This document shows, in pieces, positions 1 through 64,000 of a stretch of 64,000 nucleotides of DNA. Origin of the DNA: an uncultured Lachnospiraceae bacterium (GTDB lineage Bacteria; Bacillota; Clostridia; Lachnospirales; Lachnospiraceae); assembly GCA_964571555.1 (NCBI GenBank), contig CAZNCH010000001.1, positions 1,265 to 65,264 on the forward strand. Reading direction: 5' to 3'. The notes under the pieces were generated by a model. It worked only from the letters and a program-made list of their open reading frames with translations, had not been told where the DNA came from and did no database searches. How positions within the stretch are numbered: the first letter of the stretch is position 1; every line of letters begins with the position of its first letter. A program made the position numbers and the translations under genes.

Positions 1-1
1 A

Positions 2-262
2 AGCCGATTGAGAAACAATGCACTCCTTGTGGAACTGGCGGAGAAATACAACACCACGGTCGCGCACTTATGTCTTGTTTTCGACTACGCGGAGGGCTTC
101 GTTGTTCTGCCGAAGTCTTCCCAAAAAGCGCGGATGGAAGAGAATTTAAACCTCACGGATCTGACCCTTTCAGATGCCGACAGGGACAGAATCAGAAACA
201 TGGCGGAAGCCGGGTGGAGCGGAGAGCATCCCGACAGAGAAACCGTCGCGGTTCCGAAATGA
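2..262 (+). CDS. aldo/keto reductase family protein, C-terminal fragment (5' end outside the window)
   Basis: The frame is open from the window edge to the stop at 260-262. The tail ...VAHLCLVFDYAEGFVVLPKSSQKARMEENL...LSDADRDRI resembles the conserved AKR C-terminal region. Confidence 0.55.
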   Translation, partial: SRLRNNALLVELAEKYNTTVAHLCLVFDYAEGFVVLPKSSQKARMEENLNLTDLTLSDADRDRIRNMAEAGWSGEHPDRETVAVPK

Positions 263-296
263 AACGGATGAGGAAAGCGCGGCTGAAAATCAGGAA

Positions 297-2153
297 TTAA
301 CGTGGATCAAAGATTTTCTCATAACAGAGAAAATCCTGCTCGTACATGTGACATTCCCCAACCAGATCGAACCCGAAGACGGCGTAGGATTTGAGCGCCT
401 TTACGTTGTTTTTGTTCACAAGGAAATGAAGGCTGTGAAAATCACGCCGTTTCAGTTCTGCCATTCCAAATTCCAGCATTTTTCTGGCAAGCCCGCGGTT
501 CTGCATGGACGGGGCGACACACAATCTGGCAAGTTCGCCGCCGGGGACTCCCGATGCGCTCCAACAGGGAAGCGCATCCACGTTTTCGTCCTGTTCAACA
601 GATATTGCGGCAATGATTTTCACCCCATCTTTCATCACATAAAGAGAATCTCTCGATAAATCGAAGGAGATTTCGCGATCGGTCGGATAATCCTCGTTCC
701 AGGGACAATATTCCAGCCCCAGCTGGGATTTGTAAAGCGCCAGAATTTCTTCCCGATCCGCGTCCGTCGCCGGCACAATCGGATAGTCTTTCGCGCATTC
801 AGAGGTTCCGTAACGCGTCAGCAGTTTCTTCATAATAATAAAATAAGCGGGGAACAGGAAGGCGTCCGCAAGAATCCAGGCAAGCGGCGAAGAAATGGTC
901 GCACCGGTGAAGCCGAGGAGCGGAACCAGTACCAGTCCGGTAATCGCGCGCGCGATCATCTCCATCAGACCGGAAAGGATCGCGAGGGTCGCAAACCCAA
1001 GCCCCTGAATCAGGAAACGGATCAGATTCACGAAGACAAGCGTGACGAAAAACGCGCCGGTAACGAGCAGATATTGATTCGCCTGCCGAATGAGGTCGGC
1101 TGATGGATCCGTAACAAAAAGCCGAATGAGATCCTTGCCGATCAACAGCAGGACGGCAAACGAAACGACGGAATAAACGCAGCCGATCACCGCGCTGTCG
1201 CGCAGTCCTCTCCCGATGCGTTCCGGCTTGCCGGCACCCAGATTCTGGCTGCCATAGGTTGCCAGCGCGGAACCAAGCGCGTCCAGCGGACAGGCAAAGA
1301 GAATCGTGATTTTGCCTGCGGCGGTCACGGAAGCGACCGCAATCGATCCGAGCGTGTTAACGCTTGCCGTCATAATGACGGAGCCGATCGCGGTGATGGA
1401 ATACTGCAAACCCATCGGAATCCCCATGTTCAGCAAAATGAGGATGTTCTTGCGAGAAGGCTTCAAATCAACCCAGCGGAAGATCAGAAGTTGATATTTC
1501 TTCAGGATCACTATGATCAGAAAGATGACACAGACCACCTGTGATAATACCGTTGCCAGAGCGGCACCGGTGACGCCGAGGTGCAACGGAACAATAAACA
1601 GGTAATCCAGCCCCAGATTGATGGCGCAGGAAATCAGCAGCAGATAAAGCGGCGTCTTGGAATCTCCGATAGAGCGGACGGCACCCGCCAGCAGATTATA
1701 AGCAAGCGTTGCGGGAATGCCGAGAAAAATCACCAGAATATAGGAATAGGAATAGTCGATGATATCCGCGGGGGTATTCAGCAGGGTAAGAATCGGACGC
1801 GTGGAAAGCGATACGGTTGTTGTCAGAACCACGGCAAGAATGCCCGACAGAAAAACCGCATTCCCGAGAAACTTCCTCAGATCCTTGTAGTCCTTCGCGC
1901 CGTATCTGTTGGCGACTGGAATGACGAAACCGCTGCCGACGCCGTTGCAGAAACCGATGACCAGAAAGTTCAGAGAACCGGTCGCCCCTACGCCCGCAAG
2001 GGCTTCCATTCCAAGAAAACGTCCGACAATCAAAGTATCAACAAGATTATAAAACTGCTGGAACAGGTTTCCCAGAATAATGGGAACCGCAAACGCCAGA
2101 ATCAGTCGAAACGGATTGCCGACGGTCAGATCCCTGCCTGTATTTTTTCTCAT
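297..2153 (-). CDS. MATE family efflux transporter fused to a C-terminal GNAT N-acetyltransferase domain
   Basis: Single 618-aa ORF with a GAGGAG RBS upstream. The N-terminal ~450 aa are polytopic and carry the MATE signature start (GNPFRLILAFAVPIILGNLFQQFYNLVDTLIVGRFLG). The C-terminal ~165 aa contain the GNAT acetyl-CoA motif (RLCVAPSMQNRGLARKML). Confidence 0.85.
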   Translation of the reverse strand: MRKNTGRDLTVGNPFRLILAFAVPIILGNLFQQFYNLVDTLIVGRFLGMEALAGVGATGSLNFLVIGFCNGVGSGFVIPVANRYGAKDYKDLRKFLGNAVFLSGILAVVLTTTVSLSTRPILTLLNTPADIIDYSYSYILVIFLGIPATLAYNLLAGAVRSIGDSKTPLYLLLISCAINLGLDYLFIVPLHLGVTGAALATVLSQVVCVIFLIIVILKKYQLLIFRWVDLKPSRKNILILLNMGIPMGLQYSITAIGSVIMTASVNTLGSIAVASVTAAGKITILFACPLDALGSALATYGSQNLGAGKPERIGRGLRDSAVIGCVYSVVSFAVLLLIGKDLIRLFVTDPSADLIRQANQYLLVTGAFFVTLVFVNLIRFLIQGLGFATLAILSGLMEMIARAITGLVLVPLLGFTGATISSPLAWILADAFLFPAYFIIMKKLLTRYGTSECAKDYPIVPATDADREEILALYKSQLGLEYCPWNEDYPTDREISFDLSRDSLYVMKDGVKIIAAISVEQDENVDALPCWSASGVPGGELARLCVAPSMQNRGLARKMLEFGMAELKRRDFHSLHFLVNKNNVKALKSYAVFGFDLVGECHMYEQDFLCYEKIFDPR

Positions 2154-2303
2154 CCAAACACTCCTCTTGAAAACATGGTCTCACAGATAAACAGCCTTAT
2201 CGGCGAGAAAGTCACACTTGATCATACGCCAAGGATCGGTGTTTTGTCCAGCCCTAAAACAAAGGAGAGGGCTTCCTTTGCGCGGAACCGGGATTACTCT
2301 TTT

Positions 2304-2332
2304 GTTGACAAATACCCCCAAGGGGTATATGA
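2304..2332 (+). promoter_or_regulatory. sigma-70-type promoter for csoR-copA (-35 TTGACA 2304-2309, 17-nt spacer, -10 TATGAT 2327-2332)
   Basis: Consensus -35 hexamer with canonical spacing to an A/T-rich -10. The spacer is occupied by a CsoR-type palindrome. Confidence 0.5.
2311..2327. promoter_or_regulatory. CsoR operator-like palindrome 1 (ATACCCCCAAGGGGTAT)
   Basis: Near-perfect GC-rich inverted repeat of the TACCC-N-GGGTA type described for CsoR operators. It lies between the -35 and -10. Confidence 0.6.
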
Positions 2333-2345
2333 TGAAGAGGAACAA

Positions 2346-2362
2346 AATACCCCGCGGGGGTA
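2346..2362. promoter_or_regulatory. CsoR operator-like palindrome 2 (ATACCCCGCGGGGGTAT)
   Basis: Second copy of the same inverted-repeat type, 35 nt downstream of the first and just after the predicted transcription start. Confidence 0.6.
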
Positions 2363-2434
2363 TTGGGGCAGAAAGCGGATCCGTGTGATAGAGGGAATTG
2401 CAAAATGCGCGAACCAAAAACAAAGGAGAAACAA

Positions 2435-2782
2435 ATGAGTCACGAAACAGAATGCTGTGAAAATCATGAAATACAGGCGGAGCAGAAGCATTGCTGCAGC
2501 GGTGCGCGCCACAAGGAGCGGGACGCCGAAACGAAAAAGGCGCTGAGGAATCGTTTGAAACGAATCGAAGGGCAGATTCGCGGGCTGGAAGGAATGCTAG
2601 AGGAGAACGCTTACTGTCCGGACATTCTGGTTCAGGTGTCCGCAGTTAATTCCGCGCTGAACAGTTTTAACAAAGAGTTGCTGGCACAGCACATCAAGAG
2701 CTGTGTCGTGGACGATATCAAAAAGGGAGATGACGCGACGGTAGACGAACTGGTATGCGTCATCCAGAAGATGATGAAATAA
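2435..2782 (+). CDS. csoR: CsoR-family copper-sensing transcriptional repressor with a Cys/His-rich N-terminal extension
   Basis: ATG at 2435 is preceded by AAGGAGA. The core LRNRLKRIEGQIRGLEGMLEENAYCPDILVQVSAVNSAL is the CsoR/RcnR (DUF156) fold with the metal-ligand Cys. The N-terminus is MSHETECCENHEIQAEQKHCC. Confidence 0.85.
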   Translation: MSHETECCENHEIQAEQKHCCSGARHKERDAETKKALRNRLKRIEGQIRGLEGMLEENAYCPDILVQVSAVNSALNSFNKELLAQHIKSCVVDDIKKGDDATVDELVCVIQKMMK

Positions 2783-2791
2783 GGTGAGGTT

Positions 2792-5341
2792 ATGAAACAA
2801 TATCATGTAACGGGAATGAGCTGCGCGGCATGTCAGACGCGCGTGGAGAAGGCGGTATCGAAGGTGCCGGGCGTCACATCCTGCGCGGTGAGTCTTTTAA
2901 CGAACGCGATGGGCGTAGAGGGCACGGCGTCACCGCAGGAGATTATCGCGGCAGTGGAAGCGGCGGGCTACGGCGCATCGGAAAAGGAAACAAAAAGGGA
3001 AGAGAATCACACAAGACGCCCAAAACCCGAAGAAGATGTACTGCAGGACAAGGCAACGCCGCAATTGAAGAAGCGTTTATACAGTTCCATCGCGCTGCTG
3101 CTGATCCTGATGTATTTCTCCATGGGCGTGCCAATGTGGAACTGGCACGCACCCGCCTTTTTGCAGGAAAATTACGTGTCGATGGGCTTGTTGCAACTGT
3201 TGCTTGCAGGCATGATCTTAGTGATCAACCGGAAGTTTTTCACCAGCGGATTCCGGAGCCTGTTTCATCTGGCACCCAATATGGATACCCTTGTGGCACT
3301 CGGCGCAGCGGCGGGTTTCGCCTATTCGACGGCAACGCTGTTCGTAATGAGCGCAGCGCAGATTGACGGCGGTGTTGCGGCGGCTTCCGCCTATCGAAAG
3401 GAACTGTATTTTGAATCTGCGGCGATGATTCTGACCCTGATTACCGTCGGCAAAACGCTGGAAGCCTATTCCAAGGGCAGGACGACAGATGCGTTAAAGA
3501 GCCTGATGAAGTTGGCGCCACAAACCGCAAACGTGGTTCGAGACGGGATCGAGAAGACGGTTGGGATTGACGAAGTAGGAATCGGAGACATTTTCGTGGT
3601 CAGACCGGGGGAAAATATTCCGGTGGACGGCATCGTCCTCGAGGGGAGTTCTGCGGTGAATGAAGCGGCGTTAACGGGCGAGTCCGTTCCGGTTGATAAG
3701 GAGATCGGCAGCAAGGTCAGTGCAGCAACGATGAACCAATCCGGCTTCCTCAAATGCGAAGCGACCAGGGTCGGCGAAGACACCACGCTTTCGCAGATCA
3801 TTTCCATGGTCAGCGATGCGGCGGCAACCAAAGCGCCCGTCGCCAAAGTTGCGGACACCATCTCGGGTGTCTTCGTTCCGATCGTGATCGGATTGGCGAT
3901 TCTCACAACGGCGGTTTGGCTGTTGCTTGGCAGAGAATTCGGTTATGCGCTAGCCAGAGGAATCTCCGTTCTGGTGGTATCCTGCCCCTGTGCGCTCGGT
4001 CTGGCGACGCCGGTCGCCATTATGGTGGGAAACGGCATGGGCGCGAAGCACGGCATCCTCTTCAAAACAGCGGAAGCCTTGCAGGAGACCGGCAGAGTAC
4101 AAATCGTTGCGCTGGATAAAACGGGTACGATCACGAGCGGAAAGCCTGCGGTCACCGATGTGATTCCGGCGGCTGGCGTGGAAGCGGCGCGCCTGATCGA
4201 AATTGCCGCTTCGGTGGAGAAACCGTCGGAACATCCTCTGGCGCGCGCGGTGGTGGAATATGCGCAGGAGAAGCAAATCGTCGGTCATGAGATTTCGGAG
4301 TTTCTTGCCCTGCCCGGCAACGGACTGGAAGCAAAGTACAACGGAAAGTTGATCCTTGGCGGAAGCCTTGCTTTCATCGAATCGAAGCTGAGGGTGACGG
4401 CAGCGGTGAAAGAGATGGCGGAAACGGTTGCCGCACAGGGAAAGACCCCGGTGCTGTTTGCAGAAGACGAGGAACTGCTCGGACTGGTTGCGATCGCGGA
4501 TCGAATCAAAGAGGATTCTGCGGCGGCAATTGCACAGTTGAAGAAAATGGGGCTGCATGTCGTTATGCTGACGGGGGATCATCGGAAGACCGCAGAGGCG
4601 ATCGGCGCACAGGCAGGTGTAGACGAGGTGATTGCGGGCGTGCTGCCGGACGGCAAAGAGAGAGCGATCCGTTCGTTGCAGGAAAAGGGCAGGACAGCCA
4701 TGGTCGGCGATGGAATCAACGATGCGCCGGCACTGACCAGGGCGCAGGTCGGCATCGCGATCGGTGCAGGTACGGATGTCGCCATGGATGCGGCGGATGT
4801 CGTACTGGTGAAATCAAAACTTTCTGATGTCGCTGCAGCGATCCGCTTGTCGCGGGCAACTTATCGGAACATCAAGGAGAATCTTTTCTGGGCGCTGTTC
4901 TATAATGTTCTGCTGATCCCGCTTGCGTGCGGCGTTTATGTCCATTGGGGCTTTTCTATGAACCCGATGTGGGGAGCGGCAGCCATGAGTTGCTCAAGTC
5001 TTTTTGTGGTGATGAATGCGCTCAGACTGAACCTGTTTCGAGTTCACGAAGCATCTCACGACAGACGAAGCAAAAATGCGATCCGTACAGACCCCAATCA
5101 GGAGACGGACAGAAACAAAGGAGGAAAGAAAATGAAAAAAACAGTGAACATTGACGGAATGATGTGCGAACATTGCGAAGCAAGGGTGAAGAAGGGGCTG
5201 GAAGCATTGAGCGGCGTTGCTTCCGCAGAAGTCAGCCACAAGAGCGGAACCGCGGTGCTGACGCTTTCGGGGGAAGTGGAAGAAGCAAAGATCAGAAAAG
5301 CAATCGAGGACGACGGCTATCAGTTCCTCTCCCTCTCCTGA
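2792..5341 (+). CDS. copA: copper-translocating P1B-type ATPase with an N-terminal and an additional C-terminal HMA domain
   Basis: N-terminal GMSCAACQ HMA domain, CPC transmembrane motif (SCPCALGLATP), DKTGT phosphorylation site, GDGINDAP hinge, and a C-terminal second HMA (GMMCEHCEARV). Confidence 0.95.
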   Translation: MKQYHVTGMSCAACQTRVEKAVSKVPGVTSCAVSLLTNAMGVEGTASPQEIIAAVEAAGYGASEKETKREENHTRRPKPEEDVLQDKATPQLKKRLYSSIALLLILMYFSMGVPMWNWHAPAFLQENYVSMGLLQLLLAGMILVINRKFFTSGFRSLFHLAPNMDTLVALGAAAGFAYSTATLFVMSAAQIDGGVAAASAYRKELYFESAAMILTLITVGKTLEAYSKGRTTDALKSLMKLAPQTANVVRDGIEKTVGIDEVGIGDIFVVRPGENIPVDGIVLEGSSAVNEAALTGESVPVDKEIGSKVSAATMNQSGFLKCEATRVGEDTTLSQIISMVSDAAATKAPVAKVADTISGVFVPIVIGLAILTTAVWLLLGREFGYALARGISVLVVSCPCALGLATPVAIMVGNGMGAKHGILFKTAEALQETGRVQIVALDKTGTITSGKPAVTDVIPAAGVEAARLIEIAASVEKPSEHPLARAVVEYAQEKQIVGHEISEFLALPGNGLEAKYNGKLILGGSLAFIESKLRVTAAVKEMAETVAAQGKTPVLFAEDEELLGLVAIADRIKEDSAAAIAQLKKMGLHVVMLTGDHRKTAEAIGAQAGVDEVIAGVLPDGKERAIRSLQEKGRTAMVGDGINDAPALTRAQVGIAIGAGTDVAMDAADVVLVKSKLSDVAAAIRLSRATYRNIKENLFWALFYNVLLIPLACGVYVHWGFSMNPMWGAAAMSCSSLFVVMNALRLNLFRVHEASHDRRSKNAIRTDPNQETDRNKGGKKMKKTVNIDGMMCEHCEARVKKGLEALSGVASAEVSHKSGTAVLTLSGEVEEAKIRKAIEDDGYQFLSLS

Positions 5342-5413
5342 CAAGATTTTGCCAAATCCATCAAAATATAGTAAAATTTGAATAACTATGTGTTGATAGG
5401 ATGAGGAAAGAAA

Positions 5414-6964
5414 ATGTCTCTGATCTCGGTACAGTTCTGGATCTTCTTCGTTTTCATACTGAGCGTTTATTATTTTCTGCCCGGAAGGTTGCAATGGGTT
5501 TGGCTGCTGCTTGCAAGCGGCGCGTTCTATGCAAGCAGCGCAAGCTGGCAGCAAAGCCTGTTCTTCCTGGGCTTTTTGCTGTGCAATTATGCGGCGTCCC
5601 GTTTGATTACTCCGGATGCGAAACGACCGAAGACCGCGTTTCGGATCATTCTTGCCTTTGATCTGTTGACGCTTGCGATTTTCAAATACAGCATGTTTTT
5701 CTATCAGATCATCAACGCCGCAACGAAGCCGTTCGGCTTCGGAATCTCACAGGAGAAGTTCGATCTGTTCCACTACTATTGCGGCAAGGTATATCCGCTG
5801 CACATCTCCTATTTTCTGCTCATTGTGGTAGGTTATCTTGCGGATGTCTACTGGGGGAAAAGCGAAGTCCAGAAGAACCCCGGCAAGATGCTCCTTTTCT
5901 CCGGCTTCTTCTTGCAAATGATTTCCGGACCCATCGTGCAGTACGATCAGATGCAGGGGCAGCTCTGGGGAGAAAAGCACCGCTTTGATTACGAAACCGT
6001 TGTGCGCGGTATAGAGCGGGTACTCTGGGGTGTCTTCAAAAAACTTATGATTGCGGAGCGCGCTGCCGTCATGGTAGACACAATTTATTCCTATTATGAA
6101 GCCTATACCGGCTTCTACGTTCCGTTTGCGGCGGCGCTGTTTGCACTGCAACTCTATGCCGATTTCTCGGGACTGATGGATATTGTGCTGGGGCTGGCGC
6201 AGTGTCTTGGCATTTCTCTCCCCGAGAATTTCAACACGCCGTTCTACTCGACCGATCTTTCGGAATTCTGGCGCAGATGGCACATGACGCTTGGCGCATT
6301 TCTGCGGGACTATGTCCTCTATCCGCTGGAACGCAGCACGCCGTGGCGCAAACTGCGGAAATTCTGCAAGAAACGCTTCGGCAAGGGCTATGAGAACAAG
6401 TTTAACCTGCCGCTGTACCTGGCGCTTTTGATTTCCTGGTTCCTGATCGGATTATGGCATGGCGGGGGCTGGAATTATATTTTCGGCGTGGGGCTCTACA
6501 TGTTCCTTGTGATCGTTCTTGGCGAAACGCTGCGTCCGATTTTTGTGAAAGCCACAGCATTGCTGCGGATCGATACGGAATGTTTTTCCTGGCAACTGTT
6601 CCGAAGAATACGAACCTTTCTGCTGTTCATCTTCGGCTTATCCTTTTTCCGCGCAGAAACACTGCAAGACGGTTTTCTGATGTGGAAAGGCGCCTTTGCA
6701 AAGTTTAACCCGTGGATTTTCTTCGACCGATCGCTTTACGAACTGGGTCTTTCGGGGAGGCAATGTTTCATTCTTTTTCTGGGACTGCTGGTTCTGCTTT
6801 TCGTTTCTATGCTTTCGCAGAGGGGCTCGGTAAGAGAACTTCTGCATAAACAGAACTTTGTCTTCCGCTTATCGCTCCTGCTGCTTCTCTTTGCCACGAC
6901 TGTCAGTTTCGGGTATTACGGAACGGAATTTGTCGCAGCCGACTTTATTTATGGAAGGTTTTAG
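5414..6964 (+). CDS. MBOAT family membrane-bound O-acyltransferase (AlgI/DltB/PatA-like)
   Basis: Polytopic 516-aa ORF carrying FWRRWHMTLGAFLRDYVLYPL and the conserved His region WHGGGWNYI. Confidence 0.9.
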   Translation: MSLISVQFWIFFVFILSVYYFLPGRLQWVWLLLASGAFYASSASWQQSLFFLGFLLCNYAASRLITPDAKRPKTAFRIILAFDLLTLAIFKYSMFFYQIINAATKPFGFGISQEKFDLFHYYCGKVYPLHISYFLLIVVGYLADVYWGKSEVQKNPGKMLLFSGFFLQMISGPIVQYDQMQGQLWGEKHRFDYETVVRGIERVLWGVFKKLMIAERAAVMVDTIYSYYEAYTGFYVPFAAALFALQLYADFSGLMDIVLGLAQCLGISLPENFNTPFYSTDLSEFWRRWHMTLGAFLRDYVLYPLERSTPWRKLRKFCKKRFGKGYENKFNLPLYLALLISWFLIGLWHGGGWNYIFGVGLYMFLVIVLGETLRPIFVKATALLRIDTECFSWQLFRRIRTFLLFIFGLSFFRAETLQDGFLMWKGAFAKFNPWIFFDRSLYELGLSGRQCFILFLGLLVLLFVSMLSQRGSVRELLHKQNFVFRLSLLLLLFATTVSFGYYGTEFVAADFIYGRF

Positions 6965-6965
6965 G

Positions 6966-8369
6966 ATGAAGAATCTTTGTAGAGCACTGATCTCGATTGC
7001 CGCCTTTGCCTTGGTCTATTACGGGTGCAGCAGGATTCTGCTGCTGAAATCGGAAGACGGCATTGAACAGATGCAAGCGTACTATCTGCAAAAAGAGAAT
7101 ACCGTGGATGTGCTTCTTCTCGGGAGTTCCCACACCTACTGCGATGTAAACACGGGGGTACTCTGGGACGAATACGGCATTTCCGCCTTCGATTTGGGCG
7201 GCGCGGAGCAGCCCTTTTGGAACAGTTACTACTTCCTCAAGGAAGCGCTCAAGACGCAGAAACCGAAAGTGATCGTGCTGGATATCACCATTCCGGGGAT
7301 CCGTTCCGAAGAATATCAGCTGCGCGTTTGGTCGGTGAAGAATCTGTTTGGGATCCATTTTAACAGGAACCGCATCGACGCAACCAGAATCAGCGTACCG
7401 TCATCGAGTTTTGAAACCTTGCTGAATCCGATGAACGAAATGCATACGCGCTACAGCGATTTGGACAAGGACGATTTCATAGACAGTAACCGCTCTGTCA
7501 ATTATAAGGGCTTTGATTTGAGAGACGGGATCGTTCCCTACGAAACGCCAGATATGTCCGGCGTGACAGAGTTGACGCCGATGACGGAGAAAGAAGAACT
7601 CTATTACCGCAAAATCATCGAACTCACAAGGGAAGAGAAGATTCCGCTGCTTCTGGTTTCGGTGCCGTTTCCCGTCTATGAAGAAGCGCAGAAGATCTAC
7701 AACTACGAATTCAAAATCGCGAAAGAAGAAGGCGTTCCCTATATTGATTACAACAAGGGAAACCATTATGCAGAGATGGATCTGGATTTCAAAACCGACA
7801 TGGCGGACGAATTTCACCTGAACATCACGGGAAATGAAAAGTTCTCCAAATATCTCGGGGCGCAGCTGAAAGAGACCTACGACCTCACCGATCACAGAGG
7901 TGATGAGAAATATGACTCGTGGGAAGTAAACGCATTGATCGAACGGCAGGAAACGGCGGCAGCCAGGTTAAATAGAGCCAAGACGCCGGAAGACTACGCG
8001 AGGGTCTTGAAGAATGAGAATTATATCACTTTTTTCAACGCGGGATCAGAAGCGGACGGTCTTATGAGCGCGCACGCAGCGGCGCTGGATGCGCTGGGAA
8101 TCGGCGCAGATTGGCGAGTGCAGGGAATGCATCTCATTTTACGGGGCGATCGGGTCTCCTATGCATCCGCCGAAAAGGAACAAAAAGTTCTGATCGATTT
8201 AAAGAAAACAAGACTCCTGCTGGTCAGCGAAGAAGATACGGAACAGGGCAGCAGGACGCTGCTCATGGTAGACGACAGAAGGAATGAGTTCGAGTCTTCC
8301 GGAATCGCGTTTATCGTATATGATTCCGTGCTGGACAGAGTGGTGAGCCGGAGAGAATTTGAGGAATAG
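6966..8369 (+). CDS. membrane-anchored SGNH/DltD-like partner of the MBOAT (putative extracytoplasmic O-acyl transferase)
   Basis: ATG at 6966 is 2 nt after the MBOAT stop. It has an N-terminal TM helix, an SGNH block I-like LLLGSSH and a block V-like DEFHLN. The gene order mirrors DltB/DltD, PatA/PatB and AlgI/AlgJ pairs. Confidence 0.6.
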   Translation: MKNLCRALISIAAFALVYYGCSRILLLKSEDGIEQMQAYYLQKENTVDVLLLGSSHTYCDVNTGVLWDEYGISAFDLGGAEQPFWNSYYFLKEALKTQKPKVIVLDITIPGIRSEEYQLRVWSVKNLFGIHFNRNRIDATRISVPSSSFETLLNPMNEMHTRYSDLDKDDFIDSNRSVNYKGFDLRDGIVPYETPDMSGVTELTPMTEKEELYYRKIIELTREEKIPLLLVSVPFPVYEEAQKIYNYEFKIAKEEGVPYIDYNKGNHYAEMDLDFKTDMADEFHLNITGNEKFSKYLGAQLKETYDLTDHRGDEKYDSWEVNALIERQETAAARLNRAKTPEDYARVLKNENYITFFNAGSEADGLMSAHAAALDALGIGADWRVQGMHLILRGDRVSYASAEKEQKVLIDLKKTRLLLVSEEDTEQGSRTLLMVDDRRNEFESSGIAFIVYDSVLDRVVSRREFEE

Positions 8370-8377
8370 GAGCGAAG

Positions 8378-9619
8378 ATGAAATACCTTATTTTAGGCGC
8401 GGGTCCTGCGGGGCTGGCATTTGCGAATCAGTTGCTGCAAAACGGGGAAGAAGACTTCCTGGTTCTTGAGAAAGAGGCGGATGCCGGCGGGCTGTGCAGA
8501 AGCAGAGAGGTGGACGGACGTCCGCTGGATATCGGCGGCGGACATTTTCTGGACGTTAAGAACCCAAGGGTGCTTGACTTTGTGTTTCCCTTTCTGTCGA
8601 TGGAAGAGTGGGATCGATATGAGCGTGATTCCAGAATTGTTGTAAACGGAAATGTCATTCACAGCCCGATTGAAGCCAATATCTGGCAGATGAAGTTGTC
8701 CGATCAGGTGGAGTATCTGAAAGCGATTGCAATTGCGGGCTGCAATCTGGGCGAAACCATGCCGGAGAACTTCGTCGATTGGATTTACTGGAAACTCGGA
8801 AAAAAGATTGCGGAAGATTATATGATTCCGTATAATCAGAAGATGTTCGGTTCGGATCTGAATATTCTCGGAACCTATTGGCTGAACAAACTGCCGAATG
8901 TTTCCTTTGATGAAACACTGATCAGTTGTCTTGAGAAGAAGGCGTACGGCACCCAACCGGGACACGCGCAGTTCTTCTATCCGAAAGAGTACGGAATCGG
9001 GGAACTGTTCGCACGGATGGCAGCTGCACTGGGCGATCGGATTCGATATAATACGCCGGTGGAGACCCTGGATCTTGAGACGAAAACAGTCAACGGAACC
9101 TATCGGGCAGAAAGAATCGTGACGACCGTTCCGTGGACGGCAATCGAAAAGATCACGGGACTCCCCGTGTATCTTGAGACGGCGGTTCACGCCTTAAAGC
9201 ACAGTTCCGTCGTGATCACCTACCGCCCTGAAATGCTTGAGACGAAAGCGCAATGGATTTATTATCCGGATCTGTCGCTGCCGCATCACCGCATTTTGGT
9301 GCGCCATAATTTCTGTCCCCGCGCAAAGGGCTACTGGACGGAAACGAATCTGACCAGATTCAAGGAAGAACAGGCGGAGGGACAGCCCTATTATATCAAC
9401 GAATACGCCTACCCGCTGAATACGATAGGGAAAGAGGAAAACATGGCGACGCTGCTTGTGTTTGCGGAGAAAAAGGGCGTCATCGGTCTCGGAAGATGGG
9501 GCGAGTGGCAGCATTTTAATTCAGATGTCGTCATTGCCAGAGGAATGGATCTGGCGGACCGGCTTTGTGGGAAAGAACGGGAAGATGAGAATATTGTGGT
9601 CAAAAATCAAAAACGATAA
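8378..9619 (+). CDS. FAD/NAD(P)-binding oxidoreductase (UDP-galactopyranose mutase / amine-oxidase-like fold)
   Basis: Rossmann dinucleotide motif at the N-terminus (LILGAGPAGLAFANQL...LEKEADAGGLCRS). Size and architecture fit flavin mutase/oxidase families. The exact family was not resolved by eye. Confidence 0.6.
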   Translation: MKYLILGAGPAGLAFANQLLQNGEEDFLVLEKEADAGGLCRSREVDGRPLDIGGGHFLDVKNPRVLDFVFPFLSMEEWDRYERDSRIVVNGNVIHSPIEANIWQMKLSDQVEYLKAIAIAGCNLGETMPENFVDWIYWKLGKKIAEDYMIPYNQKMFGSDLNILGTYWLNKLPNVSFDETLISCLEKKAYGTQPGHAQFFYPKEYGIGELFARMAAALGDRIRYNTPVETLDLETKTVNGTYRAERIVTTVPWTAIEKITGLPVYLETAVHALKHSSVVITYRPEMLETKAQWIYYPDLSLPHHRILVRHNFCPRAKGYWTETNLTRFKEEQAEGQPYYINEYAYPLNTIGKEENMATLLVFAEKKGVIGLGRWGEWQHFNSDVVIARGMDLADRLCGKEREDENIVVKNQKR

Positions 9620-11216
9620 ACTGTTCCGCTATCAGGCAGTGACAACGGTGCTGTTTGTTCTGCTGATCACGGCGCTGGCGTGGCAGAGTGACGACGCCTA
9701 TCACGCTTATATCATGGCAAAGAATCTGGTGCTCGGAAACGGCTTCGTCTACAATGTCGGAGAACGGGCAAGCGCATCCTCCTGTCCGCTGTTTACGCTG
9801 ATCATCGCCTTCGGGTACTTTTTCTTTCGGAAGATGTTCCTTGTATCGCTTCTGATCTGCATTTTCTTTTCCACCGCAGCTTATGTGGTGATCGTGAAGA
9901 CTTTCTGCAAGACGGAAAAGCAGGTCCTGGGAACCTTTTTGACGCTTGCGGCGAGTTCCTGCTTCATCAGTTATACCACGAGCGGCTTGGAAAACTGTCT
10001 GCTGTTTTTCCTGGCGGCGCTTTTCCTGAAATACTATTTTGCAACGGAGCGATACCGCGCAGGGGAGTTGCTGATCCTGGCGATCCTGGTGGCGCTGCTT
10101 GCGATGACCAGAATGGACGCCGTCCTGCTTGTTGTCCCGATGGCGCTTTACGCTTACCTTGCAAGAAGAGACAGGGTCTCTTTCGGTAAGGCGGTGCTGC
10201 TTGGTATTGCGGGGCTGTCTCCGTTTTTCCTCTGGGAGTTGTTTTCTCTCTTTTATTATGGTTTCCTCGTTCCCAATACCGCCTTTGTGAAGCTTGGTAC
10301 GGATATCCCGAAAAAGGAATACCTGGCAAGGGGCATCATGTATCTGGGAATTTCCGGCATCTGCGACGTGCTGTTAATCGCAGTTCCGCTCTTTGTGATT
10401 ATCGTCACGATCCTGCTTCAGAAGCGGCGGGAACTGTTTTGCTCGGCAGGTGTTCTGCTGTATCTTGTCTATGTAATCTATATCGGCGGAGATTTCATGC
10501 TGGGAAGACATTTTACCGTAATGTTCCTGATGTCGGTCATTTGCTTCCTGCATTTGCAGAACGAGACCTTCTTCGGACACGCAAAGCGACAGGTGATAGA
10601 ACGCGCAGCCGGTGTGGTTCTTGCGCTCGGTTTGCTTTGCAATCTGACGGGGTCGGTGATTACGAATCAGTTGCTGTTCGCGTACGGGGCGTCTCCGATT
10701 TCTGATGAGCGCGCCGGGTATTTCAAATATACCAGCCTTTATAACAATGTTCGCGCCTATCTTTCGGAAGGGCGTCTGATTCTGCGCGATGCATGGAACG
10801 AGCAGGGAATAGAAGAATATCGCGAGGCGGGTTACGAAAGAGGTATTCTGCGGATGGTTCCGGGCATCTCCATTTATTATAATTCGGACATGTATTTAAA
10901 TGACCAGTACGCGCTCGGTGATCCCTTTCTCTCCAAACTTCCTGCGGTCAGAGAGGACGGCTGGAGAATCGGACACAGTTGGCGGGAAGTGCCGCCGGGA
11001 TATGCCGACAGCGTGTTTGTCAACGAGAATCGGATCGAGGATGCGGATCTTGCCGCCTATTACGACAAGATTCTCCTGATTACAAGAAGCGAGCTCTTCG
11101 ATGGAGAACGTCTTCGTGCTGTGATGGAGATGAATCTGGGGAGATACGATCATCTGCTTGATCACTACCGAAATTCGTTGGATGAGAACTGTAGACTGAT
11201 ACCAAAGGACGAATGA
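9585..11216 (+). CDS. GT-C fold polytopic membrane glycosyltransferase (arabinofuranosyl-/glycosyl-transferase-like)
   Basis: The ATG at 9585 is preferred over the track start at 9456. Residues upstream of 9585 overlap the preceding gene and look non-coding. The protein has many TM helices and an early loop acidic motif (WQSDDAYHAY) typical of GT-C enzymes. Confidence 0.5.
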   Translation: MRILWSKIKNDKLFRYQAVTTVLFVLLITALAWQSDDAYHAYIMAKNLVLGNGFVYNVGERASASSCPLFTLIIAFGYFFFRKMFLVSLLICIFFSTAAYVVIVKTFCKTEKQVLGTFLTLAASSCFISYTTSGLENCLLFFLAALFLKYYFATERYRAGELLILAILVALLAMTRMDAVLLVVPMALYAYLARRDRVSFGKAVLLGIAGLSPFFLWELFSLFYYGFLVPNTAFVKLGTDIPKKEYLARGIMYLGISGICDVLLIAVPLFVIIVTILLQKRRELFCSAGVLLYLVYVIYIGGDFMLGRHFTVMFLMSVICFLHLQNETFFGHAKRQVIERAAGVVLALGLLCNLTGSVITNQLLFAYGASPISDERAGYFKYTSLYNNVRAYLSEGRLILRDAWNEQGIEEYREAGYERGILRMVPGISIYYNSDMYLNDQYALGDPFLSKLPAVREDGWRIGHSWREVPPGYADSVFVNENRIEDADLAAYYDKILLITRSELFDGERLRAVMEMNLGRYDHLLDHYRNSLDENCRLIPKDE

Positions 11217-11222
11217 AAGCGC

Positions 11223-11828
11223 ATGGGAAAGATATTTTGCATACTGGGCAAGAGTTCGACAGGGAAGGACACGGTCTATCGGCGAATCCTGAACGATCCG
11301 GACCTGAATTTAAACAGCGTGGTTTCTTATACAACGCGCCCGATTCGGGATGGCGAGAAGCAGGGAGAGACCTACCATTTTGTTTCGGAGGATGATTTTT
11401 GGCGTCTGAAATCCGAAGGAAAAATCATCGAAGACCGCGCTTACCGAACCGTGCACGGACTCTGGCGGTATTTCACCGTCAACGACCGGAAACTGGATCC
11501 GGAGCATAGGGACTATCTGATGATCGGCGTTTTAAATTCCTATCTGTCGATCAGAGACTTCTTCGGAAAGGATCGTGTTGTGCCGATCTATATAGAAGTA
11601 GATGACGGAGTTCGCCTGCAAAGAGCATTGGATCGCGAGAAGAAACCGGAGAACCGGAAGTTTGCAGAATTGTGCCGCAGATTCCTGGCGGACAGTGAAG
11701 ACTTTGCGGAAGAAAAACTGCTGGCAGCAGGACTGACAACGCGCTTTGCCAATGACGATCTGGATCTTTGCGTGGACCGCATCAAAGCATATATTCAGGC
11801 AAAGCTGTCCGGAAGGGAGGGCCTCTGA
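11223..11828 (+). CDS. guanylate kinase-like nucleoside monophosphate kinase family protein
   Basis: P-loop GKSSTGKDT followed by the Gmk-type TTRPIRDGEKQGETYHFVSEDDF motif. Confidence 0.7.
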   Translation: MGKIFCILGKSSTGKDTVYRRILNDPDLNLNSVVSYTTRPIRDGEKQGETYHFVSEDDFWRLKSEGKIIEDRAYRTVHGLWRYFTVNDRKLDPEHRDYLMIGVLNSYLSIRDFFGKDRVVPIYIEVDDGVRLQRALDREKKPENRKFAELCRRFLADSEDFAEEKLLAAGLTTRFANDDLDLCVDRIKAYIQAKLSGREGL

Positions 11829-12272
11829 ATGGATATCAAAGTGAATCAGCCGACAAGTGTGAACATGCAGACGGAACAGGTACAGAATGCCCAACTGACG
11901 GACGAGCAGTTCAAATTCACGCTGATGAGCAAGATTTCAGAGGAAGGACTGCAGGAGAGATTGTCGCTTCTGTTCGACGACATCACGATGCAGGGAAAGC
12001 GCATCTCGAAACACATGGACGTCAGAGATATGAAGAAATACCGCGGGCTGATCAAGGAGTTCATGAATGAGATCATCAACCGTTCTCATAAGTTCTCCCG
12101 AGAGAACTTTCTGGACAGAAAAGGCAGGCACAGGGTGTACGGGATCATCCGCCTGATCGATCAGAATTTGGACGAACTTGCAGAGGAACTGATGCGGGAA
12201 GAAAAGGATCATATTTCGGTACTCGGAAAGATTGGAGAGATCAGAGGGCTGCTTCTGGATATTTTTACATAA
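11829..12272 (+). CDS. yaaR: YaaR/DUF327 family protein
   Basis: 147-aa ORF immediately upstream of holB, as in Bacillus. The start abuts the previous stop (TGAATG). Confidence 0.65.
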   Translation: MDIKVNQPTSVNMQTEQVQNAQLTDEQFKFTLMSKISEEGLQERLSLLFDDITMQGKRISKHMDVRDMKKYRGLIKEFMNEIINRSHKFSRENFLDRKGRHRVYGIIRLIDQNLDELAEELMREEKDHISVLGKIGEIRGLLLDIFT

Positions 12273-12278
12273 AAACAC

Positions 12279-13268
12279 ATGAAAAGTTTTAATGAAATCA
12301 TCGGGCAAAATCATATCATAGAGTGTCTTCGAAATGCCATTCAGATGCGCACGGTGAGCCATGCCTATCTGATCGAGGGCGAAGCGGGCTCCGGCAAGAA
12401 AAGCATTGCCAAACTCTTTGCAATGACCTTGCTCTGTGAAGAAAGCGACGTCGAGCCCTGCCTTAACTGCCATTCCTGCAGACAGGCGTTGAGCGACAAC
12501 CATCCGGATCTTTGTATTATTACACATGAGAAGCCGGAGTTGATTTCGGTGAACGAGATTCGAAAACAGCTCGTGGATGATGTGGGAATCAAGCCCTATC
12601 ACAGCGACTATAAAATTTATATCATACCGGATGCGGAGAAGATGAATGCAAATGCGCAGAACGCGCTTCTGAAAACATTGGAAGAACCCCCGTCCTACAC
12701 GGTGATCCTGTTGCTTGCCGCCAACGCGACACGCCTGCTGGAAACGATCCGCTCCCGCAGCGTTCCGCTCTTGCTGCGGCCGCTCAAGGATCGCGAGGTC
12801 AAAGAATACCTGATGAGACAGCAGCAGATTCCGGATTATCGCGCGAGTGAAGTGGCTGCTTTTGCCAGGGGAAATGTCGGCAGAGCCGAAATGCTTCTGA
12901 AAAACGAATCGTTTCAAGCGCTTCGCGCAGAAGCGGAACTTCTCTTTCAGGAAGCGGAGAGAATGAACGCAGCCGAGATTTCGAAAGCGGCAAAGCGAAT
13001 CGGTGAAATGAAAACCGACCTTACCGAATTCTTTGATTACCTTATGCTCAGGTATCGGGATGTTTGCATTTATAAAGCAACCGGCGAGACGGGAAGACTG
13101 CTCTTTCAAAATGAAGTGCGATTGACGGCGGAACGCGCGAGAAAATGCAGTTATGAAGGAATGGACGCTGTGTTTTGTTGCATAAAAAAAACAAAAGACA
13201 GGATCAGATCGCATGCGGCGACGGAGATTGCGCTCGAAATGCTGATCCTGACGTTAAAGGAGAATTAG
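12279..13268 (+). CDS. holB: DNA polymerase III subunit delta-prime
   Basis: AAA+ clamp-loader pattern (HAYLIEGEAGSGKKSIAKLFA), a Cys-rich zinc module (CLNCHSCRQ), SRS-like RSRS, and conserved synteny with yaaR and ricT. Confidence 0.85.
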   Translation: MKSFNEIIGQNHIIECLRNAIQMRTVSHAYLIEGEAGSGKKSIAKLFAMTLLCEESDVEPCLNCHSCRQALSDNHPDLCIITHEKPELISVNEIRKQLVDDVGIKPYHSDYKIYIIPDAEKMNANAQNALLKTLEEPPSYTVILLLAANATRLLETIRSRSVPLLLRPLKDREVKEYLMRQQQIPDYRASEVAAFARGNVGRAEMLLKNESFQALRAEAELLFQEAERMNAAEISKAAKRIGEMKTDLTEFFDYLMLRYRDVCIYKATGETGRLLFQNEVRLTAERARKCSYEGMDAVFCCIKKTKDRIRSHAATEIALEMLILTLKEN

Positions 13269-13269
13269 A

Positions 13270-14178
13270 ATGAGAAAAGTAATCGGTGTCAGATTCAGAA
13301 CGGCGGGAAAGGTTTACTATTTCGATCCGAAGCAGCTGGAAATAAAAAGAGGCGAGCATGTCGTTGTGGAGACGGCGCGCGGCGTGGAGTACGGAACGGT
13401 GGTGCTTCCCGTGACGGAGATGGAGGATGAAAAGGTTCCGCAACCGCTCAAAGCCGTGCTTCGCAAGGCGACGGAGGAAGACGCCAAAACAGAAGAAAAG
13501 AATCGCGCCAAGGAAAAGGAAGCGTTCAAGATCTGCCTTGAAAAGATCGAGAAGCATAAGCTGGAGATGAAGTTGATTGATGCGGAGTACACGTTCGACA
13601 ACAACAAGGTGCTTTTTTATTTCACGGCGGACGGAAGGGTGGATTTCCGTGAACTGGTAAAAGACCTCGCCGCAGTCTTCAAGACGAGAATTGAACTGCG
13701 TCAGATCGGCGTCAGAGACGAGACAAAGATTCTGGGCGGGATCGGCGTCTGCGGGAGACCGCTCTGCTGTAGTACGTATTTGTCGGATTTCGCGCCGGTT
13801 TCCATCAAGATGGCGAAAGAACAGAACCTCTCCCTGAATCCGACCAAAATTTCGGGTATTTGCGGAAGGCTGATGTGCTGTTTAAAGAATGAAGAAGAAA
13901 CCTATGAGGAACTGAACAGGAAAATGCCGAACATCGGCGATACCGTGACAACGGACGACGGATGGAAGGGCGAGGTGGCTTCCGTCAACATCCTAAGGCA
14001 AGTGGTAAAGGTGGTTGTGGATGTGGACGATGAAAAGGAGATCAAAGAATACAAGGCAAGCCAGTTGCGGTTTAAGAGCAGACACCGGAAGAACCAGGAA
14101 AAGATGTCGGCGGAAGAGAGGAAGGCTTTAGCGCAGCTGGAGAAGAAGGATGACAAATCAAAACTCGACGACAATTGA
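13270..14178 (+). CDS. ricT: PSP1-domain regulatory iron-sulfur protein RicT (YaaT, stage 0 sporulation family)
   Basis: PSP1 C-terminal domain with the Cys cluster GVCGRPLCCSTYL...GICGRLMCCL. Position after holB is conserved. Confidence 0.85.
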   Translation: MRKVIGVRFRTAGKVYYFDPKQLEIKRGEHVVVETARGVEYGTVVLPVTEMEDEKVPQPLKAVLRKATEEDAKTEEKNRAKEKEAFKICLEKIEKHKLEMKLIDAEYTFDNNKVLFYFTADGRVDFRELVKDLAAVFKTRIELRQIGVRDETKILGGIGVCGRPLCCSTYLSDFAPVSIKMAKEQNLSLNPTKISGICGRLMCCLKNEEETYEELNRKMPNIGDTVTTDDGWKGEVASVNILRQVVKVVVDVDDEKEIKEYKASQLRFKSRHRKNQEKMSAEERKALAQLEKKDDKSKLDDN

Positions 14179-14905
14179 GTTGAAAGAGGGCGAACGGCTG
14201 GACGATCTGCAGCGAAACGGCTATCGGATCATTCAGAATCCGGAGAAATTCTGTTTCGGGATGGATGCGGTGCTGCTGTCGGGCTTTGCGACGGTGAAGC
14301 CTGAAGAGACGGTGCTGGATATCGGAACGGGAACAGGCATCATCCCGATTCTGCTTCAGGCGAAATCGCAGGGAAAGCACTTTACGGGGATCGAGATTCA
14401 GGAGGAAAGCGCAGATATGGCGCGCCGTTCGGTGCGGCTTAACGGACTGGAAGAAGAAATATCGATTGTATGTGACGATATCAAACGCGCGGAAACGATT
14501 TTCACAAAGGGGAGTTTCTCCGTTGTGACGTCGAATCCGCCTTATATGATCGGGACGCATGGCTTGCAGTGCGGTACCGCGCCGAAAAGCATTGCACGTC
14601 ACGAGGTCTGCTGCACACTGGAAGATATCATCAGAGAGGGCAGCCGGCTGTTGAAAGAAAAGGGGCGCTTCTATTTGGTGCACCGCCCGTTTCGGCTGGT
14701 TGATATCTTTGAAACGTTTCGGAAGTACCGACTGGAACCGAAACGAATGAAACTGGTCTATCCGTTCGTGGATCAGGAGCCGAATATGGTGCTGATCGAG
14801 GCGGTCAAAGGCGGGAAAGCCAGGCTGCGCGTTGAGAGGCCGCTTATTGTTTACGAGTCGAAAGGCAGATATACGCAGGAGATTTACGATGTTTACGGAT
14901 ACTAG
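14150..14905 (+). CDS. trmN6: tRNA1(Val) (adenine(37)-N6)-methyltransferase (YabB/TrmN6 family)
   Basis: SAM-binding DIGTGTGIIP and NPPY catalytic motif (VVTSNPPYM). Synteny with rsmI. Confidence 0.8.
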   Translation: MTNQNSTTIELKEGERLDDLQRNGYRIIQNPEKFCFGMDAVLLSGFATVKPEETVLDIGTGTGIIPILLQAKSQGKHFTGIEIQEESADMARRSVRLNGLEEEISIVCDDIKRAETIFTKGSFSVVTSNPPYMIGTHGLQCGTAPKSIARHEVCCTLEDIIREGSRLLKEKGRFYLVHRPFRLVDIFETFRKYRLEPKRMKLVYPFVDQEPNMVLIEAVKGGKARLRVERPLIVYESKGRYTQEIYDVYGY

Positions 14906-15740
14906 GGAAGGAATGCTCTATCTGTGTGCGACGCCGATCGGCAATTTGTCCGATTTGACGGAGCGCGTTCGGATGACGCTTGGCGAAGTGGATCTGATCG
15001 CAGCGGAGGATACGAGGAACAGCATTCGGCTGCTGAATCACCTTGAGATCCGCACGCCGATGACGAGTTATCACGAATTCAACAAATATGAAAAAGCCGC
15101 CGATCTGATCCGACAGATGCAGGCAGGGAAAAATATTGCTTTGATTACAGACGCCGGAACACCGGCGATTTCCGATCCGGGCGAGGTGCTGGTGCGAATG
15201 TGTCATGAGGCGGGAATCCGCGTTACTTCACTGCCGGGTCCCTGCGCCTGTATTACGGCGCTGACGCTTTCGGGAATGCGTGCGAGAAGGTTCTGCTTTG
15301 AAGGTTTTCTGCCGTCGGATAAGAAGGAACGCAAAGAAATTCTGGCGCAGTTGTCGACGGAAGCCAGAACGATGATTCTCTATGAAGCGCCGCACCATTT
15401 GAAAGGAACGCTTGCGCAGCTTTATGCGGCGCTCGGAGAACGGGAACTGGCGATCTGTAAGGAATTGACCAAAATACACGAAAGTTGTCTGAAAATGACG
15501 CTTGCGGAAGCGGTTTCCTATTATATGGAGAACGAACCGCGCGGCGAATATGTGCTGGTGATCGCGGGCAAGAGCGCATCGGAAGCGCAGGCGGAAGCGC
15601 GGGAACAATGGCTGAAAATGCCGCTTGCAGAACATCTGGCGATCTATGAAGCGCAAGGAATGGAGCGGAAAGATGCCATGAAGAGGGTGGCGCGCGATCG
15701 CGGTCTTTCGAAAAGGGACGTTTATCAACAACTACTGTAA
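14889..15740 (+). CDS. rsmI: 16S rRNA (cytidine(1402)-2'-O)-methyltransferase
   Basis: The ATG at 14889 has an AGGAG RBS. N-terminal LYLCATPIGNLSDLTERV and the tetrapyrrole-methylase fold are typical of RsmI. Confidence 0.9.
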   Translation: MFTDTREGMLYLCATPIGNLSDLTERVRMTLGEVDLIAAEDTRNSIRLLNHLEIRTPMTSYHEFNKYEKAADLIRQMQAGKNIALITDAGTPAISDPGEVLVRMCHEAGIRVTSLPGPCACITALTLSGMRARRFCFEGFLPSDKKERKEILAQLSTEARTMILYEAPHHLKGTLAQLYAALGERELAICKELTKIHESCLKMTLAEAVSYYMENEPRGEYVLVIAGKSASEAQAEAREQWLKMPLAEHLAIYEAQGMERKDAMKRVARDRGLSKRDVYQQLL

Positions 15741-15755
15741 TCACAACGGCAATTA

Positions 15756-15764
15756 TGCTATAAT
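15756..15764 (+). promoter_or_regulatory. extended -10 promoter element (TGcTATAAT) upstream of metG
   Basis: TGCTATAAT sits 33 nt upstream of the metG ATG. No T-box leader fits in the 56-nt gap. Confidence 0.4.
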
Positions 15765-15796
15765 GTAGAAGATTATAAGCAGCAGAAGGAGAGGAA

Positions 15797-17770
15797 ATGA
15801 GCAGAACACCGTATTATATTACAACTGCGATTGCTTATACATCCGGCAAACCGCACATCGGCAACAATTACGAGGTGGTTCTGGCGGATGCGATCGCACG
15901 ATATAAGAGAAAAGAAGGCTATGACGTATTCTTCCAGACCGGAACGGATGAGCACGGACAGAAGATAGAACTGAAAGCGGAGGCGGCGGGGGTGACCCCG
16001 AAACGCTATGTGGATCAGATTGCCGGCCAGATTCAAAGCCTCTGCGATCTGTTGAATATTTCATACGATAAGTTCATCCGAACGACGGATGAGAACCATG
16101 AGAAACAGGTACAGAAGATTTTTCGCAGGCTCTATGAGAAAGGCGACATTTACAAGGGAGCCTATGAGGGCATGTACTGCACGGAGTGCGAAGCGTTCTG
16201 GACGGAATCCCAACTCGCGGACGGCAAATGTCCGGACTGCGGCAGAGACGTGCATCCCGCAAAGGAAGAGGCTTATTTCTTCAAAATGAGCAAGTATGCG
16301 GATCGGCTGATCGAGCATATCAATACGCACCCCGAATTCATACAGCCAGTCTCCCGCAAGAACGAGATGATGAACAACTTCCTGCTTCCGGGACTGCAGG
16401 ATCTGTGTGTCTCCAGAACCAGTTTCAAGTGGGGCATTCCGGTTGATTTCGACGAGAAACATGTGGTTTATGTGTGGCTGGATGCGCTGAGCAACTACAT
16501 TACCGGAATCGGTTACGATGCAGACGGTCAGTCTTCCGAACAGTACAAGAAGTTTTGGCCCGCAGATCTGCACCTGATCGGAAAGGACATCATCCGTTTC
16601 CATACGATCTATTGGCCGATTTTCCTGATGGCGCTGGACGAGCCGCTGCCAAAGCAGGTCTTCGGGCATCCGTGGCTGCTGATGAACAACGACAAAATGA
16701 GCAAATCCAGAGGAAATGTCATCTATGCGGATGATCTGGCGGACTATTTCGGTGTAGATGCGGTTCGCTATTATGTGCTGCATGAGATGCCGTTTGAGAA
16801 CGATGGTAACGCAACGCTTTCTCTGATTGCGGAGCGTCTCAACTCGGACCTTGCGAATACGCTCGGCAACCTTGTGAACCGCACGATTTCGATGAGCAAC
16901 AAGTATTTCGGCGGAGAGGTCAACCGCTATCAGACGGAACTGACGGAGCAGATGGAGGCCATCGACGAGGATCTCAAGGGTACGGTGACGTCCGCCTGCG
17001 AGAAGGTGACGGAGAAGATGAACGCGCTTCGCGTCGCGGATGCGCTGACAGAAATCTTTGTCGTCTTCAAGCGACTGAACAAATATATCGACGAGACGGA
17101 ACCCTGGGTACTCGCCAAAGACGAGAACAAACGGGAGCGATTGGCGACGGTGTTATACAATCTCGTCGAGGGCATCGTGATCGGAGCATCTCTCTTAGAG
17201 CCGTTTCTTCCGGAAACGGCGGAGAAGATCGTTCGTCAGCTGAATACGGAAGTAAGAGAATTAAAGGAGCTGAACAGTTTCGGTCTCTATCCGCAGGGCG
17301 GAACGGTTACGGACCAGCCCAAGATTCTCTTTGCCAGACTTGATCTGGAAGACGTCGTCAAAAGGGAAGAAGAGCTGGCGGCGGGAAGGACGGCGGAAAC
17401 ACCTGCGACAACAGAAGAAACAGGGATTGAGATCCAAAAGAAACCGGAAATCACCTACGATGATTTTGCGAAATTACAGTTCAGGGTCGGCGAGATCATC
17501 GCTTGCGAAGAAGTGCCGAAGTCCAAAAAGCTGCTCTGTTCCAGGGTGAAGATCGGAAACGAAGTAAAGCAGATTGTGTCCGGAATCAAGCAGTATTACA
17601 GCGCTGCGGAAATGGTCGGCAAGAAGGTCATGGTGCTCACGAACTTAAAGCCGGCAACGCTTGCGGGGGTGGTGTCCGAGGGAATGCTGCTCTGTGCGGA
17701 AGACGCTGACGGCGATCTGGCGCTTGTGATACCGGAGAAGCCGATGCCGACGGGAGCAGAGATCAGTTAG
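15797..17770 (+). CDS. metG: methionine--tRNA ligase with a C-terminal tRNA-binding (EMAP/Trbp111-like) domain
   Basis: HIGN (HIGH-type) and KMSKS motifs, the zinc knuckle CTECEAF...CPDCG, and a C-terminal FRVGEIIACEEVPKSKKLL OB-fold. Confidence 0.95.
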   Translation: MSRTPYYITTAIAYTSGKPHIGNNYEVVLADAIARYKRKEGYDVFFQTGTDEHGQKIELKAEAAGVTPKRYVDQIAGQIQSLCDLLNISYDKFIRTTDENHEKQVQKIFRRLYEKGDIYKGAYEGMYCTECEAFWTESQLADGKCPDCGRDVHPAKEEAYFFKMSKYADRLIEHINTHPEFIQPVSRKNEMMNNFLLPGLQDLCVSRTSFKWGIPVDFDEKHVVYVWLDALSNYITGIGYDADGQSSEQYKKFWPADLHLIGKDIIRFHTIYWPIFLMALDEPLPKQVFGHPWLLMNNDKMSKSRGNVIYADDLADYFGVDAVRYYVLHEMPFENDGNATLSLIAERLNSDLANTLGNLVNRTISMSNKYFGGEVNRYQTELTEQMEAIDEDLKGTVTSACEKVTEKMNALRVADALTEIFVVFKRLNKYIDETEPWVLAKDENKRERLATVLYNLVEGIVIGASLLEPFLPETAEKIVRQLNTEVRELKELNSFGLYPQGGTVTDQPKILFARLDLEDVVKREEELAAGRTAETPATTEETGIEIQKKPEITYDDFAKLQFRVGEIIACEEVPKSKKLLCSRVKIGNEVKQIVSGIKQYYSAAEMVGKKVMVLTNLKPATLAGVVSEGMLLCAEDADGDLALVIPEKPMPTGAEIS

Positions 17771-17782
17771 AGAGGGAAGGAT

Positions 17783-18715
17783 ATGGTGAAAAGAGAAGAG
17801 CTTTGGTTTGATTCCAGAGATGAACAGCATAAGATCCATGCGGTTCGTTGGATTCCCGCGGGGGAGATCAAATGCATTCTTCAGTTGATCCACGGAATGG
17901 CGGAACACATCGAACGTTACGACGCCTTTGCAAGAAATATGGCGGAGCGCGGCGTCCTGGTGGTTGCAAACGACCATCTCGGACACGGGAAGAGCGTAGT
18001 TTCGAAGGAAGAATACGGATATTTCTGCGAGAAGAATCCGCTGACGGTGGTGATCCGCGATGTTCACCGACTGAAGAAGCTGACACAGGAGGCATATCCG
18101 GGCTTAAAATACTTCATTTTCGGACACAGTATGGGTTCCATGCTGTTGAGAAATTATCTCTTCCGCTACGGCAACGGGATCGACGGCGCGCTGATCTGCG
18201 GCACGGCATACCAGCCGCCCGTCAAGACGGCACCGGGAATCGCAGTGCTGAAACTGATGACGGCATGGAAGGGGGAGAAGTATAAATCCCGCTTCGCGTC
18301 GAATCTGGTAAACGGAACGCCAAACGCAAGGATACGCCCGCCGCGCACGGAGTTCGACTGGCTGACGAAGGATAACGATATTGTAGACGCATATATCGAG
18401 GATGAAGCCTGCGGCTTTTTGTTCACGCTGAACGGCTATCTGACGTTAGTGGAGAGCGTGCGCAGGCAGAACAAAAAGCAATACCTTGAGAGCATGCCAA
18501 AAGACCTTCCGATCCTCTTCCTTGCCGGAGAGGAAGACCCCGTGGGAAGTTACGGGGAGGGTGTACGACGTTCCTATCAAATGTTTCTGGACGTCGGGAT
18601 GAAGCAGGTAGGAATCCGGCTCTATCCGGGGGCTCGACATGAGATCCTGAACGATTCCTGCAAAAAAGAAGTTTATGAGGATGTCTTTTCTTTCATGGAA
18701 CAAAACATGAAGTAG
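17783..18715 (+). CDS. alpha/beta hydrolase (lysophospholipase / monoacylglycerol lipase-like)
   Basis: HGMAEH oxyanion region, GHSMGS nucleophile elbow, and C-terminal ...GARHEILND His motif. Confidence 0.8.
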   Translation: MVKREELWFDSRDEQHKIHAVRWIPAGEIKCILQLIHGMAEHIERYDAFARNMAERGVLVVANDHLGHGKSVVSKEEYGYFCEKNPLTVVIRDVHRLKKLTQEAYPGLKYFIFGHSMGSMLLRNYLFRYGNGIDGALICGTAYQPPVKTAPGIAVLKLMTAWKGEKYKSRFASNLVNGTPNARIRPPRTEFDWLTKDNDIVDAYIEDEACGFLFTLNGYLTLVESVRRQNKKQYLESMPKDLPILFLAGEEDPVGSYGEGVRRSYQMFLDVGMKQVGIRLYPGARHEILNDSCKKEVYEDVFSFMEQNMK

Positions 18716-18749
18716 ACGCTTGGGGGAGCGCATTAAGAAGGGAGAAATC

Positions 18750-19766
18750 ATGAAGAAAATTATTTGTCTGTTACTTACCATGGCGCTTACGCTTTCCATG
18801 ATGGTCGGTGTCGGCGCAACCGAAGTCATCACCTTTGATGACGACACGAAAAAGGAAGAAGCGGCACCGACCCCGACGTCCGAAGTTGCTGCGCCGGCTC
18901 TGTCAAATGCCTACATCGCCCTTGGCTCCGATCTGACGCAGAATCAACTTGGCACAGTGCTTTCTCTGATGGGAGTATCCGCTGCGGATCTTCCGAATTA
19001 CAATGTGGTCTACGTGACTAACGCGGAAGAACATCAGAGACTGGACAAATATATCGATCCCAAGGTAATCGGAACGAAGTCCCTGTCTTCGGTTCTGGTC
19101 AAGCCTGCGACGGCGGGACATGGCGTTGTGGTAACCACCAAGAACATCAATTTCTGTACGACCAATATGTACCGGAACGCGCTGATTACAGCAGGCGTCC
19201 AGGATGCAGACATCATCGTTGCCGCGCCGTCCCAGATTTCCGGTACGGCAGGACTCATCGGCGCGCTGAAAGCGTATGAGCAGATGTCCGGCAAAGCGGT
19301 CGGCGAGAATGCGCTGGACACCGCGCTGAACGAACTGGTCACCACGGGTGAATTGTCCAATTCCGTGGGAGGAACCACGGAAGCGGAGGAACTGATTTCC
19401 TACATCAAGGCACAGGTGGCCGCCAACGATCTGGAAACAGAGGAAGAGATCGAGGCTGCGGTACGAAAGGGCATGAAGGATCTGAACGTTTCTCTTTCCG
19501 AAGAGGAAGTAAAGCGAATCGTGAATCTGATGATGAAAATCAAATCTATGGGGATTGATTTTAATGTGCTTGCGGAGCAGGCGGATGATATCTATGCAAA
19601 ATATAAGACGCAGATCGACAACGGCACCTTCAATATCAACGATGTAAAGTTGGAAGATCTCGGTCTTGGCAAGCTCATTACCAAGTCTGTCGGAAATTTC
19701 TTCAAAGAGGTCGGCAGTTCCATCAAAGACTTCTTCGGCGGTCTGTTTACAAAGAGGAAGAAATAA
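18750..19766 (+). CDS. secreted DUF1002-like protein
   Basis: ATG at 18750 follows AGGGAGA. It has a signal peptide (MKKIICLLLTMALTLSMMVGVGA). The family assignment is from memory of the conserved NALITAG...SGTAGLIGALKAYE region. Confidence 0.55.
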   Translation: MKKIICLLLTMALTLSMMVGVGATEVITFDDDTKKEEAAPTPTSEVAAPALSNAYIALGSDLTQNQLGTVLSLMGVSAADLPNYNVVYVTNAEEHQRLDKYIDPKVIGTKSLSSVLVKPATAGHGVVVTTKNINFCTTNMYRNALITAGVQDADIIVAAPSQISGTAGLIGALKAYEQMSGKAVGENALDTALNELVTTGELSNSVGGTTEAEELISYIKAQVAANDLETEEEIEAAVRKGMKDLNVSLSEEEVKRIVNLMMKIKSMGIDFNVLAEQADDIYAKYKTQIDNGTFNINDVKLEDLGLGKLITKSVGNFFKEVGSSIKDFFGGLFTKRKK

Positions 19767-20243
19767 TTGGAAATCAGATCGATTCGACAGAGAGAGTGGG
19801 AAGACGCCATGCAGCTTGCATGGAATACCTTTCTGATTTACGAGGCGCCGGACTATTCGGAAGAAGGGGTAAAGCACTTCAAGGAGTTTGTGAAGGGAAA
19901 GGATTTGAAGAAAATGTTCCTGGAAGGGCAGTACCGGGCGTTCGGCGCCTTCGAGAACTCTCTTTTGGTAGGGATCCTGACGGTTCGGAACCGAAGTCAT
20001 ATTTCCCTGCTCTTTGTCGATGCCGAGTGGCACCGTAAAGGCGTCGGAACGGCGCTGATACAACGCCTGTTCCAATTTGAACGGGACGAGATGGGCGTCT
20101 GTGAGGTCACTGTGAATGCCGCGCCCTATGCAATCGAATTCTACCGGAAAATGGGGTTTTCGGAACTGGAAGAGGAGAAATTGACGGACGGTATCCGCTA
20201 TACCCCCATGATTGCGAGACTGCGTCATGGTCTTTGCCCCTGA
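19767..20243 (+). CDS. GNAT family N-acetyltransferase
   Basis: TTG start with a GAGGAAG RBS. Carries the motif LFVDAEWHRKGVGTALIQRL (R/Q-x-x-G-x-G/A). Confidence 0.75.
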   Translation: MEIRSIRQREWEDAMQLAWNTFLIYEAPDYSEEGVKHFKEFVKGKDLKKMFLEGQYRAFGAFENSLLVGILTVRNRSHISLLFVDAEWHRKGVGTALIQRLFQFERDEMGVCEVTVNAAPYAIEFYRKMGFSELEEEKLTDGIRYTPMIARLRHGLCP

Positions 20244-20297
20244 TCGGGCATTGCTGTATGTCTTTGCACCAAAGTAAATTTATTTATCGGAGTAGTT

Positions 20298-20984
20298 ATG
20301 AACAAGATTTTTGATTCCGAAGGCCCACTGTTTTCCACGCTTGGGAAAATGGCTGACCTCATGCTGTTGAATGTGCTGTATCTCCTTTGCAGTCTGCCGG
20401 TGATTACCATCGGCGCATCCACCACAGCATTGTACTATGTCACACTGAAAATGGTAAAGGATGAAGAAGGCTATATTTTCAAGAGTTTCTTCAAGGCGTT
20501 TCTGCAGAATTTCCGACAGGCAACGCTGATATGGCTGATCTTTCTGCCGGTCGGCGCAATCCTTCTGCTGGATTACCTGATCATTAACGGAACGCTGCTG
20601 GATGTATCCGCTATGCCCGACTCGTTCCGCAAGGTGTTGTTGATCCTGCTGCTGGTGGTCGGTTTCCTGTATTTTTTTACGCTGCGCTATGTCTTTCCGA
20701 TACTGGCACGGTTTGAAAACACCATCGGAAACACGATCAAAAACGCGCTCTTAATCAGTATCCGCCATCTTCCGCAGACGGTGCTGCTGCTTGCGATGCC
20801 GGTTCTGGCAGGCGTTGTTCTCTACTTTTTTCCGGCGGCGCTGATTCTGATCCTGCTGATTCTCTGCGGGTGGATTGCCTATTTGTCTTCCAAGATCTTT
20901 GTAAAAATATTTGTGAACTATATGCCCGGACAGGATGTCAGTGAAATGCCGGCGCACTCCGACGATACGGACGGGGGAAGTTGA
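20298..20984 (+). CDS. YesL/DUF624 family membrane protein
   Basis: The N-terminal pattern GKMADLMLLNVLYLLCSLPVITIGASTTALYYV is characteristic of DUF624. Multiple TM helices. Confidence 0.7.
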   Translation: MNKIFDSEGPLFSTLGKMADLMLLNVLYLLCSLPVITIGASTTALYYVTLKMVKDEEGYIFKSFFKAFLQNFRQATLIWLIFLPVGAILLLDYLIINGTLLDVSAMPDSFRKVLLILLLVVGFLYFFTLRYVFPILARFENTIGNTIKNALLISIRHLPQTVLLLAMPVLAGVVLYFFPAALILILLILCGWIAYLSSKIFVKIFVNYMPGQDVSEMPAHSDDTDGGS

Positions 20985-21007
20985 TTTCCGATAAACGGGG
21001 GTTGCAG

Positions 21008-22513
21008 ATGTCTGAATCTTCCAAAAAAGCAAAAAATAATGCATGCTGGTTGCAGTGGACGCTTCCGACAGTTACCTTTGCTGTTGTGATTGCGCTGCTG
21101 CTTACCAACTATAGCCTGAAAACGACGACTGCAATCACCTCGGATGAAACCGAGGCTCTTTTTGACCAGGTCTACAGTTACGGGGAGCGCTACGAGGAGC
21201 TGTATGCGGAATTGTTGAGGACGGCGGTACTGACGGCGGAGTTCAGTGCAGAGACCGCCGATCCGTTCGCAATACCGAATTATCGGCTGCTTCGCGGCGT
21301 TCTGGCACATTATCCGGTGACGGGAGCCTATCTGGTCAAGACGGACGGAACGGCAAGAAATGCTTCGGGAAACAGTTGTAATGATTTGGGAAAACGCTAT
21401 CTCAACAAATTGCCGCTGGACGGACCGTCAATTTCGGATTATTTCAAAACGCCGGTGGGAAGACAGATCGCGCTGATCAGCGCGCCGATCCGTACAGAGA
21501 TGGGAACCAGAGGTTTCGTCGTGTTTGAATTTGCGCCAAAGAGCCTGAAAGAGGTCGTAGATACGCCGGAGTATGTTTCTTCCAGCGTTTATGCGCTGGT
21601 GTCAAAGCGCGGGGTGATTGTAGATCAGGCGGGACTTCAAAGTTCCTTCATGGCGCTGAACAACAACTTTTTCGAAGATGCGGCGAAATATGAATTCGTG
21701 CGGGGTTCCGTTTCCGAAATGAAGCAAACGCTTGCGGCGGGACGTTCCGGATACGCGCAGGCGAAGATTAACGCAATGAACGAAAGGATCTTCCTCTATA
21801 AGCCGGTGGGAGAAAACGGCGACTTCCTGCTCGTCTCCGTCAACATGGGAACCCTACAGAAGAAAATTGCAGACCGCACCAAGACAACGGATCGGTTTGC
21901 GACGCTGATATATATTCTGCTCGGGGTCTTTGTCGTAATTCTGTTCTCGAACGGTATCGTCAACGTTACGACGAACACCAAAAAGAGCAAGGAACTTCAA
22001 GACAAGGCGGAGACAGATCTGCTGACCGGATTGTTGAATAAGATCGCAACGGAAGAGCGGATCAAAAATTATCTGCAGGATGTCGGCAGGGATAAAATAT
22101 CGATGATGTTCATTTTGGATATCGACAATTTCAAGAACATCAACGATACGATGGGACACGCTTTTGGGGATGAAGTAATTTCCGCACTCGGCAGACAGTT
22201 GAGCGCGGAGTTCAGGGTGACGGATATTGTCGGACGAACCGGCGGGGACGAATTTACGATCTTCTTAAAGGATCTGAAGGACAGGGCGGTGCTTCGTACG
22301 GAAGCCGAAAGAGTCCTGAATATCTTTAAGAATTTCAAGGTGGGCGAATATACGAAGTATTTCGCAACGGCGAGTATCGGCGTGGCAATATACCCGCAGG
22401 ATGCCAACAGTTTCGAAGCCCTGTATAAGGCGGCGGATCAGGCGCTATACAAAGCGAAGAATCAAGGCAAGAACCAAATGGCGTTTTACCGCGATCTCAC
22501 AGAACAGAAATAG
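21008..22513 (+). CDS. membrane-anchored sensor diguanylate cyclase (extracytoplasmic sensor domain + GGDEF)
   Basis: Two TM segments flank a ~270-aa extracytoplasmic region. The C-terminal GGDEF domain has an intact active site (RTGGDEFTIFL). The ATG at 21008 is preferred to the TTG at 20981. Confidence 0.85.
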   Translation: MSESSKKAKNNACWLQWTLPTVTFAVVIALLLTNYSLKTTTAITSDETEALFDQVYSYGERYEELYAELLRTAVLTAEFSAETADPFAIPNYRLLRGVLAHYPVTGAYLVKTDGTARNASGNSCNDLGKRYLNKLPLDGPSISDYFKTPVGRQIALISAPIRTEMGTRGFVVFEFAPKSLKEVVDTPEYVSSSVYALVSKRGVIVDQAGLQSSFMALNNNFFEDAAKYEFVRGSVSEMKQTLAAGRSGYAQAKINAMNERIFLYKPVGENGDFLLVSVNMGTLQKKIADRTKTTDRFATLIYILLGVFVVILFSNGIVNVTTNTKKSKELQDKAETDLLTGLLNKIATEERIKNYLQDVGRDKISMMFILDIDNFKNINDTMGHAFGDEVISALGRQLSAEFRVTDIVGRTGGDEFTIFLKDLKDRAVLRTEAERVLNIFKNFKVGEYTKYFATASIGVAIYPQDANSFEALYKAADQALYKAKNQGKNQMAFYRDLTEQK

Positions 22514-22548
22514 ACAAAATGTACAGCAAGAGAAATATTTTTTGTATA

Positions 22549-22585
22549 AAACGGTCATGTTCAGAAGGCATGACCGTTTGTTATA
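22549..22585 (+). terminator. rho-independent terminator after the diguanylate cyclase gene
   Basis: 11-bp perfect stem AAACGGTCATG / CATGACCGTTT with a 9-nt loop, followed by TTTGTT. Confidence 0.6.
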
Positions 22586-22628
22586 CTGTTACAGTAAGTA
22601 AAAACCCAGTATGTATTGGAGGAAGAAA

Positions 22629-23741
22629 ATGGCAAGTTTAACACTCACAAACATTTGTAAGGTTTATCCGAACGGCTTTCAGGCGGTAAAAGATTTCAAT
22701 CTTGAGATCGAAGACAAAGAGTTCATCATCTTTGTAGGCCCTTCAGGATGCGGCAAGTCCACAACGCTTCGTATGGTGGCAGGTCTGGAAGAGATCACCT
22801 CCGGCGAACTGAAGATCGGCGACAGAGTCGTGAACGATGTAGAGCCCAAGGACAGAGATATCGCGATGGTGTTCCAGAACTATGCGCTCTACCCGCACAT
22901 GTCCGTATATGACAATATGGCATTCGGTCTGAAACTTCGTAAGGTTCCGAAGGATGAGATCGACAAGCAGGTGAAGGAAGCGGCGAAGATCCTGGATCTG
23001 GAATCTCTGCTTGATCGTAAGCCGAAGGCTCTTTCCGGCGGTCAGAGACAGCGTGTGGCAATGGGACGTGCAATCGTTCGTCATCCGCAGGTGTTCTTAA
23101 TGGACGAACCGCTTTCCAATCTGGATGCGAAACTCCGTGTGCAGATGCGTATTGAGATCGCGAAGCTGCATCAGAGACTGGGCACGACCATTATCTATGT
23201 AACGCATGACCAGACAGAAGCAATGACGCTCGGAACCAGAATCGTTGTAATGAAGGACGGCGTTGTTCAGCAGGTGGATACGCCGCAGAACCTCTACGAT
23301 AAGCCCTGCAACCTCTTTGTTGCCGGCTTCATGGGCTCTCCGCAGATGAACTTCCTGGATGCGGTTGTTGAAGCAAACGGCGAGACTGTAATCCTCAAGG
23401 TTGTCGGCAAGTCCATTCCGCTTCCTCCGGCGAAGTCCAAGAAACTGATCGAGGGCGGCTATGTTGGGAAGACCGTTACTTTCGGTATTCGTCCTGAGGA
23501 CGTTTATGATTCCGAAATGTTCATCGATGCTTCCCCGCAGAGCGTGTTCGAATCTCAGATCAAGGTTTACGAGTTGCTCGGTGCCGAAGTTTACTTATAC
23601 TTCGACCTGGAAGAGTTCCCGATCACCGCGAGAGTGGATCCCAGAACAACGGCAAGACCCGGGGATACCTGCAAGTTTGCACTCGACGTTGAGAAGATTC
23701 ACGTATTCGATAAAGAGACGGAGTTGGCAATTACCAACTAG
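22629..23741 (+). CDS. stand-alone sugar ABC transporter ATP-binding protein (MsmK/MsmX/UgpC/MalK family)
   Basis: Walker A GPSGCGKST, signature LSGGQRQRVA, Walker B FLMDEP, and a C-terminal MalK-type regulatory (TOBE) domain. No permease gene is adjacent. Confidence 0.9.
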   Translation: MASLTLTNICKVYPNGFQAVKDFNLEIEDKEFIIFVGPSGCGKSTTLRMVAGLEEITSGELKIGDRVVNDVEPKDRDIAMVFQNYALYPHMSVYDNMAFGLKLRKVPKDEIDKQVKEAAKILDLESLLDRKPKALSGGQRQRVAMGRAIVRHPQVFLMDEPLSNLDAKLRVQMRIEIAKLHQRLGTTIIYVTHDQTEAMTLGTRIVVMKDGVVQQVDTPQNLYDKPCNLFVAGFMGSPQMNFLDAVVEANGETVILKVVGKSIPLPPAKSKKLIEGGYVGKTVTFGIRPEDVYDSEMFIDASPQSVFESQIKVYELLGAEVYLYFDLEEFPITARVDPRTTARPGDTCKFALDVEKIHVFDKETELAITN

Positions 23742-23757
23742 TCCGCAGCCATGCATC

Positions 23758-23785
23758 AGAGCCCTTCTTCGGAGGGGCTCTTTTC
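23758..23785 (+). terminator. rho-independent terminator after the ABC ATPase gene
   Basis: The stem AGAGCCCTTC / GAGGGGCTCT closes a TTCG tetraloop and is followed by a T-run. Confidence 0.7.
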
Positions 23786-23853
23786 TATGGAAAGCAAGAT
23801 AAGACTCTGTTATAATCATGTCAGGAAGAACGGACGAAACGGAGAGACGTTTT

Positions 23854-24936
23854 ATGATTACCAATCAAACGATTCAAAATACAATCGAAGAAGCAGGCAG
23901 GATTTCGGGAATGAAGTTCTTTGTTGCGGACGATTTCGGAACCGTGATTGCGGAGAGCGGGACGATCCGCGCTCCCCAATCGGCGATGCTGCTTGATTTC
24001 GCAAGATCCGAAGCCGATACGCAGGCAATCGGCGACATTATGCTGTTTCGCGTGGAGGAAGACGGAACGACGGCTTATGTTCTCGGCGTTCTGGGAGACG
24101 AGAATCCGCATTTGGTCGGCAGACTGGTTGCGGGACAGCTCCGAAGCCTGATCATTGCCTATAAGGATAAAGTGGATCGAAACAGTTTCTACCAGAATCT
24201 TCTCCTGGATAACCTGCTCCTCGTTGACATCTATAACCGCGCGCAGAAACTGCATATCGACGTCGTTAAGCCGCGGGCGGTTTTTGTAATCGAAATAAAG
24301 GCAAAGCGGGACGCCGGCGTGCTTGAAATGGTGCGGGAATTGTTTTATTCGACCGCAGGAGATTTCGTGACCTCAGTGGACGAGAATCATATCATTGTGA
24401 TCAGGACGCTTTCCGAGAACGAGTCTTATGAGGCGCTTCAAGAGACGGCGGAAATGCTGCGGGACATGTTGAATTCGGAAGCCATGACGGACGTCAGAAT
24501 TGCTTACGGAACGATTGCAAATGAAATCAAGGGAATCTCGAAGTCCTACAAAGAAGCGAAAATGGCACTGGATGTGGCGGGGATTTTCTACGCGGAGAAA
24601 GCCATTGCCGCGTATAATACCCTGGGGATCGGCCGGCTGATCTACCAGCTGCCCGTCAATCTCTGTAAGATTTTCATTCAGGAAATCTTCGGAGATGATT
24701 TTCCGGATGCGATTGACGACGAGATGCTCACAACGGTAAACAAGTTCTTCGAGAACAGCCTGAATGTCTCGGAAACATCGAGACAGTTGTTCGTGCATCG
24801 CAATACGCTGATTTATCGTCTCGAGAAACTGCTGAAAGCGACCGGTCTGGATGTGCGCGTATTCGATGATGCGCTGACCTTTAAGATCGCGCTGATGGTA
24901 GTCAACTATATGAAATATATCGAATCGATGGAATAG
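23854..24936 (+). CDS. CdaR/PucR family transcriptional regulator
   Basis: C-terminal PucR-type HTH (VSETSRQLFVHRNTLIYRLEKLLKATGLD). The N-terminus resembles the sugar-diacid recognition domain. Confidence 0.75.
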   Translation: MITNQTIQNTIEEAGRISGMKFFVADDFGTVIAESGTIRAPQSAMLLDFARSEADTQAIGDIMLFRVEEDGTTAYVLGVLGDENPHLVGRLVAGQLRSLIIAYKDKVDRNSFYQNLLLDNLLLVDIYNRAQKLHIDVVKPRAVFVIEIKAKRDAGVLEMVRELFYSTAGDFVTSVDENHIIVIRTLSENESYEALQETAEMLRDMLNSEAMTDVRIAYGTIANEIKGISKSYKEAKMALDVAGIFYAEKAIAAYNTLGIGRLIYQLPVNLCKIFIQEIFGDDFPDAIDDEMLTTVNKFFENSLNVSETSRQLFVHRNTLIYRLEKLLKATGLDVRVFDDALTFKIALMVVNYMKYIESME

Positions 24937-24938
24937 GA

Positions 24939-25634
24939 TCAGTCCACTCCGCGGATTGCGACGTGATCGACATAGGGCGCAACCGCTGCGGATAATTTCT
25001 CAAGATCTTCTCTTTCGTAAGCGGTAAGGCTGCAATCGGCAACGGCGTCAGAAGGAACATAGGACTGCAGGAAGTATCGTTTTGCGCCCTGTATCAGTTC
25101 GCCGATGCCCCGCATGGTTTCTTCGTTATGGAACTGCGCAATCACAGTGGTTCGGAACTCATAATCCACATGTCCTTCCAGTAGCAGACGGATGCTGTCC
25201 GTGATCGGCGCCAGATCCAGAGAAGAGAGCCCGCAGATCCGCGCGTAACCGTTCCGATCGGACTTGACATCCATCGCAACATAATCCGGAAGCCCTGCTT
25301 CCAGGAGCTGTTTCAGCATGGTCGGATTGGTGCCGTTGGTGTCCAGTTTCACCAGAAGCCCAAGGTCTTTGATCTTTCGAATGAGTACGGGAAGATCTTT
25401 CTGTAAGGTGGGTTCCCCGCCGGTAATGCAGACGCCATCCAGAAGCCCCTTGCGGGAAGCCAAAAAGGAAAAGAGTTCGCTTTCCGGAATCGGTGTTTCC
25501 TCGTCCGCATGCAGCACCAGATTCATATTATGGCAGAAAGGGCAGCGGAAATTGCAGCCGCCGAAGAAAATCGTCGCCGCAACGCGCCCCGGGAAATCAA
25601 GCAGAGTGGTTTTCTGTAATCCGTGAATGACCAT
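24939..25634 (-). CDS. nrdG: anaerobic ribonucleoside-triphosphate reductase activating protein (radical SAM)
   Basis: N-terminal TLLDFPGRVAATIFFGGCNFRCPFCHN (CxxxCxxC radical SAM cluster) and ITGGEPTL. Confidence 0.85.
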   Translation of the reverse strand: MVIHGLQKTTLLDFPGRVAATIFFGGCNFRCPFCHNMNLVLHADEETPIPESELFSFLASRKGLLDGVCITGGEPTLQKDLPVLIRKIKDLGLLVKLDTNGTNPTMLKQLLEAGLPDYVAMDVKSDRNGYARICGLSSLDLAPITDSIRLLLEGHVDYEFRTTVIAQFHNEETMRGIGELIQGAKRYFLQSYVPSDAVADCSLTAYEREDLEKLSAAVAPYVDHVAIRGVD

Positions 25635-25715
25635 GAAGATACCTCGTTGTTTGCTATATGTTGTATCGTAAGTATAACACAGATACCAAATAAAGGAAGT
25701 ATGGATTGAAATAGG

Positions 25716-26231
25716 ATGCGTAAATACACAACAGATGAGAAATATATGGCAGAAGCGCTGAAACAGGCGAAAAAAGCCTACGATCTCGGTGAGGTGCCGA
25801 TCGGCTGTGTGATTGTACGGAACGGCAAAATCATTGCACGCGGATACAATCGAAGAAACACGGACAAAAACACCTTAAGCCATGCAGAGATCAGCGCGAT
25901 CCGAAAGGCGAGCAGAGTCGTAGGCGACTGGAGACTGGAAGGCTGCCAGCTCTATGTGACGCTGGAACCCTGTCAAATGTGCGCGGGTGCGTTGGTTCAG
26001 TCAAGGATCGATCGGGTCGTGATCGGCTGCATGAGTCCGAAGTCGGGCTGTGCGGGGTCCGTGCTGAATCTGTTGCAGATGGATGCGTTCAATCATCAGG
26101 TGGAGATCGAGAAGGGCGTGTTGGAAGAGCCGTGTTCGAAGCTGCTTTCGGAATTCTTTGTCCGCCTGCGGGAACGTAACGCGCTGGAAGCGGAAGTAAA
26201 ACGGGAAGCCGATATGGCGGACGGGAATTGA
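25716..26231 (+). CDS. tadA: tRNA adenosine(34) deaminase
   Basis: CDA-fold zinc motifs HAEISAI and PCQMCAGAL. Its position directly upstream of the SRP RNA matches Bacillus. Confidence 0.9.
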   Translation: MRKYTTDEKYMAEALKQAKKAYDLGEVPIGCVIVRNGKIIARGYNRRNTDKNTLSHAEISAIRKASRVVGDWRLEGCQLYVTLEPCQMCAGALVQSRIDRVVIGCMSPKSGCAGSVLNLLQMDAFNHQVEIEKGVLEEPCSKLLSEFFVRLRERNALEAEVKREADMADGN

Positions 26232-26256
26232 CAAAAGAAGTTTTGCCACATATAAT
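26228..26256 (+). promoter_or_regulatory. consensus sigma-70 promoter of the SRP RNA gene (-35 TTGACA 26228-26233, 17 nt, -10 TATAAT 26251-26256)
   Basis: Both hexamers match consensus exactly with optimal spacing. It overlaps the last codons of tadA. Confidence 0.7.
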
Positions 26257-26263
26257 GTGTAAC

Positions 26264-26403
26264 TATGCAGCCCCGGTGTGCGCCGTTCGGGTCTTGCGCA
26301 ACGGAAATCTGTGAATCGTGTCAGGTCGGGAACGAAGCAGCACTAAGCAGAACTTTCCGTGTGCCGCAAGGTTGCCTGAGCGGAACGCAGCCGGGGCTGT
26401 TTA
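26264..26403 (+). ncRNA. ffs: signal recognition particle RNA (small 4.5S-like form)
   Basis: Conserved domain IV sequence GUCAGGUCGGGAACGAAGCAGC at 26320-26341 with the opposing strand ...GUGUGCCG. The closing helix pairs CAGCCCCGG (26268-26276) with CCGGGGCUG (26391-26399) and is followed by UUUAU. The ends are approximate. Confidence 0.8.
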
Positions 26404-27399
26404 TGCCAGGCTGTCTCTCCGGACGAGATAACAGGGTAGCGTGATATGCAGCGGTGTTTTCAACTTCTCGTAAAGCGGGAAACCGAAATGCAGGAACTGC
26501 ACCGCATAACTGCCCATTTCAAAGGCGGGTGCATGGATGGTCGTAAGCGGCGGCGCGGTATAGGCGGCGGCGCTGATATCGTCGAAGCCGACGACGGAAA
26601 TGTCCCCCGGTATGCAAAAGCCCGCTTCTGTCAGCGCACGCATGGCGCCCATGGCGATCGTATCACTCGCAGCAAAAATTGCCTGCGGAACCCTTCCCTC
26701 CCCGATCAACGTATGCATCAAATGGTAACCGGACTCCGAAGAGAAGGCGTCCTCTTTCAGATAAGGCTCCACCACCATTTCCATCTGCGCGGCATATTGC
26801 AGAAACAGTTCCCGACGCTTGTCCGGATAGACGGAAGAAGCGTTCAAATATTCCAGTCCGCCCAGATAACCCACATGGCGGAAGCCCTTCCTGTGAAAAT
26901 CGTTCATGACCTCGTAAAGCGCGGTTTCGAAATCAAGAGAGATCGAATTGTAAGAAGCGCGGTTGGTATGCATATCAACCAGAATCAGACGGTTCGTGAT
27001 CTCGCTGAAAGCGCGGATCTCCGTTTCGTGAAATTTTCCGATGCAGACAAGCGCGTTCACGCCGGAGAGGTCGTTTCGATAATCGGCATCCGACCGAAAG
27101 GAACGGACAACATTCAAGTGATGTTCAATGCAGTAGTTTTCCACTCCGAGACGAACAGACAGATAATAAGGGTCTTCCAGTTCCTGTGCGGGCGAGAACC
27201 ATTGCAGGATGCCGACGGTCAGTTCGCTTTGCGCTTTTTCTTTTCGGGGTTTTTTCGTATAGCCAAGGCCGGCTGCGACCGCAAGGACATGCTGCCTTGT
27301 GGCGGCAGTAACGCTCAAGGTTGTATCGTTGTTCAGAATTCTTGAAACGGCGCCGATGGAGACGCCGGCTGCGGCTGCGATATCGCGGATGGTTGCCAT
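26401..27399 (-). CDS. LacI family transcriptional regulator (probable galactose operon repressor)
   Basis: N-terminal HTH MATIRDIAAAAGVSIGAVSRILNND plus a periplasmic-binding-protein-like effector domain. It is divergent from galK. Confidence 0.9.
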   Translation of the reverse strand: MATIRDIAAAAGVSIGAVSRILNNDTTLSVTAATRQHVLAVAAGLGYTKKPRKEKAQSELTVGILQWFSPAQELEDPYYLSVRLGVENYCIEHHLNVVRSFRSDADYRNDLSGVNALVCIGKFHETEIRAFSEITNRLILVDMHTNRASYNSISLDFETALYEVMNDFHRKGFRHVGYLGGLEYLNASSVYPDKRRELFLQYAAQMEMVVEPYLKEDAFSSESGYHLMHTLIGEGRVPQAIFAASDTIAMGAMRALTEAGFCIPGDISVVGFDDISAAAYTAPPLTTIHAPAFEMGSYAVQFLHFGFPLYEKLKTPLHITLPCYLVRRDSLA

Positions 27400-27466
27400 G
27401 GGGATCCTCTCTTTGCGATTTTCAATTTTTTACTAAAGTTTACTTTCTTTTAAATTACAAAAGGTA

Positions 27467-27495
27467 TTGACAAAGCGGGAAAAGAAACGTATATA
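27467..27495 (+). promoter_or_regulatory. candidate gal operon promoter (-35 TTGACA 27467-27472, 17 nt, -10 TATATA 27490-27495)
   Basis: Hexamers read directly from the divergent intergenic region. Confidence 0.45.
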
Positions 27496-27543
27496 GTAAT
27501 TATAACTGCTGCAAGGAAAAAGGCAAGTAAAACATATAATTTT

Positions 27544-27565
27544 AGTAAACAAAATTGAGTTTACT
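27544..27565. promoter_or_regulatory. inverted repeat AGTAAAC-N8-GTTTACT, candidate LacI-family operator
   Basis: 7-bp perfect arms downstream of the candidate promoter. A further GTTTACT copy lies at 27438-27444 nearer the regulator gene. Confidence 0.3.
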
Positions 27566-27625
27566 TAATCAGGAGAAACCGAGAAAAGAACGGAAAGACA
27601 AGAGGAAGGAAAGCGGAGGGAAGAA

Positions 27626-28906
27626 ATGAAGCGGACAGAAGAACTGAAAAGAGAACTCAAGGCGGGTCATTATGACAGGAACCTTTCTGAAATCTATGTG
27701 GACGCTGCAATGCTGCCGTTGCAGAAGCGGCGCTATGTGGACGCCATAGAACGTTTCGAGGCGCTCTACGGAGTCAGGGAAGCGGAAATCTACAGCGCAC
27801 CCGGCAGAAGCGAAGTGGGCGGGAACCATACCGATCATCAGCATGGACAGGTGCTTGCGGCAGGACTGAATCTGGATCTCATCGCTGTGGCTGCGCCGAC
27901 GGAGGACGGCTGCATCCGCGTCGTGTCCGACACTTATGACATTCAGCCGATTGATCTCCTTGATCTGGAGAAGAAAGAGGAGGAAGAGGGAAGCAGCGAG
28001 AGTCTGATCCGCGGCGTTGCCGCCAAAATGAAAGCGGACGGGTTTCGGATCGGCGGGTTCTGCGCCTATATGACAAGTAATGTGCTGGTGGGCTCCGGAA
28101 TGTCCAGTTCCGCGGCTTTTGAGGTGGCGGTCGGCACCGTGCTGTCCGGTCTGTACAACGAGATGAAGATAGATCCGGTCTATATTGCGCAGGTCAGTCA
28201 ATATGCGGAAAACATATATTTCGGGAAGCCCTGCGGACTGATGGATCAGATGGCGTCTTCCGTCGGCAGCCTTGTCAATATCGATTTCAGGGATACGGAA
28301 CATCCGCTGATCCGGAAAGTGGATGTGGATTTCACGAAGTTCGGATACAGTCTCTGCATTGTGGATACGAAGGGCAACCATGAAGATCTGACGCCGGAAT
28401 ATGCCGCCATCCCCGCCGACCTGAAAAAGGTATGCGATTATTTCGGTTGTCGCTATTTAAGGGAAGTGGATGAAGATCAATTCTATCGGGAAATTCGGCA
28501 GGTGCGTGAGGCGGCGGGGGATCGGGCGGTGCTGCGAGCGATCCATGTGTTCGACGATAACGCCAGAGTCTCCGGCATGGTTACGGCACTGGAAAGCGGC
28601 GATTTTGATTCATTCAAGCGGTTGATCATCGAATCCGGTGAGAGTTCCTATATGTATCTGCAAAATGTTTATCCGACCGCAGATGTGAACAGGCAGGAAC
28701 TGTCCGTTGCGCTTGCGTTGAGTGCGCGGTTCCTGATCGGGAAGGGCGCATGGCGCGTACACGGCGGCGGGTTTGCGGGGACGATTCAGGCGTTTGTGCC
28801 GGATGCGCTGGTGGAAGAATACAAAAGACTGATGGACAACTGCTTCGGCGACGGCAGCTGCCACGTCCTGAAGATTCGTAAATTCGGCGGGATGAAAGTG
28901 ATGTAG
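27626..28906 (+). CDS. galK: galactokinase
   Basis: Galactokinase signature APGRSEVGGNHTDHQHG and the GHMP kinase motif GSGMSSSAA. Confidence 0.9.
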   Translation: MKRTEELKRELKAGHYDRNLSEIYVDAAMLPLQKRRYVDAIERFEALYGVREAEIYSAPGRSEVGGNHTDHQHGQVLAAGLNLDLIAVAAPTEDGCIRVVSDTYDIQPIDLLDLEKKEEEEGSSESLIRGVAAKMKADGFRIGGFCAYMTSNVLVGSGMSSSAAFEVAVGTVLSGLYNEMKIDPVYIAQVSQYAENIYFGKPCGLMDQMASSVGSLVNIDFRDTEHPLIRKVDVDFTKFGYSLCIVDTKGNHEDLTPEYAAIPADLKKVCDYFGCRYLREVDEDQFYREIRQVREAAGDRAVLRAIHVFDDNARVSGMVTALESGDFDSFKRLIIESGESSYMYLQNVYPTADVNRQELSVALALSARFLIGKGAWRVHGGGFAGTIQAFVPDALVEEYKRLMDNCFGDGSCHVLKIRKFGGMKVM

Positions 28907-28931
28907 CAATCACCTGTGAAAGGAGAAAGTG

Positions 28932-29051
28932 ATGAAAGTACTGGTTCTGGGCTGGGATCCGAAATTCGCCGATCTTTCTACGATTATTTCATCTGCATGG
29001 AAGTGGCATAAGAGCCATCCGAACGGTTACGGACAAGGAGAGAAGGGGTGA
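28932..29051 (+). pseudogene. galE: 39-codon remnant of UDP-glucose 4-epimerase (galE N-terminal MKVLV fused in frame to the galE C-terminal tail)
   Basis: It translates to [42 protein letters not shown]-x-P/A...W-x-W...NP/HPNGY is the conserved GalE C-terminus and MKVLV is a typical GalE start. An intact AAGGAG RBS lies 7 nt upstream. Confidence 0.6.
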
Positions 29052-29055
29052 AGCA

Positions 29056-30567
29056 ATGAGAAATCATTTGGTTGCAGCGTTGGCAGAATATGCGGTCGGA
29101 AACGGACTGATCGAGGAAGAAGATCGAATCTATTCCATCAACAGACTGCTGCAGGTGCTTCGGATCGAAGAATACGAAGCGCCGGAAGATAAAAGGGCAG
29201 TCGAAGCGCTTGCAGAGAATTTGGAGGAACTTCTGAAAGCGCTTTTGGATGATGCAGCGTCACGCGGGCTGGTGGAAGACGGCGTAGTTGCCAGAGATCT
29301 GCTGGATACGGAGATGATGAATTGCTTCGTTCCAAGACCGTCGGAAATGATTCGGGAGTTTCGCGAGAAATATCAAAAAGATCCGGAGGAAGCGACAAAT
29401 TGGTTCTATCGCATGTCCAAGGTCTCCGACTACATCAGAACCTATCGCATTGCAAAGGACAGGAAATGGATCTATGACTGCAATTACGGCAAGCTTGATA
29501 TTACGATCAATTTATCGAAACCTGAAAAGGATCCGAAAGCGATTGCCGCCGCGAAAGCCGCAAAGCAAGCCGGTTACCCGAAATGTCAGCTTTGCATCGA
29601 AAACGAAGGCTATGCGGGAAGGATCAATCATCCCGCAAGAGCCAACCACAGGATCATGCCGATCACTGTGTGCGGGGAAGCGTGGGGATTCCAATATTCT
29701 CCGTATGTTTATTACAACGAACACTGCATCGTGCTGAACACGAAGCATGTTCCGATGACGATCTGTCGGGAAGCGTTTGAGAAGATGTTTGATTTCGTCA
29801 GACAGTTCCCGCATTATATGCTTGCTTCCAATGCCGATCTGCCGATTGTCGGCGGTTCTATTCTCGCGCATGAGCATTTTCAGGGCGGGCATTATGAATT
29901 TCCGATGGCACGGGCCAGGATCGAAACAAAAGTGACGATTCGAGGGTATGAGGAGATAGACGCCGGCATCCTGAACTGGCCGATCTCCGTACTTCGAATC
30001 AGTTCGCCGAATGCCGACCGCCTGGTTGATCTGGCGGATCGTATTCTGGAGAAATGGAGAGGTTATACCGATGAGGCGTCGTTTCTCTTTGCGGAAACGG
30101 ACGGCGTGCCACACAACACGATTTCTCCCGTTGTACGCAAAAACGGCGATTGTTATGAAATGGATCTGGCGCTGCGCAATAACATCACAACGAAAGAACG
30201 GCCGCTCGGCGTATATCATCCGAGACCGGAATTCCACCATATCAAAAAGGAGAATATCGGCGTCATTGAGGTGATGGGACTTGCAATCCTGCCGGCGAGA
30301 CTGAAGACGGAACTGGAGCGGTGCGCGCTCTGTCTTCTGAACGGACGCTCGATCAGGGAAGATCCGGAGACAGAGAAGCATGCGGACTGGATCGAGAGCT
30401 GGCTTCCGGCAAGAAAAGCGGAGATTTCGAAAGAGACTGTCGACGCGATTCTGAAAGAGGAGGTCGGAAAGGTCTTCGTGGGCGTATTGGAAGACGCCGG
30501 TGTTTTTAAAAGAACCCCGGAAGGGAAAAGCGGTTTCCTGAGATTTATTGACGCCCTATCGGAATAA
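29056..30567 (+). CDS. galT: UDP-glucose--hexose-1-phosphate uridylyltransferase (type 2, ~500 aa Firmicute form)
   Basis: The length and the motifs KCQLCIENEGYAGR and ...ILAHEHFQGG are typical of class II GalT. It sits in the gal locus. Confidence 0.9.
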   Translation: MRNHLVAALAEYAVGNGLIEEEDRIYSINRLLQVLRIEEYEAPEDKRAVEALAENLEELLKALLDDAASRGLVEDGVVARDLLDTEMMNCFVPRPSEMIREFREKYQKDPEEATNWFYRMSKVSDYIRTYRIAKDRKWIYDCNYGKLDITINLSKPEKDPKAIAAAKAAKQAGYPKCQLCIENEGYAGRINHPARANHRIMPITVCGEAWGFQYSPYVYYNEHCIVLNTKHVPMTICREAFEKMFDFVRQFPHYMLASNADLPIVGGSILAHEHFQGGHYEFPMARARIETKVTIRGYEEIDAGILNWPISVLRISSPNADRLVDLADRILEKWRGYTDEASFLFAETDGVPHNTISPVVRKNGDCYEMDLALRNNITTKERPLGVYHPRPEFHHIKKENIGVIEVMGLAILPARLKTELERCALCLLNGRSIREDPETEKHADWIESWLPARKAEISKETVDAILKEEVGKVFVGVLEDAGVFKRTPEGKSGFLRFIDALSE

Positions 30568-30574
30568 CTGAACA

Positions 30575-30603
30575 TTGAAAGGCCTGTTTCCTTATGCTAT
30601 AAT
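30575..30603 (+). promoter_or_regulatory. promoter of the transketolase operon (-35 TTGAAA, 17 nt, extended -10 TGcTATAAT)
   Basis: TTGAAA at 30575-30580 and TATAAT at 30598-30603, preceded by TGC. Confidence 0.6.
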
Positions 30604-30671
30604 CATTATTGTGTCGCATTATGGGTTGCGATACACGGAACAAATGGTGCATCCAAAGATAAGGAGACATT

Positions 30672-31508
30672 ATGGAGAACTTAGAACTTCAAAAAACTGC
30701 GAATGAGATCCGCAAGGGGATCGTCACGGCTGTGCATGCCGCACATGCCGGACATCCCGGCGGGTCTTTGTCGTGTGCGGATATTATGACCTATCTCTAT
30801 TTCGAAGAGATGAAGATTGATCCGAAAGAGCCGAAGAAGGCGGACAGAGACCGGTTCGTGCTCTCAAAGGGTCATTGCGCTCCGGCGCTTTACTCCGCGC
30901 TTGCGGAGCGGGGCTATTTCCCGAAGGAGGACTTGCTCACGCTTCGTAAGCTCGGTTCGCATCTGCAGGGGCATCCCTGTATGCAGCATACCCCGGGCGT
31001 GGATATGAGCAGCGGATCCTTGGGACAGGGTGTTTCCGTAGCGACGGGCATGGCGCTCTCCGCAAAACTTTCCAATGATGATTTCCGCGTATATACCCTG
31101 CTCGGCGACGGCGAACTTGCAGAGGGTCAGGTATGGGAAGCGGCGATGTTTGCTGCGCATAAGAAACTGGACAACCTTGTTGTGATCGTAGATAACAACA
31201 ATCTCCAGATCGACGGTCCCGTAACCGAAGTCTGCAACCCCTATCCGATCGATGAGAAATTCAAAGCCTTTAATTTCCATGTGATCCATATTGACGCGCA
31301 CAATTTCGACGAGATCAGAGCCGCTTTCGCAGAGGCGAGGACAACCAAAGGCATGCCTACCGCCATCATTGCCAAGAGCGTCAAGGGCAAGGGCGTATCC
31401 TTCATGGAGAACAATGTGAAGTGGCACGGCGTTGCACCGGATGATGAGCAGTATGCCGCAGCAATGGCGGATTTAGAGAAAGTGGAGGAAAGCTTATGTC
31501 AGAAGTAA
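30672..31508 (+). CDS. transketolase, N-terminal (TPP pyrophosphate-binding) subunit
   Basis: GHPGGSLS, SKGH, and the GDGELAEGQVWEA TPP-binding motif. Split-gene form. Confidence 0.9.
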   Translation: MENLELQKTANEIRKGIVTAVHAAHAGHPGGSLSCADIMTYLYFEEMKIDPKEPKKADRDRFVLSKGHCAPALYSALAERGYFPKEDLLTLRKLGSHLQGHPCMQHTPGVDMSSGSLGQGVSVATGMALSAKLSNDDFRVYTLLGDGELAEGQVWEAAMFAAHKKLDNLVVIVDNNNLQIDGPVTEVCNPYPIDEKFKAFNFHVIHIDAHNFDEIRAAFAEARTTKGMPTAIIAKSVKGKGVSFMENNVKWHGVAPDDEQYAAAMADLEKVEESLCQK

Positions 31509-32440
31509 AGAAAATCGCTACCAGAGCCAGTTATGGCAACGCACTGGTGGAACTCGGAAATAAACATGACGACCTGGTGGTGCTGACGGCGGATCTTGCC
31601 GCCGCAACACAGACGGGCATTTTTCTGAAAGCGCATCCGGACAAGCACATCAACTGCGGGATTGCCGAAGCAAATATGACCGGCATTGCGGCAGGACTGG
31701 CGGCGACGGGGAAGGTTCCCTTCTGCTCTTCCTTTGCAATGTTTTCCGCGGGACGTGCGTTTGAGCAGGTTCGCAACAGTATCGGCTATCCGCATTTGAA
31801 CGTGAAGATCGGCGCAACCCATGCCGGCATCTCCGTCGGTGAAGACGGCGCATCCCATCAGTGTAATGAAGATATTGCGCTGATGCGTACCATTCCGGGA
31901 ATGGTAATCATCAACCCCGCCGATGATGTTGAGGCAAGAGCGGCGGTTGCGGCAGCCTATGAATATGAAGGTCCCGTTTATCTTCGGTTCGGAAGAGCGG
32001 CGGTTCCCGTGTTCAATGAGGAGGCAACCTATCGGTTTGAAATGGGCAAGGGCGTTGTGCTGCGGGAAGGAAAAGATGTAACGATCATCGCAACGGGACT
32101 TACGGTTCCCGAATCGATGGAAGCGGCAAAGATGCTTGCTGCGGAGGGGATCGATGCGGAACTGATCAACATCCATACGATCAAGCCGTTAGATGAGGAA
32201 CTGGTGCTGAAGAGCGCGAAGAAAACCGGTAAGGTCGTCACGGCGGAAGAGCATTCCGTCATCGGCGGTCTCGGCAGCGCTGTCTGCGACCTGCTTTCCA
32301 AGATGCACCCGACACCAGTTTGCAGGATCGGAATGCAGGATGTTTTCGGCGAATCCGGAAGCGCGGCGCAACTGATTCATAAATATGAGTTGGATGCGGA
32401 AGGCATTTATCGTCAGGTGAAAGCATTTATGAACAAATAA
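31496..32440 (+). CDS. transketolase, C-terminal (pyrimidine-binding) subunit
   Basis: Overlaps the preceding gene by 13 nt. Pyrimidine-binding domain pattern (GIAEANMTGIAAGLA...GEDGASHQ). Confidence 0.9.
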   Translation: MSEVKKIATRASYGNALVELGNKHDDLVVLTADLAAATQTGIFLKAHPDKHINCGIAEANMTGIAAGLAATGKVPFCSSFAMFSAGRAFEQVRNSIGYPHLNVKIGATHAGISVGEDGASHQCNEDIALMRTIPGMVIINPADDVEARAAVAAAYEYEGPVYLRFGRAAVPVFNEEATYRFEMGKGVVLREGKDVTIIATGLTVPESMEAAKMLAAEGIDAELINIHTIKPLDEELVLKSAKKTGKVVTAEEHSVIGGLGSAVCDLLSKMHPTPVCRIGMQDVFGESGSAAQLIHKYELDAEGIYRQVKAFMNK

Positions 32441-32462
32441 GAAGTACAGTTAGGATCAAAGC

Positions 32463-33329
32463 ATGTCGAGAGAATTGTTGATCTTTGCGCCGGATATCAA
32501 GGAAATGGTCTGGGGCAAAGAGTACTGGACGGTTTCCGCACATCCGAAGGGAGATTGTATTGTTACGGAAGGGGCCCATCGGGGGAAGAGGCTGTCAGAG
32601 CTTTGGAACAAACACCGGAACTTATTCGGAGATCTCTCCGGAGACAGGTTTCCTCTTCTCGTAAAAGTATTGGATACGAAAGAGAAGCTCAGCGTTCAGG
32701 TTCATCCGAATGATGAATATGCCAGGACCCACGATGAGGAGCCGCACGGCAAGGCTGAATGCTGGTATGTGATGGAAGCGGAGCGAAACGTTTCGCTCAT
32801 TCTCGGACATCATGCGAAGACAAGGGAAGAGGCGGAGCAACTGATTCGGGAAAAGAACTGGAAAAAGTTCTTGAAAACGACGACCATGAAGCACGGGAAT
32901 TTCATTCAATTGAATCCCGGAACGGTGCATGCGATCCCCGGCGGCGTGCTTCTGACAGAGGTGCAGCAGTGTTCTGATATCACGTATCGGTTGTATGATT
33001 ATGATCGTATGTTCCATGGGCAGTTAAGACCGCTTCATCTCCGGAAGTCGCTTGATGTGATCCAGATTCCGGACGGCTGCAACGAACATCTCTACCCGTC
33101 TTTCCCCGGCGAGGTGTATGAGACAGACTATTACAGAATCTCCAAGCAGGAGATTCACGGAGCGGCGGAGTTTGCGCAAACGGATGCATTCAGAGTACTT
33201 TCCGTGGTAGAGGGAAGTTGCGAGGTGGACGGATATCCGCTTTCCCGCGGAGACTCGCTGGTGGTTCCCTGCGGCTACGGAACTTATCGGATTACGGGAA
33301 ATACAGTAGTATTGACGTCAACGGTATAA
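32463..33329 (+). CDS. manA: class I mannose-6-phosphate isomerase (Firmicute short type)
   Basis: Cupin metal ligands in LSVQVHPND...KAECWYV...VHAIPGG. Confidence 0.8.
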   Translation: MSRELLIFAPDIKEMVWGKEYWTVSAHPKGDCIVTEGAHRGKRLSELWNKHRNLFGDLSGDRFPLLVKVLDTKEKLSVQVHPNDEYARTHDEEPHGKAECWYVMEAERNVSLILGHHAKTREEAEQLIREKNWKKFLKTTTMKHGNFIQLNPGTVHAIPGGVLLTEVQQCSDITYRLYDYDRMFHGQLRPLHLRKSLDVIQIPDGCNEHLYPSFPGEVYETDYYRISKQEIHGAAEFAQTDAFRVLSVVEGSCEVDGYPLSRGDSLVVPCGYGTYRITGNTVVLTSTV

Positions 33330-33347
33330 CGGAAACAGACCAATTTA

Positions 33348-33389
33348 CCCTGCGGCGGATGATGAAGCATCGGCGGCAGGGCGTTTTTT
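33348..33389 (+). terminator. rho-independent terminator after manA
   Basis: CCCTGC (33348-33353) pairs with GCAGGG (33376-33381) and has an inner GATG/CATC stem. It is followed by TTTTTT at 33384-33389. Confidence 0.6.
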
Positions 33390-33405
33390 CGAGAGAAACA
33401 TTGAG

Positions 33406-34680
33406 ATGGCACAGATTGTCGACTTCCTGAAAACAAAATACGGAACGGACTACGCGAAGAAGCCGGAGAAGACAGGGAAATCCGAAAAAGCGGAGCGCCG
33501 CGTCCAGGCGGAACAGCGCGAGGCGGAAGGAAGAAGCGAGCACTACAAGAAGAAACTGATCCGGCACCGCCTGACGATTTTTTATAAGATTCTCATCGGT
33601 ATCGCTGTTCTTGCAATGATTGGCGGCGTCGTATATTTCAGCAGGAAACGCCAGGTATATACGGATTACGATACCTTGCGCAGAGTTGATTTCGACGCGG
33701 TCTATACCGCGAATTACAGAAGTCTGAACGGAATCGTTTTGCGGTACAGCAAAGACGGCGCATCCGCATTCAATATGGAAAACAGTATGATCTGGAACCA
33801 GACGTATGAAATGCAGAACCCGATGATAGATTCCTGCGGAGATTATGCCGCAATCGGAGATTATAAAGGCACAAAAATTTACGTGTTCAACAGTGAAGGC
33901 ATGCAGGGGCAGATCGATACGACCTTGCCGATGCAGAAATTCTGTGTTTCGGGGAACGGAAATGTGGCTGCGGTACTCGAAGAAAACGAGGTCACCTGGA
34001 TCAAACTGTTTAACAAAGCGGGACAGCTGGTTGCCAATGATCGTACTACAATGGCGAAGAGCGGGTATCCGGTACGTGTGGCGATTTCAAATAACGGGAT
34101 TCTACTGGGGATTTCCTTTTTAAGGATTGATACGGGCGTGCTGTCTTCTTCCGTGGCTTTTTATAATTTCGGCGCGGTCGGGCAGAATGAAATCGATAAT
34201 CTTGTGAGCGGTTATGATTTTCCGGAAACGGTCGTCTCGGACGTAGAATTTATGAATGACAAAACGGCATTTGCGGTCGGAGACAATAAAATGATTCTTT
34301 TCGAGGGCGCACAGAAGCCCGAACAAAAGGCGGCGGTTCCGATAGAGGGAGAGATTCGCAGCGTCTATTACGGGCAGAATTATATTGGGCTTATTTTTCA
34401 GGACGAGACCGGAGAAGCACAGTATCGAATGGATGTTTACGATACGGAAGGAAAGCTCGCGCAATCGTTTTATTTCAGTCTGGATTATCAAAGCGTTCTT
34501 TTCCACAAAGATACTGTGATGATTTACAACAGCGACGAGTGTCTCCTGTACAATATGCAGGGCGTGGAGAAGTTCCACGGTTCCTTCCACCGTTCGATTC
34601 TTACGGTGGCGCCGACAGCCGGTCCTTTCAGATATCTTCTGGTGACCGGAAATGAGATGGAGGAGATTCAACTGAAATAA
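33406..34680 (+). CDS. membrane-anchored hypothetical protein with a repeat-rich (beta-propeller-like) ectodomain, DUF5711-like
   Basis: Basic N-terminal cytoplasmic tail, a single TM helix (IFYKILIGIAVLAMIGGVVYF), then ~330 aa of beta-rich repeats. The family name is recalled, not verified. Confidence 0.5.
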   Translation: MAQIVDFLKTKYGTDYAKKPEKTGKSEKAERRVQAEQREAEGRSEHYKKKLIRHRLTIFYKILIGIAVLAMIGGVVYFSRKRQVYTDYDTLRRVDFDAVYTANYRSLNGIVLRYSKDGASAFNMENSMIWNQTYEMQNPMIDSCGDYAAIGDYKGTKIYVFNSEGMQGQIDTTLPMQKFCVSGNGNVAAVLEENEVTWIKLFNKAGQLVANDRTTMAKSGYPVRVAISNNGILLGISFLRIDTGVLSSSVAFYNFGAVGQNEIDNLVSGYDFPETVVSDVEFMNDKTAFAVGDNKMILFEGAQKPEQKAAVPIEGEIRSVYYGQNYIGLIFQDETGEAQYRMDVYDTEGKLAQSFYFSLDYQSVLFHKDTVMIYNSDECLLYNMQGVEKFHGSFHRSILTVAPTAGPFRYLLVTGNEMEEIQLK

Positions 34681-35360
34681 TGAATTATTTACTGATTGCG
34701 GTGATCGTATTGATCGGTATGTGCGTGCTGCAAGGATACCGAAAGGGTTTCCTGCGGATCATGGTTTCTCTGCTCTGGATCGCACTGGTGATTGCGGCTG
34801 TTTTCTGGCTGTCCCCCTACGTGAGCGATTTCCTGATCCATCATTCGAGCGCATACGACAAGGTGGAAGAGAAAATCACGACATTGGTTGAGATCGGCGG
34901 GCATGTGGATCTTACGGATGAAACGGTACAGGAAGAATCCATAGACGCCATGGAATTGCCGGGACTTCTGAAAAGCGCGCTTCATCAGAACAACACGGAA
35001 GAAGTGTACAGGGAATATATGGTGGAGGCGTTTTCTGGCTATATTTCCGGTTTCTTAACGCGGCTGGTATTGAAAGCGGCATCCTTTATCGGGGTCTTCC
35101 TGCTGGTCGGACTTCTCGCTTTTATTGTAATGCGAGCCGCCGATCTGATTTCCAGAATCCCGATCATCAAAGGTTTCAATCGTCTCCTGGGCGTTGCCGC
35201 AGGACTCGTTCTGGCGCTTGCGATTATTTGGGTGTTTTTCTTTGTTGTGGTGATGTTTCTTGGCAGCGGTTTCGGCGATCGTCTCATGGCGGATATCAAG
35301 CAGAGTGCGTTTCTTACCTTTCTGTTTGACCAGAATCTTCTGATGGAATTGATCATGTAG
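34680..35360 (+). CDS. CvpA family membrane protein
   Basis: The start overlaps the previous stop (TAATG). The N-terminal pattern ...LIGMCVLQGYRKGFLRIMVSLL and 4 TM helices fit the CvpA family. Confidence 0.6.
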   Translation: MNYLLIAVIVLIGMCVLQGYRKGFLRIMVSLLWIALVIAAVFWLSPYVSDFLIHHSSAYDKVEEKITTLVEIGGHVDLTDETVQEESIDAMELPGLLKSALHQNNTEEVYREYMVEAFSGYISGFLTRLVLKAASFIGVFLLVGLLAFIVMRAADLISRIPIIKGFNRLLGVAAGLVLALAIIWVFFFVVVMFLGSGFGDRLMADIKQSAFLTFLFDQNLLMELIM

Positions 35361-35438
35361 CCGGAGCAAAGATTTGGATACAAATGACAAAGTTCCTGTT
35401 ATAATGGGAGTATCAATCGGATCTTTATGGAGGTGGAG

Positions 35439-35843
35439 ATGATGTTTTGTAAGAATTGCGGACAGACAATGGAGGAAGGCAGAAAGTTCTGCCCAAACTG
35501 CGGTGCGCCCGTGGATGCCCCGGCTGAGCCGTCCGGCGCTCCGGTGTATGCCGAAAGATATGAACCTGCAATGAGTTCAACCCCCGTTCTGGTGTGGGGT
35601 ATCATCGGATTGGCGTTCTCCTGCAGTTTTTATTTCAGTTTTCTGGGAATTATCTTCTCGGCAATCGGTCTGAGTAAAGCGAAGGCGTTTTTTGCCGCCA
35701 ACGGGCAGCTTTTCGGAAAGGCAAAGGTCGGCAAGATTCTTGCCACGGTCGGTTTGATTGTAAGCATTGTCATGACCGGACTTGCCGTTCTCCTTATCGC
35801 CGTGATCGGCGCGGCGGCGGTGAGCGGTCTTGGCAGCCTTTGA
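35439..35843 (+). CDS. zinc-ribbon / DUF4190-like small membrane protein
   Basis: N-terminal CxxC...CxxC zinc ribbon (FCKNCGQTMEEGRKFCPNCG) followed by two TM helices. GGAGGTGGAG RBS. Confidence 0.6.
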   Translation: MMFCKNCGQTMEEGRKFCPNCGAPVDAPAEPSGAPVYAERYEPAMSSTPVLVWGIIGLAFSCSFYFSFLGIIFSAIGLSKAKAFFAANGQLFGKAKVGKILATVGLIVSIVMTGLAVLLIAVIGAAAVSGLGSL

Positions 35844-35859
35844 TATTTTGGGAGATTCC

Positions 35860-36765
35860 ATGGAGAGAACCGGAAAACCAAGAAAAACCGGAAAGATCTT
35901 ACGGACTTTCTGTGTTTCCGTGGCGGTCTACATCCTTTTGGGCGTGGCCGCCACGGAACTTATATTTGGAATGATTTTCGCAAGAAAATCCGAATTCCTG
36001 TCCTTCCCGTCGCAGTTTTTCGTAGATGCCCGAACGGTTGAATTTCCCGTCGAGGAGCGTCAGCTCACAGGGTATTTGATCGGGGAGAGCGGAGAAAAGG
36101 GTGTCATTGTGATCGCACACGGCATGGACGCTTCCGCGGAAAGTTTTGCGCGAGACGCCAGACGTTTTGAAGAGTCGGGCTACTGCGTTCTGGTTTTCGA
36201 CGGAACCGGCTGCGGGGAGAGCGAAGGGCGGAGCCAGGTCGGCCTGGGTCAGCGCAGAAAGGATCTGATCGGGGCACTCGACTTCCTCGATGCATGCAAG
36301 CTGCGTTCTTCTTCCTACTTCCTCTACGGTCACAGCGCGGGGGGCTATGCCGCGGCGTCTCTATGTAATGACGAGCGGGTTGCCGCCGTTGTTTCCGTAG
36401 CGGCACCCGATTCCACGACGGAGACCATGACCGCCTTCGGAGTTGCAAGAGTCGGAGCGCTCGGTTATCTTGGCTATCCGTTCCTCTTTCTGAAAGAGCG
36501 TCTCCTGTTTGGCGCAGAGGGAACAAGGTCGGCGCATGAATGGCTTCGGGAGAGCGGGACGCCCGTTCTGGTTCTGGAAAGTGAGAGAGACAGGACAATT
36601 CCGCCGCACTTAGGGATAATGAGCCATGCAGAGGAAATCGGCAATCCGCAGGTTTTCTATCAATGGATCGAAACAAAGGGAAGCAACGCGCACACAGAGG
36701 TCCTGGAGGACAGCGGCGCCCTTGCGGAAGCCTTTTTTGCAAAGATCGAACCGTTTGCAGAATAG
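35860..36765 (+). CDS. membrane-anchored alpha/beta hydrolase (paralog 1 of 3)
   Basis: N-terminal TM helix, HG oxyanion region (VIVIAHGM), GHSAGG nucleophile elbow, and later Asp and His. Same family as 41796 and 46679. Confidence 0.7.
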   Translation: MERTGKPRKTGKILRTFCVSVAVYILLGVAATELIFGMIFARKSEFLSFPSQFFVDARTVEFPVEERQLTGYLIGESGEKGVIVIAHGMDASAESFARDARRFEESGYCVLVFDGTGCGESEGRSQVGLGQRRKDLIGALDFLDACKLRSSSYFLYGHSAGGYAAASLCNDERVAAVVSVAAPDSTTETMTAFGVARVGALGYLGYPFLFLKERLLFGAEGTRSAHEWLRESGTPVLVLESERDRTIPPHLGIMSHAEEIGNPQVFYQWIETKGSNAHTEVLEDSGALAEAFFAKIEPFAE

Positions 36766-36825
36766 CGGATTTTGCGGTAGAATAAATTAGTTTGTGTTCA
36801 TTGTTTTTGGAAGGCGGTTTTGGGA

Positions 36826-38778
36826 ATGGAGCGGCTGCAAAATATTGGAGATTATCGTACGGTCAATGCTTATGTAGCCGCGAAACTGGAACGGTTTTTC
36901 GGAATGGAGCGCACGTTTCGCGCATTGTTTCAACTGATGTTTTCCGAGAAAGAGAACGTCATGTATGAGAAGAGCGTCGGCTTTCAAGTTGAAACCACGA
37001 CTTACGGAGAAGCGTTCACGAAAACCTGTGAACTCGCAGGAATTCTGCAAGCGCGCCTGAAAGGGGTTCCGCGGGATTCCGTCATCGGTCTTTATCTGGA
37101 AAACGATCTGTCCTGGATTGAGTTCTTCTGGGCAATTCTTGCCGCGGGTTATCGTCCCCTCCTGCTGAATATCCGACTCGATGATGAAGTTCTGACAGAG
37201 GCATTGGAGGCGGCAGGCGCATGTGCGGTCATTTCTGCGCAGAAGTCCTTTGCGCCGTGCTTCATGCTGTCTGCAGCGGAGTTGTTGCATACGGAAACAA
37301 AGCCGCTCTTTACGGAAGCGGAATTTGGCAGCGAAATTCTGGTGATGTCTTCCGGAACAACACAGACGCCCAAGCTCTGTGCTTACACCGCAGAGGCGTT
37401 TTATTATCAGATCGGGGATTCCGCGGCGATCATCAGAAAAAGCACGCGGATCAAAATGCATTATCACGGACAGTTAAAGCAGTTGACCTTTCTTCCGTTT
37501 TATCACGTATTCGGTCTGATTGCGGTCTATATCTGGTTTGCCTTTTTCTCGAGAACTTTCGTGCATTTGTCGGATTTCAGCGCGGCAACGATTCTTCAGA
37601 CGATCAGAAAACACGAGGTAACGCATATCTTTGCAGTTCCGATGTTCTGGAACACAGTCTATGCGCAGGCGCTGAAAACAATCCGTGATAAGGATAACGA
37701 AACACAAATCAGGTTTCAAAAGGGAATGGCTCTTGCAAAAAAGATCGGCGATGTTCCCGTTTTGGGAGCATGGTTTACGAAGCGCGCTTTCCGTGAGATC
37801 AGAGAGAAGTTGTTCGGCGAGAGCGTCTGTTTTATGATTTCCGGCGGAAGTGAAATTTCAACGGAAGTGCTGACCTTCTTCAATTCGATCGGCTATCATC
37901 TGACAAACGGGTATGGCGCTACGGAAATCGGAATCACCTCCGTAGAGCTCAGAAACAGGAGAAAACCCCGAAACAGCGGTGCCGTCGGACGACCGCTGAG
38001 ATCAGTCGAGTACCGGATTAACGAAGCAGGAGAATTGCTTGTGAGGGGGAAAACAACCGCATCTTATCTGATTGAACGGACAGAAAAGAAGCCCAATGAA
38101 GGCTGGTTCAACACGCACGATCTCGCGGAAGAAAAGAACGGATATTATTATATTCTCGGACGAAAGGATGATCTGGTCGTTTCGGAAACGGGAGAGAATT
38201 TGAACCCGAATCTGATTGAGAGTCTGCTTTCCGAAGGCTTGAGCAACGAGGTCTGTCTGATCGGCCCCAAAGAGAACGGAGCGGTTGTTCCCACCTTGCT
38301 GGTATCGACCGGAAAGAGACTGTCGGAAGAAGAATTTAACGCCTTGCAGAAGCGCTATGTCGAGAAACTTCATGCAACGCACTTAAACGGAGAGATCCGA
38401 AAGATTTTCTTTACGAAGGAACCGCTGATCTATGAAGACGAGATCAAACGGAACCGGACACGTCTGAAAAGAGCTTATCTGGCGGGAAAACTGCCGGAAA
38501 TGAAACCTTATCGGGAGCGCTGCGCCGAACAGCGCAGCCAAACGTTTCGTTACGTGCGGGGACTCTTTGCGGAGGTGCTCCATTGCAAAGAAGAGGAAAT
38601 TACGGGAGAAGGCGACTTCTTTTTAACATACGGCGGAAACAGCCTGGCATATTTTACCGTGATTGCTATTCTGCAGGACGAACTGGGGATTTCTTTCCCG
38701 ATGTCCGAGGGAAAAGGGCTGAATACCGTGAATGAAATCTGCGACTTTATTGAGGAACGGAAAGCAGATGAGAATTAG
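36826..38778 (+). CDS. AMP-dependent (acyl-adenylate forming) ligase fused to a C-terminal carrier-protein domain
   Basis: Adenylation core motifs MSSGTTQTPK, GYGATE and GRKDD. The C-terminal ~80 aa carry the phosphopantetheine attachment motif GGNSL. Confidence 0.8.
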   Translation: MERLQNIGDYRTVNAYVAAKLERFFGMERTFRALFQLMFSEKENVMYEKSVGFQVETTTYGEAFTKTCELAGILQARLKGVPRDSVIGLYLENDLSWIEFFWAILAAGYRPLLLNIRLDDEVLTEALEAAGACAVISAQKSFAPCFMLSAAELLHTETKPLFTEAEFGSEILVMSSGTTQTPKLCAYTAEAFYYQIGDSAAIIRKSTRIKMHYHGQLKQLTFLPFYHVFGLIAVYIWFAFFSRTFVHLSDFSAATILQTIRKHEVTHIFAVPMFWNTVYAQALKTIRDKDNETQIRFQKGMALAKKIGDVPVLGAWFTKRAFREIREKLFGESVCFMISGGSEISTEVLTFFNSIGYHLTNGYGATEIGITSVELRNRRKPRNSGAVGRPLRSVEYRINEAGELLVRGKTTASYLIERTEKKPNEGWFNTHDLAEEKNGYYYILGRKDDLVVSETGENLNPNLIESLLSEGLSNEVCLIGPKENGAVVPTLLVSTGKRLSEEEFNALQKRYVEKLHATHLNGEIRKIFFTKEPLIYEDEIKRNRTRLKRAYLAGKLPEMKPYRERCAEQRSQTFRYVRGLFAEVLHCKEEEITGEGDFFLTYGGNSLAYFTVIAILQDELGISFPMSEGKGLNTVNEICDFIEERKADEN

Positions 38779-39409
38779 ATTGGTTCACTTATTTACAAAA
38801 ATCACGGCGTGGCCGGTGCAGCGGCTCTGTTTCAGAACGAAGATCTATTATGAGGACAGAGCGGCGCAGGGGCGCAGGATCCGGGGCAGCGCCATCGTGG
38901 TATCCAATCATACGTCCATTTACGACTATGCGGTCTATCTGTTTGTGTTTTTCGGCAGAACGCTTCGCGCCCAGATGGCGGAGGTGCTGTTCAAAAAGAG
39001 AATCCTCGGCAGGTATTTAAAATGCATGGGCGGGATCCGTGTCGATCGGAATATCCATGATATGGGATTCATGGCGGAGTCGGAACGGATTCTGAAACAG
39101 GGCGGCGCGGTGATGATTTTTCCGGAGGGGCGACTGCCGCGAAAAGAGGAAACAGAGTTGCTTCCGTTCAAGACAGGGGCGGCATTTCTTGCTTTGTCGA
39201 CCGGCGTTCCCGTGATTCCCGTCTATACGAACGGCTCGTATTTTTGCAGAAAATGCGCGTGTGTGCTGATTGGCAAGCCGATGCTGCTCTCGGAATATGT
39301 CGGGGCGTCAACGGATCCGAGGGAGAATATCAGCGCAGCCAACAGAGCTTTGCGCGCGCGGATTGCGGCACTGGGAGAACTGCTGGATGAGAGAACAAAA
39401 GAGAGTTAA
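38768..39409 (+). CDS. PlsC/LPLAT family acyltransferase 1
   Basis: HX4D motif (SNHTSIYD) and FPEGR block. Its start overlaps the preceding gene by 11 nt. Confidence 0.8.
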   Translation: MRIRLVHLFTKITAWPVQRLCFRTKIYYEDRAAQGRRIRGSAIVVSNHTSIYDYAVYLFVFFGRTLRAQMAEVLFKKRILGRYLKCMGGIRVDRNIHDMGFMAESERILKQGGAVMIFPEGRLPRKEETELLPFKTGAAFLALSTGVPVIPVYTNGSYFCRKCACVLIGKPMLLSEYVGASTDPRENISAANRALRARIAALGELLDERTKES

Positions 39410-40040
39410 GCGTTTTTCTTTCGAATATTTTTTCTATGATTTTGTCAAGGTAACGGCTGCGCTGCCGGGGCTGGTTGCTTTTCGACCGAAGTATTTGTTC
39501 GAGAACGAAAAGGCGAAGCGGCGGATTCGGGGCGGTGCGATCCTGATCGGAAACCACAACGGATATTTTGATCCGATCGGCATGATGCTCTGCGTCTATT
39601 ACCGCAGACACCGTTTTGTCTGCACCAAGGAGTTTTTCGAAGGCAGAAAAGGATTTTTCTTTCGGAACTTTCGGTGTATTGCGATCGATCGCAATAATTT
39701 CAGCGTGGATGCATTTCGGGAGATTGTTGAGAGCCTGCAAAAGGGTGAGATCGTCAGCATGTTTCCGGAGGGCAGGATTATTTTTGACGATGCACTTGCC
39801 GCTTTCAAATCCGGCATGGTGTTGATGGCTATGAAGAGCGGTTGTCCGATCGTTCCGATTTATGTGTTGAAGCGAAGAAACTATTGGGAACGACTGATCA
39901 TGGCAGTCGGCGAACCGGTCGACGTGAGGGAAGCTTTAGGCGGGAAATCCCCGCTTTCCGGCATGGACGCCGTTTCGGAACTGCTGCACGAGAAAGAAGT
40001 GAAATTGAAGAAGTTGTGCGAGGAGGCGCGAGGGAAATGA
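39387..40040 (+). CDS. PlsC/LPLAT family acyltransferase 2
   Basis: HX4D motif (GNHNGYFD) and FPEGR block. Its start overlaps the preceding gene by 23 nt. Confidence 0.8.
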   Translation: MREQKRVKRFSFEYFFYDFVKVTAALPGLVAFRPKYLFENEKAKRRIRGGAILIGNHNGYFDPIGMMLCVYYRRHRFVCTKEFFEGRKGFFFRNFRCIAIDRNNFSVDAFREIVESLQKGEIVSMFPEGRIIFDDALAAFKSGMVLMAMKSGCPIVPIYVLKRRNYWERLIMAVGEPVDVREALGGKSPLSGMDAVSELLHEKEVKLKKLCEEARGK

Positions 40041-41545
40041 AAACAAAAGGGAGAGAGGTGTTCGAAAAATATACAACGCCCGAAACGATGGAACGGATCA
40101 GGGAAGTTGCGACCGTATCCCGGATGTGGGAGCATTGTCTTGATGCGTATAGCGATAACGAAGCAATCAGCGATAACGGCGTGTCTTACACCTTTGCGCA
40201 AATAGAGGCGCGTGCGTCCCGCCTGCGGGGGCTGCTCTTAAAAGAACATGACGCGGCAAAGCGGATCGGACTCTATATGACGAATTCCGTCAGTTTCGCG
40301 GAAGCCTTTCTTGCGATTGTAACCGCCGGCTTCACTGCGGTCATACTGCCGCCGCAGTTGGATGATAAAGCCGTATTCGGCTGCTGCATGAAGTTCGACA
40401 TCGGAACGCTGCTGTATCTTCCTTCGATGGAAGAAAAGGTACAGACGGCGGCGAAAATGGCGCCCGGGATCAAGTTGTTTCCTGCTGATGTTAAGACGTT
40501 GGAAACAGCGCAGATTCAATCCTGTGACGCGACGACGCCGTGCGTTGTGATGTTTACCGGGGGAACAACGGGACAGAGTAAGGGCGCGCTGTTGAGCAAC
40601 GGTGCGGTGATGCAGGGCGTGGTCAACGGCTGCTACGGATATCGGGATGTTTTCGAGCAGAGGTATTTTCTGGTGCTTCCGCTTTCCCATGTCTTCGGTT
40701 TGATTCGGAATCTGCTGACTTCATTCTATACGGGCAGTTCCCTGTTTATCTGCAAAAACAATATGGATATGTTCCGCGACATCGCGATGTTCAAACCCAC
40801 CGTTTTGGTTGTGGTTCCGGCGCTCGCGGAAATGGCGCTGAAACTTTCCAAACAGTTTGGCAGGAATATGCTCGGGCCCGACATGAAATATGTGATCTGC
40901 GGCGCGGCAGCCGTTGCGCCGTATCTGCTCAGCGAGTACCGCAAGTTCGGGATCAGCCTGTTTCCGGGATACGGTTTGACGGAATCTGCGAATCTGGTGT
41001 CCGGAAATCCGGAAACGGTGGAGAAGCCGGACGCCGTCGGGATTCTGTACCCGAATCAGGAATACCGAATCGAGGAAGGCGAGCTCTGGCTCAGGGGAAG
41101 CAATATCATGGACGGTTACATCGGAGAGCCGGAAACCGGCATGGAGGACGGCTGGTTCAAAACCGGCGATCTGGTGAAGGTCGATGCGGACGGTTTCCTC
41201 TATATTGTCGGCAGGAAGAAAGAAGTGATCGTTCTGGCAAACGGTGAAAATGTATCGCCTGCGGAAGTGGAAGCGAAGTTCAACCGTCTGAAGTTCGTGC
41301 AGGATTCTCAGGTATTCGAGGACGTGACCGAGGGCGGAACGCATATTCTTGCGCTGGAAATCGTGCCGAGAGTCTCTGAACTGAACGACGTTGCGCAGGA
41401 AGATCGGAACACCTATATGATGGCGGCGCTGGAACAGGTCAATGCGACGCTGCCGGGTTATCAGAGGGTCAACCGCATGGAAATACGGGAAACGGATTTC
41501 GAAAGAACGCCGAGTATGAAGATTGTGAGATATCATAAATGCTGA
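40037..41545 (+). CDS. AMP-binding acyl-CoA/acyl-ACP synthetase-like ligase
   Basis: Motifs FTGGTTGQSKGA, GYGLTE and GRKKE. ATGA start/stop overlap with the preceding gene. Confidence 0.85.
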   Translation: MKTKGREVFEKYTTPETMERIREVATVSRMWEHCLDAYSDNEAISDNGVSYTFAQIEARASRLRGLLLKEHDAAKRIGLYMTNSVSFAEAFLAIVTAGFTAVILPPQLDDKAVFGCCMKFDIGTLLYLPSMEEKVQTAAKMAPGIKLFPADVKTLETAQIQSCDATTPCVVMFTGGTTGQSKGALLSNGAVMQGVVNGCYGYRDVFEQRYFLVLPLSHVFGLIRNLLTSFYTGSSLFICKNNMDMFRDIAMFKPTVLVVVPALAEMALKLSKQFGRNMLGPDMKYVICGAAAVAPYLLSEYRKFGISLFPGYGLTESANLVSGNPETVEKPDAVGILYPNQEYRIEEGELWLRGSNIMDGYIGEPETGMEDGWFKTGDLVKVDADGFLYIVGRKKEVIVLANGENVSPAEVEAKFNRLKFVQDSQVFEDVTEGGTHILALEIVPRVSELNDVAQEDRNTYMMAALEQVNATLPGYQRVNRMEIRETDFERTPSMKIVRYHKC

Positions 41546-41802
41546 GGAACAGAAGTGAAATATTAGAACAGTTGAAACAGGTGCTGCGCTCTGCGGATGA
41601 GAGCAAGGCGGCAATCATCGAAGCCTGCACGGAAGAAGCGAATCTGGCGACGGATTTGGGTCTTTCCTCGGTTGGGCTGCTCTATGTGGTCATCTCCATC
41701 GAGGAACAGTTCGGGATTCGATTTGAAAACGTGGGAATTGCCGATTTTGTTACCGTCAGAGACGTGGTAGATTACATTGAGGGACGCTCGGGCACATGCT
41801 GA
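41539..41802 (+). CDS. acyl carrier protein
   Basis: 87 aa with the attachment-site motif DLGLSSVG. Overlaps both neighbours by 7 nt. Confidence 0.8.
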   Translation: MLRNRSEILEQLKQVLRSADESKAAIIEACTEEANLATDLGLSSVGLLYVVISIEEQFGIRFENVGIADFVTVRDVVDYIEGRSGTC

Positions 41803-42734
41803 TCTTGAGAATAGCGCTGACGATATTCGTCTTGTATGTGATTTTCCTTTTAGGTCCGTCGATCGTGATGTATTTCAGGCTTTTTGTTCCGCGGTCGGGA
41901 ACGCCTTATGAAGAGAGGAATCTGCGCGGAACTTATCTTGAGAAGCACAGGGAACGGATACGGGAAGACAGCGCATATTTCAAAACGCAGAAATGCGAAG
42001 AGGTCAAGGTGATCTCGCAGGACGGCGTCAGGCTGTACGGAGAGTTCTACGGGGAGAATCATTCCGAAGTCGTATTATGCGTGCACGGGTACTTATCGAC
42101 GCCGCTCAACTGCTTTTCAACCATGGGGAAGTTCCTGCTGGAAGACGGCTACGGCGTGCTTCTGATTCATCAGCGCGGAAACGGAAAAAGCGAAGGCAGG
42201 CGGGGCGGCTTCGGGTTGATCGAATGTAATGATCTTTCGCTTTGGATTCGAAGTTTACGTGAGCGCGGAGCGAAACACATCTTCCTCGCGGGCATGTCCA
42301 TGGGCAGCGCAACGATCTGCTATGCGTCTCCGTTCTTAGAACAGCCGCCGGTTGCCGGCATGATCCTTTGCTGCGGTTTTGTTTCGCCCTATCGGCTGCT
42401 ATCGGATGCCTGCGATGAAAAGCATCTGCCGACGCGCCTGCTCCTGCCCCATATCGAATTTCTGGCAAGGTGGCGCTTAAAGATTGACCTTAAGGAGACG
42501 ACCGATGCGTCTCTTGAAAGAAACCGGATCCCGTCGCTTTTCGTGCACGGAACAGAGGACGCTTCGGTGCCCCTCTCAGACAGCAGGAGTCATTATGAGC
42601 ATTGCAGCGCAGAGAAACGCCTCTGCATTGTGGAAGGCGCCGGTCATTCCGATCTTTTTCTGATCGGAGAGGACGCGGGTCGCGCCGTAAAAGAATTTGT
42701 GGAACAACACAGCGAACGGAGAATGTCAAATTGA
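41796..42734 (+). CDS. membrane-anchored alpha/beta hydrolase (paralog 2 of 3)
   Basis: N-terminal TM helix, GMSMGS nucleophile elbow, and HGTEDASV / GAGHSD acid and His motifs. Confidence 0.75.
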   Translation: MLILRIALTIFVLYVIFLLGPSIVMYFRLFVPRSGTPYEERNLRGTYLEKHRERIREDSAYFKTQKCEEVKVISQDGVRLYGEFYGENHSEVVLCVHGYLSTPLNCFSTMGKFLLEDGYGVLLIHQRGNGKSEGRRGGFGLIECNDLSLWIRSLRERGAKHIFLAGMSMGSATICYASPFLEQPPVAGMILCCGFVSPYRLLSDACDEKHLPTRLLLPHIEFLARWRLKIDLKETTDASLERNRIPSLFVHGTEDASVPLSDSRSHYEHCSAEKRLCIVEGAGHSDLFLIGEDAGRAVKEFVEQHSERRMSN

Positions 42735-43666
42735 GTGACTTTGTAATTATGGCAGATTCAACCTGCGATCTGCCGGAGGAATTCCAGAAGAAGTATGATG
42801 TTATTGTGCTGCCGGGGCACGTGATTTTACCGGACAAATCAGAGGTTCTTTCCAGACCGAAATGGGAATATTTTGAGAGAGAGTCTTTCTATGAGCAGCT
42901 TCGGAACAATCCCGACGGCTTCGTTACGGCGCCGCCGAATGTCAGCGAATTCACGGCGGCATACGAGGAATACGCAAAACAGGGGAAGGACATCCTCTGC
43001 CTGACAATATCAAGCGGGATCAGCGGTGCATTTAATTTCAGCACCCTTGCCAGAGAAGCGGTGTTAAGGAAATATCCCAATGCCAGAATCATCAATATCG
43101 ATTCGATGCGATTCGGTCCCGGCTTCGGTCTGATGGTTGTGTATGCCGCAACGCTGCGCAGCGAAGGGTTGTCCATCGAAGATGTGGCGCAGCAGATTGA
43201 AACGAAGAAGAATACTTTTCATCAGGCGGGATGGCTCGACGATCTGTCTTTCGTCGCCAAGAAGGGAAGAATCACACACGCCAAAGCCTTTTTCGGTTCT
43301 CTTGCCGGGGTGAAGCCGATCGGAGAATTCGACTATAACGGTCTGACGACGGTGATCGGAAAGGCGAAGGGCGCCAAATCCGCCTATGCGGTTCTGCTGC
43401 AATATATCGAGCAGACCATCGTGGATCCGAAGAACCAGATCATTTTTATTGCGCAGTCCAACCGGCTGAAGCAAGCCGAACAATACAAGCAGATGATCCT
43501 GGAGAAATTTCATCCGAAGGAGATCTATATCAACGATGTATTCCCGTCCTGCGGCGTGAATATCGGTCCGGGGCTGATGGCGGCATACTATATGGGAACA
43601 CCGATATCCAAAGATCTTTCCAGAGAAAGGGAGATCCTTGAAAAGGCAATGAACCAAGGGGGTTGA
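42731..43666 (+). CDS. DegV family fatty-acid-binding protein (FakB-like)
   Basis: DegV N-terminal pattern (V)IMADSTCDLP and the family length. The TTG at 42731 (TTGA overlap, GGAGA RBS) is preferred. The ATG at 42749 is the alternative start. Confidence 0.8.
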   Translation: MSDFVIMADSTCDLPEEFQKKYDVIVLPGHVILPDKSEVLSRPKWEYFERESFYEQLRNNPDGFVTAPPNVSEFTAAYEEYAKQGKDILCLTISSGISGAFNFSTLAREAVLRKYPNARIINIDSMRFGPGFGLMVVYAATLRSEGLSIEDVAQQIETKKNTFHQAGWLDDLSFVAKKGRITHAKAFFGSLAGVKPIGEFDYNGLTTVIGKAKGAKSAYAVLLQYIEQTIVDPKNQIIFIAQSNRLKQAEQYKQMILEKFHPKEIYINDVFPSCGVNIGPGLMAAYYMGTPISKDLSREREILEKAMNQGG

Positions 43667-43668
43667 AG

Positions 43669-45015
43669 ATGAAGAAATTACAAAAGAAAAGCGAACTGAT
43701 ACTCTATGCGATTTCCGGTATGGGAATCAACATGCTGAATCTGATGATGGCGTCGTATTTGTGCAGTGCGCTGCTGATCGGCGGCTTTGGCGAGACGGCG
43801 ATTCCGTATCAGACCTATCTGCAGAAGGATCTGATTCTTCCGGCGGTCTGGGCGGTTTTTGCCCTGCTTGCCAAGATTCTGGACGGTGTGATTGATATTC
43901 CGATGGCGGCCTTTACGGATAATTTGAAGAGCAAATGGGGGAGAAGACGCCCTGCGATCCTGTTAGGACTGGTTGTGACGGTAATTTCCTATCTTCTCTT
44001 TCTGCTGGTGCCGAATGCGAGCGGCGCGACCCTTGGCAACACGATCTATTACGGCGTCGTTCTCTGCGTTTTCTATTGTTTCTATACGCTGACCATGGTG
44101 ACCTATTATGCGACCTTTACGGAAATTGTCGACACGACGGAGAAACGGAATATTCTCTCCAATGTGAAGTCGGTGTGTGATGTCGCATATTTCATTCTCG
44201 GCTATGTTGCGGTACGCATCCTTTTAAACGGGGTCAATATACGGAAGGTGGCATTGATTGTGCTGCCGATCGCGCTGACGATGATCATTCCGCTGTTCAT
44301 GATCAAAGAGCATTCGACGCTTGCGGGCGAAGCGGAATGCGAAGTGCCGGTCAATCTGATGCAGTCCCTGGTTTTCACCCTGAAAAACAAGACTTTCATC
44401 CTCTGGATGCTGACCTTTTCGTTCATGACGTTTAGCGTACAGCTCTTCCTTGGCGGAATCAATGAATATTTCTCCTTCGTGGGAATGAATATGATCCTGA
44501 TTATGATGTCGGCGTTTGCGCCTGTGCCGCTGACACTGCTCCTGTTCCGCTTTCTGATCCGGAAATACGGTTTCGGCTTCGCTTTCCGTTATGTGCTGGT
44601 CATCTTCTGCGTTTCGATGACGTCCATGGGTCTGATCGGCTTTATGGCGGCGGGAACACTAAAATCCGTACTTGCAATCCTCTCCGGACTGATTGCGTCC
44701 TTTGCCGTGGGCGCGATGTTTTCCGTTGCCTATTCCGTACCGGCGCAACTTGCGGCGGAAGAAGAGGAGAAGACGGGGATCGGCAATTCCGCGATGTATT
44801 TTGCGGTGCAGGGGCTGTTCGCAGGCGTTGCCTCCGGAATTGCAACGGGGGTTGTGTTGACTGCGCTGAAAGGTTCGCAGAACCACCCCACCGATGCAAT
44901 CAAATATATGACGCTGATCGCGGCGGCAGGCTGTCTGTTATCGTTGCTCGTTTCGAAGACGCTGCCGGAATCGGTGGTTCAAATGGGCAGGAACGGGGAA
45001 ACGAAAGACGCATGA
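43669..45015 (+). CDS. MFS transporter of the glycoside-pentoside-hexuronide (MelB/MFSD2-like) type
   Basis: 12-TM profile and the GPH loop 2-3 motif DGVIDIPMAAFTDNLKSKWGRRRPAIL. Confidence 0.75.
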   Translation: MKKLQKKSELILYAISGMGINMLNLMMASYLCSALLIGGFGETAIPYQTYLQKDLILPAVWAVFALLAKILDGVIDIPMAAFTDNLKSKWGRRRPAILLGLVVTVISYLLFLLVPNASGATLGNTIYYGVVLCVFYCFYTLTMVTYYATFTEIVDTTEKRNILSNVKSVCDVAYFILGYVAVRILLNGVNIRKVALIVLPIALTMIIPLFMIKEHSTLAGEAECEVPVNLMQSLVFTLKNKTFILWMLTFSFMTFSVQLFLGGINEYFSFVGMNMILIMMSAFAPVPLTLLLFRFLIRKYGFGFAFRYVLVIFCVSMTSMGLIGFMAAGTLKSVLAILSGLIASFAVGAMFSVAYSVPAQLAAEEEEKTGIGNSAMYFAVQGLFAGVASGIATGVVLTALKGSQNHPTDAIKYMTLIAAAGCLLSLLVSKTLPESVVQMGRNGETKDA

Positions 45016-46667
45016 AAACAAGAAGAATCAGCGGACGGCAGTTCGAACGGATGGTTCGGAACGGACTGGCGAATTTAAGCGAATACGAGACCAAACTGAA
45101 CGCGCTGAATGTTTTTCCCGTGGCGGACGGAGACACCGGAACGAATATGATCGCTACGTTAGCCGGCGGGATTGCTGCAGCCAAAAGCAACGAGCATGCG
45201 GGTCTTTACCTGAAATCATTGACGGACGGAATGCTGCTCGCTGCCAGAGGGAACTCGGGCGTGATCCTGTCACAGCTGTTTCGGGGATATTATCGGGCAC
45301 TCTCCAAATGCCCCATCATCGGGATAGGAGAATTCAGAAACGCATTGATTCACGGATACCGTTCGGGCTATGACGCTGTAGTCAGACCCGTGGAAGGAAC
45401 GATCTTAACGGTTGCACGGGAGGGAATCGAGCATATCCGCGCACAGATCGGAAGGAATACGACGCTGGAAGAATTGCTCTCCATGTATGTCGCTGAAATG
45501 AGAAAGAGTCTCGCGCAGACGCCGGAACTGCTTCCGGAATTGAAAAGCGCAGGCGTCATAGACAGTGGGGCGCTCGGTTACATTGCGGTCGCAGAGGGGA
45601 TGCTGAAATATCTGTACGGAGAACTCGTAGAGATGAAGCAGGAGAATGCGGAGACAATCGGCATGGAAAAGAACGAAAGCGTCGTGGACTATTCGGTCTT
45701 TCACGAAAACAGTCCTTTTGAAGAAGGTTATTGTGTTGAGTTTCTGTTGCAGTTGATGCGTTCTGAGCAATATCTGCAGAACTTTCGATTGCGGAAATAC
45801 ATTGAGGATCTGAATGATTTCGGCGAATCGATCGTGGCGGTGCAGGATGAGAGCCGTGTCAAGGTGCATATCCATACGCTGAAACCAGCCAAGGTGCTTT
45901 CTCTCAGCCAGGATTACGGAGAATTCCTGACCTGTAAGATTGAGAATATGCAGTTGCAGCACAACGAACAGCTGAAGAGGAAAGAGATCAGCAAGCCGAG
46001 ATCGGAATTCGTTATCGTTTCCATGGCGGATACGAATCGAATGAAGCAGATCCTTTTTGATCTCGGCAGCGATTACGTGATCCCCGGCGGTGCCGGAATG
46101 AATGCTTCCGTGCAGATGTTTTTGGACGCGTTTGAGGAAGTGAACGCAGAGACGATCGTTGTGCTTCCCAATGATGCGAACTCGATCTTCTCCGCCAGAC
46201 ACGCGGCGAAGATCTATGATCGGGCGAAGATTGTAATTCTGGAAACGAAGTCCGTTCCGCAAGGCTATTACGCACTGGCGATGGATGTTCCCGACAGCAG
46301 GGATATCAATTTCCGAATTTCACAAATGAAAAAGGGCATGACGGAAACGGAAACACTGTTTGTCAGCAAAGCGTCCAAGCCCTATCGGAGCGATGTTTTC
46401 TCCTGCGAGGAGGGTGCAAGGATCGCCATCGTCGGGGAAGAAGTGGTTGCCGAAGGAGCAGATAACGTGGACGCCTTCCTCAAAGGGCTGTCCTTTGTGG
46501 ACGGGATTGGGGAGAAGGAAGTCTGCGTGATTTTCAGAGGAGATTCGGAAGCCGGATATGAGGAAGCAAGGCTGCAAAATGCGGTCAATGACGCCTATCC
46601 GGATCTGGAAGTGGAATTTATTGACGGCGGCTCCAAACTGTACAGTTGGATGGCTGCCATTGTATAA
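45012..46667 (+). CDS. DAK2/DhaL-domain protein of the YloV/FakA (fatty acid kinase ATP-binding subunit) family
   Basis: The N-terminal DhaL motif LNVFPVADGDTGTNM and the ~550-aa three-domain length match FakA/YloV. ATGA overlap with the MFS gene. Confidence 0.75.
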   Translation: MKTRRISGRQFERMVRNGLANLSEYETKLNALNVFPVADGDTGTNMIATLAGGIAAAKSNEHAGLYLKSLTDGMLLAARGNSGVILSQLFRGYYRALSKCPIIGIGEFRNALIHGYRSGYDAVVRPVEGTILTVAREGIEHIRAQIGRNTTLEELLSMYVAEMRKSLAQTPELLPELKSAGVIDSGALGYIAVAEGMLKYLYGELVEMKQENAETIGMEKNESVVDYSVFHENSPFEEGYCVEFLLQLMRSEQYLQNFRLRKYIEDLNDFGESIVAVQDESRVKVHIHTLKPAKVLSLSQDYGEFLTCKIENMQLQHNEQLKRKEISKPRSEFVIVSMADTNRMKQILFDLGSDYVIPGGAGMNASVQMFLDAFEEVNAETIVVLPNDANSIFSARHAAKIYDRAKIVILETKSVPQGYYALAMDVPDSRDINFRISQMKKGMTETETLFVSKASKPYRSDVFSCEEGARIAIVGEEVVAEGADNVDAFLKGLSFVDGIGEKEVCVIFRGDSEAGYEEARLQNAVNDAYPDLEVEFIDGGSKLYSWMAAIV

Positions 46668-46678
46668 GAGGTGGAAGT

Positions 46679-47623
46679 TTGAACATTGCTTTTATCATTT
46701 CGGCGATCATTTTGCTGCTCGCGGTTTTCTTCGTGATCGCCATGTCGCTGGTTCTCTACAACATCATTCTGGTCAGAACATCGGAGCTGAAATGGGGACG
46801 GGAATGCAGCATCACGGAGGATGCGGAATATCAGCGCATGTATGATATCGGGCTTGCCTGGGAACAGCATCACCGCGATTGCAAGTCGGAGGTTTTCGTA
46901 CAAAGCGACGGATTCAGACTTGCAGGGGAATATTTTGACTTTGGCTCTGACCGCGCGGTGATCATTGTGGCGGGACGAACGGAGTCCTGTCTCTATTCCT
47001 ACTTTTTCGCGGAGCCTTACCGCGTTGCCGGCTACAATGTTTTGGTCATTGATAATCGCGCACATGGCTTGTCGGAGGGGAAGCGCGTCTCGCTGGGCTT
47101 CAAGGAATACAGGGATCTTCTGAAATGGGGCGAACTGCTGCATGAGGAAAAGGGGAACGCACATCTTATGCTGCACGGAATCTGTATCGGGTCTTCGGTT
47201 GCGCTGTTCACGCTCACCGATCCGTCGTGTCCCGCCTACTGGGACGGAATGGTTGCAGAGGGAATGTACACCACGTTTGCGGAGTCCTTCAAGAATCACA
47301 TGATTCAGGATCACAGACCGCTGTTTCCGATCTTCTATGTGACAATGCTGTGGGTGCTTTTGCTTTCCGGCGCCAACGTAATGACGGACGGTCCTCTGAA
47401 GCGGCTGCCGCTGCTGAAGAAGCCGATTCTCTTTCTGCACAGCAGAGAGGATGTATTTTCTCTGCCGGAGAAGGCGGAACTGTTATATGAAAAGTGCAAG
47501 GCGCGAAAAGAAATGGTCTGGTTTGAAACCGGCGCGCATTCCAGACTCCGCATCCGTCATTTAGAGGCGTATGATGCGGCGGTTCGTGCATTTGCGAAAA
47601 GACTGAGGAATGAGAATATTTAA
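46679..47623 (+). CDS. membrane-anchored alpha/beta hydrolase (paralog 3 of 3) with Cys in the nucleophile elbow
   Basis: TTG start after GAGGTGGA and an N-terminal TM helix. The elbow reads G-I-C-I-G (Cys codon TGT at 47183-47185) where the paralogs have Ser. Asp (HSREDVF) and His (GAHSR) are retained. Confidence 0.7.
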   Translation: MNIAFIISAIILLLAVFFVIAMSLVLYNIILVRTSELKWGRECSITEDAEYQRMYDIGLAWEQHHRDCKSEVFVQSDGFRLAGEYFDFGSDRAVIIVAGRTESCLYSYFFAEPYRVAGYNVLVIDNRAHGLSEGKRVSLGFKEYRDLLKWGELLHEEKGNAHLMLHGICIGSSVALFTLTDPSCPAYWDGMVAEGMYTTFAESFKNHMIQDHRPLFPIFYVTMLWVLLLSGANVMTDGPLKRLPLLKKPILFLHSREDVFSLPEKAELLYEKCKARKEMVWFETGAHSRLRIRHLEAYDAAVRAFAKRLRNENI

Positions 47624-48746
47624 TCGAAAATCAAAGAACAGAAAGAGAATGCCCGGCGCTAACGTGATTGCAGCAGCATGCGGAAGCGCCCTCTTGTTGT
47701 GCGGCTGTAATCAGACAGCGCCTGCTGCCGAAGCCGTGATTCCGCACAAGACCTATCAGAAACTGGAATATGTCACAACCGTGGTACAGAAGGGCGATAT
47801 GAAACCGGTGCTGACCTTGAAACTGAAGGCGCAGCTCGGCACGCAAATCCGCTATACGGTGAATTTGGCGGACGCCGAGGTGGATGAAGTCTATGTGAGC
47901 ACGGGAGACAAGGTAGTCAAGGGGCAGCTTCTGGTCTCCTTCAAGTCCGAGAAAACGAAAAAGGAAATTGAGAACTACAGGGCGGAGCTCGAAGAAAAAC
48001 AGTTGATGCTCGATCATTATACCAGAATGTCTCTGTTTGATTTACAGGAGCGGGAATATTACGAAAAAGAGCGGAAGGAGTATCCGCTTTATCAGCAGCA
48101 GGAAGATGAGATCAACAAAGAACGGGATCAGGAGAGCAAACGCCGGAAGGCGGCGGATTACAGTTTCACTGTACAACAGTTGCAATCGGATGTGGATCTG
48201 GCGGCGCTCTATCTGGAAGAAGCAACTGCCAGACTTGAGAATTGTCAGATTCGGGCAGAAGAGGACGGCGTCATCTCCTTTATGAGTCAGGGCTTGCTCA
48301 GCGGCTATGTACAGCCCGGCGAAACCCTGATGAACGAAAACTGCGGAGAGAATACCTACGCCGCCTATACCAGGGACGACTATGATTTTCGGATCGAAGA
48401 CAGTTTTACGGCGGAGGACGAGAACGCTTCCTACAAAATGACGGTGACGCAGACGAGCGGAGAAGACGACGGGACGAGACGAATCGTGTTCGTACCGGAT
48501 GCGACGCTGCTCAATCCGCCGGAGGGGGAAGCGCTTACCATGACCATCGAGAAGACCCGTTTGTTCGACGTGGTCTATGTGGAAAAGGGAGCAATCGCAA
48601 CCAAGGGAGAGCAATCTTTCGTCTATCTGGTATCGGAGAACGGCTTTCTTGACGCAAGAGAAGTGGAAACGGGGGAAGTCGTAGAGAATATGGTTGTAAT
48701 TAAAAAGGGTTTGAACGGGAACGAAAAGGTGGCAGTGATCAAATGA
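47610..48746 (+). CDS. HlyD/MacA-family membrane fusion (periplasmic adaptor-like) lipoprotein
   Basis: Lipobox LLCGC, a lipoyl-like hairpin (VYVSTGDKVVKGQLLVSF), a coiled-coil stretch, and beta-barrel/membrane-proximal segments. Confidence 0.75.
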   Translation: MRIFNRKSKNRKRMPGANVIAAACGSALLLCGCNQTAPAAEAVIPHKTYQKLEYVTTVVQKGDMKPVLTLKLKAQLGTQIRYTVNLADAEVDEVYVSTGDKVVKGQLLVSFKSEKTKKEIENYRAELEEKQLMLDHYTRMSLFDLQEREYYEKERKEYPLYQQQEDEINKERDQESKRRKAADYSFTVQQLQSDVDLAALYLEEATARLENCQIRAEEDGVISFMSQGLLSGYVQPGETLMNENCGENTYAAYTRDDYDFRIEDSFTAEDENASYKMTVTQTSGEDDGTRRIVFVPDATLLNPPEGEALTMTIEKTRLFDVVYVEKGAIATKGEQSFVYLVSENGFLDAREVETGEVVENMVVIKKGLNGNEKVAVIK

Positions 48747-51004
48747 GAAAACAGACATTTGGAAAGTGCGTGTGGGGGGTCATGGCGGCGTGCCTGCTGC
48801 TTGGCGGGTGTAAGGATGCAAGAGAGGTCCCGGCGCTGATCGAACCGGTTGCCGCCAACCAGTCGTTTCGACCGGTGGAGAGAAGAAATATCGGGAAAAT
48901 CCATGTTTCGATTGGAAATGTAGTGGCGGCGGAGGATTGCTATTACTATAAAAAGGTCACAACGATCAAGGAAATCCGTGTCAATGTCGGACAGCGGGTC
49001 GAAGAAGGCGACATTCTGGCGACGGCGGATCTGGAAGCGCTGGAGAATGAACTGGAGGATATTTCCGATCAAAGGGCATATTTCAGTGCGCTTCATGACG
49101 CCAACCAGCCCTTGTATCCGCTCCGGCTCGATCTGATCGACGTCGATAAACGCAGTTACGTCAACAGAGAGGACGGAAAGAGCGCTGCGGAGTGCGATAA
49201 TAAGACCAATCTGGAAAAAGAGAACTATCTCTACGACGAGAAACTCTTTGAGTACCAGATGAGACAACTTGCAAAGCGAGCGGAAGAAGTAAGGGAACAG
49301 ATTGCGGACGCGACGCTTAGGGCAACCAGGGCAGGCGTGGTCACCTACATTAAAAACACCGGCAAAAACAATGTGGCAAGGATAAACGAAGTCGTCGTGA
49401 TCGTGGCGGATGAAAACGACGTTTACATCGAAACGCCGGATCAGACCACCGAGGTGAACAAGTATAAGAAATACGAAGTGAAGTATGCGCTGATCGACGG
49501 GAAGGAGATTCCGGTTACGGAAGTGGAATATACGGACGATGAAACGATCTATGCAAGGGCGCAGCGCAGTTATCCCTGTATCCGTTACAAGACGCAGGAG
49601 CCGACTGATCTGAAGCCCGGAAATTCCGTCGTGCTCTGTTTCTTTCAGAAGGATCGGACCCGGGCGCTGTGTGTCGGTTCGGATTCCCTGAACTCGGATG
49701 ACGTCGGGAACTATGTCTATGTGAAAGGAAACGGGGATGAACTTGAAAAGCGCTACGTGTTAACCGGTGCTTCTGACGATTATTTTACGGAGATCCTTGA
49801 CGGGTTGGAGGAAGGAGAAGCGGTCTTCTATGTGCAGGAAATCGCGTCCCCCGTGAACTACAAAGAATATCGGGTCGAGAGTCGGGAGTATACGCAGACC
49901 TATATGAGCCTGAAACTGCGAGAGGGGCAGACCTTGAATCAGGCATATTTCGCCCCCTGCTTGGGAACCGTGAAGGAGATCCGTGTGGATCAGGGGAAGT
50001 GGGTAAAAAAGGGAGATGTGCTCATGGTCATTGATACCGGAGGCGGCGCTTCCGCGATTCAGGAGATTGTCAATGAGAAGAACCGGATCAAGGCGGATTA
50101 TGATAAGACGGTCAACAGTCTGGACGGGCAGCTCTATGATACAACCGCGCAAAAGGAGATTACAACGATAGAGGCAGGTATGTTCCACATGTGCGAACCG
50201 GATTATTTATTTGCCATGGAACGGGCGCAGATCCAGCAGAAGATGGCGGTTTACCAGAAGGAAGTGGCGAAGGCGGAGTATGAAGGGAGAATCAGACAGT
50301 GCAACAGGCGCCTGGAGCGCGTAAAAAAGGATAATGACGGCGCCGGTCTGGTCAGTGTAGTAGCGGAAGAGGACGGTATGATTTCGCGGATTCATGTCAA
50401 GGAAGGCGCTCTCATTAAGGAAAACGGCGAGAATCATCTCCTGTTGTCCTGCGCCGCTTACACACCGGATATCGTGGCGGTTTCGGTAAACACCATTCTC
50501 TCGCTTTCGTTGAACGGAAGAGTGAACGGCGTCTGTCCGATCGGAGCAAAGGTGCGAATCGTAGATTCGGAGGATGATTCGATCGCTTTCTCCGGCGTCT
50601 GCGTCAGCAATGCGTGGGATACAAAAAGTTATGCCTTTACCGAAGAAGACGGACGTGCGCGCGCGGTGACAATCAGCGATGAAGACAATAAAGAGAATTA
50701 CTTCTATGTCAAAATGGATGATCCCGAGTTTCTGGAGAAGCTCAACGTCAACAAAGCCGCAGCTTATCTGGACACGATGCAGGGGGAGAACATGATTGCG
50801 ATTCCTGCGCGGCTGCTCTACAAAGAGGAGAGCAAGACCGATAAAAAGGAAAAGTATTTCGTCTGGAAACTGCAGGACGGAAATCCCGTCAAGCAGTATG
50901 TGATCAGAGGTACGGAGTACGGTCTCGGAAATGAAACGGAAACAGTGATCCTGCAAGGAATCTCGAACGGAGATATTCTGGCGGATGAAGGAAATCATCA
51001 GTAG
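48743..51004 (+). CDS. tandemly duplicated HlyD/MacA-family membrane fusion lipoprotein (two complete adaptor modules in one chain)
   Basis: Lipobox LLLGGC. There are two lipoyl-type motifs (IKEIRVNVGQRVEEGDILATAD and VKEIRVDQGKWVKKGDVLMVID). Each is followed by a coiled coil, a second half-lipoyl (RAGVVTYI / DGMISRIHVKEG) and beta-rich domains. Confidence 0.7.
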   Translation: MRKQTFGKCVWGVMAACLLLGGCKDAREVPALIEPVAANQSFRPVERRNIGKIHVSIGNVVAAEDCYYYKKVTTIKEIRVNVGQRVEEGDILATADLEALENELEDISDQRAYFSALHDANQPLYPLRLDLIDVDKRSYVNREDGKSAAECDNKTNLEKENYLYDEKLFEYQMRQLAKRAEEVREQIADATLRATRAGVVTYIKNTGKNNVARINEVVVIVADENDVYIETPDQTTEVNKYKKYEVKYALIDGKEIPVTEVEYTDDETIYARAQRSYPCIRYKTQEPTDLKPGNSVVLCFFQKDRTRALCVGSDSLNSDDVGNYVYVKGNGDELEKRYVLTGASDDYFTEILDGLEEGEAVFYVQEIASPVNYKEYRVESREYTQTYMSLKLREGQTLNQAYFAPCLGTVKEIRVDQGKWVKKGDVLMVIDTGGGASAIQEIVNEKNRIKADYDKTVNSLDGQLYDTTAQKEITTIEAGMFHMCEPDYLFAMERAQIQQKMAVYQKEVAKAEYEGRIRQCNRRLERVKKDNDGAGLVSVVAEEDGMISRIHVKEGALIKENGENHLLLSCAAYTPDIVAVSVNTILSLSLNGRVNGVCPIGAKVRIVDSEDDSIAFSGVCVSNAWDTKSYAFTEEDGRARAVTISDEDNKENYFYVKMDDPEFLEKLNVNKAAAYLDTMQGENMIAIPARLLYKEESKTDKKEKYFVWKLQDGNPVKQYVIRGTEYGLGNETETVILQGISNGDILADEGNHQ

Positions 51005-51012
51005 GTGGAGAA

Positions 51013-53865
51013 ATGCTGCAACTCATCAAGAATAAGATCAAAAACAAAAAATTGCTGAATTTAAGCCTTCTGACAGGCGTGATTCTCCTTGCGGGTCTGC
51101 TCTGCGTCTACCCGATCTTTCGAGAGGGGAGTCTGAACCGGCTCCTCATGACGATGTTTACGGACGCCATTGAGGAAAAAGAGCAATACCCTGCGGTCAT
51201 CATGCGGAACGGACTACTGGCGGAAGAGGATTTCACCTCTGTTGACTCCATTCTTGCCGAAATGGACGCCTATGAGAAAAAGTGGGGTGAGAAAATTACT
51301 GCACCCGTCGTGGAACGACAACGCCTGATTCGCATTCCCGGCGGAAACGCAGAGACCAGTTTCGGTGAAAAATCACGGGTCGTAACGCTGGGCTATGTGC
51401 CAGAGTTATATGAACATGCAGACGTCGTGTACGGCGTTGCCGCGGATCGTGCGGAACAATCCGATAACGAATATGTGTTGGATGCCTTGCGTTTGGGCGC
51501 TTATCCCTGCGTGATCTCGCAGACGACGATGGATAAATACGGGCTGGTGGTCGGCGAACAACTCTCGTTTAAATTCAGACTTTACGGGGATCCGACGCCC
51601 TATGATTTCGTGATAACAGGCATCGTTGAAGAAAAGGAAAATGACGGTCGCTACTGGTACAGCCGGTTACGCGAGAACGATAAGATGCTCTTTGTGAACA
51701 AAGATGATTTTAACGAACTCGTGATTCTGTCGGAGAGTGCGGAGATTCGCTATGAAGCGGAAGTGATGTATGACTTTTCAAAGATCAACTGTAAGAATGC
51801 ACCCGAATATCTGGATGCATTAATCGCTTTCAAAGCGGAAGATGAGCACCTGTACCCCAATTTCGATCATACGCTGAGCCGTTATCTCGAGCAGGAAAAG
51901 GCAATCAGTGTGATCCTGCTCACCTTTGAACTGCCGATAGTGGCACTTTTACTGCTTTTCCTTTATATGATTTCGGATCGGATCCTTGAAATGGAGACAA
52001 CGGAAATCTCCATGTTGAAGAGCCGCGGCGTCAGCCGAGCGAAAATCATCGGTCTCTATGTCGGTCAGTCTTCTCTGATCGCTTTGATCGGCTGTATCAT
52101 CGGCTTGCCGGTGGGCTTCTTTCTGTGCAGGCTGGCAGCAGGCACAAACGCCTTTCTTTCGTTCTCCATGAAAGACGTCGGCACTTATTTGCCGACTCCC
52201 ATGATGCTGCCGTTTGCAGCGCTTGCTTTTGTCCTGTCCGTGCTTTTCATGACGCTTCCCGTGATCGCTCTTTCGCGGCTTACGATCACAGACAGGAAGG
52301 GAAAAAGAATCTCCCTGCATCACATCCCGTTTTGGGAGAAGGCGTTCCTCGATGTGCTGCTGTTGGGCGTATCAGGCTATCTTCTCTACAACTATTACAA
52401 ACAGAGCGAAGAAATGTCGGCGCGCATCATCGGCGGCGGCAGTATCGATCCCGTGATTTTTCTCGATTCAACGCTGTTTATCCTATCCTGCGGTCTGCTC
52501 TTTATCCGCCTTACGGGATATCTGGTAAGGCTGATTTATCGGCTCGGCAGAAAACACTGGAAACCGGCGACCTTTGTCGCTTTCATGCAGATCATCCGCG
52601 GGGTCGGAAAGCAGGGCTTCATCTCCGTTTTTCTTGTGATGACGATTGCCATGGGGGTCTTCAATGCGAATCTCGCAAGAACCGTCAATGAGAATGCGGA
52701 ACGAAGAACAAGTTACAATCTCGGCACGGATTTAAGACTGCAGGAGAAGTGGAAGTTAACGACGATCCGCGTGAACCCTACCGACCCGACGCCGCTCTGG
52801 AACTATTCCGAGCCCGATTTCGAACGGTACAGATTCTTAGAGGAGTTCGGCGCAGAAGAGATGACGCGGGTCATCTGTGACGAAAATACGGATCTTGTGA
52901 TCGATAAGAAGGTGGAGAAGGGGAATACCCTGATGGCGATTCACACAAAGGAATTCGGAGAGACGGCAACACTGCCGGAAGGCGTGAATGACGTGCATTG
53001 GTTTCATTACCTGAACCAGCTGGCAAAGCTTCCGAACGGGGTGCTTATTTCAAGCAATCTTGCGCAGAAATACAGTCTCAAAGAAGGGGATAAAATCAAA
53101 TATGAAAGATACAGCCCTGTGAATGAGAAAGAGCCGTATCAGACCGTGGAGGCGAAGATCTGCGGCATTGTCGATGCGTTCCCGGGCTATGAGAGCGCAG
53201 CCTACACCGCAAAAGAGGACGGAACGGTAGAGCTTCGCGAGAACTATCTTGTAGTTGCCAATTATGCGACTGTGGTGAATGATTTCTCCATCACCCCATA
53301 CCAGATCTGGATTCGTCTGAGGAATTACGCGGATTCCGATCAGATGGAGCGCGCAATCGAAGATGCGGGAATCACGCTGACATCCTTTACGTCTCTGGAG
53401 AGAGAGATCCAGGATCAGCGGGATTCCGCGATGATCCAGATTACCAACGGGATGTTCTCCGTCGGGTTTATTATTTCGCTGTTGATCTGCGCGGTCGGTT
53501 TTCTGATCTATTGGATCCTGACCATTCGGGAGAGAGAACTGCTCTACGGAATCTATCGGGCAATGGGGATGAGTATGCGTGAGATCCAGAAAATGCTGGT
53601 AACGGAGCAGATTTTCAGTTCGCTTCTGGCAGCAGTGTCCGGCTTCGGCGTCGGCGCAGTGACGACGCTGCTGTTCACAAAGTTGATTTCCATCGTATAT
53701 CTGCCGCGGAAACATAATCTTCCGATTGAAATTGCGATGAAGCCGGAGGACAGCATCAAAATGGTGGTGATCATCGTGATCGCGTTCGCCGTTTGCTTCT
53801 ATATCATGCGCAAAACAATCCGAAACATGAACATTACACAGGCCTTGAAGATGGGAGAGGATTAA
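51013..53865 (+). CDS. ABC transporter permease with two MacB/FtsX-type modules
   Basis: 950 aa. The pattern TM - large extracytoplasmic domain - 3 TM occurs twice, and the C-terminal FtsX-type helices are recognisable. Confidence 0.8.
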   Translation: MLQLIKNKIKNKKLLNLSLLTGVILLAGLLCVYPIFREGSLNRLLMTMFTDAIEEKEQYPAVIMRNGLLAEEDFTSVDSILAEMDAYEKKWGEKITAPVVERQRLIRIPGGNAETSFGEKSRVVTLGYVPELYEHADVVYGVAADRAEQSDNEYVLDALRLGAYPCVISQTTMDKYGLVVGEQLSFKFRLYGDPTPYDFVITGIVEEKENDGRYWYSRLRENDKMLFVNKDDFNELVILSESAEIRYEAEVMYDFSKINCKNAPEYLDALIAFKAEDEHLYPNFDHTLSRYLEQEKAISVILLTFELPIVALLLLFLYMISDRILEMETTEISMLKSRGVSRAKIIGLYVGQSSLIALIGCIIGLPVGFFLCRLAAGTNAFLSFSMKDVGTYLPTPMMLPFAALAFVLSVLFMTLPVIALSRLTITDRKGKRISLHHIPFWEKAFLDVLLLGVSGYLLYNYYKQSEEMSARIIGGGSIDPVIFLDSTLFILSCGLLFIRLTGYLVRLIYRLGRKHWKPATFVAFMQIIRGVGKQGFISVFLVMTIAMGVFNANLARTVNENAERRTSYNLGTDLRLQEKWKLTTIRVNPTDPTPLWNYSEPDFERYRFLEEFGAEEMTRVICDENTDLVIDKKVEKGNTLMAIHTKEFGETATLPEGVNDVHWFHYLNQLAKLPNGVLISSNLAQKYSLKEGDKIKYERYSPVNEKEPYQTVEAKICGIVDAFPGYESAAYTAKEDGTVELRENYLVVANYATVVNDFSITPYQIWIRLRNYADSDQMERAIEDAGITLTSFTSLEREIQDQRDSAMIQITNGMFSVGFIISLLICAVGFLIYWILTIRERELLYGIYRAMGMSMREIQKMLVTEQIFSSLLAAVSGFGVGAVTTLLFTKLISIVYLPRKHNLPIEIAMKPEDSIKMVVIIVIAFAVCFYIMRKTIRNMNITQALKMGED

Positions 53866-53866
53866 G

Positions 53867-54697
53867 ATGGAATATATGATAGAAACCAGACAGATTCATA
53901 AAAGTTTTCCTCTCGGCAACAAAGAAACGCTGGAAGTCCTGAAAGGGATCGATCTCAAAATCGAAAAGGGAAAACTGACGATTCTGAAAGGAAGATCCGG
54001 CTCGGGGAAAACAACGCTGTTAAATATTCTAAGCCTGCTGGATGCACCGACAAAAGGTGAACTTCTGATCGACGGCGAGGAAATGAAAGAGAAAAGCGAG
54101 GTCGAAAAAGAGAAGATCCGAAGATATCATATCGGCTTCGTCTTCCAGTCGGTTGCGCTGCTGCCGATCCTTTCCGCTTATGAAAATGTGGAGTTCGGCA
54201 TGAGGCTTGCCGCATATGAAGGAAACATGGACGAAAGGATTCGAAATGTCTTAAGGATCGTCGGACTGCAGAAGCGCATGGGTCACATGCCCGCGCAGAT
54301 GTCCGGCGGTGAACAGCAGAGAGTCGCAATTGCGAGGGCGGTCGCCCACAGTCCCAAGATCATCTTCGCAGACGAGCCGACAGGGGCGCTGGATACGGAT
54401 TCCGGTCTTGCGATCATGAAACTGTTTCGGGAGCTGATTGAGAAAGAGGGCATCACGATTGTCATGACAACGCACGACCCGAATCTGATGCAGCTTGGAG
54501 ACGTCGTCTATGAAATGGAAGACGGGGAACTGACGCTGATTGCCGAAGAAAACGAAGCGGAACCGATTGAGGAGACTCTTTCGGAGACAGCAACAGAAGA
54601 AAAAACAGAAAAAAGGGAAACAGTGAACAAAGAAACAGACGCAACAGAAAAGGAAACGGACAATGGAGCAGAAGAAGGAAGAGATTCTGGTTTGTGA
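53867..54697 (+). CDS. ABC transporter ATP-binding protein 1 (MacB/LolD type) with an acidic low-complexity C-terminal tail
   Basis: Walker A GRSGSGKTT, signature MSGGEQQRVA, Walker B IFADEP. The ~50-aa tail is rich in E, T and K. Confidence 0.9.
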   Translation: MEYMIETRQIHKSFPLGNKETLEVLKGIDLKIEKGKLTILKGRSGSGKTTLLNILSLLDAPTKGELLIDGEEMKEKSEVEKEKIRRYHIGFVFQSVALLPILSAYENVEFGMRLAAYEGNMDERIRNVLRIVGLQKRMGHMPAQMSGGEQQRVAIARAVAHSPKIIFADEPTGALDTDSGLAIMKLFRELIEKEGITIVMTTHDPNLMQLGDVVYEMEDGELTLIAEENEAEPIEETLSETATEEKTEKRETVNKETDATEKETDNGAEEGRDSGL

Positions 54698-55568
54698 CGG
54701 ACTGGTGAAAATATTCAAGACAGACGAAGTGGAAGTGATGGCGCTGCAAGGGCTGGATCTTACGATTAAACGAGGGGAACTCGTCGCCATTATCGGGAAA
54801 AGCGGCAGCGGGAAATCAACGCTTTTGAATATGATCGGCGGTCTGGATCGACCGACGGCGGGAAGAATCTATGCGGACGGAAATGATCTCTTTGCAATGA
54901 CGGAGCAGCAGTTGGTGGAATATCGGCGGAGCACGGTCGGTTTCGTCTGGCAGAACAGCGGGCAGAATCTGTTTTCTTATCTGACCGCCGTACAGAATGT
55001 GGAAGCGCCGTTATATTTTGAGCGGATGGGCGACAAGGAGAGAAGAGAACGCGCCATGGAACTTCTGAAGCGAACCGGCGTCGAGCACAAGGCAGACGCC
55101 TACCCGACCCAGATGTCCGGCGGAGAACAGCAGAGAGTTGCGATTGCGGTGGCGCTGGCGAACGATCCGAAGATTCTGCTGGCAGACGAACCGACCGGTT
55201 CTGTGGATTCGAAGACATCCAATCGGATTCAGGATTTGTTCCGGAAGTTAAATGAGGAAACCGGACTGACGATCATTATCGTGACGCACGATATCAGTCT
55301 TGCAAACAAGGTGTCCCGTGTGATTATGGTCTCCGACGGTAAGATCAGTACGGAGAAAATCATGAAGGAAGCGTACCGGAAGAAGTTGGATGAATTGTCA
55401 ACCGAGACGTTAAAGGAAATAGAGTCGCATGAAGAATATTCGGTGCTTGACAAGGCAAGGCGCGTCCAACTCAGTGAAGACGCATTGCAGGAAGCGGGGA
55501 TTGACAGTCACATGGTAAAAGTGGAAGTTGTCGACGGAAAAATCGTGATCTCAAAGCAGGACGCGTGA
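54663..55568 (+). CDS. ABC transporter ATP-binding protein 2 (MacB/LolD type) with a ~75-aa C-terminal extension
   Basis: Walker A GKSGSGKST, signature MSGGEQQRVA, Walker B LLADEP. It overlaps the preceding gene by 35 nt and the extension ends ...RRVQLSEDALQEAGIDSHMVKVEVVDGKIVISKQDA. Confidence 0.9.
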   Translation: MEQKKEEILVCDGLVKIFKTDEVEVMALQGLDLTIKRGELVAIIGKSGSGKSTLLNMIGGLDRPTAGRIYADGNDLFAMTEQQLVEYRRSTVGFVWQNSGQNLFSYLTAVQNVEAPLYFERMGDKERRERAMELLKRTGVEHKADAYPTQMSGGEQQRVAIAVALANDPKILLADEPTGSVDSKTSNRIQDLFRKLNEETGLTIIIVTHDISLANKVSRVIMVSDGKISTEKIMKEAYRKKLDELSTETLKEIESHEEYSVLDKARRVQLSEDALQEAGIDSHMVKVEVVDGKIVISKQDA

Positions 55569-55578
55569 GATCTCAGGT

Positions 55579-55605
55579 TAAGGATTCCGGCGGATCTGCC
55601 GAAAT
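55579..55605 (+). promoter_or_regulatory. sigma-28 (SigD/FliA)-type promoter: TAAG-N15-GCCGAAAT
   Basis: It matches the TAAA-N15-GCCGATAA consensus at 3/4 and 7/8 positions with exact spacing. It lies 38 nt upstream of the 55643 ATG. Confidence 0.6.
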
Positions 55606-55642
55606 ATAGTGCGTAAGACATTCGGATTGAAGAGGGTGCACT

Positions 55643-58351
55643 ATGAAAGTGGATTTGCAGAAGATCAATCAGAATGTTGACATGGAAAAAACCGCATATC
55701 ATGTACCGGAGCGGGTTTTGGAAGCAGGGATCGCGACTGCCGCTTCGGGATATTCCTTAGACATTACAGGCAATGTTACGGATAACATGGCATATAGGGA
55801 AGAGGGTCTGAGATCGTTAGAAGATTTCCGCCTTGCCGCCGGTCGTTTAGACGTAACGCAGCAGCGAAATTACATGACCGTAATGTCTAATTCCATGTCA
55901 ACAGAAGATTTTGCCAAATTGCAGAAAGAGGGCTATCGTCCCGGCGCGGTTGCCGTGGAGGATCTGGTCACCAATCTGGATAAGATCAAGGCGAAGGTGG
56001 CGGAAGCCGGTACTGTAATTGCAGGGTTCAACGACGATCTTTCCATGGAAGAAATGGAAAGGATTACGGGAAGCAGGGCGGAAGCGCTCAAGATCTCTGC
56101 GGCGCTGATCGAAAACGATCTCCCGGTGACCGAAGAAAACCTTCGAAACATCAAGGAAGCCTTTGAGGAGAGCGAACAGATTACAGAGGTCACCGACAGC
56201 ATGCTGCGTTTCCTCGTCAAAAATCCGATGGAACCTACCGTCGGAAACCTGTATAAAGCACAGTTCAGTAGCGGAACGGAAGCGCTCAGACCTTCCGGGG
56301 GCTATTATCCGGAAGAGACGAACGGCTATTATGCGAAGAAAGCGGAGCAGATCGAATGGAGCCGGATCGGCGATTCCGTCAATCGAATCATTGAAGACGC
56401 AGGACTTTCCGGTGTGGCGTCTGCACAGGATGAGGCAAGATGGACGATTGCACAGGGGTTGCCGCTAACCAGGGACAGTTTGCGGCAGGTTCATACCTAT
56501 CGGGAGATCCGCTTTCCTTTAGAAAAAGCGATGCTGCTTCCTAAATTTACGGCTGCGATTGCGGTCGGCAGGAAACCGCAGCAGGCGAATCTGACGACAG
56601 AACGGCAGCAGCCGCCGCACTTCGCATCAAAGCGGATGCTGGAAGAAACGCGGCTGATGATGAGCATTGAAGCAAACAGGTCGCTTGCAAGACAGGGTCT
56701 TTGGATCGATACGCAGGAACTTGCGCGTGCGGTTGCGCAATTGGAAGAAGCGGAGAAAGAACTGTTCGGTCGCGCCATTGACGTCATACAGGAGATCGCG
56801 GAACAGCCCGCGGAATCCATTCAGGCGGCGGTTTTTGATACACGCAGTTTTACGCCGGTACAGTTACATGAAATCGGACAGTCGCTGAAGCAATCTTACG
56901 ATGCGGCGATGAAGCGGTATGAAACGGTCTGGACAGCGCCGAGAGCCGATCTTGGAGATTCCATTCAGAAGGCGTTTCGAAATGTGGATGAGATTCTTGC
57001 GGATCTGAATCGGATTCCGGATGAAGTGAACCGCAAGACGGTACGGATCTTAGGATATACGGAAACAGAGATAACGGAAGAAAATTTCGAACGCGTCAGA
57101 GAGGCAACAAAAGCGGTGCTCGAGGTGATCGAGCGGATGACGCCGGAGAAGATGCTCGCAATGATCCGCGACGGATTCAATCCGCTGAATGAGAGCATGA
57201 CGGATGTGGCAGACTATCTGAAACGGAAAACGGACAGCGAGCGGGCGGAAAGTTACAGCGAATATATTTGGAAACTGGAGAAAAACGGAGAGGTGACTCC
57301 GTCCGAGAAGGAGGCGTACATCGGAATCTGCCGCCTGATTCGTCAGATTGAGAAAAACGACGGCAGACCGATCGGGGATGTATTAAACACGGAAGAACAG
57401 CTGACGTTGCAGAATCTTCTCAACGCGGTGCGATCCAGAACAGCGGCGGGCATGGACGTAGGGATCGACGATGCATTCGGAACGCTGGAAACCTTACAGG
57501 AAAAAGGAACATCCATTACGGAGCAGATCCTGCAGGCCTTCGATCAAGTCATACGGACGGCGGACACAGAGGAAGCCGAACAGTTGCTGGCAAAGGAAGC
57601 GAAACAGCAATCCGCCGAGGCGATGAACGTTTCGGATGAGGCGCTGGGCGCGCTTCTGGATACAGGACTTCCGGTAAATGCCGATCACCTGCTTGCGGCG
57701 CAGTACCTGATGCATCAGAGGGGCGCGACGTTTGCGGCTTTCGGAAAGTTATTAAAAAGGACAACGGCGGAAGAGACACGGGAGGCGAAAGAAAAGACAG
57801 AAGGCTTCGTTGATCTGCTCGGTACGGAAGACGATCCTGCGGAAGCATATCGCAGTATGACGGTGGCGGCGGAAAGCGTGATCAACGAAGAGACGTTTCG
57901 GGAAGTTGATCCCGACCGACTGCGTGCGTTAAGGCTGCTGCATAAGCAGTTGTATGTGGCAGGGGCGATGGCACGAAGAGAGACTTACGAAGTACCGATG
58001 GAAATCGAGGGTTCTCTGACCGGCATCCATCTTCGCATTCTGCGCGGTACGGAGACGGCGGAAGCGGCAATCAGTTTCGAAACGGAAGGATACGGGAGCG
58101 TCAGAGCGCGATTTTCACTGCATCAGGAGAAAGTAAACGGTTATGTGACAGGTGATTCGGAAGAGGGAATCCGAAAGCTTTCGGAGCAAAAAGCAGCCTT
58201 TACGGAACTGGCGGGATACGATACGGAAGCCATCCGCTACTTCGTTACAAAGGATCTCAAACCGGACCGCGCGACACAGACGGATCAGGGAAACAAAGCA
58301 AGCGTCAGAGCATTATACGGCGTCGTCAGAGCGTTTCTGAAGAGCCTATAG
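55643..58351 (+). CDS. large acidic flagellar-locus protein with a FliK-like C-terminal domain (possibly DUF6240 family)
   Basis: 902 aa, helical and acidic, with recurring (G)LPVT/LPLT/LPVN...L segments. The C-terminal beta-rich block (MEIEGSLTGIHLRILRG...ISFETEGYGSVRARFSL...VNGYVTGD) resembles the FliK hook-length-control C-domain. It is co-oriented 16 nt upstream of flagellin. Confidence 0.4.
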   Translation: MKVDLQKINQNVDMEKTAYHVPERVLEAGIATAASGYSLDITGNVTDNMAYREEGLRSLEDFRLAAGRLDVTQQRNYMTVMSNSMSTEDFAKLQKEGYRPGAVAVEDLVTNLDKIKAKVAEAGTVIAGFNDDLSMEEMERITGSRAEALKISAALIENDLPVTEENLRNIKEAFEESEQITEVTDSMLRFLVKNPMEPTVGNLYKAQFSSGTEALRPSGGYYPEETNGYYAKKAEQIEWSRIGDSVNRIIEDAGLSGVASAQDEARWTIAQGLPLTRDSLRQVHTYREIRFPLEKAMLLPKFTAAIAVGRKPQQANLTTERQQPPHFASKRMLEETRLMMSIEANRSLARQGLWIDTQELARAVAQLEEAEKELFGRAIDVIQEIAEQPAESIQAAVFDTRSFTPVQLHEIGQSLKQSYDAAMKRYETVWTAPRADLGDSIQKAFRNVDEILADLNRIPDEVNRKTVRILGYTETEITEENFERVREATKAVLEVIERMTPEKMLAMIRDGFNPLNESMTDVADYLKRKTDSERAESYSEYIWKLEKNGEVTPSEKEAYIGICRLIRQIEKNDGRPIGDVLNTEEQLTLQNLLNAVRSRTAAGMDVGIDDAFGTLETLQEKGTSITEQILQAFDQVIRTADTEEAEQLLAKEAKQQSAEAMNVSDEALGALLDTGLPVNADHLLAAQYLMHQRGATFAAFGKLLKRTTAEETREAKEKTEGFVDLLGTEDDPAEAYRSMTVAAESVINEETFREVDPDRLRALRLLHKQLYVAGAMARRETYEVPMEIEGSLTGIHLRILRGTETAEAAISFETEGYGSVRARFSLHQEKVNGYVTGDSEEGIRKLSEQKAAFTELAGYDTEAIRYFVTKDLKPDRATQTDQGNKASVRALYGVVRAFLKSL

Positions 58352-58367
58352 AAAGAGAGGTAGTTCC

Positions 58368-59468
58368 ATGAAGATCAATTCGAATATTCAGGCACAGATT
58401 ACCAACAACATTTTGCGAAGAAACGAGGGTGCGCTTTCCGCGTCTTCCGAAAAACTTTCGAGCGGGTATCGAATCAACAGCGCAAGAGACAACCCGGCGG
58501 GCATTGCCATTACGAACAAGATGAATGCCCAGATCAGAAGTTTGTCGAAGGCGACACAGAATTCCAAGAATGCGTCCAACGTGATTGCAACTGCCGAAGG
58601 CGCACTTTCGGAGATCCAGAACATGATCCAGAGAATGAGCGAACTGGCGGTCAAGGGAGCCAACGATACCAACACCGATGAAGACCGCGCTGCGATCGAG
58701 AAAGAAATACAGGCGCTGAAAGAGGAGGTTGTCAGAGTCGCGCAGGAGACGGAATACAATACGCAGAGTCTCTTAAACGGAGAGCAGGCGCTTCGCGGCT
58801 ATGCCTATTTCAATCAGCCTGCCGATAACGGAAAGTTACATGTGGAGAACCATAATGCGGCATTTCCGGCAGGGGAATACAATATCGGAATCAGCCAGGA
58901 CGGAAGCGGCGTTGTGACCTTGACCGGCTTCCCGACCGGTTATAATGTGATCACAGAGGGAGAAATGGTGACCGTCAAAACCGATCAGGGCGGAGAACTG
59001 AAACTCTCTTTCCGCGCCGGCGATATTCCGATCGCGCCGGCGGAACTGCAGGCACGACTCGACCTCAAGGACACCGGCGGAATGAGTATTCAGGTCGGCT
59101 TCTCCGAGGGACAGGAGATCCAATTGGTGATTCCTGAGATTTCTCTGAAGAACCTCGGCATTGAAGACTTGCACATGGATACGATAGACGGATGCAAACA
59201 GGCAATGGATCAGCTCGAGGAGGCGCTGCGGTTTGTTTCCGCAACCCGTTCGGAACTCGGTGCGGTGCAGAACCGTTTGGAAGCGACGATTTCCAATCTG
59301 GATATTTCGATTGAGAATCTCACCAATTCCTATTCGACAATCAAGGATACGGATATGGCGGAAGAGATGGTGGAATATACCAAATTGCAGGTTCTGGTAC
59401 AGGCGGGAACCACAATGCTGACGCAGGCAAACGAACAGCCGCAGCAGGCGTTGCAGTTATTGCAGTAG
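58368..59468 (+). CDS. fliC: flagellin
   Basis: Conserved N-terminal D0/D1 (MKINSNIQAQ...LSSGYRINSARDNPAG) and C-terminal D1/D0 (RSELGAVQNRLE...MVEYTKLQVLVQAGTTMLTQANEQPQQALQLLQ). The variable region is short. Confidence 0.95.
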   Translation: MKINSNIQAQITNNILRRNEGALSASSEKLSSGYRINSARDNPAGIAITNKMNAQIRSLSKATQNSKNASNVIATAEGALSEIQNMIQRMSELAVKGANDTNTDEDRAAIEKEIQALKEEVVRVAQETEYNTQSLLNGEQALRGYAYFNQPADNGKLHVENHNAAFPAGEYNIGISQDGSGVVTLTGFPTGYNVITEGEMVTVKTDQGGELKLSFRAGDIPIAPAELQARLDLKDTGGMSIQVGFSEGQEIQLVIPEISLKNLGIEDLHMDTIDGCKQAMDQLEEALRFVSATRSELGAVQNRLEATISNLDISIENLTNSYSTIKDTDMAEEMVEYTKLQVLVQAGTTMLTQANEQPQQALQLLQ

Positions 59469-59483
59469 CACGGGGGACTACAG

Positions 59484-59963
59484 ATGAAGAAAGAACTGGT
59501 GCAGGCATACACGCTTAGGATCTCACAAGCCAACCCCAGCGAAATCATTGCGATCGTCTATGCGCTGGCGGGGCAGTATTTGTCCGACGCGCAGGAGGCC
59601 TACGACGCAGGGGAGATACCGGAATTCACGGACGCCTGTCATGGCGCAAAGCGGTGTCTGAACCATTTACTGCAGGCGCTTGATGATGCGCAGGAATTAT
59701 CGGTGCCGTTGGCGAACCTGTATATTTATTTCAACAAGGAAATCAGCATGGGCTGTGCAAGGCGGGATATGGAGCGGCTCCTGACCGTGAAAAGACAGAT
59801 TTCGGAACTGGAAGCATCCTTTGTCGAACTGGCAAAGCAGGATGGCTCCAATGCCGTGATGCAGAATCCTCAAGCGGTCTATGCCGGTCTGACCTACGGT
59901 AGAGAACAGTTGAACGAGAGCCTATACGATTACGATACGGACAGCAGGGGATTTCGCGCATAA
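59484..59963 (+). CDS. fliS: flagellar export chaperone FliS
   Basis: Size, four-helix pattern and position directly after flagellin. The ...ANLYIYFNKEI... region is typical of FliS. Confidence 0.7.
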   Translation: MKKELVQAYTLRISQANPSEIIAIVYALAGQYLSDAQEAYDAGEIPEFTDACHGAKRCLNHLLQALDDAQELSVPLANLYIYFNKEISMGCARRDMERLLTVKRQISELEASFVELAKQDGSNAVMQNPQAVYAGLTYGREQLNESLYDYDTDSRGFRA

Positions 59964-60067
59964 ATAGGTCTCCATGCGATAGAAGAAACCAAAGATTCGA
60001 CCGCAGGGGAAGAGACGGAATACAGAGCGATTCTACTTGACAACGGCTGAGTTAAGATGCGGTCTGA

Positions 60068-60112
60068 TAAAGTTGGTGGTTATTTCGGTAATAATCACCA
60101 ACTTTTTATTTT
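60068..60112 (+). terminator. rho-independent terminator of the flagellin operon
   Basis: ~16-bp stem AAAGTTGGTGGTTATT / AATAATCACCAACTTT with one G-U pair, followed by TTTTATTTT. Confidence 0.75.
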
Positions 60113-60284
60113 ACGTAAGAGAGATGAAACGCCATGAATTATATGATTTTCACAAAGATCGAAAGATTGTAGAAATCATATGGACAAGCGGTCGAAAAGC
60201 CTCTACAATACAAATTACAAATCAAGACACAGCGGCAGAGCAAAGACAGATCTCGTGCGTGTGCACAAATTTTCAAAGTAAAAT

Positions 60285-60719
60285 ATGGATGGATTCGTGC
60301 TGATTACAATTTTAATGATGGCGTCAGCCAGTGACTTAGTGTACGCCAAAATACCGAACCGCTTGATTGCGCTCGGACTGGGATATGCCGTGTTCACAAC
60401 CTTACTTTCGGGAAAGGCGGAACTTGTCTCCGACAGGGTGATCGGTACTTTCCTTCCCATCGTTGCACTGCTGTGGCTGTTGCGGTTTGAACTACTGGGA
60501 GCAGGCGACATGAAACTGTTCAGTGTCGTCGGGGCGTTCTTGGGTGTGAGAGCGGTTCTGTTCAGTATCGGCATATCGTTTTCGGTCGGTGCGTTGATAG
60601 GCGGTATCAAAATGATAAGAACCGGAATGTGGCGGACGTTTCCGTACGGAAGGGTATCGATCCGATTCGCATTGCCGGTATTGATCGGAACCATCGTGTG
60701 TATGGCGCTGGGCGCGTGA
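60285..60719 (+). CDS. A24 family prepilin peptidase, short CpaA/TadV type
   Basis: 144 aa, polytopic, with the two catalytic Asp contexts (SASDLVYAKIPN and GAGDMKLF). Confidence 0.8.
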   Translation: MDGFVLITILMMASASDLVYAKIPNRLIALGLGYAVFTTLLSGKAELVSDRVIGTFLPIVALLWLLRFELLGAGDMKLFSVVGAFLGVRAVLFSIGISFSVGALIGGIKMIRTGMWRTFPYGRVSIRFALPVLIGTIVCMALGA

Positions 60720-60720
60720 G

Positions 60721-62292
60721 GTGAAACGGTTGCGTGAGGAAGAAATTGTTTTGTGTGAAGAGGATACGGAACATGCACAGAGACTGATTAATTTTCTGAG
60801 AAAGCAAGAGAATCCCAAATATCGGGTTCGCTACTACCATTCGCCGCAGGAAATGCTTCGCGAACGTCCGCAGGCGGACGTGTTGCTGCTCGATGAAGCT
60901 GTCTACGCGTCCTGCAAGACGGAATTGGAGAAAACGGTGATTGCGGCGAAGCGGGGGATCCTTTGTACCGACAGGAAAGAGACCTATCCGAAAGGCAGGG
61001 TCTATAAATACCAGTCCGCGAGACGAATCTTAAGCGAAATCGGTTGTGTGTCGGATGCGGAGAGAAGAACGGAGAATGGCGCCGTTGCTTTGGATCGGAA
61101 ACTCCGGCTGAAAACCGAGGTCTTAAGAAGACTGTCGCACAGGGCCGAGGATTCGGAGGAAGTTGTTTTTCTTGCGATTGAGGAATGCCTGAAAAAGGAA
61201 GACCTGCGCCATCCGATGCGACCGGAAGAGATGGAAGCGCTGCGCAGAGAACTGTTTCACGCGATCAAAGGTCTGGATGTATTGCAGGAACTCCTTGAGG
61301 ATCCGGAGATTACGGAGATCATGGTGAACGGCTATGACAGGATCTTCATTGAGAAAAGCGGACGACTCTATGCGAGCGGTCGCAGTTTTGAATCGAAAGA
61401 ACGACTGCTTGAGATTATCAGACAGGTTGTCGCAGGCGCAAACAGAACGGTGAATCTGGCAGCGCCGATTGTGGATGCCAGACTGCCCGACGGTTCCCGT
61501 GTTAACGCCGTGCTGGATCCCGTCGCGCTGGACGGACCGCTTCTTACGATTCGCCGGTTCGGGGAACAGCCGATGACGGCGGAGAAACTTCTGGAACTGG
61601 GATCCGTGACCGAGGAATGCTTAAACTTCCTGCGCCGTCTGGTCGGCGCAGGTTACAACATCCTGATCAGTGGCGGAACCGGCGCAGGCAAGACAACGCT
61701 GCTTAACGTCCTTTCTTCCTTTATTCCCAAGGATGAGCGGATCATTACAATCGAAGACAGCGCGGAGCTGAGACTTACGGAAATTGAGAATCTGGTGAGG
61801 TTCGAAGCCAGGATGGAAACGGCGGACGGCGTTGCGGCAATTACGATTCGGGATCTGATCAAAACCGCATTGCGGTCCAGACCGGATCGTGTGATCGTTG
61901 GAGAAGTCCGTTCCGAAGAGGCAATCGATATGCTGCAGGCGTTGAATATCGGACAGGACGGATCCATGTCGACGATTCATGCCAACTCTGCGGTAGATGC
62001 GCTTTCCAGACTGGAGACGATCGCAATGCTGTCATCGGAACTTCCGCTCAGAGCCCTGCGTCGTCAGATTGCTTCCGGAATTGATATTGTCATCCATGTC
62101 GAAAGATGCAGGGACAAGCGTCGTCGGGTCCTTGAAGTTGTCGAGGTTTTAGGAATGGAAAATGAAGAGATCAGAACACAGCCGCTGTTTGAATTTGAAG
62201 ACGGCGGCACGAGGGAAGAAGCGGGCGGTCGGTTAGTGCGCAGAGAAGAACTGCGCCATGACGGGAAGCTGCTGCGGGCAGAAATGAAATGA
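60721..62292 (+). CDS. cpaF: CpaF/TadA-family secretion ATPase with an N-terminal receiver-like domain
   Basis: Walker A GGTGAGKTTLLN, Asp box and His box typical of the T2SS/T4P/Tad ATPase family. The first ~110 aa look like a REC fold (IVLCEED...ADVLLLDE...LCTD...YKYQ). The start is GTG at 60721 or TTG at 60730. Confidence 0.85.
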   Translation: MKRLREEEIVLCEEDTEHAQRLINFLRKQENPKYRVRYYHSPQEMLRERPQADVLLLDEAVYASCKTELEKTVIAAKRGILCTDRKETYPKGRVYKYQSARRILSEIGCVSDAERRTENGAVALDRKLRLKTEVLRRLSHRAEDSEEVVFLAIEECLKKEDLRHPMRPEEMEALRRELFHAIKGLDVLQELLEDPEITEIMVNGYDRIFIEKSGRLYASGRSFESKERLLEIIRQVVAGANRTVNLAAPIVDARLPDGSRVNAVLDPVALDGPLLTIRRFGEQPMTAEKLLELGSVTEECLNFLRRLVGAGYNILISGGTGAGKTTLLNVLSSFIPKDERIITIEDSAELRLTEIENLVRFEARMETADGVAAITIRDLIKTALRSRPDRVIVGEVRSEEAIDMLQALNIGQDGSMSTIHANSAVDALSRLETIAMLSSELPLRALRRQIASGIDIVIHVERCRDKRRRVLEVVEVLGMENEEIRTQPLFEFEDGGTREEAGGRLVRREELRHDGKLLRAEMK

Positions 62293-63026
62293 ACTATGAC
62301 AGATATCGTCCGACCACAAGAGAAGCGCTCAAAATTCTTGGAGAATATCTTTTGATCAATACCGTGTTTTCTTATCTGTTCTATGATTCGATCCTTGCTT
62401 TTTTGTGCGGCTTGCTCTTGTTTCCGTTCTATGCGGGATATCGCAGGAAGGAGCTTTGCAGAAAGCGATGCAGGGAATTACAGGAACAGTTTCAGCAGTT
62501 GATGCTTGCGGTTTCCGGAAAGATCAAAGGCGGAATGTCGGCGGAAAATGCATTTCCCGCATGCGGAAGCGATATGGCGGCTCTCTTTGGGCAAAATGCG
62601 CCAATTGTGAGAGAACTGAAACAGATATCGCTGCAGATGTCCCGATCCGTACCCTTGGAAGACTGTATTCAAGATCTGGGCATCAGATCGGGGGTGCCGG
62701 AGATCTATGAGTTCTCACAGGTGTTCTGCATTGCGAGAAACAACAGCGGCAGAATGCGTGCGGTGATCGAAGATACGACCGGGTTGATGCAGGAGAAAAG
62801 GGAAACGGAAGAAGAGATTCAGACCCTGCTGGGCGGCAAAAAATTAGAGCAGCGGCTGATGTGTGTGATCCCGCTGGGGATTATCTTCTATCTGCGGCTG
62901 TCTGCGCCGGAATTCTTAAAGATCCTCTACCACAACGGATTCGGTGTCTGCGTTATGAGCGTCTGTCTTATCACATATGCGGCAGCCTTTCTGCTTGCGG
63001 AGCGGATCCTTCGGATTCGTGTTTAG
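62289..63026 (+). CDS. type II secretion system F-domain protein (TadB-like)
   Basis: ATGA overlap with cpaF and a T2SSF domain flanked by TM helices. Confidence 0.75.
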   Translation: MNYDRYRPTTREALKILGEYLLINTVFSYLFYDSILAFLCGLLLFPFYAGYRRKELCRKRCRELQEQFQQLMLAVSGKIKGGMSAENAFPACGSDMAALFGQNAPIVRELKQISLQMSRSVPLEDCIQDLGIRSGVPEIYEFSQVFCIARNNSGRMRAVIEDTTGLMQEKRETEEEIQTLLGGKKLEQRLMCVIPLGIIFYLRLSAPEFLKILYHNGFGVCVMSVCLITYAAAFLLAERILRIRV

Positions 63027-63052
63027 GGGCCTGCGGAAGAAAGGACTTTAAA

Positions 63053-64000
63053 ATGAACGGAAGAAGATCGCCATACGGCAAGTATATGTCCGCCAAACAG
63101 CATGCTGCCATGCAGAAGCTGTATGCAAACAGAGTGGAAGAACGAATGCGGGGACATTTAAAAAAGCGGCTTCTGCTCGCGCTTTCGGTCTTCTTTCTGA
63201 TCTCACTGTTTGCACTTGTGATTGCATGGAAGGATCTTCATCAGAAAGAGTTGCTGCAGGGGCGTTTCATCCGACGCAATGAAGCGGAAGGAAACAGGAA
63301 GCGCATTGCGGTCACTGCCATTTCGACACAGGGGCAGGAGAAGGAAATCAACCTGATTGTGGACAGTCGTCAATATTCGATAGAGGAAGTCTCCGCAATG
63401 TTGCCGAAGTTCTATGAAGCACTGGAACGGACGATTCTTTCTGAAAACGAGTCGCCGGATCGGGTGAATCGGAATCTTCTGCTTGTCACCTCGCTGCCCG
63501 GTTATCCGTTTCGGATTCGTTGGAAATCGGAGCGACCGCTGCTGCTGAACGGAAGCGGACAGATCGATGAAGTGCGCTTGCTTCGTGCGTTGGACGAGGG
63601 GATGACGGACGGGATTGAGGTGTGTCTGACCGCGCAGATCGAATACGGGGACTTTGCAGAGGAACGACAGATGGCAGTACGTCTGATCCGACGGGAGCAG
63701 AACGCGGAAGAAGCCTTTTGGGCGCAAATGGAGCATGCCCGACAGGTTTTGGACGAAGCAACGGCGCAGGAAACCTATCTGGAACTGCCGGAGACGGTGG
63801 ACGGAACGCAGATAAGGTATCAGGAAAGTGCGAAAGCCACAGCGCCGCTGATTTTTCTCGGAGGTATTCCGATTGCGCTTTTGTTGTTCTACAGGGACGA
63901 TCAGAGGCTTCTTCAAAAAGCGGAAGAAAGAGAGGAACAACTGCGGCAGGATTATCCCCGTCTGCTCCATCGCTTTGCACTCTATTGCAGCGCCGGTTTG
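63053..64000 (+). CDS. TadC-like membrane protein with an extra N-terminal ectodomain, 3' end outside the window
   Basis: My own translation from the ATG at 63053 (RBS GAAGAAAGGA) stays open to the window end. It runs MNGRRSPYGKY..., a TM helix (LLLALSVFFLISLFALVIAW), ~190 aa soluble, a second TM, then ...QLRQDYPRLLHRFALYCSAGL, which resembles the start of a T2SSF domain. The gene is absent from the ORF track because it is unterminated. Confidence 0.55.
   Translation, partial: MNGRRSPYGKYMSAKQHAAMQKLYANRVEERMRGHLKKRLLLALSVFFLISLFALVIAWKDLHQKELLQGRFIRRNEAEGNRKRIAVTAISTQGQEKEINLIVDSRQYSIEEVSAMLPKFYEALERTILSENESPDRVNRNLLLVTSLPGYPFRIRWKSERPLLLNGSGQIDEVRLLRALDEGMTDGIEVCLTAQIEYGDFAEERQMAVRLIRREQNAEEAFWAQMEHARQVLDEATAQETYLELPETVDGTQIRYQESAKATAPLIFLGGIPIALLLFYRDDQRLLQKAEEREEQLRQDYPRLLHRFALYCSAGL

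Follow-up and report, generated by a model that had tools for sequence, protein, structure and literature searches.

In the 64,000-nucleotide stretch of DNA that we analysed (the window), two evolutionarily independent units appear to abut, an operon for the salvage and re-acylation of exogenous acyl lipids and an unrelated exporter, a reading to which we give slightly better than even chances. The first unit (12 genes, 35442-47623) is probably an operon for the handling of ester-linked acyl chains that is conserved among uncultured Clostridia of gut and rumen, to judge from its gene order and catalytic motifs. The second (5 genes, 47610-55568) is, by its domain content, a Gram-positive MacB/YknXYZ-type efflux module and, by comparison of related loci, a neighbour of the lipid genes that adjoins them only in this lineage and is not a part of their system. 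A first-pass annotation of the window had joined all of these genes but one into a single system of 15-16 genes and had not recognised the combination as a described pathway. We likewise found no description of this gene combination in the literature searched, and an acyl-lipid salvage and re-acylation operon of this composition, our best reading of the first unit, is undescribed as far as that literature goes.

ORF and gene calls on the window placed 16 open reading frames, all on the + strand, between 35860 and 55568, at the coordinates given before, and all domain calls of the first-pass annotation were reproduced by Pfam and NCBIfam. ATGA overlaps at 40037, 45012 and 48743 and a TTGA overlap at 42731 were seen as reported. 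The longer overlaps, said to span 7-35 nt, were found at 38768 (11 nt), 39387 (23 nt), 41539 (7 nt), 41796 (7 nt) and 54663 (35 nt), whereas the one at 47610 and the junction of the third hydrolase gene depend on the choice of start. In an independent gene call for the same contig in public data, the third hydrolase begins at 46679, which leaves an 11-nt gap instead of a 22-nt overlap, and the first adaptor at 47649, which leaves a 25-nt gap instead of a 14-nt overlap; the MFS gene begins at 43669 there, and the remaining 13 starts agree. From 36826 to 55568, where every junction had been described as an overlap or a gap of 11 nt or less, no gap thus exceeds 25 nt with either set of starts. 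The distance of 60 nt between the upstream hydrolase gene (35860-36765) and the gene for the ligase-carrier fusion was reproduced. No convincing terminator was found inside the run, in line with the earlier reading, only weak terminator-like matches that all lie in coding sequence, and a strong hairpin with a T-run first occurs at 60069-60105, 3' of fliS. A gene for a zinc-ribbon membrane protein at 35442-35843, which belongs to the conserved set, had been overlooked.

We compared the run with loci from 80 species-level genomes retrieved through the MFS gene, so that all conservation figures are conditional on the presence of that gene, with the loci reaching a given position as the denominator for each gene. 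The order ligase-carrier fusion, LPLAT, LPLAT, ligase, ACP, hydrolase, DegV, MFS, FakA, hydrolase was kept in 90-100% of the loci reaching each position, and a zinc-ribbon membrane protein and a further hydrolase usually come next at the 3' end. For the lipid genes, the gene-neighbourhood check proposed with the first-pass annotation therefore came out positive. The core genes are likewise tightly spaced in the related loci. The distribution of the cluster is patchy, confined to certain uncultured Clostridia, and its core enzymes are all of acyl-activating, acyl-transferring or ester-cleaving types with intact catalytic motifs.

The conserved order begins with an adenylate-forming ligase fused to a carrier domain (36826-38778; Pfam AMP-binding and PP-binding; 54 of 54 loci). 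This A-T didomain conserves the P-loop SSGT..K and the carrier motif GGxS606 (GGNS606L), and its nearest solved relatives, with weak scores, are MenE and 4-chlorobenzoate ligases. Two acyltransferases, AT1 (38768-39409; 59 of 60 loci) and AT2 (39387-40040; 61 of 61 loci), belong to the LPLAT/PlsC family: they score 79 and 81 bits against Pfam PF01553 (cutoff 23), and their HX4D and FPEG blocks (H48x4D53 and FPEGR in AT1, H57x4D62 and FPEG in AT2) are conserved across about 60 homologues each. The sole solved relative found for AT1 was T. maritima PlsC (5KYM), and AT2 scored best in NCBIfam, though far below cutoff, against the acyltransferase portion of an LplT-Aas fusion model. A second, stand-alone adenylate-forming ligase, AL2 (40037-41545; Pfam AMP-binding and AMP-binding_C_3; 56 of 62 loci), conserves motifs A3, A5, A7 and A8 and K495; its top NCBIfam matches, all well short of cutoff, are to long-chain fatty-acid CoA ligases. 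The nearest solved relatives of both ligases are aryl or short-acid enzymes (MenE, 4-chlorobenzoate, feruloyl, oxalyl, malonyl) as much as fatty-acid ligases. A stand-alone acyl carrier protein follows (41539-41802; Pfam PP-binding; 62 of 66 loci), with conserved D39-x-G41-x-x-S44 and NCBIfam ACP matches below cutoff. Between the genes for this carrier and hydrolase 2, 57 of the 80 loci carry a gene, absent from the window, for an LRAT-like acyltransferase and/or a 4'-phosphopantetheinyl transferase (PPTase), usually fused; the LRAT-like copy of one locus (L001) has the catalytic motif NCEHF. The NRPS-like GGxS motif of the fused carrier and an Sfp-type PPTase within the cluster are hallmarks of specialised metabolite synthesis.

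The DAK2-kinase, DegV and MFS domain calls of the first-pass annotation were all confirmed. The DegV protein (42731-43666; Pfam DegV, 199 bits; 75 of 75 loci), predicted to be a cluster-specific form of the FakB-like fatty-acid-binding proteins, scores 203 bits against TIGR00762 (cutoff 99.7), and its best solved relative is S. aureus FakB2 (4X9X). It keeps T66, S94, S98 and R180, and Asn277 stands at the position of the FakB His in 76 of 78 sequences; because this His is missing, the ligand may not be a plain fatty acid. The kinase (45012-46667; Pfam Dak2, FakA-like_M and FakA-like_C; 67 of 68 loci) is of the FakA/YloV type, passing TIGR03599 with 463.7 bits (cutoff 396.1) and conserving the DGDTG motif (D39-G-D-T-G43), C241, H286 and H288 in 68 sequences. 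At least one genome (L018) has a second, canonical FakA-DegV-PlsX operon besides the cluster, and we therefore regard the cluster pair as a paralogue; neither PlsX nor PlsY is encoded inside the cluster.

Between these two genes lies the GPH/MFSD2-type MFS transporter (43669-45015), whose homologues are 57-77% identical. It falls in Pfam MFS_2 (92.9 bits, cutoff 27) and misses the stricter TIGR00792 (45 vs. 231 bits). No solved structure matched it at the sequence level; the top Foldseek matches of its AlphaFold model (pLDDT 81) were MFSD2A (TM 0.72-0.74) and then MelB. D74 and D78, an Asp-x3-Asp in an early helix, are invariant and presumably mark the place where MelB and MFSD2A bind their cation. 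MFS_2 membership, the importer folds MFSD2A and MelB and the two invariant Asp residues all point to import, and the protein is a probable cation-coupled importer of amphipathic lipid. Its identity to MFSD2A is only 16-17%, and MelB scores nearly as well.

Three membrane-anchored alpha/beta-fold enzymes complete the set together with the zinc-ribbon protein. Hydrolase 1 (35860-36765; Pfam Hydrolase_4 and Abhydrolase_1), of the Ser type, conserves G-H-S159-A-G, D244 and H278; its gene is usually found 3' of the zinc-ribbon gene, at the end of the cluster, and lies upstream, as in the window, in 8 loci. Hydrolase 2 (41796-42734; Hydrolase_4; 68 of 72 loci), also of the Ser type, conserves G-M-S168-M-G, D255 and H284. 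Enzyme 3 (46679-47623; Hydrolase_4; 64 of 65 loci) has a Cys nucleophile: in an alignment with esterase 5G59, the Cys of G-I-C-I-G falls on the catalytic Ser; 33 database homologues share this Cys without exception, and it is at least 90% conserved in 66 homologues from the loci. The predicted structure of enzyme 3 (pLDDT 93.6) is nearest in fold to the PF2001 esterase, monoacylglycerol lipases and the membrane phospholipase PlaF. All three had been taken to be surface-exposed, which is doubtful: by a crude positive-inside count, K/R are more frequent N-terminal of the anchor in 28 of 35 homologues of hydrolase 1 and C-terminal of it in 59 of 68 homologues of hydrolase 2, and across homologues only hydrolase 1 is predicted to face outward, hydrolase 2 and enzyme 3 being predicted to face the cytoplasm. 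The zinc-ribbon protein (35442-35843, + strand, start taken from the gene call on the identical contig; Pfam Zn_Ribbon_1 and DUF4190) is small, has two hydrophobic segments and is an accessory member of the cluster, with 1-3 copies 3' of the Cys-enzyme gene in most related loci.

From these parts we infer the following route for the first unit. The outward-facing Ser hydrolase would act on dietary or host lipid and set free lysolipids and fatty acids, and the MFSD2/GPH-type MFS would take in a lysolipid-like amphiphile, driven by a cation gradient. The DegV protein would bind free fatty acids, and the FakA paralogue would phosphorylate them; they might also be adenylated and loaded on two dedicated carriers, by the fused A-T protein on the one hand and the ligase-ACP pair on the other. 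From these acyl-carriers, the two PlsC-like acyltransferases would re-acylate lyso-acceptors at two positions, while the cytoplasm-facing alpha/beta-fold enzymes, one Ser and one Cys, may trim or shuttle acyl groups at the membrane. In most genomes the fused LRAT-like phospholipid acyltransferase and Sfp-type PPTase would prime the carriers, a gene that the cluster version of the window would have lost. The canonical FakA-DegV-PlsX operon in L018 and the LRAT-PPTase gene in 57 of 80 clusters argue for a specialised rather than a housekeeping role. The four-step model proposed earlier is partly supported: its lipid-handling genes form one conserved unit, its trio of surface hydrolases is doubtful, and its export by the ABC system fails.

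The same core could instead direct the biosynthesis of a specialised product, an acylated metabolite or a membrane lipid, which we think unlikely. Two different acids would then be loaded on two carriers, the LPLATs would pass them to an acceptor, either a small polyol or a lipid, the Cys enzyme would serve in release or transacylation, and the MFS would export the product or import a precursor. An A-T didomain with an NRPS-type GGxS motif would be at home in such a cluster, as would the Sfp-type PPTase found in most related loci though not in the window, and both the patchy distribution and the ligases' being about as close to aryl or short-acid as to fatty-acid enzymes fit this explanation. 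So does the Cys nucleophile: as is known from PhaC and Cys-thioesterases, such a residue in an alpha/beta fold tilts the reaction from hydrolysis towards acyl transfer. However, a domain search found no scaffold-building or tailoring enzyme in any core gene: no ketosynthase, condensation domain, glycosyltransferase or reductase. The family and nearest folds of the MFS are those of importers, and three lipase/esterase-like hydrolases suit catabolic release better. Moreover, wherever a FakA/DegV pair has been studied, it is reported to serve salvage (PMC10146087).

Salvage of exogenous lipid also has to be weighed against endogenous membrane remodelling or repair, a bacterial Lands cycle acting on the cell's own phospholipids, to which we assign a low probability, below that of biosynthesis. 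Such a cycle might respond to damage, for instance, or in the rumen to the toxicity of unsaturated fatty acids, and the MFS would, like LplT, return lysolipids from the outer leaflet. In architecture the cluster resembles LplT-Aas, which is reported to repair envelope lysophospholipids (PMC13170283). The cytoplasmic orientation predicted for two of the three hydrolases would suit this reading, as would the LRAT-like phospholipid acyltransferase encoded in most loci and the likeness in fold of enzyme 3 to PlaF, a membrane-remodelling phospholipase. The identical gene set suits salvage equally well, though, and the two readings are inseparable on sequence data alone; one hydrolase is predicted to face outward, and a dedicated FakA/DegV paralogue beside the canonical one suggests a distinct stream of exogenous substrate.

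The exporter genes begin with two membrane-fusion adaptor lipoproteins. The first, HlyD/YknX-like (47610-48746, alternative start 47649), matches RND_mfp with 56 bits, below cutoff, and carries a precomputed Pfam CzcB_C match and a lipobox-like LLLCGC. The second (48743-51004; 753 aa; Pfam Biotin_lipoyl_2, HlyD below cutoff; lipobox LLGGC) matches RND_mfp over residues 164-361 and type_I_hlyD over residues 408-527, both below cutoff. A 950-aa permease follows (51013-53865), with two FtsX stretches (82.6 bits), a MacB-like extracytoplasmic domain (MacB_PCD, 37.7 bits) and about 10 hydrophobic segments; it has about 90 homologues, mostly in Lachnospiraceae MAGs, and matched no NCBIfam model. Two ABC ATPases (53867-54697 and 54663-55568; Pfam ABC_tran) are nearest to the NCBIfam models DevA, LolD, FtsE and MacB-type and to LolD and MacB-type, respectively, all below cutoff. 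An FtsX-fold permease, MacB_PCD, HlyD-type adaptors and LolD/MacB-like ATPases together make up a MacB-type transporter.

The block of two adaptors, permease and two ATPases lies beside the lipid cluster in none of the 46 loci that extend at least 3 kb past it, and neither adaptor occurs in any of the 80 cluster loci. Elsewhere, in four genomes (L083-L086), the block is an autonomous five-gene module in unrelated contexts; L083 and L084 combine the intact module with the downstream genes of the window (DUF6240, flagellin, FliS) and have GlgB or a two-component system upstream, without the lipid cluster. One autonomous copy is flanked by a divergent two-component system, a flank typical of peptide- or toxin-resistance modules. 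Because the exporter adjoins none of these 46 loci and stands as a module of its own elsewhere, the proposed export or insertion step and the single 15-16-gene system fail; the first-pass annotation had itself let the idea stand or fall with conservation of the gene set as a block. One integrated system of all 15-16 genes, with re-acylated lipid as the product that the MacB-type transporter would export or insert, is thus very improbable and largely refuted by synteny, even though no gap exceeds 25 nt, no convincing terminator separates the genes of enzyme 3 and the adaptor, the ATPases score best against LolD, MacB and DevA models and MacB-type transporters include handlers of lipids or lipoproteins such as LolCDE. 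Read-through co-transcription of the two units in this strain is possible, as is co-expression, or even co-option, of the exporter with the lipid cluster.

Among known systems, the exporter resembles the type VII transporters YknXYZ of B. subtilis and MacAB of E. coli in its FtsX-fold permease with a MacB-like domain, its HlyD-type adaptors, its LolD/MacB-like ATPases and faint precomputed Pfam matches of YknX type. It differs in that the permease is a 950-aa fused double-FtsX protein, in having two different ATPases and two adaptors, one of 753 aa, and in having no outer-membrane partner. On the lipid side, the gene with a PF04970 and/or PPTase domain in 57 related loci recalls the LRAT/PLAAT (H-RAS-like suppressor) proteins, but is usually fused to an Sfp-type PPTase, a fusion of which we found no description in the literature searched.

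As the first-pass annotation had pointed out, the lipid unit also recalls LplT-Aas, in which a lysolipid transporter of the MFS type is encoded together with a PlsC-family acyltransferase and with an adenylate-forming enzyme for the synthesis of acyl-carrier thioesters. AT1, AT2 and AL2 match the fusion models PRK08633 and PRK06814, but with 30-120 bits against cutoffs above 1100 (26-121 vs. 886-1349 bits when PRK08043 is included), and the functions reside on separate proteins duplicated into two lines, so that none is a bifunctional Aas. The MFS is of the MFS_2/GPH type and not of the MFS_1 type of LplT (TC 2.A.1.42; MFS_1 28.5 bits, cutoff 33.4), dedicated carrier proteins take the place of AcpP, and the Gram-positive host has no outer membrane to repair. 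MFSD2A, the vertebrate Na+-dependent lysophosphatidylcholine symporter, and MelB, of the GPH family, are the best structural matches of the modelled MFS (TM-scores 0.70-0.74) and share with it the family MFS_2, at an identity of only 15-17%; its Asp-x3-Asp presumably lies at the place of their cation site. Finally, the kinase has all three domains of FakA of S. aureus and Streptococcus, and the DegV protein keeps the Thr, Ser and Arg of the FakB carboxylate site; in contrast to FakA/FakB, the FakB His is replaced by Asn, and the pair, a paralogue of the canonical one, is split by the MFS gene and embedded in a 12-gene operon.

We analyzed the gene run between 35.4 and 55.6 kb of the window, where 17 successive genes all lie on the plus strand. 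The window is identical to a segment of a 122-kb metagenomic scaffold, and an independent gene call on this scaffold gave the same start as the first-pass annotation for 13 of 16 genes. The gene for the MFS transporter began 6 nt later (43669), that for hyd3, an alpha/beta-fold enzyme, began at 46679, leaving an 11-nt gap instead of an overlap, and that for the first membrane-fusion adaptor began at 47649, leaving a 25-nt gap. The sequence does show the reported ATGA overlaps (40037, 45012 and 48743) and TTGA overlap (42731), together with the overlaps at 38768, 39387, 41539, 41796 and 54663. A promoter and terminator scan of the run returned weak consensus matches and nothing stronger; the terminator-like sites (36 observed versus 21.5 ± 5.2 expected) all fell within coding sequence. 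Because the overlaps are present and the internal terminator-like matches are only weak, the earlier observation of a run without an internal terminator was confirmed. A strong hairpin with a T-run first occurs at 60069-60105, 3' of fliS. No riboswitch or leader was found near the cluster at Rfam gathering thresholds; across the window Rfam matched a single element, a small bacterial SRP RNA at 26285-26384 on the plus strand (RF00169, 78.9 bits).

Next, we asked which of these genes stay together in related genomes. Homologs of the MFS transporter (43669-45015, MFS_2 family) were numerous, with 57-77% identity, all in Clostridia MAGs. A scan with the MFS alignment, using one genome per GTDB species, gave 176 relatives; the best 80 of the 176 loci were taken with 10-kb flanks and compared by tblastn with all window proteins. 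Counts refer to the loci that reach each position and, since loci were ascertained through the MFS gene, are conditional on its presence. An AMP-binding and PP-binding didomain protein (AL_ACP, 36826-38778) was present in 54 of 54 loci, and two PF01553 acyltransferases, AT1 (38768-39409) and AT2 (39387-40040), in 59 of 60 and 61 of 61. The second AMP-binding ligase, AL2 (40037-41545), was found in 56/62, the 87-aa acyl carrier protein (ACP, 41539-41802) in 62/66, and the alpha/beta hydrolase hyd2 (41796-42734) in 68/72. The DegV/FakB-like binding protein (42731-43666) was present in all 75 loci, the YloV/FakA kinase (45012-46667) in 67 of 68 and hyd3 (46679-47623) in 64 of 65. Among these loci the genes lay on a single strand in the same order as in the window, and their close spacing was likewise kept. 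The two genes at the 5' end are arranged differently: a zinc-ribbon/DUF4190 membrane protein (35442-35843) and the alpha/beta hydrolase hyd1 (35860-36765) precede AL_ACP in the window, and hyd1 is upstream of AL_ACP in 8 other loci, whereas in most loci hyd3 is followed by zinc-ribbon genes, one to three in number, with hyd1 after them.

At least 60 species-level genomes, from uncultured Clostridia of herbivore and human guts, retain the core operon. In the search for a cultured carrier, the sole match not labelled as a MAG was a short contig of GCA_045544755.1 (P0304), which bears no mark of a cultured isolate. One copy was found on a 9.4-kb contig that is nearly all cluster (L065), whose MAG carries the label Candidatus Ornithospirochaeta (Spirochaetota); this could reflect mis-binning or horizontal transfer. 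AL2 was missing from six loci (L004, L006, L014, L019, L076 and L078), the first four of which retain the stand-alone ACP, suggesting that AL_ACP may be able to load both carriers.

Every domain call of the first-pass annotation was upheld by Pfam and NCBIfam, and we examined the residues behind them. P-loops and core motifs are retained in both ligases, and the carriers keep their attachment sites, Ser44 in ACP and GGNS606L in the fused carrier. The acyltransferase motifs are intact in AT1 (H48x4D53 and FPEGR) and AT2 (H57x4D62 and FPEG). The closest PDB and NCBIfam neighbors of the ligases are a mixture of fatty-acid, aryl and short dicarboxylic-acid ligases and so do not discriminate among substrates. 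Feruloyl-CoA synthetase and feruloyl esterase neighbors had suggested feruloyl-ester processing; we rejected this as the leading interpretation in view of lipid-specific components, namely the LPLATs, DegV/FakA and an LRAT domain. This LRAT domain belongs to a gene located between ACP and hyd2: in 57 of the best 80 of 176 loci an LRAT/NlpC-P60 and/or 4'-phosphopantetheinyl transferase (PPTase) gene occupies this place, with the two halves fused or, in some loci, one half alone. The copy at L001:7049-8092 has an LRAT phospholipid acyltransferase domain with an NCEHF motif, and the PPTase half bears a weak resemblance to Sfp/AusB. By tblastn the gene is absent from the window, and our literature search found no description of such a fusion. 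Elsewhere in the window, 2363-5341 (+) and 5414-6964 (+) encode a metal-sensing repressor of the CsoR type, a heavy-metal P-type ATPase that has HMA domains and probably exports copper, and, after these, a membrane O-acyltransferase of the MBOAT family.

FakA matched TIGR03599 at 463.7 bits (cutoff 396) and keeps DGDTG, C241, H286 and H288, and DegV keeps T66, S94, S98 and R180. When equivalogs were sought in NCBIfam, cutoffs were reached for the generic YloV and DegV models alone. At the position aligned with the carboxylate-binding His of FakB, 76 of 78 DegV sequences have Asn277, suggesting from the alignment that the ligand or kinase chemistry may differ from that of canonical FakB. A rumen Clostridia MAG also carries, some 3 kb away from its lipid cluster, a canonical FakA-DegV-GNAT-PlsX operon (L018:16497-21181, minus strand), whose FakA shares 38% identity with that of the window. 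With two FakA/DegV pairs in this genome, the cluster pair is a specialized paralog there. Because the MFS transporter matched no solved structure by sequence at E ≤ 0.01, a model was built (pLDDT 81) and used in a fold search; the best match was MFSD2A (TM 0.72-0.74), followed by MelB, and D74 and D78 are invariant in the MFS alignment. A different transporter in the window, encoded at 297-2153 on the minus strand (618 aa), is a MatE efflux protein fused to a C-terminal GNAT acetyltransferase domain, an unusual domain combination.

The catalytic residues are intact in hyd1 (S159, D244, H278) and hyd2 (S168, D255, H284). In hyd3, the nucleophile elbow reads G-I-C-I-G, with Cys aligned to the catalytic Ser of the esterase PF2001; this Cys is invariant in 33 database homologs, and its conservation reaches 90% or more among 66 homologs from the loci. 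The hyd3 model (pLDDT 93.6) shows an anchor helix at its N-terminus, and its closest folds are PF2001, monoacylglycerol lipases and PlaF, a membrane phospholipase. As judged from these residues, the Cys suggests a role in acyl transfer more than in hydrolysis. All three enzymes had been predicted to be surface-exposed; a crude positive-inside count over homologs placed the hyd1 domain outside, as proposed, but the hyd2 and hyd3 domains facing the cytoplasm. hyd1 and AL2 also gave weak NCBIfam matches to 'exosortase A system-associated' hydrolase 1 (TIGR03100) and acyl-CoA ligase (TIGR03098), members of a Proteobacteria gene set that likewise combines a ligase and ACP with hydrolases and is not known to have been characterized either. 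A fourth lipase-like gene lies outside the cluster at 17783-18715 (+), directly 3' of the methionyl-tRNA synthetase gene; its product is soluble and is a full-length member of Hydrolase_4 (145.6 bits), of the monoacylglycerol-lipase/lysophospholipase type.

The core combines four classes of chemistry: carboxylate activation (two adenylations and one phosphorylation), acyl transfer to hydroxyls, ester cleavage or transfer, and import by a symporter family. No scaffold-building enzyme was found among the core genes. Most likely, and most simply, the operon serves the uptake and re-esterification of external acyl lipid. From the gene content, motifs, folds and conservation shown here, we infer the substrates, transport direction and order of steps as follows. 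The predicted outward-facing hydrolase would free lysolipid and fatty acid, and the MFS transporter would take in a lysolipid-like amphiphile. Activation of fatty acids would fall to DegV and FakA and to the two ligase-carrier lines, and the two PlsC-like enzymes would re-acylate two positions. Trimming or shuttling of acyl groups would be done by the Ser and Cys enzymes predicted to face the cytoplasm and by the LRAT domain.

It is also conceivable, though we think it unlikely, that the 12-13-gene operon is a self-contained route making diacyl membrane lipids wholly from imported lysolipids and fatty acids. The Cys enzyme would then be a new kind of transacylase, moving acyl groups from FakA-made acyl-phosphate or lipid esters to dedicated carriers or acceptors, and the LRAT-PPTase fusion would load carriers straight from phospholipid. 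If true, the operon would be a marker of gut and rumen Clostridia that depend on lipid and have not been cultured so far, and would point to a supplement with which they might be grown.

Uptake and re-esterification has to be weighed against other readings. The NRPS-type carrier motif, the Sfp-type PPTase within the cluster, the Cys enzyme and the non-discriminating ligase neighbors would all fit a biosynthetic cluster for a specialized lipid or ester, a reading that we regard as doubtful. An endogenous Lands-cycle repair machine, which we consider improbable, would agree with the LplT-Aas analogy and with hydrolases predicted to face inward, hyd1 being the one placed outside.

The first-pass annotation had joined the core to five downstream genes in one export system. 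These encode two HlyD-type adaptors (47610-51004), both with lipoprotein-like signal sequences and one of them a 378-aa protein lacking a Pfam match (NCBIfam RND_mfp, 56 bits), a 950-aa double-FtsX permease with MacB_PCD (51013-53865) and two ABC ATPases (53867-55568). By tblastn, adaptor or FtsX homologs were found in 0 of 80 cluster loci, including 46 with at least 3 kb past hyd3. The permease itself has about 90 homologs, mostly in Lachnospiraceae MAGs, and we inspected four of these neighborhoods, L083 to L086 (76%, 62%, 52% and 44% identity, respectively). In L083 and L084 the same five genes precede DUF6240, flagellin, FliS, prepilin peptidase and T2SS ATPase genes, as downstream in the window, where a 902-aa DUF6240 protein, flagellin and FliS occupy 55643-59963; L083 has one additional unannotated 499-aa gene before DUF6240. 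GlgB is upstream of the module in both, and a divergent two-component system adjoins it in L083. L085 and L086 add two more contexts, both unrelated, for this five-gene set. The recurrence of the module with the window's downstream genes and without the lipid cluster indicates that it is part of the lineage backbone. The integrated export system, contradicted by synteny, is therefore very improbable. The first-pass interpretation is supported in part: the lipid genes proved to be a real block conserved in related Clostridia, but the exporter adjoins them only in the window, shows no evolutionary coupling to them and should be dropped from the model, which also avoids a misleading 'export system' annotation. 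Read-through transcription from the core into the exporter is possible in the window strain.

Gram-positive bacteria use external fatty acids by known routes through FakAB and PlsX. The core operon unites a FakAB paralog, two carrier-loading lines, two PlsC-like enzymes and an MFSD2-type transporter, and supplies candidates for open problems: Gram-positive lysolipid import, position-specific re-acylation and the membrane role of Cys-type alpha/beta-fold enzymes. It could shed light on the handling of dietary lipid by rumen bacteria and, if it underlies lipid dependence, could guide the cultivation of these lineages; it is worth experiments. According to a 2025 preprint, direct conversion of fatty acid to acyl-ACP is not documented in Clostridia (10.1101/2025.09.11.675017). 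Our literature search for the gene combination found no paper describing the operon, which is a conserved, undescribed combination of known parts with some unusual members. Taken together, the core would work like LplT-Aas and FakAB combined and probably belongs to neither: it has an MFS_2 transporter where LplT-Aas has an LplT-type one and scores far under the NCBIfam Aas equivalog cutoffs, and its DegV lacks the His of FakB.

Follow-up and report, generated by a model that had tools for sequence, protein, structure and literature searches.

In a window of 64,000 nucleotides from an uncultured Lachnospiraceae bacterium, positions 36826-42734 bring together two acid ligases, two carriers and two PlsC-type acyltransferases, and the question is what such a set is for. 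An earlier note on this DNA had proposed that two acyl chains are delivered from dedicated carriers to two positions of one acceptor, independently of the housekeeping lipid enzymes. Pfam and motif searches recovered all the announced components and motifs, every one on the + strand: a 650-aa ligase-carrier fusion, two acyltransferases of about 215 aa, a 502-aa ligase and an 87-aa ACP. A sixth gene, coding for the alpha/beta hydrolase H2, closes the region, coordinate 42734 being its end. The conserved unit extends beyond these limits on both sides (about 35427-47623 in all), and the ligases, carriers and acyltransferases form the first half of a larger, uncharacterised operon, the genes of which are as follows.

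Zn138, 35427-35843, + strand, small membrane protein with zinc ribbon and DUF4190/CCC-motif domain, loosely associated with the operon
H1, 35860-36765, + strand, membrane-anchored alpha/beta hydrolase, Ser nucleophile (GHSAG)
LigT, 36826-38778, + strand, adenylating acid ligase fused to a carrier (T) domain, 650 aa
AT1, 38768-39409, + strand, PlsC/LPLAT-type acyltransferase, 213 aa
AT2, 39387-40040, + strand, second PlsC/LPLAT-type acyltransferase, 217 aa
Lig2, 40037-41545, + strand, stand-alone adenylating acid ligase, 502 aa
ACP, 41539-41802, + strand, stand-alone acyl carrier protein, 87 aa
H2, 41796-42734, + strand, membrane-anchored alpha/beta hydrolase, Ser nucleophile (GxSMG)
DegV/FakB, 42731-43666, + strand, DegV/FakB-like fatty-acid-binding protein
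MFS_2, 43669-45015, + strand, GPH-type transporter, optional member
FakA, 45012-46667, + strand, FakA/YloV-type fatty acid kinase catalytic subunit
H3, 46679-47623, + strand, membrane-anchored alpha/beta hydrolase-fold protein, Cys nucleophile (G-I-C-I-G)

Stop and start codons of adjacent genes overlap from LigT through H3, on which basis we predict that these genes form a single operon. The set of genes and motifs is far beyond chance, and the catalytic motifs do not vary among 60-80 orthologs. Pfam found neither a condensation nor a KS domain, as had been stated; the accompanying statement that no thioesterase is present holds for the classical PF00975 type alone, because H2 sits inside 36826-42734.

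Conservation of the operon among Clostridia

Relatives of LigT were found at 562 sites in a one-genome-per-species collection, and the operon is kept in hundreds of gut and rumen Clostridia. By tblastn on 80 loci, the gene order is LigT-AT1-AT2-Lig2-ACP-(LRAT)-H2-DegV-(MFS)-FakA-H3, and this order, with LRAT or LRAT/PPTase after ACP and the Cys hydrolase H3 at the end, recurs in 62/62 loci that extend far enough. An HMM census of these 62 related loci, all long enough to include FakA, detected LigT, AT1, DegV and FakA each in 62, ACP and AT2 each in 61, H2 and H3 each in 60, Lig2 in 56, LRAT in 55 and MFS in 36. Identity is 45-70% for every member, a housekeeping-like level, and conservation is vertical across several orders, with FakA embedded. 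Nothing is conserved upstream of LigT among the related loci; H1 comes after H3 in 20/62 of them, and a homolog of Zn138 (Pfam Zn_Ribbon_1 and DUF4190, NCBIfam CCC_membrane) adjoins the cluster in 28 loci, mostly 3' of H3. A full-text literature search returned no account of fak genes linked to ligases, carriers and acyltransferases together, nor of the operon, which is a new variation on known chemistry.

The 2+2+2 count of ligases, carriers and acyltransferases noticed earlier was found in the window and in 55/62 relatives, but not throughout: Lig2 is missing in 6/62 loci, one of which also lacks ACP. Both acyltransferases are retained in 61/62 loci, and a one-to-one pairing of ligase, carrier and acyltransferase is thus not conserved.

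Nor is the proposed independence from the housekeeping acyl-phosphate route supported. The DegV/FakB gene begins at a TTG that shares the letters TTGA with the stop codon of H2, and its product matches DegV (E 1e-58) and TIGR00762 (202.8, cut-off 99.7); FakA has Dak2, FakA-like_M and FakA-like_C domains and scores 463.7 on TIGR03599 (cut-off 396.1). Both belong to one translationally coupled gene string in 62/62 related loci. As an independent confirmation, three FakA homologs (51-52% identity) all lie within the same cluster, and the surrounding gene calls give the same string. The presence of FakA/FakB in the conserved gene order thus ties the set to fatty acid kinase and, with it, to the acyl-phosphate pathway. 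The acyl-phosphate produced by FakB and FakA is the known donor of PlsY.

Ligases and carriers

LigT consists of an A domain (about residues 53-530; AMP-binding, E 7e-41) and a T domain (residues 576-642; PP-binding, E 6e-12), with SGTTQTPK at residue 176, GYGATE at 362, GRKDD at 445 and GGNSL at 603. Motifs A3, A4, A5 and A8, the A10 Lys541 and Ser606 are conserved in 80-81 of 81 sequences, and the AF2 model (pLDDT 77) retrieves A-PCP didomains and MenE with Foldseek. Lig2 (AMP-binding, E 1e-52, plus AMP-binding_C_3) carries GGTTGQSKGA, GYGLTE and GRKKE, and its core motifs and A10 Lys495 are conserved in 66-68 of 68 sequences; it matches the ligase part of the Aas-type protein PRK06814 (E 3.5e-35). 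Judged by these motifs, LigT and Lig2 are intact ANL enzymes of the acyl/aryl-CoA-ligase type. An amino-acid A domain or FAAL identity was considered for both and rejected: their A4 motifs (LPFYHVFGL and LPLSHVFGL) lack the FDxS Asp for the alpha-amino group, and the A5-to-GELxxRG spacing, 40 and 37 aa, does not fit a FAAL insertion. An alpha-oxoamine synthase is fused to one relative of the LigT family, for which a fatty acid and a dicarboxylic acid are equally conceivable substrates.

Both carriers have the modifiable serine that the earlier note assumed, Ser606 of LigT and Ser44 of ACP, the latter invariant in 69/69 sequences. The stand-alone ACP (PP-binding, E 1.5e-6; motif DLGLSSVG) scores under every NCBIfam ACP cut-off and is not the housekeeping AcpP. 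In relatives, the LRAT gene keeps His23 and the NCEH Cys (50/50 sequences), and about half of these genes are joined to an Sfp/ACPS-type PPTase; this shows the carriers to be genuine phosphopantetheinyl carriers. No LRAT/PPTase gene is present in the window itself.

Which acid the ligases activate is a matter of context, from which we infer fatty acids. They might instead act on another abundant acid of the gut or rumen (short or branched volatile fatty, dicarboxylic or phenyl-substituted), to be held by the dedicated carriers and then esterified to lipids or used as primer, with FakAB handling long chains. This would account for the coexistence of the Fak system and the ligases without redundancy, and by sequence and fold the two ligases come closest to MenE and to 4-chlorobenzoyl-CoA, feruloyl-, oxalyl- and malonyl-CoA ligases, together with FadD13 and NRPS or CAR A-PCP didomains, rather than long-chain FadD/AasS; the alpha-oxoamine synthases, moreover, include BioF, a user of a pimeloyl thioester. 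All NCBIfam scores of the ligases are far under equivalog cut-offs. However, several long-chain fatty-acid--CoA ligase families are among the top matches with similar scores. Known PlsC-type acyltransferases take long-chain acyl donors, and the operon has no KS to use a primer. We hold this explanation to be improbable.

Two dissimilar acyltransferases

AT1 and AT2 both match PF01553 (E 3e-22, 79 bits, and E 9e-23, 81 bits) and carry an HX4D motif, NHTSIYD and NHNGYFD respectively, and FPEGR. Their catalytic His and Asp, on which the earlier proposal depended, are invariant among orthologs of each. In AT1, the four LPLAT blocks are all intact, including the block II and block III arginines, and H60, D65, R106, P131, E132 and R134 are invariant (79/79 sequences); the protein is devoid of a TM helix and therefore probably peripheral. 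In AT2, H58 and D63 are invariant, the block II Arg is found in just 54/78 sequences, and at the block III position 52 sequences have His, 9 have Arg and 7 have Lys, so that the residues binding the acceptor phosphate in other family members are relaxed. The sole PDB sequence relative of the two proteins is T. maritima PlsC 5KYM (E 3e-9 for AT1, E 5e-8 for AT2). NCBIfam relates them most closely to the acyltransferase part of Aas-type acyl-ACP--phospholipid O-acyltransferases and to the AGP_acyltrn domain, with scores below the TIGR00530 cut-off. AT1 and AT2 share 29% identity, LigT and Lig2 25%; both pairs are old, mutually divergent paralogs, which fits two different jobs.

Two such jobs could be the two acylations of a self-contained de novo phosphatidate route bypassing the housekeeping ACP and PlsX/PlsY/PlsC, in which LigT and AT1 would acylate sn-1 of glycerol-3-phosphate in a PlsD-like manner and Lig2/ACP and AT2 would acylate sn-2. 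All the enzymes that this demands are intact in the window, AT1 keeps its arginines, and PlsD of Clostridium butyricum, a PlsC-family protein, is able to replace PlsB. We nevertheless find such a route hard to credit: the operon includes FakA/FakB, whose product is known to supply PlsY, at every locus of the census, Lig2 is dispensable while the acyltransferases stay, AT2 is without the conserved Arg that a lysophosphatidate acceptor would call for, and the three hydrolases and the LRAT gene would have no role. The lipase-like hydrolases and, in most relatives, the LRAT-type acyltransferase/PPTase point to salvage or remodelling rather than to a private de novo route.

Hydrolases and transporter

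H1 (Hydrolase_4, E 1.6e-14) has GHSxG conserved in 17/17 sequences; the median K+R count falls from 6 ahead of its TM helix to 2 behind it, and its catalytic domain is predicted to point outward. Those of H2 and H3 are predicted to be cytoplasmic. H2 (Hydrolase_4, E 4e-20) keeps Ser168, Asp255 and His284 in 64/64 sequences. In H3, the nucleophile is Cys in 61/61 sequences, and C169, D258 and H287 are invariant in the alignment. The AF2 model of H3 (pLDDT 93.8) places the Cys between strand 162-168 and helix 170-180, and Foldseek matches it to the Pf2001 esterase, monoacylglycerol lipases and the TM-anchored phospholipase A PlaF; in the esterase 5G59, the residue aligned to this Cys is the nucleophile Ser. 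The transporter (PF13347, 92.9 bits) gave no PDB sequence match and does not detectably resemble LplT or a transporter of solved structure.

These genes would also suit a specialised-lipid or natural-product cluster putting acyl groups on a non-phospholipid scaffold (sugar, hydroxy acid, amino alcohol or glycolipid). The A-T protein, Lig2 and ACP would take up the acyl groups and the two acyltransferases would attach them, with H3 and LRAT as transacylases, the MFS or a neighbouring pump as exporter, and FakAB only supplying or recycling fatty acid. An invariant Cys nucleophile recalls transacylating alpha/beta-fold enzymes, the transporter is of the GPH (glycoside) type, and in the window the operon continues via overlapping codons into a MacB-type efflux system. 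The NRPS-like A-T architecture, the dedicated PPTase of about half of the relatives and the relaxed acceptor site of AT2 go in the same direction, and the A + ACP + C fatty acid amide pathway of gut Clostridia is a precedent (PMC13310621). Yet an enzyme that would build the scaffold (C, KS, glycosyltransferase or aminotransferase) is missing from the operon, neither the efflux genes nor the MFS show conserved linkage to the cluster among relatives, and vertical, housekeeping-like conservation with an embedded FakA also speaks against it. We consider this explanation unlikely.

A putative salvage and re-acylation operon

Built on these domain identities, intact catalytic residues and a conserved gene order, the reading that we favour, and to which we give an even chance, is a clostridial operon for fatty-acid and lysolipid salvage and re-acylation, in function a Gram-positive counterpart of LplT/Aas, split, equipped with carriers and joined to the FakAB pathway. 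Salvaged fatty acids, and probably lysolipids too, would be esterified back onto glycerolipids; these acceptors, the direction of flux and the pairing of carriers with acyltransferases are inferred. Membrane-anchored hydrolases of the lipase, lysophospholipase or phospholipase-A kind, H1 acting outside and H2 and H3 inside, would free acyl chains from exogenous or membrane lipids, joined in most relatives by the LRAT/PLAAT-type Cys enzyme. The acids could then be activated in three ways: to acyl-phosphate by DegV/FakB and FakA, by LigT through adenylation and loading of its own fused carrier, or by Lig2 through loading of the stand-alone ACP. The two differing soluble or peripheral acyltransferases would transfer the carrier-bound acyl groups to acceptor hydroxyls, the arginines of AT1 binding an acceptor that carries a phosphate (for example G3P, lysophosphatidate or a lysophospholipid), and AT2 having a relaxed acceptor site. 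Where present, the MFS_2 transporter may import or flip a lipid-derived substrate.

Several results count against salvage: the three acid-activation routes within one operon, a transporter both optional and unlike LplT, the missing conserved acceptor-phosphate Arg of AT2, the sequence and fold neighbours of the ligases listed above, with NCBIfam scores far under the equivalog cut-offs, the acyltransferase scores below the TIGR00530 cut-off, the ambiguous alpha-oxoamine synthase fusion, and the lack of LRAT/PPTase in the window.

Comparison with known systems

In LplT-Aas, reported from Gram-negatives only, the peripheral Aas couples acyl-ACP synthesis to lysophospholipid acylation, the acyl-ACP being made in situ (PMC11416262). 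As in the operon, an ANL-type acyl-ACP synthetase and a PlsC-type acyltransferase using carrier-bound acyl groups are found with an MFS gene alongside, and AT1, AT2 and Lig2 give best or good NCBIfam matches to Aas-type proteins. Aas, however, is one 719-aa fusion, whereas the operon, in a Gram-positive host, has separate genes, two ligases and two acyltransferases, dedicated carriers (one fused, one stand-alone) in place of the housekeeping ACP, an optional transporter of the MFS_2/GPH type, and scores far under the Aas equivalog cut-offs.

With the FakA/FakB-PlsX-PlsY-PlsC pathway, by which Firmicutes use exogenous fatty acids, the operon shares FakA/YloV and DegV/FakB, both above NCBIfam cut-offs, and PlsC-family acyltransferases needing acyl-ACP. 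It has neither PlsX nor PlsY; its acyl-carrier species would come from ATP-dependent ligases on private carriers, instead of from PlsX on AcpP.

Soluble acyl-ACP synthetases (AasS of Vibrio harveyi, cyanobacterial Aas) are described as ANL enzymes loading free fatty acids on the phosphopantetheine of ACP for lipid synthesis or recycling (PMC12086093). Their two-part layout is that of Lig2 and ACP, but they use the housekeeping ACP, and LigT bears its own T domain; AasS is neither among the 22 PDB sequence matches of LigT nor among the best 60 listed for Lig2. In the Oaa-type, NRPS-like fatty acid amide pathway of gut Clostridia, a stand-alone fatty-acid A domain and a dedicated ACP hand acyl-ACP to a free-standing transferase (PMC13310621), and this, like Aas, is a precedent for the salvage reading. 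That transferase is a condensation domain forming amides with amines, in contrast to the HX4D PlsC-family O-acyltransferases of the operon.

For H1-H3, the models are PlaF-type phospholipase A and monoacylglycerol lipases, which share the alpha/beta hydrolase fold, and all three proteins carry a TM helix at the N-terminus. The fold neighbours of H3 include PlaF (6I8W) and monoacylglycerol lipases; H3 itself has an invariant Cys where the nucleophile Ser would stand, and identity to any solved structure is at most 25%.

Gene organization of the operon

All genes of the region lie on the + strand. Their start sites were compared with independent gene calls and with the sequence.

Genes of the region (window positions, strand, assignment)
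35427-35843, +, zinc-ribbon/DUF4190 membrane protein, upstream of LigT, beside H1
35860-36765, +, H1, membrane-anchored Hydrolase_4 protein, upstream of LigT
36826-38778, +, LigT, ligase fused to a carrier (T) domain; Pfam AMP-binding E 7e-41, PP-binding E 6e-12
38768-39409, +, AT1, PF01553 acyltransferase, E 3e-22
39387-40040, +, AT2, PF01553 acyltransferase, E 9e-23
40037-41545, +, Lig2, stand-alone ligase; AMP-binding E 1e-52, AMP-binding_C_3
41539-41802, +, ACP, stand-alone carrier; PP-binding E 1.5e-6
41796-42734, +, H2, Hydrolase_4 alpha/beta hydrolase with an N-terminal TM helix, E 4e-20
42731-43666, +, DegV/FakB-type protein; TIGR00762 202.8 vs cut-off 99.7
43669-45015, +, MFS_2 transporter
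45012-46667, +, FakA/YloV protein; TIGR03599 463.7 vs cut-off 396.1
46679-47623, +, H3, third alpha/beta hydrolase, with a GICIG nucleophile elbow

Overlaps of 4-23 nt between successive genes from LigT onward point to a single, translationally coupled operon, and the codon overlap continues past H2 into the DegV, MFS, FakA and H3 genes. A scan for promoters and terminators gave only a weak promoter-like site upstream of LigT (36754-36783). The scan counted 15 promoter-like sites versus 12.0 ± 3.7 in shuffles, and 31 terminator-like sites versus 16.7 ± 5.0. The earlier note had placed two acyl-loading lines and two acyltransferases at 36826-42734. Every motif that it quoted is indeed present in the genes of this interval, but the interval ends with a sixth gene that it did not describe, H2. 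The note overlooked the hydrolases, and the unit it delimited is smaller than the conserved one.

Conservation of gene content and order

LigT has more than 2000 relatives in databases, the best being 46-56% identical; all have a length of some 640-650 aa and both domains, and their names never go beyond “AMP-binding protein”. An exhaustive profile search of the LigT family returned 696 clusters at 50% identity (E ≤ 1e-30). In a collection with one genome per species, 562 sites encode a LigT relative; they belong to Oscillospiraceae, Ruminococcus, Lachnospiraceae, Christensenellales, Acutalibacteraceae and Mageeibacillus, mostly as gut or rumen MAGs. The nearest relative of the cluster is found in a Lachnospiraceae MAG (LigT identity 56%). 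The cluster is also present in two complete genomes, those of Ruminococcus sp. JL13D9 (NZ_CP162392.1) and JE7B6 (NZ_CP162391.1).

Across 80 fetched loci, each covering 10 kb on either side of the match, the gene order was LigT-AT1-AT2-Lig2-ACP-X-H2-DegV-(MFS)-FakA-H3, where X is an LRAT(/PPTase) gene, and the zinc-ribbon protein and H1 often come after H3. An HMM census was limited to the 62 loci reaching FakA. LigT, AT1, DegV and FakA were present in 62/62, ACP and AT2 in 61/62, H2 and H3 in 60/62, Lig2 in 56/62, gene X in 55/62, MFS in 36/62 and H1 in 20/62. Three FakA homologs picked by similarity alone (51-52% identity) were all located in the same gene string, according to independent gene calls. 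Among related loci, no conserved gene was found upstream of LigT. The zinc-ribbon and H1 genes (35427-35843 and 35860-36765) are 5' of LigT in the window and in its closest relative L001, and 3' of H3 in most relatives, which resembles a circularly permuted gene order. A full-text literature search found no description of a LigT-AT-Lig2-ACP-Fak-hydrolase gene set. This is a widely conserved, uncharacterised operon, made of known enzyme families in a new combination.

The two ligases

The proposal of the earlier note depended on ligases that are not specific for amino acids or aryl acids, on carriers with a modifiable serine and on acyltransferases with intact catalytic residues. Residue conservation was assessed over 60-80 orthologs. 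LigT and Lig2 both belong to the ANL superfamily by their PF00501 scores (140.7 and 179.8 bits, gathering cut-off 29.9) and by their core motifs. In Lig2, motifs A3 (P-loop), A5 (GYGxTE), A7 (TGD), A8 (GRxxD) and the A10 lysine, Lys495, are invariant in 66-68 of 68 sequences. In the 81-sequence alignment of LigT, A3, A5, A8 and the A10 lysine K541 are invariant, and A7 departs from TGD, reading T-[H/R/G]-D. LigT also has some 50 additional residues between A3 and A5 compared with Lig2.

In amino-acid A domains, an aspartate of motif A4 (FDxS) binds the alpha-amino group. This aspartate is absent from both ligases, whose invariant A4 motifs, LPFYHVFGL in LigT and LPLSHVFGL in Lig2, are of the acyl-CoA-synthetase type. 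The ligases are therefore not amino-acid A domains, and their TIGR01733 scores (50 and 98 bits) are far below the cut-off of 317. The earlier note had also set the system apart from classical NRPS or PKS, and this distinction holds: Pfam detected no KS or TE (PF00975) domain, and no condensation (C) domain in any gene of 35427-47623, so that we rejected this assignment. D-alanylation of the DltA/DltC kind, considered because a 502-aa ligase is accompanied by an 80-aa carrier, was rejected as well: the A4 motif lacks the amino-acid Asp, DltB and DltD are absent from the unit, and the 25 top-ranked of the 96 NCBIfam matches of Lig2 include no DltA family.

The third possibility, pointed to in the earlier note, was a fatty acyl-AMP ligase (FAAL). 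In FAALs, about 20 residues inserted downstream of A5 in the N-terminal domain block the thioester-forming conformation. LigT has 40 aa between A5 and GELxxRG and Lig2 has 37 aa, too few to accommodate this insertion; FAAL was rejected on this spacing rather than on an alignment with reference FAALs, and no FAAL appeared among the top 50 fold matches of the LigT model. Both ligases should thus manage the thioester-forming step.

As to their substrates, neither ligase reached any NCBIfam equivalog cut-off, and the best matches were a mix of MenE and long-chain fatty-acid--CoA ligase families, to which the ligase part of an Aas-type protein is added for Lig2. PDB sequence matches comprised MenE, 4-chlorobenzoyl-CoA ligase, feruloyl-, oxalyl- and malonyl-CoA ligases, and FadD13. 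The AF2 model of LigT (pLDDT 77) was matched equally in Foldseek by A-PCP didomains (McyG, CAR) and MenE. NCBIfam, PDB sequence search, AF2 and Foldseek thus gave generic ANL and A-PCP matches and no substrate call, and we infer fatty acids as substrates solely from gene context.

In a search for fusions that might pair a carrier with an acyltransferase, the only longer LigT relatives were an A-T-aminotransferase (AOS) fusion and a protein with an unannotated tail; both are uninformative on pairing. The first (P0349, L086:8001-11264, 1087 aa) joins a LigT-family A-T didomain to an alpha-oxoamine synthase of class I/II aminotransferase fold. Its gene is solitary in a Firmicute contig, next to rpsF-ssb-rpsR, and its product may be a sphingoid-like or AON-like amino ketone. 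Such a fusion is compatible with fatty and dicarboxylic acyl substrates alike.

Carriers and gene X

Both the T domain of LigT and ACP score above the PF00550 PP-binding cut-off of 20.8 (46.2 and 28.8 bits) and have a serine opening helix 2. The modifiable serine is retained throughout, as S606 in 80/81 LigT sequences, the remaining one having a gap, and as Ser44 in 69/69 ACP sequences; in the LigT model, S606 opens helix 606-620. ACP remains below the equivalog scores of the housekeeping AcpP (PRK12449, the best, 43.7 vs 70; TIGR00517, 33.2 vs 70.45).

Between ACP and H2, 55/62 related loci contain gene X, which encodes an LRAT/PLAAT-family protein (PF04970) in which a His and the Cys of an NCEH motif never vary (for example L002:14968-16011 and L008:14961-15395). 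Roughly half of the loci have it fused to a phosphopantetheinyl transferase (PPTase) of the Sfp/ACPS type, and elsewhere the PPTase part is degenerate or missing. We know of no described LRAT-PPTase fusion, and this enzyme class would be worth testing. A tblastn search of all 64 kb did not find the gene in the window; it has been lost from the window and from a few relatives. The carriers encoded in the window must therefore be primed by a PPTase encoded elsewhere.

Acyltransferases AT1 and AT2

AT1 and AT2 are members of the PlsC/LPLAT family by Pfam (PF01553, 79.2 and 80.9 bits vs cut-off 23) and by their block I HX4D and block III FPEG-x motifs; both fall below the cut-off of PlsC proper (TIGR00530, 65.9 and 62.1 vs 102.95). 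No TM segment was found in either. The catalytic His and Asp of HX4D are kept in all aligned sequences, 79 for AT1 and 78 for AT2. In AT1, the invariant residues are H60, D65, R106 (block II), and P131, E132 and R134 (block III). In AT2, the invariant pair is H58 and D63; an Arg occupies the block II position in only 54/78 sequences, and block III most often has His, with Arg or Lys in other sequences. As judged from these alignments, the two clearly differ, and only AT1 appears to retain the residues that bind phosphate in other family members.

Hydrolases H1, H2 and H3

At the nucleophile elbow, H1 and H2 have a conserved GxSxG serine. H3 has no GxSxG and thus no Ser-Asp-His triad; its elbow reads G-I-C-I-G, a GxCxG motif, with the Cys in 61/61 sequences and Asp258 and His287 invariant. 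In its confident model (pLDDT 93.8), this Cys sits on the nucleophile elbow; by fold, H3 neighbours an archaeal esterase, monoacylglycerol lipases and PlaF, a phospholipase A with a TM anchor. H3 is also the best-conserved protein of the operon (55-66% identity). Its invariant Cys nucleophile suggests that H3 may form a thioester acyl-enzyme, as a transacylase, rather than act as a simple esterase, and an alpha/beta hydrolase of this class deserves testing. Positive-inside counts suggest that H1 faces outward, and H2 and H3 the cytoplasm.

H1 is intact (301 aa) in the window (35860-36765) and in metagenome sample ERR13731080. In sample ERR13731100, where LigT is 100% identical, it is split into ORFs of 169 and 112 aa (L081:1034-1940), by either a strain-level frameshift or an assembly error. 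The window encodes a fourth Hydrolase_4 protein (17783-18715, 310 aa, full-length match E 2e-42), lysophospholipase-L2-like, outside the operon and next to metG.

Putative fatty acid kinase and possible function

The operon encodes putative FakA and FakB family proteins, the first with the Dak2, middle and C-terminal domains, the second of the DegV family, both above the family cut-offs. Both score below the cut-offs of the staphylococcal equivalogs FakA_VfrB and FakB1.

All conserved members of the operon fall in lipid-handling families. The hydrolases resemble lipases, lysophospholipases or phospholipases, and gene X belongs with Cys acyltransferases or phospholipases of the LRAT/PLAAT type. 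The others are a fatty-acid-binding protein with its kinase, two ligases that join acids to carriers, and two O-acyltransferases of the PlsC type. The simplest model is a three-step route that would salvage fatty acids and lysolipids, or remodel the membrane. Acyl chains would be released, then activated to acyl-phosphate by FakAB and to acyl-S-carrier by LigT and Lig2, and finally re-esterified by AT1 and AT2.

The arrangement foreseen in the earlier note, two acyl chains delivered by dedicated lines to two positions of one acceptor, survives as a sub-hypothesis, AT1 and AT2 being clearly different, but a strict 1:1:1 pairing of ligase, carrier and acyltransferase is contradicted by loci without Lig2, or without Lig2 and ACP. 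Similarly, the supposed independence from the housekeeping acyl-phosphate pathway conflicts with the constant presence of FakA and FakB.

In this model, the operon would resemble LplT/Aas in function, combined with the Firmicute Fak pathway. LplT/Aas links the making of acyl-ACP to the acylation of lysophospholipids, and reports of it come from Gram-negatives only (PMC11416262). Gut Clostridia offer a precedent for pairing a dedicated fatty-acid A domain with an ACP of its own (PMC13310621). The operon proteins are nevertheless not Aas/LplT members: acyltransferase and ligase are on separate genes, and scores are far from the cut-offs (PRK08043, 25.9 and 22.8 bits vs 886; PRK08633, 51 and 65 bits vs 1221). 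The transporter, of MFS_2 type, is found in only 36/62 loci, and a PDB sequence search for a relationship to LplT/MFSD2A gave no match at E < 0.1.

A more ambitious scheme, which we consider improbable, is a self-contained Gram-positive Lands-cycle machine. Acyl chains of exogenous or host phospholipids and lysolipids would be rebuilt into membrane lipids by a thioester relay (LRAT Cys, H3 Cys, fused and free phosphopantetheine arms), without PlsX or the housekeeping ACP, and the Cys-hydrolase or LRAT domain would load the carrier directly from lipid or acyl-phosphate. Such direct loading would account for the persistence of ACP where Lig2 has been lost.

The carriers of the operon are Oscillospiraceae, Ruminococcus, Lachnospiraceae and Christensenellales from gut and rumen samples, anaerobes whose uptake of dietary or host fatty acids and lysolipids is poorly known. 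A salvage role, if true, would assign specific genes to the use of exogenous lipids and to membrane remodelling in the dominant gut Firmicutes, and a new way of making acyl-carrier donors alongside the Fak pathway. This would be relevant to FASII-targeted antimicrobials and to dietary lipid effects on the microbiome.

Surroundings of the operon in the window

Just upstream, at 33406-35360, are genes for a DUF5711 membrane protein (424 aa, E 5e-128) and a CvpA/colicin-V-production-like membrane protein. They are common only to the window and L001, and are therefore probably outside the unit. Downstream, the operon runs on, its stop and start codons still overlapping, into genes of a MacB-type efflux system (47610-55568: HlyD-like adaptors of 378 and 753 aa, a 950-aa FtsX/MacB permease and two ABC ATPases), a linkage not conserved among related loci.

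Further away, a set at 5414-11216 may serve cell-envelope modification: an MBOAT-family membrane O-acyltransferase (5414-6964), a 503-aa protein without Pfam match, an amine-oxidase/FAD protein and a PMT_2-type glycosyltransferase. This MBOAT gene lies 30 kb from the operon and is unrelated to the conserved set; at locus L088, an MBOAT gene and an unannotated gene are immediately 5' of the LigT homolog. At 297-2153, on the - strand, a MATE efflux transporter (618 aa) has a GNAT acetyltransferase domain fused at its C terminus. Finally, the 55643-63026 region encodes a DUF6240 protein (902 aa), flagellin, FliS and a Tad-type T2SSE/T2SSF pair; the host is a flagellated Clostridium-class bacterium.

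Follow-up and report, generated by a model that had tools for sequence, protein, structure and literature searches.

A fatty acid kinase-MFS transporter triad within a conserved operon of gut and rumen Clostridia, with a possible part in lipid salvage and re-acylation

Why does a transporter gene stand between the genes for the two components of fatty acid kinase? The question is raised by the 64-kb stretch of DNA analysed here (the window), for which a preliminary description had reported a DegV/FakB gene and a FakA gene split by an MFS gene, and had proposed a dedicated uptake-phosphorylation channel. The arrangement was borne out by the ORF calls, with DegV/FakB at 42731..43666, a 12-TM MFS_2 transporter at 43669..45015 and FakA (YloV) at 45012..46667 (all features described here are on the + strand), and both the 2-nt gap (43667-43668) and the ATGA overlap (45012-45015) at the junctions are real. 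DegV starts with TTG at 42731 (an alternative ATG lies at 42749), and the MFS starts with ATG at 43669, its homologues likewise beginning with MKKL.

Since the ORF of the upstream hydrolase ABH1 (41796..42734) overlaps the DegV start by TTGA, the triad is not a free-standing unit; it forms the 3' tail of an operon of about 11 translationally coupled genes (about 35427-47623). These encode a pair each of acyl-adenylating enzymes, carrier proteins and PlsC-type acyltransferases, along with three membrane-anchored alpha/beta hydrolases. The proposed channel was right in linking the MFS to FakAB, but it covers only a part of the locus because the triad is only the 3' part of this operon. The operon context had gone unnoticed in the preliminary description.

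The kinase genes and the operon around them

FakA (Dak2 + FakA-like_M + FakA-like_C; PF02734 + PF21645 + PF13684) scored 464 bits against the YloV model TIGR03599, above the cut-off of 396. Residues N33, D39, D41, T42, N81, C241, H286 and H288 do not vary among 20 operon-type FakAs, and they correspond to all eight catalytic residues of S. aureus FakA (Asn32, Asp38, Asp40, Thr41, Asn82, Cys240, His282 and His284; PMC9136124), so the protein is predicted to be the catalytic subunit of a fatty acid kinase with its catalytic residues all kept. The DegV protein (Pfam DegV 199 bits; TIGR00762 203 bits) has S. aureus FakB2 (4x9x) as its closest solved structure (E 6e-27); T66 and S94/S98 (the fatty-acid-binding Thr/Ser) are conserved, as is R180, which aligns with the essential FakB Arg173 (PMC9136124). 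A histidine of FakB2 is Asn in the window DegV, at a position that varies in generic DegVs too. By sequence it appears to be a FakB-type fatty-acid-binding protein of an operon-specific subfamily, and operon-type FakA, DegV and MFS each form a distinct lineage.

At its 5' end the operon begins with a small membrane protein (35427..35843) having an N-terminal zinc ribbon (Pfam Zn_Ribbon_1, 34 bits) and a DUF4190-like membrane part (weak match); this gene type is a recurrent neighbour of the operon, lying 3' of it in L001, L003 and L170. ABH0, a membrane-anchored alpha/beta hydrolase (35860..36765; Hydrolase_4 54 bits, GHSAG nucleophile elbow), has orthologues near the operon in many loci at varying positions, and its catalytic domain probably faces outward, because the N-terminus ahead of the TM helix is strongly positive. 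A-T (36820..38778) is an acyl-adenylating enzyme with a fused carrier domain (AMP-binding 141 bits, PP-binding 46 bits; GGNSL phosphopantetheine site), its best NCBIfam matches are fatty-acid/MenE-type ligases, and it would represent the acyl-carrier synthetase half of an Aas-like module. AT1 (38768..39409; PF01553 79 bits; NHTSIYD as HX4D) is a PlsC/LPLAT-family acyltransferase with no TM helix and an uncertain start (ATG at 38732 or 38768), and matches the acyltransferase part of the acyl-[ACP]--phospholipid O-acyltransferase models NF006386 and NF005959. The second acyltransferase of this family, AT2 (39387..40040; PF01553 81 bits; NHNGYFD as HX4D), has its best NCBIfam match in the same NF006386 (65 bits, below cut-off). 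It is joined by an ATGA overlap to A2 (40037..41545; AMP-binding 180 bits), a stand-alone FadD-like acyl-adenylating enzyme matching the adenylase part of NF005291 (Aas-type fusion, 121 bits), and then follows a small dedicated acyl carrier protein (ACP, 41539..41802; PP-binding 29 bits), which scores 34-44 bits against ACP models, below their cut-off, and is kept 3' of A2 in related loci.

ABH1 (Hydrolase_4 72 bits; GMSMG) is again a membrane-anchored alpha/beta hydrolase; in about 50 related loci it is immediately preceded by an LRAT-type gene (often LRAT-PPTase), which is absent from the 64-kb window. Downstream of FakA, the membrane-anchored alpha/beta-fold protein ABH2 (46646..47623; Hydrolase_4 50 bits; HGICIG) is the most constant DegV-FakA partner. 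Its nucleophile elbow holds a cysteine, at least 95% conserved among 52 orthologues and aligned with the Ser of GFSMG in esterase 5g59. Next comes an ABC-exporter block (47610..55568) comprising two HlyD/RND-adaptor-like proteins, a MacB/FtsX permease and two ABC ATPases; its first gene shares 14 nt with ABH2. This block lies outside the conserved operon and is absent 3' of the operon in L001-L005. Sugar-catabolic genes were not found in the operon.

Metagenomes were scanned with the MFS profile and the best 80 loci (44-67% identity) were compared. Among these, DegV lies immediately 5' of the MFS in 60/63 loci with upstream room, FakA immediately 3' in 54/60 with downstream room, and the exact DegV-MFS-FakA order is present in 48 of the 51 loci with both flanks, the remaining three being DegV-DegV-FakA-MFS-A-T-AT; the arrangement is more than chance. 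The five-gene module A-T, AT1, AT2, A2, ACP is found upstream in 27/32 of the best 80 loci with at least 7.5 kb upstream. With differing flanks, the operon recurs in MAGs labelled Bacillota, Oscillospiraceae, Lachnospiraceae, Ruminococcus and Saccharofermentans, and is widely conserved in gut and rumen Clostridia; we found no published description of the 11-gene operon in the literature. The preliminary description took fakA and fakB to be unlinked as a rule, which is incorrect for Clostridia: there, DegV directly adjoins FakA in many generic loci.

Departures from this order are informative. A rearranged order, DegV-FakA-MFS-A-T-AT, occurs in L143, L144 and L151; L015 (Erysipelotrichaceae) has MFS-FakA with DegV and AT divergent; and one Bacilli MAG carries MFS-DegV-FakA-PlsX-x-A-T-AT-ACP, with an MFS 50% identical to that of the window. 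The linkage of the MFS to lipid enzymes thus outlasts gene rearrangements and spans Clostridia, Erysipelotrichaceae and this Bacilli MAG, which upholds a functional tie between them. The triad with ABH2 but without the acyltransferase module is seen in L129-L132 and L158 (in L131 and L158 the module is absent within 5-10 kb upstream), which favours uptake for Fak over export of an acyltransferase product. There are also full operons without the MFS (L010, L012) and ABH1-DegV-FakA-ABH2 units (L008, L009); as these nest within the same FakA clade, the MFS is dispensable to the operon.

The transporter and its relatives

The MFS (PF13347 MFS_2, 92.9 bits) contains the expected D-x3-D ... KWGRRRP motif, found as LDGVIDIP...KSKWGRRRP. 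It falls outside the characterised sugar symporters: its score against the GPH model TIGR00792 is 45 bits (cut-off 231), and a profile search of PDB sequences with the MFS gave no match to MelB at E<=1. The likeness to LplT drawn in the preliminary description did not prove specific, as the NCBIfam models matched at E<=0.001 were gph and YagG, with no LplT among them, and no LplT-like entry was among the top 50 fold matches. With the AF2 model (pLDDT 75, pTM 0.75), the top Foldseek matches were 7mjs, 8d2t and 7oix (MFSD2A; E 6e-10 to 3e-9, TM-score ~0.7), and MelB was matched with E 4.5e-9 and TM-score ~0.74, so that the predicted fold is about equally close to MFSD2A and MelB.

Residues D72, D76 and T140 align with D55, D59 and T121 of MelB and D93, D97 and T159 of human MFSD2A; the cation site is thus kept, in line with symport. 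The sugar-binding residues K18, D19, D124 and K377 of MelB are replaced by I20, N21, M143 and G386, in a mapping made from an alignment at ~15% identity with TM1 aligned by eye, and neither Asp nor Lys occurs at positions 21, 143 and 386 across the MFS family and most of its relatives. Because the TM11 lysine common to MelB (K377) and MFSD2A (K436) is missing, being an invariant G386 in the family, the MFS is not simply MFSD2A-like either. The family to which it belongs is narrow, uncharacterised and GPH/MFSD2-related.

Relatives at 32-50% identity lie in adenylase/acyltransferase/carrier operons with or without Fak. Those at 32-38% in L170, L171 and L176 are inside A-T/AT/ACP/LRAT operons without Fak (the L176 order is A-T-MFS-AT-AT-ACP-LRAT), and the MFS directly adjoins A-T or AT in these three loci as well as in L143 and L151. 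The wider family is tied to the adenylase/acyltransferase module at least as tightly as to Fak. Some relatives at 24-39% with the same residue signature are in non-lipid contexts, namely L173 (UxaC/UxuA/MatE/TetR) and L172 (Amidohydro_2/DcuC); the context of another, L175, is uninformative. The earlier preference for a lipid over a sugar substrate stands in part: the loss of sugar-binding residues, the linkage to lipid enzymes and a fold about as close to MFSD2A as to MelB speak for it, but the missing TM11 lysine does not.

Salvage and re-acylation against other explanations

Our leading hypothesis, to which we give a probability of about 50%, is that the conserved operon whose 3' part the triad forms serves lipid salvage and re-acylation in gut and rumen Clostridia. 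The MFS would be a cation-coupled GPH/MFSD2-type transporter that brings an acyl lipid of amphipathic character, taken from the medium or the outer leaflet, to the cytoplasmic face. The analysis itself establishes what the genes encode, their catalytic motifs, how the operon is conserved, the link of the MFS to these enzymes and the absence of sugar-binding residues; from gene context and remote homology (15-17% identity to MFSD2A and MelB) we infer the substrate of the MFS, the transport direction and the acyl acceptors. A lysophospholipid or other monoacyl lipid comes close to even odds as this substrate, and a free long-chain fatty acid is a serious candidate with about a third of the weight. 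The membrane-anchored hydrolases, together with the LRAT/PLAAT-type enzyme in most relatives, could release or transfer acyl chains, the free fatty acid would be bound by FakB, and FakA would phosphorylate it to acyl-phosphate for PlsY/PlsX. In parallel, the two adenylating enzymes may load fatty acids onto the two dedicated carrier proteins, from which the two PlsC-type acyltransferases would move acyl groups to lysolipid or glycerol-phosphate acceptors, the whole module being a putative split and duplicated counterpart of Aas. Several observations weigh against salvage: the MFS is missing from the operon-type loci named above, some relatives are in the non-lipid contexts of L172 and L173, and a transporter is generally considered unnecessary for fatty-acid uptake in Gram-positives.

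The dedicated carriers, the dedicated PPTase and the LRAT enzyme would suit a biosynthetic cluster as well. It is conceivable, if rather unlikely, that the operon builds a specialised diacylated lipid, two fatty acids being activated on dedicated carriers and transferred by both acyltransferases, with the MFS flipping or exporting the product and FakAB merely supplying or recycling acyl groups. LtaA, which exports or flips the lipoteichoic-acid glycolipid anchor outward, offers a precedent. Two adenylases, two dedicated carriers and the LRAT-PPTase fusion of most relatives have the look of such a cluster, MFS relatives occur in compact A-T/MFS/AT/AT/ACP/LRAT operons without Fak or hydrolases, and a MacB-type ABC exporter is translationally coupled downstream in the window. 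However, other genomes do not retain that exporter, the conserved part of the operon includes no genes for making a head group or scaffold, the MFS is missing from some full operons, and L131 and L158 keep the triad and ABH2 while lacking an acyltransferase module in the 5-10 kb upstream. Fak and the hydrolases serve salvage, and the importers MelB and MFSD2A have the same conserved Asp/Asp/Thr site.

The absence of acyltransferases beside some triads also bears on import of a polar lipid precursor (glycerophosphocholine or another glycerophosphodiester, glycerol-3-phosphate or a glycoside) that is then acylated twice, which we hold to be improbable. Two acyltransferases suit two successive acylations, the GPH superfamily typically moves polar solutes, and some relatives are in sugar-acid loci (L173). 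Mitis-group streptococci have a GPC route to phosphatidylcholine. Gram-positive scavenging of GPC and lyso-PC is documented (PMC6805115, PMC11416262), the available portions of these sources naming no transporter. The tightest partners of the MFS, DegV and FakA, nevertheless handle free fatty acid and not a polar head group, and the acidic and basic sugar-binding residues of MelB have become Ile, Asn, Met and Gly. That the locus merely houses the sole fakA and a fakB, with an unrelated transporter gene inserted by chance, is already unlikely and deserves very little credence. In its favour, DegV and FakA are often neighbours in Clostridia, neither the 64-kb window nor the 10 kb past its right edge showed a second FakA, and in the Bacilli MAG MFS-DegV-FakA adjoins plsX, a housekeeping-like context; against this stand the order kept in nearly all two-flank loci, a linkage that outlasts rearrangements and spans orders, the distinct lineages of the three proteins, and the linkage of MFS relatives to acyl-activating and acyl-transfer genes.

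In the boldest version of this proposal, the MFS would serve bacteria as the functional counterpart of MFSD2A and as an analogue of LplT for host or dietary lipids, and the operon would by itself carry exogenous lipid into membrane phospholipid, bypassing housekeeping ACP and FASII. FakAB acyl-phosphate would work alongside two adenylase/carrier/acyltransferase pairs for position-specific acylation, and ABH2, a Cys-nucleophile alpha/beta-fold enzyme, would be a new acyl-transfer partner of Fak. The joint proposal, that the MFS family supplies the importer or flippase of lysolipids or long-chain fatty acids still missing in Gram-positives, that the operon is a self-contained route and that ABH2 is a partner of Fak, is tentative and on balance somewhat unlikely to hold in full.

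Comparison with known systems

MFSD2A is a Na+-dependent lysophosphatidylcholine symporter/flippase. The window MFS has in common with it the MFS_2 family, the best fold match, the cation-site positions and a lipid context, but the identity is only 16-19%, the hhalign probability is 49% (a weak profile-sequence comparison), K436 is replaced by Gly and a TM1 Gln by Asn. With MelB and the GPH symporters it shares the TM2 D-x3-D and the loop 2-3 RxGRRxP (hhalign probability 85% over TM2-TM4), although the identity is 15-17%, the score is below the family cut-off and the sugar-binding residues are replaced.

The Fak systems of Staphylococcus and Streptococcus (PMC9136124, PMC10848957) consist of the same two components, and their catalytic residues and the essential FakB Arg are kept here. 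Unlike in those systems, FakA and FakB of the window belong to operon-specific lineages and are cotranscribed with a transporter, hydrolases and an acyl-carrier/acyltransferase module; in the described systems a transporter is said to be unnecessary. The C-T-A (Oaa) fatty-acid-amide cassette (mentioned in PMC13060934 and PMC13310621) is likewise from gut Clostridia and has a fatty-acid adenylase and a carrier protein. It differs in its stand-alone NRPS condensation-domain protein, in place of which acyl transfer here would fall to PlsC-type acyltransferases; as no operon gene has a condensation domain, we rejected an assignment of the operon to this cluster.

The gene neighbourhoods of the MFS relatives follow the logic of the LplT-Aas system, identified only in Gram-negatives (PMC11416262), in which an MFS gene likewise adjoins those for an acyltransferase of LPLAT type and an adenylating enzyme that depends on an acyl carrier. 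The acyltransferases and A2 of the window match the corresponding parts of Aas-type fusions (NF006386, NF005291, NF005959), and the A-T-MFS-AT-AT-ACP order of the L176 type mirrors the aas-lplT operon or fusion. In contrast to LplT-Aas, the transporter here is of the GPH/MFSD2 type and not of the LplT type, and Aas is divided among separate, duplicated proteins. Dedicated carrier proteins, in many cases accompanied by a PPTase of their own, take the place of housekeeping ACP; further components are FakAB, three alpha/beta hydrolases and an LRAT enzyme, and the host is Gram-positive.

Gene positions and conservation of the triad

The genes described preliminarily as a DegV and DAK2 pair split by an MFS transporter were all borne out, in position and in junctions, by open reading frames and Pfam/NCBIfam models. 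DegV, a FakB-type protein, occupies 42731-43666 (+ strand; TTG start, with a later ATG at 42749; Pfam DegV 199 bits, TIGR00762 203 bits), the MFS 43669-45015 (+; PF13347 MFS_2, 92.9 bits), and a complete FakA with three domains 45012-46667 (+; TIGR03599 464 bits, cut-off 396), with a gap of 2 nt between DegV and the MFS and an ATGA overlap between the MFS and FakA. From its ATG start the MFS begins with MKKL..., which is the consensus N-terminus among its homologues. FakA retains N33, D39, D41, T42, N81, C241, H286 and H288, the counterparts of residues on which S. aureus FakA has been shown to depend, namely its Mg/ATP ligands and a Cys-His-His set (PMC9136124). The nearest match of DegV is S. 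aureus FakB2 (4x9x); T66, S94/S98 and R180 are retained, and R180 aligns with the essential Arg173. A His-to-Asn change in the FakB protein (N277) was considered as a sign of another ligand and dropped, since generic DegV proteins also vary at this position.

Homologues of the MFS number more than 1,400; the top 120, at 61-77% identity, all belong to uncultured Clostridia, with the labels Oscillospiraceae, Lachnospiraceae or Acutalibacteraceae. Metagenomes were scanned with an MFS profile, and the best 80 loci were scored by phmmer with the window proteins. Among these 80, DegV lies immediately 5' of the MFS in 60 of the 63 loci with upstream room, FakA lies immediately 3' of it in 54/60 loci with downstream room, and the exact DegV-MFS-FakA triad is present in 48 of the 51 loci having both flanks; a five-gene adenylase/acyltransferase/carrier module stands upstream in 27 of the 32 loci with a flank of at least 7.5 kb. 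It is confirmed that the DegV-MFS-FakA arrangement is far from chance. The expectation that fakA and fakB are usually unlinked fails in Clostridia, where DegV adjoins FakA in many generic loci.

Among the matches listed, operon-type FakA proteins form one clade with 42-50% identity to that of the window, and generic clostridial and bacillar FakA proteins lie apart from it at 39% identity or less. No second FakA was found within 10 kb past the right edge of the window; to the left, the source contig (ENA ERZ28614609 scaffold_27, 122 kb) ends about 2 kb from the window. In the same right-hand flank, about 7.5 kb past the edge, a gene for a protein with an SCP2 (sterol/lipid carrier) domain (L166:17448-18452) follows a Flp-pilus/type IV-like gene set. 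In a Bacilli MAG (L174; ENA ERZ27249489, k141_630207), the order is MFS/DegV/FakA/PlsX/unknown/A-T/double-length AT/ACP, where A-T denotes an acyl-adenylating enzyme with a carrier domain, AT a PlsC/LPLAT acyltransferase and ACP a small carrier protein. The MFS of this locus is 50% identical to that of the window, which ties the same subfamily directly to plsX, and the FakA-PlsX context suggests that "dedicated" versus "housekeeping" FakA may be a false choice.

Relationship of the MFS to known transporters

A lipid rather than a sugar substrate had been proposed for the MFS, and the protein neither clusters firmly with sugar symporters nor appears to keep their sugar-binding residues. Its score with the GPH model TIGR00792 is just 45 bits, where the cut-off is 231, and a profile of 20 family members searched against PDB sequences picked up no solved transporter except at one motif, in loop 2-3 of SUC1 (E 0.019). 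The hhalign comparisons were also weak, with 85% probability for MelB (TM2-TM4 only) and 49% for MFSD2A; therefore, the residue comparison rests on a MAFFT alignment and on fold matches. The AlphaFold model (pLDDT 75, pTM 0.75) has 12 TM helices, and its matches to MFSD2A (E 6e-10 to 3e-9) are about as good as those to MelB (4.5e-9 and up). Membership of the LplT group was rejected; nothing LplT-like is near the top of the fold matches.

In the MAFFT alignment with MelBSt and MFSD2A (both sequences taken from the PDB search output), D72, D76 and T140 of the MFS align with cation-site residues D55, D59 and T121 of MelB and D93, D97 and T159 of human MFSD2A, while the MelB sugar ligands K18/D19 are replaced by I20/N21 and D124 by M143; these equivalences are provisional at 15-19% identity, with the TM2 and TM4 blocks also backed by hhalign. 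As aligned, the cation-site residues are kept and the sugar-binding residues lost. In the same alignment, the MFS family has glycine throughout where MelB (K377) and MFSD2A (K436) have a common TM11 lysine. Nor is the MFS a plain MFSD2A orthologue. The family is narrow, with 81 clusters (50% identity) at E ≤ 1e-30 and 526 at 1e-10 among 1.84 billion representatives. The C-terminal extensions of longer relatives showed no acyltransferase fusion; in one distant relative (P0248) the extension has a weak double zinc ribbon match.

The surrounding operon and its variants

All genes at about 35427-47623 are read from the + strand, with overlaps or almost no gaps between them, in the order zinc-ribbon/DUF4190 membrane protein, ABH0, A-T, AT1, AT2, A2, ACP, ABH1, DegV, MFS, FakA and ABH2, where the ABH proteins are membrane-anchored with an alpha/beta fold and A2 is a stand-alone, FadD-like adenylase followed by the small ACP. 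The first of these, a small membrane protein with zinc-ribbon and DUF4190-like parts (35427-35843, +), lies upstream of ABH0; this kind of gene stands after the operon in L001, L003 and L170. ABH0 is an alpha/beta hydrolase with GHSAG, A-T joins an AMP-binding enzyme and a carrier domain in one protein, AT1 and AT2 are PlsC/LPLAT acyltransferases, both with HX4D, and ABH1 (GMSMG) shares a TTGA overlap with DegV. AT1, AT2 and A2 match the respective segments of Aas-type "acyl-[ACP]--phospholipid O-acyltransferase" fusion models, below the full-length cut-offs. Gene identities and catalytic motifs are established, as are the conservation of the operon and the linkage of the MFS to both Fak (FakA plus FakB) and an Aas-like module. 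The C-T-A/Oaa fatty-acid-amide cassette was ruled out as its identity, because a condensation domain is absent.

ABH2 (46646-47623, +), directly after FakA, accompanies DegV-FakA more constantly than any other gene. In its nucleophile elbow Cys replaces Ser (H-G-x-C-x-G, HGICIG in the window) in at least 95% of 52 orthologues, and in alignment this Cys falls on the Ser of esterase 5g59. The substitution suggests thioester chemistry (acyl transfer or thioesterase) and not simple lipolysis, so ABH2 may be an acyltransferase or thioesterase partner of Fak instead of a lipase. In about 50 related loci (e.g., L001:7076-8119), ACP and ABH1 are separated by a gene of the LRAT/NlpC-P60 type (NCEHF motif), in most cases as a fusion with an Sfp/AcpT-like phosphopantetheinyl transferase; the window has no such gene, and in it ACP directly overlaps ABH1 (41802/41796).

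Three long contigs with unrelated flanks have one order, A-T/AT/AT/A/ACP/[LRAT ± PPTase]/ABH1/DegV/MFS/FakA/ABH2. Full operons without the MFS (L010, L012) and bare ABH1-DegV-FakA-ABH2 units (L008, L009) also occur, and since these MFS-free loci are nested within the MFS-containing clade in a neighbour-joining tree of FakA, the MFS was probably lost there and is dispensable for the operon. The triad with ABH2 is found without the acyltransferase module in L129-L132, L138 and L158; the order is DegV-DegV-FakA-MFS-A-T-AT-ACP in L143, L144 and L151, and an Erysipelotrichaceae MAG (L015) has MFS-FakA with DegV and AT divergent.

An Rfam scan showed no riboswitch, leader or other regulatory RNA near the operon; elsewhere in the window it returned a bacterial small SRP RNA (26285-26384, +; RF00169, 78.9 bits). 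No clear promoter or terminator was found in a scan of the operon, the sole lead being a weak promoter-like site at 36754-36783, before A-T. Downstream, a MacB-type ABC system (47610-55568, +) comprises two HlyD/RND-adaptor-like proteins (of which one is 753 aa long and bears two lipoyl-like hairpins), an FtsX/MacB permease of 950 aa and two ATPases. ABH2 and the first gene of this system share 14 nt, a translational coupling seen in this genome only, as the block is absent after the lipid operon in the other genomes examined. At the other end of the window, a + strand run (2792-11216) encodes a heavy-metal P-type ATPase, an MBOAT-family membrane acyltransferase (5414-6964), an unknown protein, an amine-oxidase-like flavoprotein and a PMT_2 glycosyltransferase-like protein, and may be a cell-envelope modification cluster.

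Direction of transport, substrate and relation to known systems

A profile search with distant relatives (26-39% identity to the window MFS) gave seven contexts for inspection (L170-L176). Besides L174, these include A-T/MFS/AT/AT/ACP/LRAT (L176), A/AT/AT/A/ACP-like/MFS (L171) and A-T/AT/A/ACP/LRAT/A-T-like/MFS/AT/DUF4190 (L170); in two others the relative adjoins UxaC/UxuA, MatE and TetR (L173) or an amidohydrolase and DcuC (L172), and L175 has no telling neighbours. Because they are seen in these contexts, an acyl-carrier synthetase and LPLAT acyltransferases are the recurrent partner of the MFS across subfamilies.

To hypothesize, the MFS would import an acyl lipid by coupling to Na+ or H+; the hydrolases and, where present, the LRAT enzyme would release or transfer acyl chains, FakB and FakA would produce acyl-phosphate, A-T and A2 with ACP would form acyl-carrier thioesters, and AT1 and AT2 would put acyl groups onto lysolipid or glycerol-phosphate acceptors. 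The main rival is that the MFS flips a lipid made by the operon outward, as LtaA does. Three observations weaken it: some triads come without acyltransferases, some full operons come without the MFS, and head-group genes are missing. For inward transport, a lysolipid substrate explains both contexts, through re-acylation by the acyltransferases or de-acylation feeding Fak, and a free fatty acid explains them as well, because it is a substrate of both Fak and the adenylases; the two are not separable computationally. The lipid-not-sugar role proposed earlier is well supported by context, but the dedicated three-gene channel proposed with it is not, as the unit is an operon of 11 genes, probably for salvage and re-acylation.

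For lysophospholipid uptake in Gram-positives, and for fatty-acid entry assisted by a protein, the MFS is a concrete, testable candidate; in gut and rumen Clostridia, which are abundant, it is hard-wired to Fak and an Aas-like module. If true, this reading would show how these anaerobes turn lipid from diet or host into membrane, be relevant to FASII-inhibitor resistance and to the way microbes handle dietary fats, and offer a bacterial model of MFSD2A-type lipid transport.

In full-text literature searches, no description of the operon or of the MFS family turned up. The LplT-Aas system of Gram-negatives is defined by the arrangement seen here, an acyl-carrier synthetase and LPLAT acyltransferases with an MFS; according to its authors, no case is known outside Gram-negatives, and there may be other lysolipid transporters elsewhere; lyso-PC scavenging is documented in streptococci (PMC11416262). 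We regard the operon as a new variant that draws on Fak, on LplT-Aas logic and on an MFSD2-type transporter.
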